This document shows, piece by piece, positions 1 through 64,000 of a DNA stretch of 64,000 nucleotides. The stretch is from assembly GCF_002113885.1 (NCBI RefSeq), contig NW_018404492.1, positions 4,187,609-4,251,608 on the forward strand, written 5' to 3'. The notes beneath the pieces are model-generated. The model was not told where the DNA came from. It saw only the letters and a list, made by a program, of their open reading frames with translations, and made no database searches. A program made the translations under genes and the position numbers. This stretch comes from Mizuhopecten yessoensis (taxonomy: Eukaryota). Position 1 is the stretch's first letter, and every line of letters starts with the position of its first letter.

Positions 1-3000
1 GCATCAGGTAATGAACCACGTGAGTTTTTACATTTTATTTATGACTTTAACGGAAAACTGAACTAACCACTGAACACATTTGCGGACAAATTCTATAATA
101 CTTGTATGCTTTAAACTTGACAGGAATATGTTTTACCGCTATATGTATCGGTTACCTGTAACTGATTTTGATTTAAAGTCACATGATCATTAAAAGTAAA
201 AGCATTTTGAAGCATGCAGTCATTATATTTTGTTCTTGTCATGAATACAACGTGTATAAAACTCGAACACCATATTGTTGTGCTACTTTAAGTTGCTTGC
301 GAGTCTTTCGTTAAAATGCGACATTGAGTATACTAGCACACGCACTGGCTCCTGTTTCGATATAATATATGTTTATTCAGTATTGTTGTAATACTTATAA
401 AAATTTACTGGTACGTATATGGCAAAATATAATATAACATGTACCAATGCAACATGTCATTTAAATATAACATTTATTTACTATGGCCACATTAGATAGT
501 TTATACAAATTTGGACCGAAGGCATTACTGTTTCATGAACTTTTGACAATGGCAATAGTCCATTTTAGAAACAGACATATTACGGTGACCATTCATGTAC
601 TATGAAGGTAGAGGTGGCCGATCAGTTTTATCTACGGTGTTACTGTAACCAAAAACCGACCACCTACATCCCGTCTTCCCCCTCACAAACCCCCACACAC
701 TTTTGCTACACTGTCCTATGTGCCCATGGCGACGTCATTCGTACGATCACCCGTGAATGTTCACACTTTCAAGGTGTGGCCAAGTGATGAATACACTTCG
801 AAATTGCCAATGACGGAATCATTCATCAAATCCAATTACGACCACACACCATGGCTACCGGCGTCTTAAGTAGGAGACACATATACTAAACCACCTACAC
901 TGCAATACATCAGCCGTTAACAAGGACTAACTGTGTCACCTAATGATGACGAATGTAGGGGGGTATACTTATATACGAAAAGTCAACACGGGCAGGTACG
1001 TAAAGTCCGAGCTGTTTCCAAATGTACCAAATCAGTCAACATCTCCTGTATGTACATATAAGTAAACACCTCGAAGGTTTCGGTTCGTGTGGAAATTAAT
1101 TTTATCCCTATATTCTAGATGTAGGTTGTGTAGATACATAAGGTCACATGTAACCTATAATACCACCACTCCTGGGTCTAGTCGTCCGTCTTCATTAACA
1201 AACGCAGTTGTGTCGAGTCCACAATTTTTGGTTAATGCCATCTGCTAACATGGTTGTCCTTCAGAGCGGTCGTGGTACCACGAAACCCCGTGGTCGGAGT
1301 GACCTGCTCCAGGAAACTGTTTGTGTTAAGTGAGAGCAGTGATGCCCCGTATGCGCCTTTGTATTAATGTCGTTTCAATCTTAATCTAGGAATACGACAC
1401 CTTAGCACAGGAAGTACTATGCTTATTCGTATGCTTCACCAACACTATTATTTTTCTAAATAATAATTCACCAGCGACAGCTCAGAGCAACTGCTTTCTC
1501 AACATACAAACATATTGTTTCCTGATACTATAACTGGTACATTGTAGAAAAATATATAACATTACTAACGATTTGTTGACACACAAACCATAGTTATGGC
1601 ACACATTTGCAGTGTAATGCAATTACTCATTGACACATGTGTACACTTCTTCGAACATTGGATCGCGTGGCAAATGAAGACAATTTGGTGCATATATTCT
1701 TCAGTATTTCATATACTGCTGTTTCCAATTTAAATTTTGGAACAGATCTAAGGCAGCACCATAAACAGTATGGTGTGCCCATCTGTTACGTTGTAGTTCT
1801 AGTTTTGGCTCGCTTTCACTCCTTTTCCGATGTTTGGACAGTCGGTCGAGAATATGTCAGACGCGTGAACAGTGGGACTAGCTTCCTTGTGATTTATGGA
1901 CAGCCGGACCAGCTTCCGCCAGACTTGTGTACAGTCGGTGTAGCTTCCGTATGTCTGTATTTCACGGGTCAAATATAACCACATTTCAATGACTGATACA
2001 AATGCAAGAACTCCATGGAAAAAGATAATCCTTTTTAGGAATCACTTGATAGGAAATTTTAACTCTGTAAATTGAGAAATAATTATAAATACAGGAACGT
2101 CCCCAACTTTATAATTGATCTATATTTAACAGCTTTATATCACATTCGTTTGTTTTATTATGTATTTTTAAATACATGTAAATACGATTCATTGTCGTAG
2201 ATGTGCATGGTGCATATAAATACCAACCAGAATAAGATTTTAATAACAGAGAGAGCTGAAATTTAATGAAGATATAGTACGTGGTATGAAAGAACTACAC
2301 AAGTGTGTTCTGTTAAGCTAACAACTACTAGCAAATTTATTTTGCCTTCAATAAAACTACTTCCATCTTCAACTGTATCCTAACCATACTAAGCGGATAT
2401 CGGTCCAACATGACTTACGGTATATGTCAAGTACATGCAGCTACTGTCCATCAGTTCGCCCATGCGTACTTGAAGATTATTTGACCGACACGTACATGTA
2501 CACCACAAGCGGCAGCGCGATATAGGAGGTCTAACTACATGGCTGGCTCACAAACAGATCGGCATGTCAGCTGTTTTACCGTTTGATTACCGGCACGTAT
2601 GCCTGGCTCGTACTGTTTGTTTATCGGCGCGAGATCGGAATTTAGGATGAAAGGGATCAGCTGACAATGAGTACGGCCCTGCTGGATTGTTTGTTGTCGA
2701 TAACACCGATTCTTAAGATAATACGACAATATGGAACTCTCCCATCCTCAATTATCGGTAAACGACCATAAATACACGTGGTTGATACTACATCATTGAT
2801 GCTGTATGTGCTGTGTTTGTAAATATACAAAACGTGTATATGATTTATTTAAGTGATAAAGGTCATTACTATTATTGGAAGATGTCGACAAGGGTGTACA
2901 TGTACGTACACACAAGAGAAGGCACTTCCGGTATTTCTGTATTTCCTTACTACGTCACGGCTGACTCTATCTGTGACATGGTCAGCAGCCGTTGTATCTA

Positions 3001-3507
3001 ATCTGACTCCTTAAAGAGAATTCGTGAGGCTAGTGACACACCTAAACACTAACTGACATGTAAGTCAAAGTACTAATACTGATATTATAAGCAAATCCTT
3101 GTACATGTAACAATTCATACATATTTAGTTTGTACGGTGTATATATTGTCTACCGATAGTGTTTTATTCAGCAGAATTACACAGAACAATACAGTGAAGT
3201 GTATCAAGTATATTGCATAATCCTACAAAAACGCCAATTTCAGCATTTTCCTTTTTCGTCAATAAGTATATGATTTAATCATCTTATACCTACATGTACT
3301 TTAGAGAATATAACTATACCATCCTTTGAAAGCTTTTTTCGTATTTAGCAGAAAAGTTTTTAATATTATCCAAAAATTAGCCGATGTGCATGTATATCAT
3401 ATGTTAATTATTATCAATTTATCCGAAGTTAGAATCCTAGTCCATTACGTCAATGAATATAATTCGTATTCAATGTACAGAATGTGAAAGGCTGTATTCT
3501 TAGTTAC

Positions 3508-3812
3508 ATAATAATAATTCAAGGTTCTTGTAATCCGCTTTTTCCTAACCTATTTCGTAGGTCGTCTCAAAACGGTTCACAAATTATTATCCGTGGTTAT
3601 ATGGCCTTTGCTACCAGCCAATATCTTTCTCAACTCCCTTGAGAGAATACAGCCGGTGCTGCCATTTCGGCGCTCACAGCTAGCGTTCAACAATTCTAGC
3701 AGTGTCAAACCACATACTCATTACAGCAGAGTAGACTGGAATAAGTGGAGTAAAGGATCTTGCTCAAAGATACAGCACAGTGTCATGCCGTGACTCGAAC
3801 CTCAACCCTTCA
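3508..3812 (-). mobile_element. tRNA-derived SINE, Deu/Nin-domain-like family, copy 1
   Basis: Reverse complement aligns with 31323-31607. B-box GGTTCGAGTC at 3792-3801 (minus strand); (ATT)n tail. Family assignment is from recall of the motif, not a database search. Confidence 0.8.
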
Positions 3813-4749
3813 GCATGTCGAATAATCTCACTAGAGATAACTTAAGTTAAAGTTAAGAAGACAGAAAAAAATACCAAATAAAACATCTTAAGCAAAATAT
3901 GGTCGTTCCGTCAGTTAAGGATATATCTGTGGTGCATATACCTTGAGTTAACAAAATGAAAATACATATGTAGAAATACAGCAAAAGAGGAAATGTACAT
4001 ATAAATCTTTTATTACGTCACAAGTTTACAACGTTTGGCGACAACAGAGATTAAAATGCTATACTTGTCAAAAACATAAAACTAGAATTTCAGCCCAATA
4101 TATAAAATGTTAGAACTGTAGTCCAGGTATGGCGTTGGTTGAAATCCTTGTCCGTGAATGTCAAATGTGAGAATCCCTGTTCACTTTAGCAACGGGTAAA
4201 ATCCTGGATGAGATACGTCAAGTATTGACACATATAGTCCGATATGTCAATGGAAAGAAATTTTATTCCAATGATATTGATTGTAATATAGTGTACCGTC
4301 AAACGTTACAATTGCAGTCGAGTATGTCAAAGGATATGATATGACATGTGTATAAAATATATCTGTATATGTGAAAATGTTAGCACCAGAAGTACATTAT
4401 ATTAACTTGAAATAACGGTAATACAAATAGGTGTACATTAAATCATTTTACATTTAAAAGGACACTTTAAAACACAACATGCTTCAAAACGCACATATTA
4501 CAATGTATCATATACTGTACTGTGTTATCTACTAAATATACCCATGTCATATTGTTTTGCATATTAATCCATGTCCTGTGATTGGCTGTAAGTTTCAATT
4601 GTTTAAAAAGTGCCGTCACGCTAGACAAGTACATGACGTCACAGACTTACACACTTGACTCAACATGGCGGCTTTTTACATTTCAAGGCTGCGTAAAAAT
4701 TGTCGTTTTACACGAATAAATGCCACAAATATTTGTTTATGTAATAACA

Positions 4750-4812
4750 AGGATCTAACATGAGTTTTCAATTCAAATGAAATTTATGAAACTGAAACTC
4801 ATGTAAGATCCT
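4750..4812. repeat. Short inverted repeat, probable terminus of a non-autonomous DNA transposon
   Basis: aggatctaacatgagtttt ... aaactcatgtaagatcct. Confidence 0.6.
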
Positions 4813-7800
4813 ATATATATGCTCCCGTTTCACTTTGATGGAAATGCAGCTAAACGCCAAGTCTAACCAAAGTCAGTAACGCGACATATATTGGTTACAG
4901 TCATATGGCGGTGTACCAATTATTGTGTGGTGTCTGCATACAACTGTTGATGACTAAAGGACAGGCAATAAAAGAGGAATAGAACAAAAAACACGTCTAA
5001 CCGCACAAATGGAGCGAACTGCAACGTCTGACCAAATCAGTGAAAGTGGAAAATATAGGTCAATGTGACCTACATAGCCCATGATGGTGCAGTAATCCTG
5101 AAGTATCTGCATTTAAAGTTTTTATCATGAGACATTTTTCTTGAATCAGAGACATGGAGATTAACGCAAAGTCTAACGAAGATATGAACGGACGAACGAG
5201 CGAATCGATAGAAAGGAACATTTGATGTTCCTTCCATCTATTTGTCGGTGACATAATAAATAGACCAAACATTCATGGGAAGACAAAAACAAATACAAAA
5301 GGATATATCTAAGACATGAATAGCATGCATGTTTCTTTTGTCTCTAACAGGTGTTACATTAGGCAGTCGGATACACAGTTCAACCTGTGTAACGTTACTT
5401 AATAACCGATTCTGCTCCGGGTTATATTCAACATGTATAATTCAATATCACCGATGTACGTTAGTCTTAATATAATTTTACAAATCGAAACGAACTCAAC
5501 ATATATACCATTAGTTTTAGCTTGAATCGTTTAAGCATTATTCATCTTCATTAAAACATGTCTAAACTTTAGCTTTTCAATAGGTTTAGACATTTCGATG
5601 CTCTTGTGTTCTGCATCAAGGGCGTAAGTTAGGCGGTACAATCTATTACTACTTCAAAACTATTTAACTTAATTGATACTTTGCTAATTTTCTGAAGAAG
5701 AATTTGGGTAACTGAATAAAAAACTGTTTTTATATTACATCTTATGTCATTTCCTTGCGAAAGTGAATGATGTTTGTGTTTTTGTCGACACAAACTGCTT
5801 GCTATGGTCTTTAAATGTATATAAAACCTACCTATGTATCATCACAACAAACACTCGAAAGACATGAAGGACGTTATTCAAGAAAACTATGCAAAAAGTA
5901 GAGAGCACCGAATTATTAGCTGTGACGTTACATGTAACATCACGGGAATTGATTTGATGAGTTATGGTTTGTGCTAAAAATCTATGAAACCAAAATTGTT
6001 AGCATAACACATGTTTGTCATTAAGGCAGGCCCATTTCTGTTTAGTGCTATCTTGGACTTCACATGCTTGTTCAAGCTACCTGTACTCAGTTCAATAGGA
6101 TTTTAACACATACACGTGTATCATGTAAAAAAACGTTTGCATATTAGTTGATGTGTTTTCTTTAATCAAGTTATTAAGCACATGTGATTTTTTTCTGGAG
6201 ATCTGGTTACATAATTGCACATGCTAAACCTGTCCATTATCCATTGCATCATACGTATAGGTGAGGAAGAAAGATTTAGATGATGAATTTATTATGCACA
6301 GGTGGTGTTACAGTAACTATAAAACCGTGTGTATATTTTTCACGAGTGTATACCTGGGTGGTCCAATAATCGAGACAATAACATATGCTGAAACATTACA
6401 CACAGCTGAAAGCCGCCACGTACTGTCATCGGCCTCTTACAACATGTATAAGGTTGGGAACTACGTTTTTGTTAATAATTTACAAAACAAACAGAGAACT
6501 TCAACAGTTTGCCTGTATTAATTTCAACGTTTTATATCTTTTCGTGAGGTATCAACCGTCGTTATATAAGATTTTCATAAAGATGTACCATGTGGAACAC
6601 TTTGTTATTGGCACAAAATGTACATCGTCTCTCTATCACTTAACGATTCCTTCATCATGTTTTGGTGAATAATGGGCACAGCAGCGAGAGATCTCAAATT
6701 AACTGCCCATCAGCCTTTCGATGTTCAATGTAACACTTATCTCTTATCATTGAAATTGCCATGATCCTTGATTGATATGCATGAACTACGTAGACAGTAA
6801 TCAAATTCACGTTGTTTTAACAATTCTTAGATAAGGACTGGTGTGTGAATTCATCATTGGGGTATAATAAAACAGACAGTGACATATTAGTTACGCTTGT
6901 TTATATCGATTATACCTCAGTATTGAATGTGATTGGAGAGTTTTGACAATTAAAACCACAATTGATAAAAGACAGATTCAACAAAATCTTTTATCATATC
7001 AGAACTGCACTTACATTAAACAACACACTAAAATGACGTGCTGTTTAGAAAGGAGACGAATGAAATTGTCGAGACAGTTCTTGAACAAATCGTTTCTTCT
7101 TGAGATGAGATAATATTTTTGGTAGTGTTATAACACTGGCTATTTTTGATAATGCACTAAACAACCAATATTAACACCCAGAGACGGAACAACATTGTAA
7201 TTATATTTGACTCGATTTATTTTTGTGTTTGCGCTTATTATCTGTTATAATAAAATTCAATTAAGGAAATATTCCTGGCGCCCTAGATGTGTATCCTGCA
7301 GTTCGGGAATTGAGAAAAAAAACATACATGCTGTTACCCGGTGAATGTTCGTACACGTAACAGGCTACTCATGTTAGTAAACCATGCAGGTTTTCTTTTG
7401 TTTTTCGTGCACCAACGCAATCAAATAAATATGTTGCATCTGTTGCAACACTTTGGTTGCTTTTGTTTTATCCACTTTTGAGTTTTTCCCTTTTTCTCTA
7501 ACGCCTTACTTAACCATACCTTTAACCTTGGTGTTTTCCTTTACCCAAACGGGAAAGGTAATAGGTTCTGTCCCTTGACCGCGACATACTAACAATGGGT
7601 GATGCGCTTTTACTTGACGTTCAGCTTTAATTTAGAGTGTAACGGTTAGGACTTGTAAGCCATGTGTTAAAGGAATGTTACTAGGATATATTTGTTGATA
7701 TCCTACTGTGACGGTACTGTAAAGTAGTCTTAAGTAGATAACTATTGTGGAAACCGTACTTATATAACCTTAGCTGTTACAAGGGCTTAAAAACTTAACA

Positions 7801-8731
7801 ATCCAATTAACAAACCAGACCCTCAACCAACTGCTCAGCTGTTTGCCTATTAGGAACAACATACATTCACTAGTCCTTATATATATCCTCTTATTCCGGT
7901 TTGAAGAGAATATCAATTCCGACATGTTTCTCATGGATACAATGTATCACGTGTAAACGGAGTTAAGGCCATATCCGTGGTTATCAACCAATTCATTTCC
8001 GAACACACTGAGGTATATACACTAGGGGATTAATTAGGTTCACGGGAAAAGGTGTTATACTTGTATCATATTTCCTGGCGTCTATTAATACATTCCGAGG
8101 TACTTTCCCGGCGGATACAGTCGATTGCTGCTTGTGACTGATGATTGGGATGTTATTTACAGATTATGTAGAAAAAGGGTCAGGGAATATGTTGCGAAGC
8201 TACATGAAATATTCCAAAACTATACGTGTAATAAAATACACTCCTGAATTACAAAAAAAGCTGGTTTGAGTACAGAATCGATGCTTGAGTATGTAAACGG
8301 TTTACGTTGGCCGGTCCGGAATACTAAGGTATCGTTTGGTCACTTACCACCCGATCCTGGGCACACACCGTTATATCTAAGTCAAATGAGAATGTATGCA
8401 TTGGTTATACAAAAACGTAAATTCATGAAATTTAGATAATTCGCAAAATACCGATATTATACAGTATTATACCCATGTTGTGCTATAATATTTCGTTACT
8501 CATTTGAGTTTCGAAACCACGCCTCATACATAGCGTCAACATGGTCACTATCCATCGAAAGCTTGCTTGTAAGCTTTGCACAGTGTTGTGAGTAATCGTT
8601 TGAATGTCATCACTTTAAGTATTCCACATGATTACTTTTGAAAGATGGTGTAACACCATGTTATATCAAAGGATGAGTCCTAGTTATTATAAATCTTCCA
8701 ATACGTTACAGCATTCCTTGTTTATTTACAG

Positions 8732-8868
8732 GTATTCCTATGATGACGGCGATTGATTTCCAGTCGACACTTGACCCCAAGTTTAACCCCACACCTACAA
8801 ACGTCACATTCATGAGAGGGGATCTAGCCATCCTGTCCTGTTCAGTAGAAAACCTGGGCACAAAATAT
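8732..8868 (+). CDS. Ig gene exon: N-terminal half of Ig1
   Basis: Acceptor tttatttacag|G (phase 1), donor TAT|gtaagt (phase 0). Encodes (G)IPMMTAIDFQSTLDPKFNPTPTNVTFMRGDLAILSCSVENLGTKY, including the first Ig cysteine. Confidence 0.9.
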
Positions 8869-11800
8869 GTAAGTAGTACATATTTAGACTTCCATACGTT
8901 CATTGATTCTTGTGCTTTCTTCATTTCTTCAATTAATTAAGAAATCTGGGCAGCAGAATGTAAACAATTTAATAATGAAACTCGACAACTGGGAATGTCA
9001 AAGACGATGTACTCATTATTCGTTTGTAGGTTTACATACACTTATACACTATCACAACAAATGTATTGTAACATCTTCTGTTTCCAGAGTTCATGATACC
9101 CTTCTTTTTCTGTTATATTATCTCCTTGGGTACTTTTCTTAGGTATTTTTGTAACTAAATGCTTTTTTTGTCCTGTTAGGTTATAAATCATGATAGAACA
9201 AAACAAATGTACTGATAAAAATGTTACTAGAAAAACGTAGTGAGGAGAAAAGTTACTTAAAGGGTAGTTTGTCAACACAGATCAACATTTTATGCACCAA
9301 ATGGCCATTTCGTCGTTTATGGAAAAACTAGTGGTACTACATGAGAATTCAAAAGAATAAAGAAAAAACATGTCTTTAGAGATCGGAACTTACGAAGAAC
9401 ATTGCGAAATGAGGAAAGTGCATTCGAAACTTTTCATCACGTTGCAATGTTTTGATTTTTTTTCTTCTAATTATTGTTTTCTTCACAGTTTGAAATGCTA
9501 ATACAATACGTCAAATGTGAGAATCCTAGTAAAAAACATCAATGATTAAAATCTCAGCAAAACAAATGATATGTTAGGACTCTAGACTAAACTCGAGGTC
9601 ATCCAGCAAGAACAACAACCTTGTTACCTACTGGCCTACTGCACTAGATACAGTGTACAAAAAGTACGTGCAAGATGTAATACCAACTCATTATCCATAC
9701 ATGTTATTTAGTTCTGGCTGACGTCTCATCTTTTGAAAAAGTGTAGGTAACCTCTAAGATTGGTTCTGTGGGGGAGTGAACAGAAACAATTCTGATTTCC
9801 CATAGGAATCTAAAGTGCTTTGTTCGTGCAAGGTATACAATGTAATTATTTCTTACTCAAACAATTTAGGAGCATTGCTGCATTGTGTCTATTCGATATG
9901 TATCTGGCACATTGTCTGCTAGACATGCTTTCCAAATGTCATCCGAGGTCAAGCCCCCAACTGAATTGCCACATATTGTAATGATGAAATACGTGCATTA
10001 AGGTAGCAAACACGTTTTCTGGTAAATGTTCGATTTCACACATTCACCTATATCAAAAATTCCGTAAAAGCTTAACTTACTAACCCGGAATGTTTAAAGG
10101 ATAAATCAACAATATGGATACATATCAGTATGTAGTGTACTTTGCGTTCTAGGGTAATACAGGATGTGAGGGGAATGACAGTGAAGTAAATAGGAACTTC
10201 AGACTACGATAGATTATACACCGATAACAGTGACAGAGGATCAAGGAGTAATTTGCTTTTCTGCCCTGCTTTGGCAGATGGAGCAAAAACTCTGACCCGT
10301 TTTAACAAATACATTTGCCTTGTTGCACTTAGATCCGGCAAAAACATTGCTAAACTATTTACATTGATAGTATGGACCTGTGCTCCAAATGCTTTGAATG
10401 CTTTTTCGCCAAATATGGTATCGTTGTAATGAGATATATGACCTTTGCTGCAAAGGCTATGTCTTCAATGTTTTGCTGTCAACTAGCGTCAATTAGCTGA
10501 AGGAGGAAACACAAATGTTTACACGCTAGTAATCAATGTACTGTAATGTCTATATCAAATTGAACATGGCAAATACTCTCTTTGAGCTAGCAAATAAATT
10601 CAAGTTCCTTCCATGTTTGACGTTACTAGCTACAATGCTTTGTAATTTGGTAAAACTTCTATGCAAACGTGCATATATGATAATAATAATAATGATGATA
10701 ATATTTTGAGTTTCTTATACACCGCTTTATCACAATCTTGTTCGTAGGTCGTCTCAAAGCGGTTAAAAATGTATTATTCTTTGTTATAGGACCACATAAT
10801 ATACATGTGAGTAAAGCTCAAAAACATCGTTTAAAGTTATATGTATAATGTTTAAAATATTGATTATCCAGCGCAAACACTTGTTGTAACCTATAGAAAG
10901 CATGTCAAAAAATTGTTTTTTATCAATGTGTTAAATGTGAATATCCAGAAGTTTGACATGTTTTTTCCCATGCCGTACTATCATCCTTGTCAACTTATAT
11001 GGACCTTAGCAGAATCAACATTTTTCTTTTTGTCTTGTCCGCTTGATGGACATTAAAACAAACAAAGTATCCTCCTCCTTCGCCATTTGCAAAAGCTTGG
11101 ATATGTATCGTACCTTTCTACATCTGTCCTACTATGTCTTCCTCGGAAACATCTACCGTTCACCTCTTTTCTGTTTCGTAGCCATTCATAACATTATTTT
11201 GTTGGTGTTCCTTGAGCTACGCTGTAATATAATATCAAACCACCTTTGTTGGGATTCAGACGGTTTTTGAGGGCAGGAACATGTTCAACGCAGTATTGTA
11301 AGGACATACTTTTCCCTTCCTTCTAGACAATATCATTATATCTGAAGAGGATATTAAAGATTAACTGTGTTTACTTAATGATAAAAAAAACGTCCTGGCC
11401 CAGATGGCATGATACACAAGATAATAAAGAAATTAGCACCTTCTCTAATATGTCCTTTAACTTTACTTTGTGATAAGACTATTGAATCTGGTATTATACC
11501 TCTTTCATGGAAAACAGCTAATTTTAATGCAATAAAATACAAAGGTAAGGGTGCTCAAAATGATGTCTCTAACTATAGGCCAATATCTACTACATCATCT
11601 TTTAGCAAAATTGTTGAAAAAAATTTATTTAAATATATGTTTAATTATATGAAAGAATGGGATATCATAACGAAACACCAATCAGGCTTCTTACCAAGAG
11701 ACTCGACTGTAAACCAGTTATTTTCTATATATGACACTATTGTAAATAACTTGGGTCAAAATAATGAAATCAGATTTGTATTTTGTGATGTAAGTAAGGC

Positions 11801-14800
11801 GTTTGATAGAGGGGTTTTATTCAACTTTTAAGCATGTCAAATCCGGTGTACCACAAAGCTCGGTCCTTGGTCCATTTATTTTCTTAATCTATATTAATGA
11901 TATAACAGAATGTGTAACAAGTAAAATAAAACTTTTTGCATATGATACTTCTCTCTATGAAGTAATATACATCAATCAAAATGAAATTGCAGTGAAATTA
12001 AATAATGATCTAGGTAATATTAATGCATGGGCAACAAAATGGGATATCAAATTTAATTCACTAAAGAAGGAATCTGTAATCTTCTCGAGGAAAATGGAAC
12101 AAAATCATCTTATTTGGTAATGAAACTTTAACTAATAAACAAACTCATAATCATGTTGGTTAAACTTTTAGTAATGATGGGAAATGGACACATCATATTG
12201 ACAATATTTATGAGCTAGCTTATAAAAGAATTAATATATTGAGAATGTTAAAACACAAATTGGATAAGAAAAGTCTTATAACAATATATACCTCTTTTAT
12301 TAGACCAATTGTTGAATATGGGGATGTAGAATGGGATAACTGTAGTAACCAAAATAAAAATACTCTTGAGTCAATCCAGCTAGAGGCATTAAGAATTATT
12401 ACAGGATTACGTAGAGGGACCTCTCATTGTAAGCTTTATGCAGAAACTGGACTTGAATCACATTGTTGTAGGCGAAAAAATCATAAATTAGCACTTATGT
12501 TCAAAATTTGAAATAATGAATCGCCTAAGTACTTATAAGACATCATTGAATCATACCTTCTCAGCAATATAAATGTAAGATACCCACTAAGAAATAGCCG
12601 TATTTTCAATCCCCATTTCTGTAGAAGTGAGATTTATTTCAATAGTTATTTTCCCTCAATGTGTAGAGAATTTAACCTTATATCTACAGAAACATTAAAA
12701 GCTACTTCCCTTCAACAATTTAAAAATTTCATCAAATCTGATAATATGAACAATACTGAAGAAATTGCTAGCACATCTAAATACTATGGGCCAAGAAAAT
12801 TCAATATCATAATTTGTCAGCTGAGACATCATGCTAGCAACCTAAATAGTGACTTATATATGGATCATCTGAATGACACATCAGCATGTAGATGTGGACA
12901 TGAAAATGAAAATGCATTTAATTTTATATTTGAATGCCCACTCTATAACAACTTTAGAATGCAACTAGTAATACAAAATTCTCAATTTGGTATATCTGGT
13001 AATCATGATCATTTAAATCTAAAAACTCTATTAAAGGGATGCTTAATATGCAGCGCTGATATTAAGATATCCATTTTACAAAGTATCTCTGACTACATTT
13101 GTCAAACTAATAGGCTTGATATGTAATCTCAATCACAGCAAAACTTTACATTGCAAGTGATGCTATTATTTATAGTGTCATGATCACTCTGCTAATAAGT
13201 ATTGATACTGGTGTATATCTATCTTCACAACATCTCTGGTTTTGTTAAATAAATTTTAGGAGAATCAACTCCAATAATATACATGTATATTAATAATAAC
13301 TACATTTTCCTATATGAATCCATATCATATTCTGAAATTTTAAACAATGTTTATTTCTTGGTAACTTATCCTATATATCGAGTGGGTGGATGGTCAATGT
13401 GTTTGTACACAGGGACTTTTGGGCCTGTATCCCTTGGATTTTATGTAGGATGGGTTTTCAATAAATATACATGTTTTATTTAATTGTTAATATCTAAAAC
13501 ATAAACAGAAAATGATTTAAAAAAAGTTGTAAAATGTTCATTTCACAAGCTGAATTGGAGTTATCTCCCCTGTACTGTTTAATTGGATTGTTATGACAGA
13601 ATATATGTAATGTTTGTAATTAAGTTTGGAAAGGACTTGAATAGGTCTAGCCTGATGTCCAATCCAATTGACATATATAAAGTCAATACAATCTGATGAA
13701 ATGAAATAAGGATATCGAATATGTATGAATTTTTTAAGTTTGTCATTGTTTGGCTATTACAAATGTAACACCTGTAGCATGTTCCACATATATATAACTT
13801 ACGTAAGATACGTAAGAATCAAGGGCACGTTGGGCTATATTTAACACACCAGTATACAGAACCAGCAGGCCGGAATTAGTTTCCCTCGCTCTTTATATGA
13901 GAACTTACTTTAATGACATGTCTGAGGTGCAACATGCATTCTTCTACTGGAATACTTCAAGGGGCATAACTCCTATCAAAGAAGCGCTGCATTGAACTTT
14001 GCCGCGATTCATTGAACAACAAATAGTAAATTGAATAGATTTGTTATCGTTAAGATATCAGAGATAGTATTGCTACAAAATTATTATGATTTATTTAGCT
14101 GATAACCTACTGATGTTATCCATGTGCGTCACAAATTAAAGCGAGCTGTATCCGTCATTTGTAACAAAACAAAAGTGCAGATTTTTCATTGAAATTAAAG
14201 ATGTAACGCGTTATATCTTCAAACAACCGATACAAATGGTATAATTTCCGCGATTGCGAATTTGTAACCGACAATTTAGGAATAAAGTACGTGTAGGTTT
14301 ACTCATTTACATTATATCAGTTACAAGTAACCAATATTGAAGTTTGTCATCATGTCACCGAGTTGGTCACTCATTTAAATTAGTCTAATTAGTCTACAAC
14401 GTCATCTGTACTTGTTGATTGTATCGTGCTTTATCATGCGCTAAAACGGCATAAAAGTAGTTGTAAAAAGCGCATCAAAGGAAGTCATCGTTAAAGAACT
14501 ACTAGTATAACACTTTAAAACATATTCCGATTTCAACATAATGGATTAAGTTCCCCTGTCACCTTAGCCGGGAAATATGCCTTAAAACATACGCACGGCA
14601 GCGAACGCCTCACTTAAGATAGTCAAATATGATTATCCTAATAATAGCCGGGGTGGGGGAGGTTCGACCCTGTTTGTCTTATGAATGTCATCATTTATTT
14701 GCGATATTCGAGAGACGATATTTAGGGGGCGGCAGTGAGGGAATGGTGAGTGTAAAATTGCGTAAATATACATATACGAGTGTACCATGTGTGACTGCAT

Positions 14801-17800
14801 TAAATGTTATTGAAGTGAAACAATCATGCACGTCTATCTTGCTGCGAATCCAAATAAGGCAGTTGCAAGAGAAATAGGATTGACTTTCCGTTAGAGTTAC
14901 ACCATATGCAATTATTTATATCGAACGCGAATTTTCCCATATCTGCGGATTTCTGTCGTCTGTAAGATTAATGACTTATATACGTCATTGGCTTGACATT
15001 TCCTGGAGAAAAACTGTTTGCAGTAAAATATGTGTCATCTGTCTTTTTGTATCATGGAACGTATGTAGGTCATCAACTGTCTTACATACATTAATAATAC
15101 AACATTTATTTAGCGCACTATATAAATATATTATAACACGATTTGTTTGCCATATATGTCTTGATTAAATACGGATCAACCTTTGAATCTGTTATAGAAC
15201 TATGTTTCTATTGTGCTAAGACACACCTGACGCACTTAAGTCAAGTCCCGTTTCTAAGGAAGCTGACAATGCCAGCGTGGTATAATTGCCATAAAGTGTA
15301 TGCCGAATTCAATGTATGTATTGATTGAAAATAAACATTTCTTAAATTTGTTTTAACTGATTACTTTAGAATAAATATGGAAAGAATGTTACTGAATTAT
15401 AAATCCTGAAAAAACATTTCATATGCATGGATTACCCAGCTTCGTAAATACATGCATTTTACACATCAACATAATTCTTCGTATAAACTAATAACCGTTG
15501 TCGATATGCTTAGTATATAGGCGATAATTGTCAACACAGCATTGGCCCTTGCCACGAATCATTCGACCATTCCTCCATTCAACAAACATTTCGAGCTTTG
15601 GTCAGTATTGGCGGGATAATTTACCAATACATCGCGTATTTTAATGCTTCTTTTTATGAATCATTTTGTCGGAGTGAAACATAAAATGGGAACAATGATC
15701 TGATTTGGAATTATTTCATTTAGCGTCTTACCTTCAGCTAAGGACATTTAATGACTTGTCTCAATATGTGTAATGAATAGTTGTGTGCTGGGGGTGGGCG
15801 TCATGTGGGTACATTTGTCTACTTGCAATAGCCCATATCTGATGCCGACTTTATAGGGCTTCCTCACTGAACCAGAAAGTTTTGAACCACCGGATTAATT
15901 GCTTCTCGATGACGCAGGTCGAGGGAAACAGGCCATTTGTGGACCCCACCTCCTTTGGAAAATACTTTTGACGGTTGACAGATAAGCATAGTCTGCACAC
16001 TTTCACACCTAAATAACAGCTACAATTTGTAAGACAATTATAAGGATTTTAAGGTATGGGCGACCTTTCAAAACGAAGGCAAAACATAATGCATCGTCAA
16101 ACAAGGCGCTAGGAAACAAAAACCACTTGTTAGAAAGTAGACAAAAACTATACACATCATAAATATAACAAAGGGACAGCAGACTCGTTTTTCTGGCTTA
16201 AGTGTCACTAGGTAGAGCGCATATAAACGAATCCCAGATTCTGCAAAGAGATTACACATTAGTTACAGTTGACATCGTAGATTGTATCCTCTCAGGTTGA
16301 AACCCGGGGATTCAGATACACAGAACTTGGTTTATTTTACATGTACACTACTCAGAATTACGGCTAGCTAATAGTTTGCCCCTGAATGGTCGGTGAAAAC
16401 CCTTCTGTATTCAATGGCATGTTACAGTACGAGATAATAGACGTTGTACCAACTGCAGAATCGGGGGTCATGTGTGTCTACCGCTGTGGTCACATTGAAG
16501 AAAAAAATAACTGTGGTCTTGAACCACTTGTAATCTATATTTTTCATCTTTTTATATTCTTCTCACTCTCCTACCCTTTCTGTTTGGCACTCTTCCTCGC
16601 ATTACCTATTTATAGGACGTTAAACCACAATCAAACACATATCGAGTAGGACAGGTCATAGATAAAAGTATGTAGAAAGTTCAAATAGCTGAGTATAGTA
16701 TTTTTGATAGCAAATTCTCGAGGATATTTGAAAGTGCTTTAAAAAAAAAAAAAAAAAAAGATTAATCTGAATATGAAATGGAAAGTCTGGCATTGATCTT
16801 ATGCACGCCTGTATTACTCCTCTTATCAATGTTTCGAAACCCTGGTCCGCTCAAATGACATCAAATATTTCCCTGCAAACTGCTGATTACCAGACAAATT
16901 GAGTTTGATATTTTTGATATGACCTTTTTGCTTGCTTCAAGGGATTATTGCTAGAAACGCTATGCTAATCTAACATCCAGGGCGATATAAAAAGCTAAAA
17001 CAATAAAGCGTGTTCTGTATTAGTTGAACATGCACCAAGCGTATTCATATATCATTTGGGATTAAATGATTTCATGTGTTATACTTGCTTTGCAATAACA
17101 AATATATACCATGGAAATAATATTGAGGATAAATTACCTTGAATCTTCACAAGGGCTATCCAGGGATAACAACGATTTGTAATCTTGCCTAGAGGAGACA
17201 ATCTGTTTTCTTGATGTCAGGTGACAGAATCTGATATTGGAGGCACGTAAGGATGAAATTGACAAACACGCTGTTAGTTAATTTCGAAGAAAACAGAAAA
17301 TGGCATTCGACAGACTATTTTTGTCTCTAAATTACAAGTGAATGTCGTTTAGTTCATGTGTCCATCACATGCTGTGATGTTCAGCGAGTTGCAAACCTTA
17401 CTCTATGAGGCAAAGCTACTGCCGTGGCGGAGGATTAAACTGTGTACTTAAAACTGTGAGAAGGTAATTAAAATGTCTACAACAATATCATCTTGGTGTT
17501 TTTTTATTATTTATTTTCTATGTAATTTAATCGCAGGTCAATTAAAATGCCGAAAATACAATCTATCAGAACACAATATTAAACCAGAAATACTTATTTG
17601 CTCACAGAAATCAAATGGATGTACTTCATATGATGATAAAGTAGAAAGGTAAAATATGGGAAGGCAACTAAAAAAGGTACTAAAACCAGATGGGAAGAAT
17701 CAGAAGCTTTGCAAACGATTTCTGCATATATATATGAATATTAGTAATAAAAAAAAAGCTTTATTTATACAGGAAAACTTATTAAGATATACTCCTAAAT

Positions 17801-20800
17801 ATAAACATAATTTTCAATATGGCCCTGATGGCCTCCTTGTATGTGTAAAACTGTTTTTAAACTGATAATTTATAATAAAACGTATACAATGGTTAATCTG
17901 CACCTCTATAGATTGAAATCAGGGAAAGACCTATGCAATACGGCCCTGTCACATATTACTGTATTTCCCACCCTTGCAACTTCAAAACATGCCATGATTT
18001 CAACATCAAAAGTAGATTTAAGCCGCACCGGTTGGAAACACGGGCAATTGATCTAAAGTTCAACAGGTTACATGCTGATGCTTAGAACATGTTCTGTGGT
18101 GGAGATTCAATGTGGACATATACACTCAATAGGTGTAACAGCTATTTTTATTCTCTATGAAAATGCATATAACATTTGAGAGTGAAGATGAGAGTATCTG
18201 GTTATTTTAAAATCCACTCGAATTAAATGGGAATGTTGACACAGGCAATAATAATGCAGTCCACACTGTACATGAATACATACAATGTACATGTATAATC
18301 ATGAAATATCATCTGGAATTGCACAATGTCACGTAAGGTTTTAAAAGACCACTGGTACCGTTGGAGATATCATTAAAGATGTTTGGTCCCAGTCGTCTAA
18401 ATCACAGGCATGCGTCTACGATGACTATGGTTGACAAACAATTACTTATAATTCGTCGGGAACAAACTTGATAACAGTTGCCGTAAATTAAGAACGAAAG
18501 AAAGAATCCTTAATCAGCTTAAAAACCTACCCTTATACGTCTTGTTGTTCTGACATTTAACATTGGCCTTCTGTTGATGGTTGTGCCCTTTTTAAGCTCA
18601 AACAGAACCTTTGTTCAAATCGTTTTGCCCTAAAATACTTGGTTGTTATTTTTGCAATTGTTATTGCTATCATTTCGTTCGATATTGTGCCATCCCTGCG
18701 TCACCACTGCCTTCTCAAATTACAATATTGTGTTTTAGGAAAGCCTTTGCCTCCATGCTGCTCTATCGTTTGGCAAAGACTTCCATTATGTAACTATCTG
18801 TTAGGTGTTTAAAAATTATGTAATCAATAAACATGAGATACTTGTTGTCAAGTTGTATTATAATAGCAAGACAAAATAAACATATGATCATTATAGAAGA
18901 AATAATAATAGATTATATTTATCATGGAAAACGAATGATGTTGAGGACTTCTTGCATCTCATTCATCTTCCAATACTTTTAATTATGCATTCAACGATAA
19001 AAAATATCATTTAGCTTCAGAACTTCACATTTACCTTATAATCATGCCACTGCCAAACTCTATGACAATCGTGACGACCTCAGCTCCTAAGTCGTAAAAT
19101 GCATTATCCTAATTAGCTAATTAGCTCCTTCTTTAGAATACATGTGTAACAGTGCTGTCAAAATCAGGATGTTCATGATAGATGCTTCCTGTTGATAAAG
19201 TAAATAAACCATTTATCCATGTATTTTATCAAAGAGGCTTTAATCTTTAATAGCCTGACTGTTTATGTTGGTTGTTTTCTTTTCGTATCAATTTCTATAT
19301 AACATTGCTGGAATAAAAATATGATATACGATTGGCATCTACATGATGATGGTCTTAAAGAAACTGCATACTGCCTTTTTTTGTAGATGGAATCGCTTCT
19401 AAATCTGCAGTATGGATCTATCAGATACTGTCGTACTGATCATACATGTTACTGAGGTTGCGTTGACTTCGACTGTGTTAGAAAGGCGTTGATGGTTCTA
19501 TTTCTCCTTATATGCATATTTTCTTTACATTGCAGGTGATCTGGCGCCGGACGGCAGATCCCAATCCACTATCAATAGGCAACACTGTGTTTGTGGCAGA
19601 CGATCGGTATCACGTCAACTATATAGACTACAGAGTTCAGTGGGATTTATACATCAAAAACGTCAGTCGAAAAGACGCAGGCCTTTACGAATGTCAAGTC
19701 AGCTCGCGAGAACGAAATATACGACGAGTTGTTTTCTTAACGGTAATAGGTACGTCTTAAATGATTTTTTTAAAAGTTTCTTTTTTTCAATCTAGAAGTG
19801 TTCAATAATACGAGGGCCATACCATACATTTTGTCACTATTGTCAGGAGTCACATGCATGTTGTATATAACTTTCTACTACAATCCTTCGAAGTATCCCC
19901 CTTAGCATATACGCACTTTTACAATCGTGCTGTCCATGACGTAAACGCTGTGCGGTAGTCTCCCCTCGATATACTGATAAAACACTGAAAGGTTCCACGA
20001 TCAAGAGCACACCTAGAGGCGTTTTCAAGAGCGCGTTCTTGGTAGTAAGATAAACAGGAGAAAGTCATAGGGACTTAAATCGTGTGAATAGTGTGCCTGG
20101 CAAACAGTACTAGTTTCTCCTGCTACAAACACACTTGTACACTATCGCTTTTGTAGGATGAAGCATTGTCGTGCATTAACTCGATGTCATTCAACCCTTT
20201 CATGTATAAAATTGGCAGGCTTCAGAACTTCGTCTCTGTAAAATTTGGTAGTGATAGTGTCCCCTTCTTTGCGCAGTATATTGTAGTACATTTCAAACGT
20301 TTAGGCGTTTGGTCAGATGTCAGCGAAAGGGGGATTCATCGGGCACAGAACTTTTTTAGTATCAAGTCGTTGTAAAAATATGATGTGAGCCTAGCATCTT
20401 TCTTAATTATTTCTTTCACATCAGCAATGTTTTTCTTTGATGCTGCAACAACTGGCCTGTCTGGCCGTGTGTCCTCTTTGATGTTAACGTTACTATTCTT
20501 GAATTTGTATACTCATATGAAAACAGTTGACATTGCGACTGAAGATGTGCCTTTTATGCACAGCTCTGTAGGTACAATGTATCCGTTTTGGCAGTATGTG
20601 TAAAAAAAAAAACGTGTTTTGATATAGAAACGGTTTTTTTTAGTCTCAACCTTCATTTTAGCATTGAAAAGAAGCCACTAGTCATGAAGGCATACCATTC
20701 AATAATGAATAAGTTGGATTCAATGCAACTTCCAAATGTAACCTGTTTCGACATTGCCTGTGCGTATGATTTTGCGAAGGGAGATAACTATATTGTCATA

Positions 20801-23800
20801 ATTATACAAAGATACCACTTGATGAGATTTTACACTTTAATTGACACTACAAAAGAAATTATTCAAACAAACAAAAACGATCTGTAAGCAAAATATTATC
20901 AGCTCACGGTTGCTAGCGGTAGTCACAAGTCATGTACTGCCCTAGAGAGTCCCCATCCAGCTACCCGTTTTGCCTCATGTGTCAGTATCAACCCCCGATT
21001 CAAATCGAAAACAACGTAGATCCAACTGGTCCCGTCTTATATGAAACGTAGTCGAATAGCTAACTGCCATATCAAATTGTTTCGTCCTACAAGCCTCGTC
21101 TGGTTTCCTATCTAATTCGACATTCAATTACTGCAGCCACACATTCCAAAAGATGCAGAACCTTGAAATTTAACTGCTCTCCACTTCGACCTAGTAAAAA
21201 GAAGGCTGCCGTAGACTCGCAGTTGAGCCTGCGCACCGCGTCTAGACATTATTCTTCCGCGATGACGCATCAGAAAATTTAATAATTGATGAATTCGTTA
21301 ACAAAACATAAATATGACATTTTAAATATGGCTTTGTGTTTTGTTTCTACATAATTTGGCTGTATTGAACTATCAAGGTACAGCATCATGTTGTATTATG
21401 ATCCTTCAATGACGGACTATATTGTTTCACATTAGGTTAATACGTAGACTTGCACAAGCTCCAGAACCTGGAACAAACTATCAAAATGGACTTCACAAGT
21501 ACTAATTATTGAGAGAGAAAAACACGTTGATTGATATATAAGGTTTGAATCTTGCTTTGGTCGATTTCATGGGGTGATGAATTGTGTTGGTCTTGAAACA
21601 AATTAGTTCATGTTGAATTTGTTTCAAGACCAACTCAATTCATTACCCCATGAAATCGACCAATCCTTCAATAACATGTTCAATTCGAGTCGGATAATGT
21701 CGAAATTTGGCACGTGCATTGCTTTCATTTTTTAATCATTTTGCAGTTTGCCAAAGCTCTAAACTATTTTATCACCAATTCGTATGGGAGCTGATTGATG
21801 ACAAAATTCATTAAGTTCATTACATCCTATATGTATATATACTGTTTTACACCACTGTTTGCATACAATTGTTACAAAACCTTGCAGGTTCGGGTACAGA
21901 ATAGGTCTACGGCATACCAATTCATGTTATTATCAGAGGCGACTAAATTGGGCATCTATAAACAGGGCGGATTTCTTCTAGGTGATATGTAAAGGGGCGT
22001 TAAAAAAACCAAGATCGATTTTCCACCTCGATCGCAGCACTTAGAATCTACATCTTTTCTTTTCTAACTTCTGCCCTCTTTTCTTTCGACGGTGTCCCTC
22101 CGTCTATATGTGACCAGAACAAATCTAACAAAATAGCTTACTACCATTATCGACACATAAGGATGTTTTGTTCTGTACCTTGAAATCGTTACCTGTATCA
22201 AAGTCATTGTTGTTTTTGTACACAGACTTAAACCAAACATGAGCTTTATGTATATGCGGTAAATGAGAATATGAAAAATAAAAATAATGGTTCTATAAAA
22301 TTCATATTGTTCAAAGATATTTGCTCAAATTATGTACCACTCCATATTTTGCAGTGTTCTTAGCTAATGTACAAACATTCACGTGCTTGTTCCATAATAA
22401 GTGTTGCCAGCACTATTCCCCTAAGTTTTACGAGTATATATATACCGTAATGTAGTAAAGCAGTTTATTGATGTTTACCGTACAACTTTGCAAAACACTA
22501 AAATGTTAAATGTATAAATACTTCAAAAACTAAACGTTAAATTTGTTATGCCTCAAACGTTGCATTCTGTCATGTCACGTTACATTGTTTTTACTGTTGC
22601 ATTTCTGGAAGTGAGCATTGGCCCAACGCGCATTATGCAGTGAAACCAATACACTAGACAGACAACGGACGCGCAAATGATTATTTAAATTTCACTTTAG
22701 AAATGGTTTAGACAATTTGAAACGAAAACCCGATTTATAAAACGCAGTTTCAAGCGTCGATATGACCGAACACCATGCCAGATATCCTTGGGGGCAAACT
22801 TTAGACGCGTGTTTCTCGGTTTCTGCTGACTATTAATCAATGGCTGTGGTCCAAAGTGAGGGCTCCGTGTGAGCAGGCGTCTAGTTTTTTTTACGACAGG
22901 GATTTATTCACAGTGGAAAGCATCTTTGACCATTTTCCAAACTTCTACAGTTTAATGGAAATGGACCGCCTCAATATCGCACAACTACGATATACTTGAT
23001 AGTCTTGAAAGAGACTCAGTAGGTGTTTGAGAGCATTTGTCTCACGCAGGCTAGTGTTATGAATTTATAATCTGTTATATTATAGCCGCTGCGTTACCCA
23101 AAGATGTATGTGCTCGGTCATATGAAGTGGATCGGGACATGTGTTGAGTTCCGTCGTGCATGTATTAATTCTATTTTAGGTGATACCTAACAGTTCTATT
23201 ATATCTATTATCAAGCTTTTTGATATCTACCTTTTACCTAATATCTTACGAATTGCGATAACTAATATCGTATCCCTAACACCACACTGGCAGATATTTA
23301 CTGTATACATGCACACGGGTAGAAATTAACCTTATACCTTAGAGCAGGTTGACATTTACCTCAAACTTAACATCGGTTTGATTGATATTTACCTCATACA
23401 AATGTACCTACGTCATATATGTACTACATTAGTAAATATTTACCTTATAACAACGCAATGTAACACCATGATGGTTGACATTTACCTTATACATGTAGCT
23501 ACGTCATACTTGTACCACACTAGTGAACATTTACCTTATACCTAACACCACTATGCATGTTGACATTTACCTTATAACTAACACCACTATGCATGTTGAC
23601 ATTTACCTTATACCTAAAACCATAATGGTTGACATCAACCTCATACTTACATGTAAAACTACAATTGCCGATATTTACCTTTTACCTAGCACCAACCTGG
23701 CCGACATTCACCTTACACCTTTATTATCTAGCATCGCTCTGGAAGAAGTACAAAACGTAAAAGCGGAAATGACTGTTGCAAGACCTTTTACCATTACGGA

Positions 23801-26800
23801 TCCTTTCTTAGTCCATAACATAGTTATCTAGCTGCAAGATAAATATGTTGTTTTGTTAGATAAGGGTTCACTAATCCGTCACAAGCGGTATCTAAAGCAG
23901 GTAAGGCTTTTCTATATACTGAATAAAACATTCTCTAATCGACTTACTGTCAACTGAAGATTGTGGCAGACTCCGACACTGGTGATTGTGGCTCATTTTC
24001 ATGTAAGAACGGTGTCCACTTCCAATAGAACCACAACAAAAGCAGTGTATAGATAAAGTTGGGCTAATTTAAAGCTCAAAACTACAAATACACAAATTCA
24101 AATGATAGGGGATAATGTTTCGTCAAAATGTAGCGTGGTGTTCAAAATATTTCCACAAAACGTTTAAAAGGCACTGATACTCACCGCTTTTTCTCAAGAA
24201 GATTGTTTCACGATATTCTGAATGAAAGTGCCTCTGATCTTTCAATAACATGTAGCGAGATTTTTCTACCGAAAAGGCTCATCGTTCATGTCCGTTAAGT
24301 AATGGTTTGGTGGAAACATCTACTTCATTTTATAATTTAATGTATCTTTGTCTGTCATGGTTTTATGATATCTCACTTTGTCTTAGAACTGTAACCAAGT
24401 TACTGTCCTGGATTCGTTAAGATACGTCCTGGCCAGATGCCAATACATAGACAGCTATGATTGTATCTTAATGTGTTGACACTTTGGCTTTAATTCCACT
24501 TCCCGTCGTTATGATTTATAAAATTTTGCTAATGTATTGTACGAATTTTTACATTGATGTATTTAATATGTAAATGTATGCAAATATGTTGTTAAGTTTG
24601 TCTACTGTACAAGACATGTTAAGGAAACGTCCTTTGTCGATGTAGCAGTGTGTTGGTGACGTGGTATCGGCGTGTACATTATCCCAAGCCACGAGACAGG
24701 GCGGTGTAAGGATACTTAAAGAGTCCGGGATGACAGGCATAGATACGATAATGTACATGTAGCTTACTGATGTATATAAAACGTGGTTAACGAACGGTTT
24801 AACAACAAATGTTTAGAGTTGTTAGCTCTCGTATGCTATACTGTATATATACAAGTGCAACATCGTGTTGTTGTTTTTTGTTTTACTCAAAATTAAATCA
24901 GCTGGATCATTTTGAAATCACTACAAGTTTTTTTATGCTTGTCATTATCTAAATTTGTTAGGAATATTTGCACTGTACTCGACTGAATACTTCGGCATAT
25001 TTTCAGGCAGTGCATGGTTTTGCAATTCTGCAATAAGATCTGTACCGGTTTAGTGTTGTACTCCTCAGTAGAAATATAGATACATGTATTTACCCATACA
25101 TTATAAGTTGTTTTCAGTTTGTTTAGTTTTGAATCTAACCACCTTCTCTTACAGTGACTTGTTTTAGTTTAATGCAAGCGGTATATTTTGTCTTCATTAT
25201 GCGTTGCACACGTACTTTAATACGCCTGTTTGTTACAACCCATTAAGAAAGACAAAACATATTGTTTTTACCTTAATTAATCGATCAACAACATGTAAAG
25301 TGTACACCTCCGCGAAGCCGCGGTCGACAGTTGGTACCTTAGTAAGATTAGCACATTTATAATTCAGAGCACGAAACGACAATGGCTGTTGGAAATGCAT
25401 GTCTTTTTACAGCAAATGTGCCTTCATTTAAAAACCATTATATCAGTACAACGACATTTGAATTTTCCTGTTTAAACAGTGCACAGTTATACAGAGGCTT
25501 TATGCTTTCGTTCATGTTACCACGTAGTTAATAGTATAGTCCTATTAACAGCTATGCTAATTAAAGGACGTGCCTCGATGTTTGTAATGCATTCGTGTAT
25601 TTGCTTCCTTTTTTGTTTTACAATGCTACCGTACCGAAACACCATACTAACGGTACCAAACACAGTATATCACCCAGTCAAATAAAACTGGTATCCGGCT
25701 TAACTGTTGTAGCGAATACCTTAATTCTGAACGTGTAGCAAGGAGTAACAACTAGCATTTAAAGTACTTTCGTATGTCCCTGTCTATGGACAGAACCTGT
25801 TGCCGTTTCTATTTAGGCGATTGTTAAACACTGACGCAAAGTTTGAGATATTGCTAAGCAAGACGCTTCGAGACGAAAAACGTGCTCTATAAGTTATGTT
25901 TTTTATAAAGATCCCGAATGTTGCAGCAGGTTATTTTTGGTCGCTTTTCTCCTTCAAATTCTGCAGAAGGTTTCCACTTTACAACATGCAATTGGTTCCA
26001 GCAGGTATATTATTTCCCTAATACTGATCCTGACGAGGTTGAACGAAAACAAACCTCACCTTGGGCATTTGTGCAATAGATATGGTTAAGCCACTCACTA
26101 ATTTTGGTTCATTGTATTTTGGTATTGTGGTGTGTTCTCTCAGTGTCTTAATCAAGTATTATGATGCATTTGGTAACTTTGTCTTAACTGTACATTTTGG
26201 TACCATGAAGTGTTAGTTTTTTTCGTTTTTGATACTCTGTAGTATTCAATTCTGTGAGTTTTGTATTGATAAAGTGTGTCAACCTTCTGTGAGTTTTTGA
26301 TTCATATAGTGTGCCAGTGATTTGTGTTTCTGCACCGTTTTATGTCGTGTTTGATTGTTATGGTTTTTGTAGGAATTTGTACTCTATCATCATTTGGTAG
26401 CATATGTTTTATGTTGATTCCAATTGTACATTCAAAAATGTCGATGTTATAGGAAGAGATAGCGGAATTTAAATTTTCCCTCGCTGGTCGCCCTGGGAGT
26501 TGCACCGTTACCACACACGCGAGGGAGACCATCGTACTTCCGGCGTTCATGTTACAATAGCTCATTCAGCCTACCTTTATAGCCACTAACACTTGTACAA
26601 AGAAATCTGAGATTAGAAATCATTTCCGTTTATCGTTAATTCCATTGTTAAGTGTAAGAAAATGGTATCCGATGACATCCAAGTTTCCTGACACTGCTGC
26701 TGTTGTAGTCGTTTGTTCATTGAAAGGGTTTCTCACGGTCTTACGACATGAAATCAACAAGTTAATGAACTCATACATGTTAATGAACATGATGATGTTG

Positions 26801-29800
26801 CAGTAACACCTAATTTTGACCAGGAAAGCGTAAATTGGGGTGTATAGACAATAACATGCATAACAGTTGAAGTCCTTATATGAAACAAATATATCATTAA
26901 TTTCGTTGTATTTAATTTACGCTAATGGAATGCATAAATAACATGTTTTCATGGAAATACTTATATAAACATTACCACACAGGTAGATTGATATGTTCAT
27001 TGTCTGTCATTTCAGAACCACCAGCAACGAGTCCAAAGCCGACATCTAAACCAAGTGAGTAATTATCCTGCCTGTAAACATACTTTTTATAAATACCAAA
27101 AATATCATACTACCCGTTTTTCTTGTAACCATTATCCATTTTTCCGTTTCATATGACATTGCTCTTATTACATGATTGACACAATTAAGTTAATTCATAA
27201 CACTTTTGTTTTTAAAAAAAATCCTATCCGCATGTGTTTCGCTTCATTATCAGTTATAAAATAACCTTTAAATACAATGAGTATATCATGCTGTACCCCA
27301 TATCAGAATATATTTTACCCTGACAGATACGATTTAAAGTAAAAAGGAAATTATGAAATTTTCTTATAATATTCCCAAAATGATATATGCTTTGCTTGCC
27401 ATGTTAATTCAAATCTGATATGATTGAAAAGGTTGCCAATAAGCTCTTGAATATTTCAATATAGTATCTGAATTTTCTAAGCGTTTTGATCGGAAGCTAC
27501 ACTTTAAATTTCATTATCTTAAGTTAAATTTGATCCATCTGGTCAATATATAACGAATAAACATAGATACATGGATGAAAATATGACAGAAAGATATGTA
27601 ACAACTCATTAGTTTGGGATATTTGTGAAGTGAAAACATATTTTTTCCCCGGACGTGTTGTATCCCATTGTTTAGTTTTTTTTCTATTTTGTTTTCCATT
27701 TAAGCAACGTACGTTGTATTCGTTTACACAAGTAACATTAACTTTCCTGAACACTAAGAAACCTCAGAATGGTGTCAGCTAGTCTGACTTAATCAATCGG
27801 CCTGATGTATTTATTTTATTATAAGAAATAGATCGAGTAACTATAGGTATTTGTGTTAACTCTAGTGAGTATGAACAACTCTAAATTACCTGATGTCCAT
27901 TTAACACCAGGGGTGTGCACACATGACTAAGTTCTTCTTTGATCACTGAAATACGTACATTTCTTAAAATCAACGAATTCGCCATTTGTCCCAGAGTAAA
28001 TAGAAATCATTTAAGTTTCGATATCATTACTGACATATAATCAGCTTAAATTTATAAATCTAAAACTGATTCGATTATATTCTGGCAAAGCAAATGTAAT
28101 CAGGAAAGTGTTTTTTTGCCTTGTCAAAGAAAAAAGTAGAGTTTAACAGAGTGTGAAGAAAATGCTTTTAATACTCTAACCTAGAATACCAGTGTTCGCC
28201 AAAGAGACAAAGATTTCTGGGGGCGGACATACGGGGTCTAGTGGGAACTAAATGTCATGTGTAAGAGAAGGCTTTCTGGGGAGACAACTCTGTGTCGTGT
28301 CATCAGTAACGTTTCGCGCTCAAAAGAGGTTTTTTTCTTCTCGTCTCTTCATCCTGTGTATAAATAACTCGTTTATTGCAATGACCAATTTTTGCGTTAA
28401 AAGTAAGACTTACAGCCATGTTGTTAATTGTAATAAAATGAAGTTTATATCATATTTGAGTGTTAATGATGAATAACTAAATAATATGACAGAATCGATC
28501 TCGATAGCTACCGATATGATTGAGCAGACCATTATAACAAATACGGTTTTATTGCAATAATACATGATTGAAATAAATGGGTGCACATCAAATTGCTATA
28601 TTGTTTGATAATTTTGATTTATATTTTGGCTAACATTATGGGATGCATAACCACTCACGACACACACCAGACATACATGTATTTATTTGGGTAGAGGTTT
28701 TTATACATGTGTGTAGCATGTTAACATACCTATACTGTTCCTGTCTCTAGTCCAGTAAGTAGTGTTTCGCTTTCAACTGGTAATTGGCCTTAAATTGAAG
28801 TACATGTAACAGTAGCTAATCGCTTGTTTATCATAGCCAACTGCTTTTCACTGTACGAAAGGATACAAACAATGTTGTAGTCTTAAACCTGTATTAAAAA
28901 TACAGTACATAAATATATTACTAATATAGCTCAACTATAGCTGGACTATGAAGCATGTACATGACATTCTGCTCAAATATATAAGGACCTCCACATATCC
29001 AATTCTGTTAGCCGAAATATCAATCAAACTATCGAAGAATATAGTAATTGTATGTGCATAACTCTGTTTCAATAATATTGATTCCACAGTAGATGGTTCT
29101 GAATTTGATGAAAATTCAGGTTGTGTTCCATTAATGTAATAAGGTACACTAAATTGTTGTGTATCAAAACGTAGGCACATATGTATTCATATTAAATCAC
29201 TTTAATGTAGACTAGAATAATAATAAAGAAAGTTTTGAAACATGTAGCTTTGACAAAAAGAGGTCATTTGTTATTTTGGTCCCACAGTTTCCTCCCATTT
29301 ATATCATGATGACCTTACTCTTATGACATTTCATGACGGCAAGGTCACTTGACTTAGGCAAAATAAAATCGTATCGGTGATAGCCACCAAGAGGCCGAAA
29401 TGGATACCCCTCCTTTGTGTATTGAAAATCGATATACCAGTTTAATCAAAAGTTGTATAGTAGTATAGGACGCATGTTTAACATGTAAGACGGTTTGGAA
29501 AAAAAACGTAGAATGACCATTCAAGACGTGATATTTTAGGACAGGGTTTGTTATGCCATTAAAACAATACATGCTCGCAAGAACTTGTTCAATCATCCCA
29601 TTTTACAGATACAGCATTGGCGGTCAAGTCGTGTATAAGAAATGCATAATAGTACATGAATATGTCATTGAAGGCTTGTGTATAAGGCAATGCAAGGGGA
29701 TGCATGTAATGGGTAGTAGTGTATGAGGCCCATTAAGGTGCTATACACATATTATGGGGATGGCGTACTGTATGACGCCCCTCAAGAGTATACAGTTTTT

Positions 29801-32800
29801 TGCGAGGAAGACATTTCTGATATTTTCTATAGGGATTTAACATCCTCACAACAGGCAGTTAACTCCAATCAAAAACAAAACGAGAGACCAATATATAGGG
29901 TACACATACATGTTACGGCAAATGGTAAATTATGTCCTGTCACGAGAGTATATTTAATTGTAAGAGAGGATCCACCCAAGCAATTTGTCACACATTGTTA
30001 CGGACAAACACATACTCATATTTCGCACATACTAAAGCAGCTGGTTTTAATTCCTTGATGTTATATTGATCATACCAGTAAATCATCCAATGCATTTAGT
30101 CACAAATAAACCACCGATAGCGATATCAGCTCCTTGAGTGCGGCCAGAGAAATTGTCGATACGACTTTAAGGTAATGGTTGTATATATTCGATAAGTACA
30201 GTGGCTGAGTCGGAACGACAACTGTGTACTGCTCTGGTAATGGACAAGGACGATTATCCCCGGATGTTATCGGTTCTGTCTAGTGTAGCAATTACGTAGC
30301 CGTCTGCTAATGTGGTAAGGGCCAAAGATTAATTCACTTTGCCTGTTAAAGAAAACTTAACACCGTTTTGTTGAACGGTCTGCGGATATGTTTTATTGCT
30401 AGTGACCGCTCCAACGGAACACTTAGATAACGATTTATAAATGCATGTTAAAAATTGCCACATCCATCTGCAGATTGCATTTATAACCGGTGTTTAAGTC
30501 ACTTACATAATGACGTTATATTTCATGAATATGGCTTCTATTTGTTATATAATTATCGCTCTGACTATCCAGCTATTGATAACTTTATCAAAGACGAGTC
30601 TATCTAGGGAAGTTAAGTCAAAATCTACTTATCGAATTACTTTTCTTATAGTGCTTATTCCAACACATGTCTATATTTGAATACAAGCGGTTTTAACTAA
30701 TTTGTTTCTGCAAAAGTTGCAATGAAACAGACTCTGTAACGGGTATCTTTACTAAAGCCATAATTAAAGGAAAATTCGCGTGTCTATGATAAACTTTTGC
30801 ATTCAAATAAAGACACGTTTTATTCTTGTGAGATATTTGCTATTAATCTTATGACCATGAGAGCAGAAAAAAAAGGAAAAAAAAAAATATTTGGCGCCAA
30901 AAAATCCCTGAACGAAACAGTTAAATTATACAAATATGTTTTTTGGCAACATTCGTTTAACATATTTCATGCAGCAGTTAATTACCATTGATCGAAGTAA
31001 TATTGATACTTAAACTCATATATAACGAAACAAATTACTTCCACGAAGAAATAAACAAAAGTAGAGACTAAGGAACCTTTTTCCTACATGAATATATAGA
31101 CCCGTGTTACGCGAGGGTTAACATTATATGACGCTTAACCCATTAAAATAAAACGTGCTGATTGATTGTACATCTAAATGTGTTACAGTAATATAGTTGA
31201 AAAAATACAACATGCTTTACAATGTAATCTATTTCGTTCTCCGCATGTATTTTAGTTAATTTATACAATAACAATCTTGTGATGATACTTTATTATTCAT
31301 ATAGTCGTAATAAAATACATACGTCACGGCACTGTGTTGTATCTTTCAGCAAGATAATTTATTCCGGTTGTTCCAGTCTACTCAGCTGTAAATGAGTACC
31401 TGGTTGGGCAGTGCTATATTTCTTGAATGCTAGCTGTTAGCGCCGAAATGGCAGCACTGGCTGTATGCTCCCCGGGGAGTTGAGAAAGATATTGGCTGGT
31501 TTCAAAGGTCCTATAATCACGGTTAATAATATGTAAACCGCTTTGAGACGACCTACTTGGTTATGATAAAGAGGTATATAAAAACCTCAAATTATTATTA
31601 TCATTATATAATTATAGCTGTTGCTTGGTTGTGACATATACTAGTAAAGGTATCTCGTCGTTATAAAGTACGTGTCACAGTGACTTGTATGCATTTTATT
31701 CGTTTATCAGACATGCCTTTCTCTCTTATTTTCCAAGAAACTAAATATGGCAAATAAGTTGTGAAAATGCTTATTCCGTCTTTGCGTATTGCAGAGTTAT
31801 CTTCTCGTGAGCAGGTATTGATTGTTATGTCATTGGTTTGTGTGAGAAAATTACGTCGTTTTCTCAAAAATTGATGACGTTACTCTCACAAACAAATGAC
31901 GTAACAATCAATACCTGCTCTCAAGAGAAGATAACTCTGCAATACGCAAAGACGGAATACGTGTCTGATCACGACTAATGTGACGTTTTTTTAAACTTTT
32001 TCTTTCACACCACTGATAAGGGATTGTAATTGTAGCTTTTCTTATAAAACATAGTTCTAAGTAATATCAGTTCTTATATAGGATTCACAAAAAACTATAT
32101 TACTTTATTTCTCTACAATAAGGGAATGTGTCCAAAATAATGATACAGTGTGATATAAAGACGATTACCTGATTACAGGGCAAAAGAGATATAGTATTTC
32201 GTGGATCAGTTTGTACAGTCTATTTCAGCCGAGGAAAGATTTTTTTTCTTTAGTTTTATAATGTTAGATACACATTTACATCAATATAAGACTGAATATG
32301 AAATTTACATTGAGGCATTAATAACTGTAAATATAAACCCTATATAACAAGTGCGACGTATGAAAAGGTAATTTTAACTCAAAGCGATGGGAATTATTAT
32401 AAAATATAAACAAAGGAACACATTCTGATGGATGAGTTTTCCAAGAATAAGTTGTCATTCTGGTATTCATCACAAAGTTCCAATTCGATCTTGGTTCCAT
32501 ATCAATTCTAAAATCAACGTTGCATTCAACACATAAACTGAGCTTATTTTGTTAACAATTTTTACAATTCTATAAATCCATGCACTACAGAAAAATCCAT
32601 ACATTAGCATATGAACATGTTTGAGCAATGGTTAGTCTATGAATTCCTTACATAGCTGATAAAATACGTTGTAGTTGTGAAATCGAAAATCGAAAATAAG
32701 ATAAACAAACAGTGAGGTTTTATTGACATTAACATCTGTGTTGTTTTATTTTGGCCAGTTCTTTGCTTACACTAGACTGTGAACATGTTTCCTGGATTAC

Positions 32801-35800
32801 CAAGCTTATTTCAGGTTTAGGCGACATCAAGATACAAAAACAATATTCTCTGGGAAAAGGGTTTCTTAATACCACTAGCTGTAAATGGCGATGTACTACC
32901 TTTACACCGACGCACCCTTCCTTCAACACACATAAACCCATGCATGCATACATTACACACAAAGAGACTGGTCCTTAACTAACCTTAGCTGTAAATAGGA
33001 CGTTAATCCCTATAAAACAAAGTCGATAGAAATTTAGTAATACTGTATTTCATCGTGGTTAAATTTCGAGGTTAAAAACGTTTTCTTTGGGAAAAAATGT
33101 TCCAGTTTGTATTTGTTCTTGTTTCTGTGTATCTTCATAATTTTGGAAAACTTTTGATTCAAATATTCATATTTCACGCTTAATACCACTTATTGATAAT
33201 GAGTGGAAGGACTGGGGTAGTAATTGTTTTCCTATTTTTGTTTTATTCGGCTTAAAGGCTGGCTTAATATCATTGGAAATAGGTGCTTGATTACTTCGTA
33301 TTTTCAAACTTTCGCAAAACATATAAATAGGTGTATTATAGCTTTTTAAAGAAATAAACGAAAAAATAATTCCCATGAAAATAACTGCACAATATACCTA
33401 ACAGTGTCAGTGGTTAGTGTTCCTACATGTGTATATATGAAGTGATACCATGGAGCTTGGAAAGATATTATTTATCTGGCTTTGTTTTGAGAGGTGTTCA
33501 ATATATTGTCCAGTAAGGTTCAATTCTAAAATGCCACAACCTATTTGGTAAGAATCTATCAATGGTATGATGATGTGTGTGAAATGGCATGGTACGTTAT
33601 GACTATCAAATCAACATAAGGATTGAACATGACACTTGCCTGACCGTACAACGTTCCTTATCTTCAACAGGGGTACCTTTTTTCCAAGACTAGTGTGGTT
33701 TCAATAATAAGACGGCATGACGTTTTTCTAGACGTTTAAATATTTCTCAGGAAACATAGATTCCCTTGAGTATAATGAAATTGCTTTCTGTAAGCGAATC
33801 CGACATTGTCTAGAACCTGCACATATCATAAAGGGGTATATAACATGACTACCCAAGCCGCAAAGCATGTAATGAAAAAAGGATTTCTCTTACAGCATGA
33901 GTAGAATATCGACAACGGATATCCGAAAGATATAAGGAAGAGCTACATTTATATACATATACATGTATGTTGTTTTACTGATAAATGAACGAGACAACTA
34001 AGCTAGATGATGTAAGATTTGGACAGTACATATGTGTTTAGAAAGGTTTTCTGTAAATATCACGAAGATACAAAAGGTAGAAAGGATCATTTATTGTTCA
34101 TGTTGAGTGTACAATGTTGTATATGTGGTACCTACTACATTTGGTGGCAAGTCTTATCTTAGTTGTCATAACCTCAAAACAAGGGGTTTTGTTTTAGGAA
34201 AATAAAGATGATAAGAAATGTCCATTTAGGACTTACCTCTTTTGATATACTGTGTTGTTCGATGTGTTTGTTCGATGTGTTTGTGTAGCTTCTATTTAGT
34301 GCAAAATAGCGTAGCATAGCATAGTTTAGAAATACGTCTTTTGACATTTCGATTGGACTATCCGCCATTTTGTGTATCATTTCAGAAATTTTAATCACCG
34401 GATCCGAGTTTGTAGAGATAGGCAACAAAATCTACCTCATGTGTAACGCCACAACAGATGACTTCCCTAACGACGATTTAGATTGGTTTAAAGATGGACA
34501 TGAAATAATACAAAATAAAAATGACCAACATATCACTATAACAAAATTTGTGTCCTTAATAGACAAATTAATATACAGTGTATTAACTGTGAATAATGTG
34601 AAAATGGAGGATGCTGGGAAATATGTGTGTAGAACTTCCGACCTCCATATCACAAGTACGCTTGTCAACGTCCTCAGTGGTGAGTATGTCGTTTACAAAG
34701 GGGTGTAACTCTTGTGGTAGATGTAGTATGGTAACGTCCCATACCTGTAGATGCATGGAGGTCATATACATGTATTACTTGTATATTGGCTCATTGGTAC
34801 CTGGAAACTTGCTTTGCATGTAGGATGTGGTCATTATTCAAGTGGTATGGCTATTAGGTAGCGTGTTCCGCTATAGCAGAGCGGGTTTATGAGTTTGGTA
34901 CATGTACCTTGCAATCGGATTGTCGGAGTATTGATGTGTAGGCGTTAGAGTAAAGATGCGCAATTGTTATGTAATAATATAATCCAGATTTACTATATAA
35001 AAGAAATTTCGACACCAACGTACTCTTAAGTTGGTTACTAATTATGCAGCTATATTTCTCTTTTCCAATGTTATTTCAAAGGTTATTGTATCAGTGATGG
35101 TAAACACTCTTGAATCGACAGACATGTTGCATTATACGATGGTATACAATGTTTACGACGGTTTTGCTACCGTACTCTGAATGGTTATCTGTGTTAACAG
35201 TCTTGGGTAAAGGTCTGGGCGGTAACAAGCGGTACCTCATTGGTTAACGGAAGGCAGTGCCTTGAACCTGATAAATGACTTTGTAGTATCAGACAGGTGG
35301 GTCCTGCTTCATCGGCGGTTATACCATTACTAGATGAATACATCTTAATTTTTCTTTGCAAAGCGGGCGTAAATTGTTCTCTCTGATAAGTTCTGTAACA
35401 AACGGAAACAGACAAGACGCCACCAAGGGCACCGAAATGTATTACGAACAGTTGGTCAAGAGCATAGGTTCAGCACGCAGAATTGTAAACATGACTTTGA
35501 AGTCGTTGTTTTCATTGAAAACCGGGGACATTCTGCTTAATTGGCGAAAGAAAAACAAAAGAGGGAAATTGCTTGTCTCCAGATGTAGTGTTATTTAATT
35601 ACTGTGTTTACTGGGAAACTGGGAAAGACTGTTGATCTTCTTGCCTAGCTATGGTGGTGAAACATTTTATATATTAGATTACGGCAAGCGTTTTCGTGTA
35701 TGCAGGATACCTCGGGCTCTCAGTAATTTCGTTTGGATGAACAACAATGTTTGCGTACGACAGAAATTATATAATGCAAATTTCTCCATATACAAAAACG

Positions 35801-38800
35801 GCATTTTCGAGACAAAACCGCATGATACTTTTCTGCTGCACTACGTTCATGAAGTTAAAACAAAACAACATATGTTATGGTGCCTATGTTGCAGAAGTAC
35901 AGTTGGATACTAAAGTTGTGCCGTGTTTTATTCAGCGTCACTGTCGAGTCACGATAAATTTAGGTTATGATGTGCATTCTTTATAGTTTTAGTATACATT
36001 ACGTTGTTTGTGCCCTAGAACCGCTGTCGGTTATCTTTTAGTTATAGCATGTGCTGTATGTGCATGACGAAATTTCAAGGACAAACATTTTGGTGTAAAT
36101 AAGAGTGGAACTATGTCGCCATGATCTGTTTGCATGAACACAAACTGTACCATAAGTTACGCAGACTCGACTAATGAAACAGTGGTCTGCTTAACACCAT
36201 TCTGAAGGTACATCTCGTCCCTAAATTTCTTCCCTTCCAACCAAATTGCCAACATAGTTTTATTTGCATTCAGTTTTCCCTCTCTTTTTATGTTTTGACA
36301 TTTGTTCGGACCAAATTACAGAGCATTGGTTGTGAATGATTTTATACATATATTCTTCCACTTTCATTGCCTTTTAAATATACTTTCACCGTTGTTGTAT
36401 TATTTTCTATTCATTCCTGTTCATTTCATGATGTGCATACTTTACGATTTAATATTGGTGCCTTACAATGTGAATGAAAGACTTCAATTATGAAGTCAAT
36501 ATTAAAAAACATAACCCGGTCAAATCATACTCTGCTTCAAATGTAACAAAGGTTTAAAAATGATTCCTTTATTATAAGCAGAGTATACCAATAAAATAAC
36601 GTTGTCTTTGGAATCTGTTATATTATTTTTACCGGATAGGGTATTGAGTTAGAAAATAACCGTCTCTCAAACTAGTTACAAAAATAAACACAATATACAT
36701 ATAATGAAAATATAAAGTATATTCATTATAATAGCCGAAATTAATTGTGTATTATGTTCTAAAAGTCACTGTTTATCTTATTAATCACCAAAACAAATAT
36801 CATCTAGATACCGATACTTTATCAAATCTGATGTACAGTTTATATATGTTATCAAGAAATATTCTTTTGGACATATTCCTATTTTTAGGAATGTTCATAA
36901 TATATTCCCTAATTTTGAAATATTTTGTATTGGTGAAATTAATTTTGAGACTTCCCCCGTCATTACAGAGCCCGACAAGCACGGGGAGCTGATAGATCCT
37001 ACCCATCCTCCCGGTGGTAAACATCCTGTATTTTATCACCCATTTTATGTCGTCCTCACTTGTGATCTTCTATCCCATGAGTCCCCATTTAAGATCAAAA
37101 TGAGACTTTAATCATGATGCTAGCACAGGGTTGTCGTTATTTAAGACCGAAGGTGACAGTATATCACTCGAATGAAAGCCAATTAATTATACGTGAAACC
37201 AATATTATTAGATCAGATTAATGAAAACGATTTTTGATTTCAGGGTTAAGGTACAATCATGCTGGTTCTTTAATGTCTTGAGTGTGAAAATAAAATGTGA
37301 ACTTTACTGTTACGTCGTAGAGACACATGTTTGGAGTACAACGAAGAGAAAGAAAGTGCTAGCTAATGATTATAGTCATATTGTGATCTTCCAAGCCGAC
37401 CACACTTGTTTCGCACATCTCCTTCAAAGTGCAGCATTGAAAAACAAAAGACAGGCCATAATTAGATATTCTAAGAACTTAATTATTTTGGTTTTATTTA
37501 ATTGACGCAAAAAAACATCACGCATATTTATAAACAAACGTGATCGGCTAGTTTTGTCGTATGTGTATGCTAAAATTCCTTTGCAACGAGTGTGTATGCG
37601 TGCCTTTGCATTATAAAATCATTTCATTTTCAGAATTATTTTGTCTTTTACCAAGTCGTGATTGTATGATTTGAGCTGAATTGATTTGTCATTGCTGCAT
37701 TCGTTTTATATTTTTCATACAAATATTTATATAAATCATGGCAATTATGCATGCTCATACTCATTAGGTTTATGGAATGATTACATTTGTTGATTTGAAT
37801 AAACATTGTAATCTATCTTTAAAAGCATGAAATTAATAAAACAAAATGTGTCAAATAAAGTTGTTTATTAACTGCAATTAAATGCAATTAAATGTAGGGC
37901 CGAACTATTTAATTGCCAATCCGAGCGATGTGAGAGTTTGATTTCAGTTTAAATACTTTTGCCATTTAAGAGCACAAACACATAGATTTAGAACATTTTT
38001 GATTGTTTTTGTTTTGTATCAATAAGCATAATGGCATTTGCATGAAGAATATTTTTTATCAAATGCGTGTTATTTGAAGTAGATATGTTAATATAAGTAT
38101 TGTTGAAGTATTTGTTGTGATTAATTTACAAGCATTTTGTAAAAGAAGCATGTATATGTTCTACAGAATATTTGTGAAGTATTTCCAATGATTACCTGTG
38201 TTGTAATCTCCCCTTAATGACCATACACTGTGGTGATGATGCAGTAGGTGACGACAGCTGTGTACATGTATGATACCTGCTGTTATTAAAACAAACAAAA
38301 CATTATAAAGCATTTCTTGCATCAAATGTCAGTCAAATATTTGATTTTTGTAAGCAAATTGAAATTGATATACACGCATGCATTAGTTTATAAGCTAAGA
38401 AACATCCGTTAAATACATTTATTTAGATGAACTATTGGTTCATAGAAACAGTTATAGCTCTTTTATCTGTAAAAATAAATACAAAAATATATCTGGTTTG
38501 CTTATGTTCAGTGTGCTTCTGCTATAATTATGATTCAGTTGATACTTATTTATTAATTTATCACTGATTTTATGTTTCAGCTAAATCATCTATAATTAGA
38601 AGAAGCGGTAAGTATAATTATATCAATATTTTCTTTCAATTGTATGTTTAATGTGTTTTTTAGCCATGTACTACACGCTCATTGGCCGCATATAACTCGT
38701 CTCACGCTCAAAAATTCAAAACTTGTCATTACATATTTTCATTCTCGAAGTGAAGTTTTAAGGTATGCTTGGTGATATTACACAACTGCATGTAGTGATG

Positions 38801-41800
38801 TTTTTTTGTGCGTCTTCTAATGGTATTTCATTGCTTTCATTTTAAATTAAAAATGCTAAAAACGCTTATAAATAATAACTTCATATATACTGTATATAAA
38901 CTCATATGACTTATAAATAGGAACTGGGCTTCTCAATATTCTCTTTAATATAAAGTAATAAGATACAACGTATTGTTAGTAATGCTTTTATTTAAATATT
39001 TACTATCTAATACAATACTTCAGCGCATGGCTACAGACATACATCAGTCGAGTTTCCGACAAACATGGTTATGAAATAATTCGGTTTCCATTAAATTTCG
39101 GTTATAGAACTCATCTAATACGCAGCAGTATAATAAGCAGCTTGTGTAATGAATAAGATGACGAAAATCAAGAGTATGTACATTATTTTTAGCCAAGTGA
39201 GAGAGTAACACGACACAATAACGTATATAACTAGTATTATCATATTGAGCTCATCAATGTGGCTATGATAGTACTTCTTTATACATGTAAATGGTACACT
39301 TGATTGCAAGCATGTCTTGAGATACTCTTCCATTGTATATCAATCGCTACTTACCCTTGCCTTTGGTTACTTAATGTATGTTACACACTCAGTCATACTT
39401 TGGTACGTATTGCATTCACATACGACAATACGTCATGTGTTCTAGCCAGCATGATGAACGTGGTTGTTAACTTGTACTACATGTACATGTGTCAGATAAG
39501 TGCGGTTGTAAACGTGCACTACATGTGCCAATGATAGTACATATAGTTCATTCTCGAGTATTCGCCCCAATAATGTTTGCTGCATTGCTTGTCTTTTTTT
39601 TCTTAAAATAGCGTAATCAGATCAGAACATGTACACTTACAATCGTCCATACAAACACATTGGGAACATCTCTGTCCTATTTGTTTGACATTTATCTAAT
39701 AATCTTAAATGTTATGGCAACTATCCCGATCCAGTTGCCAAGATTTAACGCATAACGTCGATCTGAAGGAATGCATAGTAGCTGTCAATTATTACACCGC
39801 TGTTATTATTTTCTGTTCTGGAACAATTTAATTATACGCCTTCAATTTAAAAAAATAAATGCAAAGGGATTGTTTAAATTAAAAAAAATCTAGCTTCTAT
39901 GGTCTCCCTGGCCATTATCTGAATTACGGCGACATAGTACCACAATTAATTGACGAATTTAAAAAATGTATATATTGATCAGGAACATTAAGTCATTCAC
40001 TTTTAGACAATAAACACTCAAATGCAAGATAAAAAACACATGTAGTACTTACTTCAAAAACAGATTTATAAATAAATAATACAGCAGGTGTTTCGAGTTT
40101 TGAATACCCTTTCATGTGTCCTACCCTTCACCACACCCTTCTGTTGCATGAGTTAATCTGTTATTGTATACCTTGTCGCATGGATAGATCATTCACTGAT
40201 TGTGCTCATTCATCATACCCCTTGATCATACGTAGTAACGTGATCAATATAATTTGACTTGGTGATTCCCATACTCTACCCTATATCAGACAATATGACC
40301 TTACGGCACAGCGAAGTTGAGTATGCACATGACATGCCATTGTTTATATATTGATTAACTCGAGCAGTTGATTTCCGATATCTAATTCAAATTGAATCAT
40401 ATCATATTGAAGGAAAACGGGCGTAATCAAATTTAAATCTCCTTAACACGAAACATATCTAATTAAAACACAACGTATTGTTAAATTCCGATAACGACAA
40501 AGCCAATAAACAAGCTAAAACTGAAACTGACAAACATCCGACATGAGATGAACTGCTTCCTTCCAAGAATTCCAAGAAATGCAATATGAATATAGACCTA
40601 CAATTGCCAAATTCGTTTACGCGTTGACAAGCAAATTTATGGTTATAGAAATTCAACCTAATATTCGTTAAAAGCCCCTAGGCTTCACTTATGCATGCGA
40701 TCCATTTTCTGATACAACGTGCAACGTATATACTGCCATTGGGCCACTCCGTCCCGGTGATCTGTTCTGACATGCGCTGTCCCCGAGGATATTACAGTGT
40801 CTGAGTATCTCTCCTACACCCCATAACTGGTCTCTGCCGTAATTATACGGAGAGGGAATGTTCAAATAAAATATTCTGTATAGCTGCATTCGCAACACTG
40901 TTTAACGAAAATTCCATCTCGCTAAGGAATAATATTTTGTTTTTGATAATCCGCTGTATGTAATCATTTTTATTTTGTCTACGCATTGATCTTTTATATA
41001 TATATAATCCCGTATAGGGAGTGCGTAGACGCTTGAATCCAGTTCTACAAGAAAATCACTCTTTAAAATGATATCTTATATGTAATGTAAATGTATCTTT
41101 TACCATGACCAAACGTGAATTCTAAAGGCCCTAGTGACACATTACTCTGCTATGATTTTATAAAGCGAATAATCTTCTTCTCTCACAGAACGGAAGCTAT
41201 CTGGTGAGGAATATTAAAAAGAGCTAAACTAATCTGAATCTGTTTTACAATGCTTTCCTGCGTTTCTGTGAGAGAATCTCAATTCTCATCGGTGTATTCA
41301 TAGACACATTTAGTAAGACCATTATCGGGATAATATGCCATGACACCATATTAACCTTTATCCTATAACATAATAGCAGCAAGTTAAAATGTCCTTTGAG
41401 TGCCCAACCTGTCAATTGATGCTTTTGTGAAATACCTGGGCTGTAACGAAAAAGTAAATTCCAAAACGAAAAGAAACAAAGTTACGGTGACCGTATAGAC
41501 GATTTTGAAATACTTCGCGTTGTTAAAACTGAAATCAAATCCTTTCATTCCTAAAGAATGTTTGTCTGTGATGCGCTATATATATAAACGATGTAAAGGT
41601 ATAACAGGTAGTTATATTGTCAGCAGTGAAGCAAATACATGTAGTATGATTACTTCGTAAGGACCTAACCAAAGTATATTCCAGATATAGAACGAGCAGT
41701 CGAAGCACTAGCTACTGATGTCGTTATATAAAGATGCCGACATCAATCTATATAGCATCCTTTTCCTCCTTCACTATACATAAGCTCAATGTTTGATCAG

Positions 41801-53611: not shown

Positions 53612-54342
53612 TATATCACCTATTACCTAGACACTGTCGATACATTACGTAATGTTGTCGTAAGTACCGCCATATATCATGCTGCTCCGACGCAAGGGAC
53701 ATTTTACCAATGAACTTGTATAGTTTAATATCAATATTGTCGTCAACTAAGCTCAGTAAAGTATTTAATGCTGATTGTTTGCACAAAAAATCGTCCATGT
53801 TGTTTTAAAATGAAAACCATTTGTTCTTCTAGTTTAAATCATGTTTGCCCCAGTTTTTCAAGTAAAATAGAAAGCATAACTAAGTTTTTATTTTAAATGT
53901 ATCAAAAAAAATAAGAATGCTATCAAAATGAATATAATTATTTTAGCACTAGAAATTAGATTATCGCAAAACTAGCGTTTAGTCGAACAACTGTCCTTAC
54001 ATTACAAAAGCAACAACATACTGTACCATACAAATGTTAAGGTATCGACAAATTGCAAACGTTCATACCCACTTATCCTTACCGTATCCATGTAAAGAAA
54101 TTGCATGGTACTGGTACAGCTTAAATGTACATAAACAAACAATCGGTATGTGTTTTATAATTGTGTCGAACCACATGATGATACTCCATATAGCATTACA
54201 TGTATTTGTATAATATTTATCCGTGTGTAAATCCAACATGTACAGATTGATAGTGGCATACTTACGCTTACTGCTACCATCAATCAAATTGATTCCATCA
54301 ATAAGTGCATGTATCTCTGTCTTAATCATTTTGTTTTTATAT

Positions 54343-56814
54343 CTAACGAGATCTCTCCTCTTTTTCATCCTTAATCAAACTCATACCGACACTTTCTGAT
54401 GGAAGGCCATGTCTGATTATGAATCCGCTTCCTGACCGTTTCTGTAAAATAGAAAACAGTTTACTCATAAGTGGAAAATGCATGACTAAAATGATCCGAA
54501 AAATAAGTAAAAATACAAACAAAATCCAAAGTTGCCTATAAATACCTTTATAATGTTACAAATTTTCAAAAGTCTCGTAACAACAGATAAACTATATTTG
54601 AACTACTTTTTTATGTAAACCGTTCCAGAATCATAATATAAAGCCACAATTTAACAACATAGGCAAACAAAATAATTTCGACGACATACTTATCCATTAT
54701 TATGCCGGAATTACTTCTTTGTCTTGGTGCTCTATGTGACACCATCATGCCGAATTTTTGGTGAGAAATGTATCAATTTAAAAGTTAATTATAATCCAAT
54801 AAAATCACTAGTCCAGGTTATGACCCTGATCTCCAGAAGGAGTACTATTACAGCTGCTGAAGCCCGTATGAAAATCCTTACTTGTGTCAGATCGTATTAT
54901 TAACTAAATCGTGGCGTATTCTCTTTAAAATCAGAACTTTTATCTTTTATTTCATGCAGTTCCAGACAACAATACGAGTCAATATTCATCATCATGAAAA
55001 GAGCATTCGTTTATAATGTTATAATTGTCTATTTTGGTATGTGATGTTTTAGCGTATGCAATGATACAGAATATTTCATCATGAAATGGAATTTTACAAT
55101 TAATGTGTCTTTGTCGACACGAAATGTCAGACATGCTATATATCGCTGATTAAGAGATTTATCGCCAAAAGCACGCAGAGCTGGTTCAGACGTTTTCCCG
55201 GAACTTATATTTGTATAGAAAAGATACGGTATATCACTATCCACCACCAACATTGTACATATGTTTTGAAAATGCAACTTGTAATAATCCTATGTCACGA
55301 TACGGTATACAAACATTTGATGTCAGACATTTTGCTACTTTCCTGTCTGTTCGATCCCGAACACCATACCAACACAAAAATATGCCCTCAATACTAACTC
55401 CAACTTTACCGTTTTTGAAGTCAGTGAAATTTTAAACATAATGGTTGATTCGACTTAAGTTTCTGATACTTATTTGGTTTATAGCTAAGTTATCTCCAGT
55501 GGTATATGATCCTATATGTATGACAAAAGGGAAGATTAAAAGAAGTGTTCGACTTCTAGTCAGCCGAAGTAAATGTTTTCTTTGTAAATGATCCCTATTT
55601 ATGCAACTTCTGGAACTGAAACGAACACTACAGCGTATCTTTGGTCACATGTGTAAGTATGACTATTGGTACACCGAAGTGTACATTTAACTTCAAACAG
55701 TACATGAATTCCATATGCACGACTAATGAAATGCTAAAGTGAACATATACTCCCGTTCAAGGATCCCCGTGTGTACGACTAATGGAATACCGAAGCGAAA
55801 ATGTCTCTAGGTGTATGATGACTACAACGATCAGCCAGACAACTTTGTATTTCGCTATAGTATTTTACGCGGTAATTTCATGATTGAGAATGTTTGTTTA
55901 ATTTAATAAAATTGTTTGTCAGAGCCAAATACGTGTGTCAAAGAGTGCATGTCATACCCCGCTTTGATAAAATAACGTTTAATATATACACCTCAAGATA
56001 ATTTAACGACGTCTGGACGAGTATTTTACCTCTGGCTTATTGAACTCTGATGTAATTCCCTCCTTAACAAGCACAGTCATACCGTTAATATTACCACGGT
56101 GGTGTATAAATCATTGCTTCCCACATAATTCCACAGTATCACGGTCTTGTGACAAGAATTAAAAGCATTAGCAAAATTGATTTTTGAAATGAATATTCAT
56201 ATATAAGATCACACAATCAACAGACAAGAAAAAGAAAGTGCAAGAATCCGTAATTTGCTTACTTTTTATTTGTTTAAAAACCTTTGCATACGAATACACG
56301 GAATAGTCGGAGATACAAAAATCACCTCCCGAAAAGATAGAATATTGATACCACAGACAAATCCTGCAGGATAGGGGGGGGGGGGGGGGGGGGGNCGTAT
56401 ACCCTCTAAAAGTAATTTGTGAAACGAGGTATACCGAATGGGTTCTGCCTCCTACTACATAATAGAGACATACAAATGTTGACCAGAAGTCATGGTATAA
56501 TTATCATGTTGCAAGTATGTAATCCACAAAAAATGATTTCAGAAAATTACTTAACTTTATGCACTCATCTTTTGGTTAACATCAGAAGTGTATAATGCAT
56601 TTTGATAAATTGCTTGTGTAGTTAATGTTTTATACATGCATGCCTGTCAAATGACCCAAACTAGTATTGTTATTTAATTGCGTTTAAACACGTTACCACG
56701 TGGAGAAGAAAATACCATACATATATCAATTACCTTATCCAAATCTTCTCCTAGAATTACCAATATAGCAATAGTGAAACAAATGACGACCCTGCGTCCG
56801 TGCTGTAGGTACAT
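54343..56814 (-). CDS. Candidate two-exon small secreted peptide or membrane ORF (coding 56814-56734 and 54441-54343)
   Basis: Minus-strand splice sites tttttatttccacttaacag| (exon start 56833), AAG|gtaatt and ctgttttctattttacag|. The phase-0 join gives MYLQHGRRVVICFTIAILVILGEDLDK/KRSGSGFIIRHGLPSESVGMSLIKDEKEERSR*. No homology recognised. Confidence 0.3.
56374..56395 (+). repeat. poly(G) tract ending at an ambiguous base (n)
   Basis: 21 G followed by n at 56395; the true length is uncertain and may be an assembly artefact. Confidence 0.9.
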
Positions 56815-59800
56815 CGATGTACGTAAGTCATGTCTGTTAAGTGGAAATAAAAATTGCCGTTCTGATTCTGCCGCGGAGTTAAAGTGCACAGGTTTGAAAA
56901 AGAGCTGAACTTAACCAAACTAAGATGTTGTCATGCATTTTCATTAACTTTTAAAATAGCACTAATTGTATCAGAACGCAAATAAACGTACTTTACATCT
57001 TAGAAGTGAGTGGGCTATATCATATGCGTGCTGAAAGATACCTATACTTTAACTTTAGAAAGTACATGTCATTACGAATCCTTTTATTACAATTAAAATA
57101 AGTGAAAAGGAAACGGTTTACAGTATACGTCATGCAAACACGTTTCAAGAGATCGTGTTTACCAATATATCATTAATTTAGCCCTGTAATTGATTTTTAC
57201 GACGCTGAACTCGTATATTAAACGACGTAGAATTTGGCAAACATCTACAGAGAGCATGCCTTATTGGGGGAATGATCACGGCACACGATTTACACCTAGT
57301 AATGTTTCCTCACAATAATTCACAACGACAATGCGCGTGATTAGATTGTGAGATTTTGAAACAATTAAACTGTAACATAAACTTGATAGAATAGAATGTG
57401 AAGACTATAAACTCGTGTCGAGAACTCCGTATTGGCGTAGAACACGTTATACTCAAGAGAACTGTAACTTTTTGCCCAGGACTGAAACCATCATTCAGCA
57501 TTCAAATTAAGTTATCTCGCCGAAATGTCTGTGCCCGACGTGCCATCATGTTTCTACATGAGCCGAACTAGAAATATTTAAATGTACAAATGTAGAACCT
57601 GTCCTCAACATAGAGTCAAGTCATGTTATTCGAAAAAGTAATTGTATCTCGTAATGAACAAGAGCATATGTCCTGGATTGTGGATATAATGAAAAAATTG
57701 GAATACTTAATTAGCATTGTTAATTCCCTAATTGATTAACTGCTCATTTGTACACGAAGACCCAGTATTTTATCAGCGTACACTCGTCTCTGTCATTGGT
57801 GTGCTACAGTGTAGCTAGGACGAAAACACCATAACACGCATCATGTACATTTGCATATACAAATTTGAATAATGGTTGTTACGTCATATATAAAGCAAAG
57901 TTTATAGTTGATAGAAAAGAGTACATAACAAGATAACCACTAGAAAAAAGTCAAAACAGAACAGTAATCAACTGTACGTGGTAGACCGCTAGAAATGGTA
58001 AGTGGGGAATTCAAATGATATCCTTGACGTTCTAACGATTTGCCGACTAATTAGCAGAAACACACCAGTGTGTTTATGGATTCTTGATATGAGCCAATCG
58101 TGAATAGATAAATATATACCGAAAAAACAGGAAATAAGGGCGGAACTACGCACTGTGCAATTATGTCGCAATATCCAATTCTCGTTATCACCTATGTTTT
58201 CTATCTGTCAATCGCAGCACTGGTAATAAGGTTGATCTGCCAATTTAACGATCGTCTGGTATAATTTGGGAGGAATATTTTTTCTGTTCTGTATAATCAG
58301 ATATACACTAAATTGATTTACGTGACAGTTATATGTCCCTGGCTTAGGAATAACCATAATTACACGCGATTTGCGTGCGTTATCAGAGCGAACACGCATC
58401 CACGTGCATGGAATCTGTCCACTGCTGCGGACTTGTTAGGCTTATGTTTCTGTTTACTATGATATATTTGGGTGTTTACTTCTCTTACAGTAAGGTTTAG
58501 GTTACTTAAGACATTTTACGAAAATAGAGTCATTATGTGTTAGTAAAAAGCTTTAACATGTTTTCTGAAAAGAAAGACTAAAAAAAAGCAAAGATTATTT
58601 TTTTGTGAACATTTACATACATGTGCTACTGTTTATTGTCAATACATTTCAGCTACAATGCTTCCTATTTCACGTTCCGAAAGGTACATTGTAGTTTCAC
58701 TTTTTCTGTATATATGAAAATATCATGTTTTGATACCTTAACCGACATACATTATTTAGTATACTCTTCTAATTGTTTATCAACTACTACCCCACCTATC
58801 TGCTACTAAATTTATAAAAGCTTACAAATCATATTCTTAAGATGGAATTTATTTTAAAAAAAAAACGAATAATAGAAAGATGCCCCAAATACAGTTTTTA
58901 CAGAGTCCCCTTATGAACGATCTTCAAAGCTTACGAGATCGTCATTTATATAATTTCAACAAACCAGTGTTACCATCAGGTATTCTGGAGAAAGATTTCA
59001 GCAAATCCTACAATAGTCTCCCTAACTGACAAAAACAGGGGACTCAATGATACAATGCTTGTTGCTTGACAGAAATGATCATAAATAAATCAACTTTTGT
59101 TACATTGGTCACATTTCAATGCAATATATTATGTACAAGTCAAACAGATGATAGCCCATTATTAGTTACAGTCGGTTAAAATTCAAATTCAATTTATATA
59201 GTTGTTCTTCTTAGAAAAAAAGTTGACTTTGTTTGTAAGGTCCTATGACTTTCAATTTAATCATGCCAAATTGTTGGTTTAAATCCGCCTTAATTATATA
59301 CTGTTATTTTAGTGATGAAAATGGTTGAAAAGAACAATTTTGTGATTATTGCTTGTAGGCCGTGAAATGCCAGTCTTAGTGAAAACATATCATTGCATGA
59401 TCTGTATATTAAGGAAACAATAGTGTGTCATTTTCTTTGTCTTATTAATTATTTTCACTTTAAACAGGATAGTAAATTATGTTATTTCGTTCAGTTGTAT
59501 ACTGGTATTGTATAGCATGGTGAACACAGAATATGTTTCATCACGGTGATCAATAGGTAAATGATTGTTGACACAGGAGTAAATACAAACCGTTAGAACG
59601 AGAAAAAAACATAGCTAAGTTGTGTTTATTTACATGTGATTGGGCGCAACACTTTTGTTTTCCATAAAATATCTGACCTATGGAACAAGAAGTAGTTTGT
59701 ATTTAAAGCCGAGGAAGTGTTGTTGTTCGTTTGTCTGGATTTGTCGATTGAAGTATTGTATTGCATGTTAACGTGGTTTGTGTTAACGGACACTTGAGTG

Positions 59801-61158
59801 AGATCGAGACAGTTGTCTGACCTTAACTGTTATCTGCAGACATTCACAATAAAAAGACATCACTTTTTTCTAATAAATACTGTACATGTGCCACGTTTCA
59901 AGTTAATTACTCCGATAAAAGATGTGATGTTCATATTGCGACATAGCAAAAATCAATAGAAGATGTCATCATGCAAAACAGATTGAACTACATACATGTA
60001 AGAAAAAGAAGGAAGCGTGTTGATACCTGTATCAGCAACGCATATTAATTCAACTACACCTTACAAAACAAAAGTTTAGAGTGATACTCATAGCCCTTTC
60101 TGCATGGCAATTAATTTAAACTAAGAACGAATCTTTATTTGTCTAGGGCAATGGTGGTAAAACATAAAATGTACATTCGTATTAAAACTCTTAACTGTTT
60201 CCGAACTAACAGAAAAACAACTCGTTCTGTTCTTGTTGTTTTAGTTTTTTAAACTATGAACTAAAATCAAATGTTAAAACAAACAATCATCAATCATTTT
60301 ATTTAGGATATAAAATAAATCCCCAGTATAATTATGACATATCATGACATATCATTGTTTTGTAGGTGCATTCATTTGTATATCAACAATCACTTTTTCT
60401 ATGACGAAATATCGACAGAGAACAGTAAGATGACTACACGATACAATCTAAGCTTACTTCTAAGTCCAGTAAATAATAGACTGAAATTGTAATTTAAAAC
60501 ATTCAAGATAAATTATCTTCCTTACATAATGTTACTCCTCAAGGATCACGTTAAACCGCCTTACGTGGATAAAACAGCTGTGGCGGACAAGGCATTTGAT
60601 AGCGCCGACTTCTGTCTTTTAAAAAATCATTGTACGCATTACATAAATCTGAATATTTTCTTTTAAAGTCATTTAATTATCACGAAATGCCTGAATTACT
60701 ACTGGAAGTACGCGCTTTAGATAAATTATCTCAGTATCGCACACATGCATTTTTGATATTTCATTAACAGTCTCATGGGTAATAAAGCGGCTCCGAACAT
60801 AAACATTAAACGTTTCAACTATTTTCTAAACTGCAATACAGATTGTATTATCAGTAAAACTGACGATGGTTTCAGCTTTAATTTGAACATTTTTTCACGG
60901 AGTTGCCCATTACTTTAGTTTATCAGTATACCCAAGAGCGCTATGGGAATGTCCCTATCTGGAACCCACTAATGTATCAATTTGGTATTTACCACGCATT
61001 GATATGTCAAAGCAGTTTTCTCCCTAACTGAACAATATCAATATCATGTTGATGATTTGGGATTTTTTTTAAAGTTTTTTCTGGTACAATATGCATAAAT
61101 ATATACCCTTTGTTTCATACTCCCTTACACTCATTCGTACGCTCACTGCATTCACATA

Positions 61159-61433
61159 CACATCATCATCATCATTATTTTCAACATCATCATAATTATC
61201 CCACTGATATATATCCATCTTGACACAAATCATCATCCAATTGACATAAACTTTTCCATTATTGTTATTATCATCATCATCAGGACTAAAATCATCCTCA
61301 TTCTCTCAATGATATCGATCATAATCACACTTTTCATCATCATCAAACTACTATTTTCATCATTACTGAAATCAACATCATTCTCACAGTAATATTGTAA
61401 GCACACTGTTTTCGTCATCAAACTGATATCATT

Positions 61434-61468
<35 letters not shown>

Positions 61469-61945
61469 AAGCATGACTGAAATCAACATCATTCTCACAA
61501 TAATATCAAAATCACACTGTTGTCATCATCAAACTAATATCATTATCATCATCATCATAATCATAACTGAAATCAACATTATTCTCATACTACTATCATC
61601 ATCATCAAACTGGTATCATTTTCATCATCATATGACATTTAAATCATCCCCATCATTACCCAGACATTTTCATCATTACATTGACATAATCTTCTTCATA
61701 GTTATCCTCATCATACTCTCACCAATTCCATCAACAAGACACTAAAATGATCATCATCGCCATCATCATCATCGTCATAATAACACTGATTTCATCATTA
61801 TCATCATAATCACACTGATTTCATCATTATCATACTCATGCAATCATTAACCTCTAACTGATATCATCTTCATTGTATAATAATAAAATAATTATTCATC
61901 GTAATACAAAGTAGTTATCATATTGATGACATCATCATCATAATA
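61159..61945. repeat. (ATC)n microsatellite-rich region with ~90-110-bp higher-order duplications
   Basis: Pure (atc)n near 61432-61467; the block actgaaatcaacat(c/t)attctcac recurs at about 61365, 61476 and 61567. Confidence 0.9.
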
Positions 61946-62009
61946 CCAATTTTATTCACATGTGAGTGTTAATTTGCTAAAGCATATCATATCATCTCTC
62001 TCACACCTT

Positions 62010-62713
62010 TCATACTTTCTTTTGAAATACATTCTTAAATTTTTTAATGTATTCTGATGTTGGATCATATATATCAAAGATAAATGTTTCCTCATTAAAA
62101 GCAAAAGGAATAAACAAAACATCTAATAAAAACTCAAAGTTTGTAAATAAATTCTGAACTTGATTGCACTCCCATAGTGCATGCTCTATTGTTTCAATGT
62201 CTGATATACAAAAACAGAAGCGGCCTTCGTTAATTATTTTTACCAACATTTTCTCACCCTCGTTATATATTCCACCATAATGCACGCACATATGTTGATT
62301 ATTTCTTAACTTTTACTATTTTTTTCCATGCATTAAACACGTCTTTCCAAAAAGGATTTTTACTCATCATTTCACATTTAACAATGTGTTCCGTCCCACA
62401 TTTTGCTAAAATATTTAAATCAACATAAGTTTTTAAAATCTCCTGCCATTTACTTGATGTTGTAAAAAGTCTCCTTATCCATGTCAATTTTAAGGATTCT
62501 ATGAAAGACATCACATGCATCATTTTCAATCCACCTTGTGTTTTCTCCCACATGTCGCCCAGAAATAAAACCTGTCTGATCTGGATCAATAAATTTACCT
62601 AACACTGCTTTTAATCTACTTGCTATACAGTCTGATGCAATTGTATAGGTTATATTTAAAAGGGATATTGGTCTCCAGTTCTTGAAAACAATATCATGTT
62701 TTAGCGAAACCAA
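62010..62713 (-). mobile_element. Internally deleted L1/Tx1-like LINE ORF2 relic
   Basis: Three non-contiguous ORF2 blocks: NWRPISLLN...RLKAVL...DQTGFISGRHVGEN (RT N-terminus), GGLKM...LKLTWIRRL...FWKDVFNAW (post-RT), and CFC..ETIEHALWEC..V (C-terminal CCHC-type). Confidence 0.88.
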
Positions 62714-64000
62714 CTGACCATCCAGGAAGAGGGGGATTGGACGAAGCAGATTCCATCAACCCAAGATAACTGACACGGGCGACAACTCCACTACATGAGT
62801 CAAATATATACATACGTCAACAAGGCTTTGTTTATATGTCGATTGTACAATGCATGTATACCCCCCTGTCGGTGTCACAGCTGGGTAGTATGTCATATGA
62901 GAGGTATATTTCTAGGAAAGCTGTCTGGATTACGAAACCATTGTGCGAGTGAAGAGGCGTTGAAAGGATTGTCTACAAACTTTCTTTTCTAACCGTTTTC
63001 TTTTCTAAACAAGCTTCCCAAGGTCGCCGACCATTGTACTATTTTAATACATTGTATGTAGTATTGAATTATACTTATCGTATCGTTAACATGTTGACAA
63101 ACGATCAAGGCATCATATACATTTTACACTTTGAAAGACTTACCAATCGTTTTGTCAGCGGAAGTATTTTTCCAAAACGGTAACAGTATTTAACGCATGA
63201 GGTGTCAACTGATTATTGAGTCACTCAGGGGCTCATTTAAAGTGTCATCTCATCGGAATGACGTCATCTGGGCATTGAAATATGACACTCAATCCGATGA
63301 CATTAAATATAACGTCGATATCGTTTGGAAAATCAGCTAATGTTATAATGCTACAAATAGTTATAATGCATTACTTCATCTACACACCTCCATCACAAAG
63401 TATCGAATTTAACGCTACAGCCACACCACATATACATGTAAAATACGCTTAACAGTTCATATATACTAGTATATGTATGATTTTTATTCTTAAATTACAA
63501 ACGAATACATTAATAACTTAAAACATGAATAAACACAATAAAATAAGCATCCGCTATGTTGTTCTTTGTGATAATGTACAAAACACGTTGCTGATAAAGA
63601 GGCTATAATGTAGACGAAAAAAGATGTTTCAACATCCTTTTTGGCAAGGTATTTCGATCTTCAGGTGGTAGAAGGTGAATTTTTCTACAACGTGACTGCT
63701 ATCGTGTGGAAACATCGGTTTCCACGGGTTACCATACGATATTTGGGAACCCACAACATAGATTCTGTCTGAGACTACAGTGATCTGGACGTTCGAAAAA
63801 AGGGTGACAAGCTCCTGAAAATAGTGACGAGTTGTATTATGTACTGTCTGTATATGTACACAAAACTCCGTATTGTAACCTGTATCGTAGCCGTAACTAT
63901 ATTGAATGTATTGTACTGGTATCCTGTAAGAGTTTCGGACCTATTAAAGATGGCTACACGTAATCAGTGTATCAGATGTTCCGAAAGTAAAGAAGGACAT

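Follow-up and report, generated by a model that had tools for sequence, protein, structure and literature searches.

The stretch analysed, here called the window, comprises 64,000 nt of the Mizuhopecten yessoensis genome (contig NW_018404492.1). It includes two recognisable Ig-domain exons (19512-19760 and 34370-34708), a retroelement relic, a SINE copy and a minisatellite, and contains 31 exact matches to the 8-mer TACATGTA. The first-pass annotation had reported about 29; all 29 of its coordinates were correct, and the sites at 13280 and 39282 had been missed. Its statement that no site lies in coding exons held for the two Ig-domain exons, neither of which contains TACATGTA. The same statement for the 2.4-kb CR1 relic failed, as the site at 13280 is inside it. 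The features are as follows, with no strand assigned to the word matches.

2173-2180, exact TACATGTA match, flanks unique
2493-2500, exact match, one of a group of five spanning 1.1 kb; CpG o/e of this stretch, 1.14
2897-2904, exact match
3102-3109, exact match
3291-3298, exact match
5929-5936, exact match
13280-13287, TACATGTA site absent from the earlier list; insertion shown by comparison with 39 retroelement copies
16338-16345, exact match
18288-18295, exact match, overlapped by TACAATGTA at 18281-18289
23490-23497, exact match within a minisatellite unit; TACAAATGTA stands at the matching position of the sister unit, 23368-23449
23648-23655, exact match within a minisatellite unit; 6 bp probably inserted at a TA, judging by eye from neighbouring units
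24754-24761, exact match
25081-25088, exact match
28674-28681, exact match
28801-28808, exact match
33960-33967, exact match
34767-34774, exact match, 59 bp beyond the Ig-exon ORF
34899-34906, exact match
38263-38270, exact match
39282-39289, exact match, absent from the earlier list
39478-39485, exact match
41636-41643, exact match
43623-43630, exact match
45565-45572, exact match
45938-45945, exact match
47504-47511, exact match
48501-48508, exact match
50792-50799, exact match
54197-54204, exact match
59993-60000, exact match
63433-63440, exact match
1538-63056 (span), a one-base-longer word, 16 sites in total (TACAWTGTA, n = 13; TACASTGTA, n = 3)
TACAWTGTA starts: 1538, 4499, 7938, 9836, 18281, 20573, 31218, 42792, 43542, 45877, 52563, 58685, 63048
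TACASTGTA starts: 9649, 34574, 57805
11306-13709, + strand, non-LTR retrotransposon relic with RT-like ORFs, a test family, containing the site at 13280
48085-48305, + strand, tRNA-derived SINE copy, of the family used in the genome-scale insertion test

Five of the sites fall within 1.1 kb in the CpG-rich stretch 2173-3298, a cluster that is not significant once the scan of the window is allowed for.

In 100 dinucleotide-preserving shuffles of the window, TACATGTA was found a mean of 3.47 times (maximum eight), compared with 31 times in the real sequence, and the large excess over composition that had been proposed, with 2-3 copies expected, was confirmed. When both strands were counted, the 62 observed copies compared with 4.7, 6.9 and 12.8 expected under Markov models of order 0, 1 and 3, respectively. 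At orders 4 and 5, where disappearance of the excess would have counted against the proposal, the expectations were 19.7 and 31.2, and the enrichment therefore persists (3.2-fold and 2.0-fold); at order 6, 49.6 were expected. Homopolymer aside, TACATGTA tops the ranking of over-represented 8-mers in the window at orders 1 and 3.

Genome-wide, TACATGTA occurs 199,406 times in 987.6 Mb. Base composition predicts approximately 35,000 copies, and the reversed word ATGTACAT, which served as the control, occurs 94,922 times. The genome-wide density is one site per 5 kb and that of the window is one per 2 kb, so the window is about 2.4-fold richer than average, and the claim of one scar per approximately 2 kb across the lineage does not hold genome-wide. 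The excess was also present in 200 kb sampled from the same scaffold, in which TACATGTA reached 6.1 times the order-1 expectation, double the value of every other alternating word, (TA)n excepted. It was found in four of six other long-read assemblies as well, which suggests that the process is not restricted to M. yessoensis. About a third to a half of the TACATGTA sites are compositional background, arising from a genome rich in alternating TA, CA and TG words.

The flanks of the window sites are all distinct (31/31) and few of the sample sites lie in repeats. Thus, a single repeat family is excluded as the origin of the sites. Across the genome, most of the roughly 200,000 sites lie in satellites, in SINEs or in unique DNA of introns and intergenic regions. 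Words that differ from TACATGTA at one position are also enriched, transitions (2.45-fold) more strongly than transversions (1.53-fold), the pattern that decaying scars should give. The longer word TACAWTGTA was found 35 times in a 207-kb masked sample where 7.5 were expected (4.7-fold over order 2), and 85,459 times genome-wide compared with 37,686 for its reversed word. TACATA/TATGTA was not enriched in the sample (1.04-fold), and TACWGTA was only weakly enriched (1.3-fold). A further candidate scar word, TAACGTTA, was rejected because 30 of its 36 matches belong to one 57-bp satellite in L018. Sites in the sample showed a preference for A at -3 and T at +3 (T at +3 in 56%). Genome-wide, however, the ANN-site-NNT flank was no stronger than that of the reversed control word (18.4% versus 20.1%), and it was therefore dropped as evidence of a transposase target signature.

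Where copies of a repeat permit comparison, TACATGTA is mostly a 6-bp CATGTA insertion at a TA, rather than a product of substitution or a conserved word, either of which would have refuted the original proposal. In tandem arrays, the TACATGTA at L004:4973 has exactly 6 bp more than seven sister units (GCTA------TATTGC), and that at L007:3887 has exactly 6 bp more than over 15 sister units (GGT------TAGGGG). These are two of the eight well-supported 6-bp insertions in the tandem arrays of the sample. In the minisatellite of the window, the site at 23648 reads catact-TACATGTA-aaac and adjacent units read tatacc-TA-aaacc, by eye, though the BLAST alignment was ambiguous. As the unit at 23368-23449 carries TACAAATGTA at the matching place, the origin of the site at 23490 cannot be told. 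At least 39 copies of the retroelement relic, with identities of 82-98%, were found elsewhere in the genome, and relatives of its ORF carry RVT_1. At the position equivalent to 13280, 39 sister copies read CCAATAATATA|TAATAATAAC without an insertion, and the window copy alone is longer at that TA, by nine bases (CATGTA and TAT). Two informative TACATGTA sites (L012:4143 and L018:9960) arose by substitution. A 7-bp insertion that produced TACATTGTA in the L012 array can equally be explained as a tandem duplication of TGTACGT, and was therefore left uncounted.

For the tRNA-derived SINE, of which five copies were found in the 264 kb examined, the genome was searched by pattern for copies in which a 22-nt stretch had gained a net 4-8 bp, and copies were compared as short pattern matches only. 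The search returned 107 matches and the reversed-pattern control returned one. Among 100 of these copies, 31 were +6, and in nine of the 31, roughly one-third of the 6-bp gains in this single stretch, an exact TACATGTA had replaced a TA, with all four consensus TAs represented (9/31). Four further +6 copies have one-mismatch versions of TACATGTA at consensus TAs. The remaining length variants were mostly local duplications, and neither TACATA nor TATGTA was found among the +4 copies in this stretch.

One SINE TA carries TACATGTA in 10 distinct copies. This TA also carries approximately 10 TA-CA(N0-2)TG-TA variants, TACATTGTA four times and TACACTGTA, TACAGTGTA, TACATTTGTA, TACAGTA, TACTGTA and TACGTGTA once each, and TACACATGTA and TACAAGTGTA were found at a different SINE TA. 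The TA-CA...TG-TA arrangement is kept in all of TACAGTA, TACATTGTA, TACACTGTA, TACAGTGTA, TACATTTGTA and TACACATGTA. The words TACAWTGTA and TACASTGTA were also found replacing TA in SINE copies, and ACATGT lies one base off the TA in four copies. At two SINE junctions (C1812 and C5283), unknown sequence follows TACA. The intact 19-mer at the TA with 10 exact scars has 1,604 genome copies; with exact flanks, approximately 0.2% of copies have the exact scar and 0.5% have any CA...TG scar. We estimate that 0.1-0.25% of all genomic TA sites are scarred, which is of the same order. Copies with an identical scar may share one scarred master, but differing positions and junction variants cannot be explained in this way. 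Heterogeneity around one dominant product is the pattern expected when two transposon-flank ends are sealed by end-joining. At every site compared, whether in tandem arrays, the SINE or the retroelement, the duplicated sequence was TA alone and never 7-8 bp. A P-element or hAT-type footprint, for which a duplication of 7-8 bp is expected, does not fit these sites.

The genome contains at least 835 candidate loci for a Tc1/IS630-type transposase (DDE_3, PF13358). All of the 150 that were scored exceed the Pfam cut-off, and many loci are in stop-free open frames of 300-390 aa, though the loci are known as coordinates only. CA...TG are the usual ends of Tc1-like elements. However, a TIR scan of 264 kb, together with examination of terminus candidates, found no resident family with TA|CA...TG|TA ends that could be tied to the scars. 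Four candidates were discarded. L010:3777-5421 is bounded by two copies of TACATGTA and its inverted ends match at 13/16 positions, but it lacks transposon features. L005:1280-4194 has inverted CACAATATG ends without a transposase ORF. The exact terminus of a MITE with a TA|CACTGCATCC end (L010:6404 and L007:9587) was found once genome-wide, and CATCWWCTTTTATTATT, which adjoins a SINE TA, has only nine copies, all from one SINE composite. An exact look-up of ten window ORFs found no allelic contigs from other individuals on record. The claim that these are scars of Tc1-type elements with CA...TG ends is supported by the insertions, the junction variants and the abundance of transposase loci, but the source element has not been identified.

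Tc1/mariner elements are defined by duplicating TA and leaving terminal bases behind (PMC3878927). Their excision leaves 3' overhangs of 2 or 3 nt, and the footprint is the overhang sequence between duplicated TAs (PMC3878927, PMC7827188). Among published scars, Tc3, with its 2-nt overhang, most often leaves TACATA/TATGTA, and Sleeping Beauty, with a 3-nt overhang, most often leaves TACAGTA/TACTGTA (bioRxiv 10.1101/659086). Tc1 and Tc3 of Caenorhabditis elegans, which make 2-nt staggered cuts, resemble the inferred scallop system in insertion at and duplication of TA, CA...TG ends and TA-x-TA end-joining scars. However, the Tc3 scar has the bases of one overhang (bioRxiv 10.1101/659086), while the scallop scar, TACATGTA, keeps both CA and TG. 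The TAC(A/T)GTA scars of Sleeping Beauty and Frog Prince similarly combine an overhang with a duplicated TA and have minor junctions around a dominant one (PMC7827188, PMC3878927, bioRxiv 10.1101/659086), and TACAGTA and TACTGTA do occur at scallop SINE TAs. In the scallop, though, these 7-mers are minor, and the dominant scar has eight bases with a 4-nt core and is accompanied by the TACA(A/T)TGTA class. With its 4-nt core, and with TACATA/TATGTA not enriched and TACWGTA only weakly so, the dominant scar is thus not of textbook form. Minos, a Tc1-family element from Drosophila hydei, shares the net 6-bp insertion. Its excision alleles include 4, 6 and 8 bp (PMC6980720), and its 6-bp footprint is reported to comprise the duplicated TA and four bases of the transposon (Arca et al. 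1997). Minos is not known to have CATG ends, and no description of a genome-wide build-up of its scars was found in the literature searched.

The data show that TACATGTA is in excess, that it is inserted at TA and has been so repeatedly at many independent TAs, how its junctions vary, and that genes for Tc1-type transposases are abundant. That most of the excess represents small insertions converting TA to TA-CATG-TA, with germ-line excision of elements of the Tc1/mariner kind as the likeliest cause, we consider likely (probability approximately 0.7). That the breaks arose when such elements, with CA...TG ends, were excised is an inference. In the proposed mechanism, a cut-and-paste element of the IS630-Tc1-mariner kind with 5'-CA...TG-3' ends would insert at TA and duplicate it. 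On its departure, both flanks would retain TA and, as a 3' overhang, a few bases of the transposon terminus, and end-joining would then join them. The usual product would combine CA from one end with TG from the other, sometimes with one or two bases added or one lost. The CATG core could come from two retained 2-nt overhangs, from a 3-nt CAT overhang joined on AT microhomology, or from a self-complementary 4-nt CATG overhang.

One rival accepts the TA insertions as real and attributes them to a different process, for instance a DNA transposon of some other superfamily that also duplicates TA, integration that was aborted or reversed, or breakage specific to TA and repaired with a fixed filler. 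The missing source element, the departure from the canonical Tc3 and Sleeping Beauty forms (bioRxiv 10.1101/659086) and the four SINE copies with ACATGT one base off the TA are in its favour. We consider it unlikely, as the duplication is limited to TA and never extends to 7-8 bp, TA duplication with terminal bases kept is the Tc1/mariner hallmark (PMC3878927), and Tc1-type transposase genes are abundant, many of them open. Insertions of 6 bp after excision have also been recorded for Minos (PMC6980720).

Two other explanations dispense with excision. If alternating pyrimidine-purine words (TA, CA, TG; cryptic simple sequence) were favoured by composition or mutation, TACATGTA would arise mainly by point substitution. 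Indeed, the reversed word ATGTACAT is itself about 2.7-fold over base composition genome-wide, words of the same kind, among them TACATACA and TATATGTA, are 2.6-3.1-fold over the order-1 expectation, many genome-wide sites have ATATACATGTATAT-like contexts, and two informative sites did arise by substitution. However, TACATGTA is enriched twice as strongly as the other non-(TA)n words of its class and remains 2-fold over expectation even at order 5, and most informative sites show a clean 6-bp insertion, which substitution bias cannot produce. Word bias as the main cause is already contradicted and very unlikely. Alternatively, TACATGTA could be a functional protein-binding motif under selection, as in oomycetes, where a MYB-related factor binds it in promoters. 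In favour are its perfect palindromic symmetry, the occurrence of the identical 8-mer as a Phytophthora promoter motif (PMC11134190) and the cluster of five sites in the CpG-rich stretch. This explanation is all but excluded by where most of the roughly 200,000 sites lie (satellites, SINEs, and introns or intergenic regions of unique sequence), and by sites born de novo through insertion inside satellites, SINEs and the retroelement relic; the cluster does not survive correction for the window scan.

If the excision reading is correct, a bolder version of it, which could as easily prove wrong as right, is that Tc1-like excision, by one or a few families, is a leading source of insertions of at least 5 bp here and apparently also in some other invertebrates, with at least 150,000 recognisable scars at approximately 0.2% of TA sites. 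Counting scars would in that case read past cut-and-paste movement directly, as from a fossil record, and a core that is uniformly CATG would suggest that cleavage or repair is unusual (a 4-nt stagger, joining of a CAT overhang by AT microhomology, or retention of both 2-nt overhangs).

That DNA transposons leave scars on excision is well known from textbooks, but such scars are usually deemed rare and too variable to be read in bulk sequence. In this 1-Gb genome, judged from the window, one scar word instead ranks first among over-represented 8-mers, homopolymer aside. We found no description of genome-wide accumulation of TACATGTA scars in the literature searched. If the excision reading is true, past cut-and-paste activity could be counted directly and dated by scar decay, beyond what is inferred from remaining copies, and indel models, alignment and motif discovery in this animal group must allow for a sequence-specific insertion signature. 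The scar would also add two codons in frame, and proteins may therefore be changed by it without being broken.

The window contains 31 exact copies of the palindrome TACATGTA, compared with a mean of 3.5 and a maximum of 8 in dinucleotide-preserving shuffles, and no 8-mer other than a homopolymer run is more over-represented in it. The 29 coordinates listed in the first-pass annotation were all correct, and the list was incomplete, with the sites at 13280 and 39282 overlooked. Across both strands, the 62 occurrences compare with Markov expectations of 4.7 (order 0), 6.9 (order 1), 12.8 (order 3), 19.7 (order 4), 31.2 (order 5) and 49.6 (order 6). The high orders soak up part of the signal because the same sites inflate the sub-words ACATGT, TACATG and ACATGTA. 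The claimed enrichment nevertheless held against an order 4–5 background, with a 2- to 3-fold excess left. As the flanks of every site in the window are different, the sites do not represent a repeat family.

The window corresponds to C1165:4187609-4251608 in an assembly of 987.6 Mb and 82,659 contigs, where TACATGTA is found at 199,406 sites, the reversed word ATGTACAT at 94,922, and approximately 35,000 sites are predicted by base composition. Raw genome counts are inflated by satellites, as TACATGTA is part of the unit consensus of a 31-bp satellite (L001:4680-5430, 20 units) and a 92-bp tandem repeat (L004:4244-4611, 5 units), both of which were excluded from the sample counts given below. 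Twenty 10-kb pieces of the window's own scaffold (L001–L020) were used as a sample, which together with the window (264 kb) comes to 207 kb after repeat masking. The masked sequence includes 67 TACATGTA sites, 9 times the number expected from composition, 5 times that at order 2 and 2.1 times that at order 5. Among words made up of TA, CA and TG steps, none but (TA)n approached this over-representation in the sample. The longer word TACA(A/T)TGTA is present at 35 sites in the masked sample (7.5 expected; reversed word 7) and TACA(C/G)TGTA at 12 (4.3 expected), while genome-wide TACAWTGTA has 85,459 sites versus 37,686 for its reversed form. One-mismatch neighbours of TACATGTA stand at 2.45x for transitions and 1.53x for transversions, a bias that could reflect slow decay of scars but is confounded by composition.

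The first-pass annotation had tentatively interpreted the excess as Tc1-type excision footprints, each adding 6 bp (CATGTA) at a TA. When ten window ORFs were used to query an exact-protein index there was no match, so no allelic contigs were found. Insertion and substitution were distinguished by comparison with sister repeat copies in place of alleles. On this comparison insertion at TA mostly held, with two sites attributable to substitution. At L004:4973, there are exactly six bases more than in seven sister units (GCTA------TATTGC versus GCTATACATGTATTGC), and L007:3887 differs from more than 15 units by six bases in the same way (GGT------TAGGGG) and was later duplicated to 4497. The two substitution cases are L012:4143 and L018:9960, each separated from its sister units by a single change. 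Within tandem arrays of the sample, eight 6-bp insertions are well supported, and two of them are of the CATGTA-at-TA type. The minisatellite site 23648 appears by eye to be another such insertion at TA, but the alignment is not firm. Self-similar sequence makes up approximately 18% of the 264 kb. Long tandem arrays lie at L013:719-4116, L018:1-2480, L011:6922-9277, L014:3872-4705, L010:910-2142 and L007:2655-4664, with units of approximately 45–110 bp that share 72–91% identity and are usable as internal controls for small indels.

The site at 13280 lies in a non-LTR retrotransposon relic (11306-13709) that includes reverse transcriptase (RT)-like ORFs and has at least 39 copies elsewhere that are 82–98% identical. 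A gapped pattern around the site retrieved 40 copies, 39 of them without the insert; CATGTA plus TAT at this TA was found only in the window copy. Matches to the relic are interrupted at two points, 11811 and 13241; there, the other copies have approximately 106 and 84 bases, respectively, that are either absent from the window copy or were skipped by the search.

A tRNA-derived SINE of approximately 220 bp, with five copies in the 264 kb that share 76–83% pairwise identity, was examined at genome scale.

SINE copies in the window and sample loci
48085-48305, window
L013:7307-7512
L018:6500-6730
L003:4463-4673
L016:2566-2641

Its conserved stretch, GGCAYRTCCT-(22 nt)-GGAYRTAAA, has four TA sites within 22 nt. 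A genome search for copies with an interior 4 to 8 bases over length returned 107 matches (100 listed), and the reversed pattern returned 1. Among the 100 listed, 31 copies are six bases longer. Exact TACATGTA replaces a consensus TA in nine of the 31, with all four TAs represented, and one-mismatch scars are present at those TAs in four (TACGTGTA, AACATGTA and, in two copies, TACATATA). One more copy with TACGTGTA, at one of the scarred TAs, has a net gain of seven bases. ACATGT lies one base off TA in four of the 31.

SINE copies with ACATGT one base upstream of TA, between two Ts (GCTGTACATGTTAATA)
C4385:4406-4452
C5403:32095-32141
C5031:120396-120442
C123:375808-375854

These may all derive from a single event by copying, or the same process may have acted off target. 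The remaining +6 copies are mainly local duplications or AT slippage. The CA...TG frame also appears at other lengths, as TACAGTA (+5), TACATTGTA (+7), and TACACATGTA and TACAAGTGTA (+8). When one SINE TA was anchored from either side and the results pooled with the over-long-copy search, TACATGTA was found in ten distinct copies, TACATTGTA in four, and TACACTGTA, TACAGTGTA, TACATTTGTA, TACAGTA, TACTGTA and TACGTGTA in one each.

The intact SINE 19-mer has 1,604 genome copies. With exact flanks on both sides, the exact scar is present in approximately 0.2% of SINE copies and a CA...TG scar of any kind in 0.5%. Genome-wide, an estimated 100,000–165,000 excess sites are spread over approximately 88 million TA sites (9% TA per base). 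As the SINE scar rate and the genome-wide excess per TA are of the same order, the insertion process can explain the bulk of the excess, and insertion at TA is very likely its driver.

Where several copies have the same scar at the same TA, they could have descended from a scarred master copy. However, scars at four TAs and the many junction variants cannot be explained by one such master. Ten 20-kb loci (L021–L030; 205 kb) were reached via relatives of the retroelement's reverse transcriptase in six long-read 'metagenome' ENA assemblies (ERZ25069866, ERZ25073280, ERZ25069870, ERZ25073285, ERZ25074796 and ERZ26273167). These are eukaryotic contigs carrying retroelements related to the window relic. 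Apart from one 68% match in RT, they have no nucleotide similarity to the scallop sample. They contain 20 TACATGTA sites, compared with 5–7 expected and 5 for the reversed word, and the excess is seen in four of the six assemblies. TACAWTGTA is not enriched in the 205 kb from these six assemblies. Relative to a related element from a different assembly (L027:3044-3177), L022:14654 carries a clean insertion of 6 bp at a TA. Though numbers are small, they weigh against an artefact of assembly and suggest that the scar process extends beyond Mizuhopecten yessoensis.

For the insertions themselves, Tc1-type excision is the likely cause (probability approximately 0.7), with no resident element with matching ends yet tied to the scars. 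The junctions can be read as a doubled TA with CA on the left, TG on the right and zero to two added bases, or one lost, between them; end-joining of two flanks, each retaining TA and the first bases of a CA...TG-ended element, would yield this pattern. In Tc1/mariner excision, the transposase cleaves the non-transferred strand 2 or 3 nt within the transposon, which leaves 3' overhangs on the flanks; the resulting scar consists of the overhang sequence framed by the duplicated TAs (PMC3878927, PMC7827188). The CATG core could arise from two 2-nt overhangs that are both retained and filled in, from a 3-nt CAT overhang joined via AT microhomology, which would account for A/T as the commonest extra base, or from direct ligation of a self-complementary 4-nt CATG overhang. 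DDE_3 (Tc1/IS630-type) transposases are represented in the genome by at least 835 candidate loci; all 150 of those scored exceeded the Pfam cut-off, and many are in stop-free open frames of 300–390 aa.

Examples of DDE_3 loci
C1926:149866-150300
C5138:2701150-2701575
C2356:126824-127249

Some of these copies may still be active. A scan of the 264 kb for TA-flanked inverted ends found nothing convincing and no resident element with matching ends. Two candidate termini turned out to be rare in the genome. An apparent flank preference in the sample (A at -3, T at +3) is uninformative because the reversed control word shows an equal preference genome-wide.

The pattern shares four features with a Tc1/mariner excision footprint, namely a duplicated TA, the CA...TG frame, the range of junctions and a genome that encodes the enzyme, but it departs from the textbook core length. 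Tc3 scars are mostly TACATA or TATGTA and Sleeping Beauty scars TACAGTA or TACTGTA (bioRxiv 10.1101/659086); of these, the Tc3 forms show no enrichment here and the Sleeping Beauty forms hardly any. Minos leaves a 6-bp scar, which resembles the product of direct ligation of a self-complementary 4-nt overhang. The scallop scar probably works as a Tc1/mariner excision footprint in an unusual form, any link to a resident element being hypothetical. No description of a genome-wide excess of TACATGTA, or of any excision scar, was found in the literature searched.

Five TACATGTA sites lie within 1.1 kb at 2173-3298, a cluster that is not significant once scanning along the window is allowed for. They lie in and around a stretch (2380-3000) with 43% GC and a CpG observed/expected ratio of 1.14 (window 0.87), which could be unmethylated or promoter-like. 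A CRE-like palindrome, TGACGTCA, occurs 15 times in the masked 207 kb, compared with approximately 2.6 expected (order 2).

TGACGTCA sites in the window (more in sample loci)
4634
44288
45429, within the inverted terminus of a small MITE-like element (45389-45547, with a sister copy at 31772-31959)
63259

Two ORFs 15 kb apart resemble Ig-domain exons, with motifs such as DAGLYECQV and DAGKYVCR.

Ig-domain-like exon ORFs
19512-19760, + strand
34370-34708, + strand

The window is likely to be the body of an Ig-superfamily gene that is rich in introns.

Follow-up and report, generated by a model that had tools for sequence, protein, structure and literature searches.

The 64-kb stretch analysed here (the window) is AT-rich animal DNA with a GC content of about 35% and holds at 23222–23735 a degenerate, single-copy minisatellite of 14 units, each 29–51 bp long, delimited by a fuzzy scan with the unit core (here and below, features are given without strand unless one is stated). 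The units start at 23222, 23258, 23293, 23322, 23351, 23384, 23435, 23477, 23526, 23562, 23598, 23631, 23670 and 23703 and measure, in the same order, 36, 35, 29, 29, 33, 51, 42, 49, 36, 36, 33, 39, 33 and 33 bp, so that the succession of 33, 39 and 33 bp from the starts 23598, 23631, 23670 and 23703, on which the original prediction was built, was reproduced by the core scan. TRF recovered only the best-kept part of the array (23527–23622, period 36, 2.7 copies, 95% matches), and both approaches found head-to-tail units within the 10–100 bp that define a minisatellite. When searched against the genome, a 988-Mb assembly in 82,659 contigs, the array matched nothing but itself, as expected of a single copy; it is an old single-copy minisatellite with a period of roughly 33 bp. 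A 102-aa open frame (23523–23831, + strand) extends over the last five array units, whose lengths (36, 36, 33, 39 and 33 bp) are all divisible by three, continues for about 100 bp past them, and encodes repeats like VDIYLIPNTTMH; since the upstream units break the frame, it is probably a side effect of repeating, in frame, a unit that lacks stop codons.

Two interspersed repeats at lower coordinates served as families for an indel test. The first is a 5′-truncated LINE (11306–13709, + strand) with a reverse-transcriptase frame and an ATGAA-type repeat tail, represented by 30 copies of 84–96% identity, and the second is a repeat of about 950 bp with an inverted-repeat end (20711–21663), represented by 30 copies of 77–86% identity. 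The word that links the array to these repeats is TACATGTA, which is perfectly palindromic and ranks first among the non-simple 8-mers of the window; it occurs there 31 times, with all flanks different, as compared to 3.4–9.8 occurrences expected under Markov orders 1–4. The 31 occurrences were not significantly clustered (8 spacings below 350 bp vs. about 4.7 expected). The array itself contains two copies in 514 bp, where a local density of 0.4 per kb would predict about 0.2 (Poisson P about 0.02), a figure that carries little weight because the array was chosen post hoc. Counting similar words, four or five TACATGTA-like motifs fall within a 260-bp part of the array, much more densely than in the genome at large; the unit may be a hot target, or some of the motifs may be copies made by duplication of sub-units and of higher-order segments.

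Insertions within the array and their alleles

The 39-bp unit (23631–23669), which reads ...CTCATACTTACATGTAAAACTAC, carries TACATGTA at 23648–23655. It had been proposed to differ from its neighbours by exactly six extra bases at a TA, and this was borne out: when CATGTA (23650–23655, at the TA of ...ACT-TA-AAAC) is taken out, a unit of 33 bp is restored that aligns gap-free with the neighbouring unit 23598 at 24 of 33 positions. The placements TACATG and ACATGT are equivalent to CATGTA, and every equally parsimonious placement of the gap implies one substitution (a C/G mismatch for TTACAT, a C/T mismatch for TACATG, ACATGT or CATGTA). Slippage or tandem duplication as the origin of these six bases can be ruled out, as they are identical to the adjacent six at no more than three positions. 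Moreover, the insertion occupies a different TA of the unit from those used in the long units described below, which makes it independent of the other motifs of the array. Close to it, at 23636, all four individuals compared below have T and the reference has C; T is closer to the unit consensus (GACATT...), and the reference base is either a private allele or an error.

The second unit invoked by the original prediction, of 49 bp (23477–23525), is one of two "long" units. It has TACATGTA at 23490–23497, with the extra CATGTA at 23492–23497 (...CTTA-TA-GCTA), and a second motif with one mismatch, TACTTGTA, at 23507–23514, while its 51-bp paralogue (23384–23434) has TACAAATGTA at 23397–23406 and TATATGTA at 23416–23423. 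The predicted reading cttaTA[CATGTA]gcta is real, but its comparison with the 33–36-bp units was incomplete: the unit exceeds these by 13–16 bp, so that CATGTA accounts for only part of its excess, and the proper comparator is the long unit 23384. Once CATGTA is removed, unit 23477 measures 43 bp and aligns gap-free with the empty allele of unit 23384 at 35 of 43 positions. The same CATGTA shares four of its six bases with the preceding CTTATA.

Each long unit has two motif sites, in two TCATA-motif-C segments, the second of which (23416 and 23507) is probably older and was copied along with the unit. The units that follow 23384 and 23477 both begin with AA where other units have GA, pointing to a duplication that spanned about 90 bp, and it is possible that some motifs of the array are of common ancestry. 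The view that the TACATGTA of unit 23477 was simply inherited within a 16-bp block common to unit 23384 was revised, as an empty TA allele exists in the latter.

This allele emerged from the comparison, over 21700–27699, of contigs of four individuals from four studies. TACATGTA at 23490 and at 23648 was present in all four individuals with no indel, and these two sites are therefore not assembly artefacts. The site at 23397 in unit 23384 segregates for an 8-bp difference, TA-CAAATG-TA (TACAAATGTA) vs. TA, which is unpolarised: the reference reads ctcaTA[CAAATGTA]cctacg, X14 and X15 read ctcaTAcctacg (the empty allele ctcaTAccta), and both alleles occur in X19, a heterozygote (records 26 and 27). 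The empty TA state predicted for the site homologous to 23490 was thus found, exactly, as an allele at 23397. The segregating TACAAATGTA differs from TACATGTA by two extra bases (AA) placed exactly at the CA|TG junction. In the same unit, the SNP 23418 T>C turns TATATGTA (23416) into a perfect TACATGTA in three of the four individuals, the same three in which the 8 bp are absent. Outside the array, the TACATGTA at 25081–25088 is wholly absent in X15 (8 bp left out at 25080, record 24); the short allele, AGA|TTT, retains no TA and is accompanied by C>A at 25094. This difference, unpolarised as well, is outside the simple 6-bp scheme, and both segregating cases (23397 and 25081) are differences of 8 bp, not 6 bp. 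No allele still holding an element at the motif sites was seen in the four individuals over these 6 kb.

Two further features of the same contigs were recorded. A 16-bp deletion (23959–23974) segregates in X19 and X15; the deleted segment starts with GATTGTGGC, nine bases that are repeated 9 bp past its end, and it looks like an ordinary slippage-type indel. At 25539–25581, each of the four individuals showed a summed contig depth close to 10,000 over a segment of roughly 43 bp (gtcctattaacagctatgctaattaaaggacgtgcctcgat), as compared to about 13 around it, with many contigs diverging on either side; the segment seems to be the core of a short and very abundant repeat.

The units of the array are 60–80% alike and the segments bearing the motifs are themselves duplicated; the array alone is therefore weak evidence, and its insertion events are not all independent. 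Its proposed role as an internal control for insertion stands as far as the allelic empty site at 23397 is concerned, but is weaker than had been claimed, the comparison between units being insufficient by itself.

Private insertions in dispersed repeats and abundance of the word

Material independent of the array came from the two interspersed repeats, for which 30 copies per family were compared by all-against-all BLAST and insertions were kept when at least five other copies were without them. This gave 157 private insertions in both families together, ten of them of 6 bp. Four of these ten (L020, L033, L043 and L048, classed by eye) are clean conversions of TA into TACATGTA, with the insertion at a TA and TA on both sides of the extra bases, and L061 is a messy case. 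As for the others, L047 produced CACATGTA at a TA, L054 is an exact tandem duplication (6/6) and L042 a near-exact one (5/6), while L038 and L049 remain unexplained, with three to four of six bases matching the neighbouring six. Each private insertion of the TACATGTA type is absent from at least 20 paralogous copies, which represent the empty state. Besides the 6-bp events, the LINE copy of the window carries a private 9-bp insertion, CATGTA + TAT (13282–13290), that creates the TACATGTA at 13280–13287 and is not found in 23 other copies, and L008 is another private insertion creating the word (six bases minus one).

In well-aligned copies of these elements, all five occurrences of TACATGTA coincide with private insertions of at least 5 bp, vs. 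119 of 101,302 8-mer positions (0.12%), and none of the five is ancestral or derived from substitution. The original prediction had called for counts of CATGTA at TA in transposable element copies: in two families, TA was converted into TACATGTA in four to five of ten private 6-bp insertions. Of the two findings that would have spoken against it, neither was obtained: slippage does not account for the extra bases, and among insertions of 6 bp CATGTA is not uncommon. There is good support for an origin of TACATGTA by insertion of 6 bp at a TA, and it comes mainly from data outside the array together with the allelic empty site within it.

The abundance of the word extends beyond the window. In 166 kb, comprising the window and locus flanks, 67 copies were counted vs. 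13.1 expected (z = 21), and TACATGTA was the sole outlier of the 256 TA-N4-TA words in this sample. TACA-N1-TGTA words were mildly enriched, while the Sleeping-Beauty-type 7-mers TACAGTA and TACTGTA showed no enrichment in the 166-kb sample. TAGAGCTCTA, considered as a second footprint palindrome, was discarded, as it belongs to the LINE upstream region and its flanks are shared. In the whole genome TACATGTA occurs 199,406 times, as compared to 94,922, 87,527 and 58,173 for the composition-matched palindromes ATGTACAT, TGTATACA and ACATATGT, respectively; the genome-wide excess is hence 2–3.4-fold, below the ten-fold suggested by the window. By rough estimate, the word becomes denser with sequence age, from about 0.04 per kb in the LINE copies, the younger of the two families, through 0.18 per kb in the older one to 0.4 per kb in unique DNA, as would be expected of scars that accumulate by a steady process and decay by point mutation.

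The bases on either side of TACATGTA show a symmetric bias, with T in 52% (A in 11%) of cases at +1, a purine in 65% at +2 and A/T in 88% at +3, and all three positions deviate from generic contexts of TA or TGTA (P = 7e-6, 8e-3 and 2e-6, respectively). The consensus of Tc1 insertion is AYATATRT/CAYATATRTG (PMC9635669), and the flanks of TACATGTA agree with it (AYA-TA-TRT).

Probable transposon excision and the alternatives

Transposons of the Tc1/mariner type insert only at TA, duplicate it, and have their non-transferred strand cut 2–3 nt inside the element (PMC2170065), and the footprints left by excision and non-homologous end joining correspond to the 3′ overhangs (PMC7827188). On this basis, a cut-and-paste element of Tc1/mariner type would first integrate at a TA and duplicate it. 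At excision the transposase would cleave each non-transferred strand 2 nt within the element, so that the donor flanks would keep the 3′ overhangs ...TA-CA and TG-TA, and end joining would then fill and ligate the overhangs into TACATGTA, with occasional junction variants such as the extra AA. An element with 5′-CA...TG-3′ ends and a 2-nt stagger is indeed predicted to leave the scar TA-CA-TG-TA. On this reading, some TA dinucleotides of the array each gained a short insertion and now read TA-CA(n)TG-TA. Units 23631 and 23477 received CATGTA, unit 23384 received CAAATGTA, and an older insertion was probably copied into both long units (23416 and 23507). These would be local instances of a genome-wide insertional mutation from TA to TACATGTA. 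In the 42-bp unit (23435–23476), nine extra bases (AACGCAATG) lie directly before a TA and end in ...ATG-TA; that they are an imprecise scar keeping only the right half (TGTA) is speculative. Overall, we regard TACATGTA, in the array and in the genome, as probably the excision footprint of a Tc1/mariner-type transposon. A former element at the sites, its CA...TG ends and its 2-nt stagger are what we infer, from the fit to the known Tc1/mariner mechanism and to the target consensus rather than from an identified element.

The closest parallel is offered by the Tc1 and Tc3 footprints of Caenorhabditis elegans (2-nt stagger), where the TA target is likewise duplicated and the extra bases between the TAs consist of two nucleotides from each end, here presumably those of CA...TG (PMC2170065). 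Junction variants from end joining and AYATATRT flanks are also common to both (PMC9635669). In contrast to the nematode elements, the scars described here are fixed and segregating germline variants at roughly 2 × 10^5 sites and no element is tied to them. The ends of Tc1 and Tc3 read CAGT... Sleeping Beauty belongs to the same superfamily and follows the same repair logic (PMC7827188), but its canonical footprint, TAC(A/T)GTA from 3-nt overhangs, adds 5 bp and yields a 7-mer, unlike the 6-bp addition observed here; as TACAGTA and TACTGTA are not enriched, an element ending in CAG with a 3-nt stagger is not the main source. Short palindromic additions at repaired excision sites are known too as the P nucleotides of hairpin-forming transposases (hAT, Transib/RAG and MULE; PMC5499845), which nevertheless are inverted copies of the local flank, vary from site to site and accompany target duplications of 5–9 bp, whereas the word added here does not vary and the duplicated target is TA. 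The mechanism is already known, and what is new is the genome-wide scale and the segregating alleles; in the literature searched, we found no paper that ties TACATGTA to transposon footprints.

Transposases of the appropriate type are present in the genome, where 835 candidates for the Tc1-type DDE_3 domain (PF13358) were counted; 150 were scored and all 150 were above the cut-off, many with open frames of 300–400 aa. An element with TA|CA...TG|TA ends was not found among the loci and DNA examined. The only Tc1-like family with readable ends among the loci examined (L063:1131-2335 and L064:822-2343) has terminal inverted repeats of 31–36 bp (...TATACTAGCGGAAAAGAGAAACTGTGCATGC) embedded in (TA)n, and transposase frames that are open over 368 and 317 aa, respectively, so that it may be recently active. 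It was ruled out as the source, as its ends, (TA)nCTAGCGG, predict a scar other than TACATGTA. The locus L062:1464-2454 (− strand) has a DDE_3-bearing frame that is intact over 330 aa, with no terminal inverted repeats detectable within 1.4 kb on either side, and may represent a domesticated or decayed Tc1-like gene. When 320 kb were scanned de novo for pairs of terminal inverted repeats flanked by TA, one TA|CATGCATT... candidate emerged, in L028, which was rejected for being internal to the long terminal inverted repeat of a larger, abundant MITE. This MITE-like repeat (L028:3080-3470; 504 first-look candidates) has inverted repeats of about 80 bp and interrupts or truncates a LINE copy. No Tc1 remnants were found by tblastn in the DNA sampled, and a private 195-bp insert in a copy of the second repeat family (L059:2152-2348), with inverted ends CAGGGGTTCGTTACAAATGTCTG, is a hAT-like MITE and not the source.

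The uniformity of the inserted word, the outcome of this search among the loci examined and the intact transposase locus without terminal inverted repeats (L062) are all points in favour of a sequence-specific process other than excision that writes CATG and a duplicated TA at TA sites, whether through a domesticated transposase or nuclease whose staggered breaks at TA are filled in with a fixed sequence or through the abortive integration of tiny end-to-end products. We consider such a process unlikely, as the known chemistry of Tc1/mariner elements already predicts TA + 2 nt + 2 nt + TA (PMC2170065, PMC7827188), the flanks obey the Tc1 integration consensus (PMC9635669) and, the search having been of limited reach, a missing source element means little. 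It is distinctly unlikely, in our judgement, that the constant CATGTA at TA stems not from excision but from a site-specific process not described so far, still active and responsible for palindromes on the order of 10^5, for instance a domesticated Tc1-like transposase devoid of terminal inverted repeats that would break the DNA at TA, the gap then being filled with the same four nucleotides each time.

Ordinary minisatellite dynamics, i.e., slippage, sub-unit duplication and substitution, could also have shaped the array, in which case its likeness to TACATGTA would be coincidental or due to one inherited motif and the array would be no independent evidence. Heterogeneous unit lengths in a tandem array, here spanning 29–51 bp, are what slippage produces; the paralogy of the long units, each with its AA-type follower and the duplication of roughly 90 bp that this suggests, and the two TCATA-motif-C segments per long unit imply that at least some motifs were probably copied, and the 4/6 identity of the CATGTA of unit 23477 to the bases before it goes in the same direction. 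Yet the insertion of unit 23631, lying at another TA, was not inherited from the long units and is no copy of its neighbours, the empty state at 23397 consists of TA and nothing else, the filled one differs from the motif at 23490 by an extra AA, and the same word, not copied from adjacent sequence, is inserted genome-wide in unrelated, non-repetitive contexts. As an account of the extra bases of the array, these dynamics are thus quite improbable. It is very improbable that TACATGTA is common because it is a selected functional motif, such as a transcription-factor half-site with a CATG core; a perfect palindrome ranking first among the non-simple 8-mers of the window would suit this role, but selection leaves unexplained the fixed 6-bp insertion origin in dead LINE and repeat copies, the rise in density with sequence age and the presence/absence alleles in a non-coding repeat. 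An assembly or sequencing artefact deserves hardly any credence: nothing was found in its favour, and for the two TACATGTA of the array it is refuted by their presence in contigs of four individuals from four independent studies.

The conversion of TA into TACATGTA is a sequence-specific mutational signature: it adds in-frame 6-bp insertions, creates perfect palindromes around a CATG core and makes repeats such as this minisatellite more variable in length. From the two repeat families, scars can be roughly estimated to accumulate at 1–2 per 1000 point substitutions, and some still segregate. If they derive from excision, as we consider probable, TACATGTA would constitute a countable fossil record of cut-and-paste transposition that is independent of surviving element copies, amounting to about 2 × 10^5 sites in total and roughly 10^5 above matched controls, and the past and present activity of DNA transposons in a bivalve would be measurable from indels alone.
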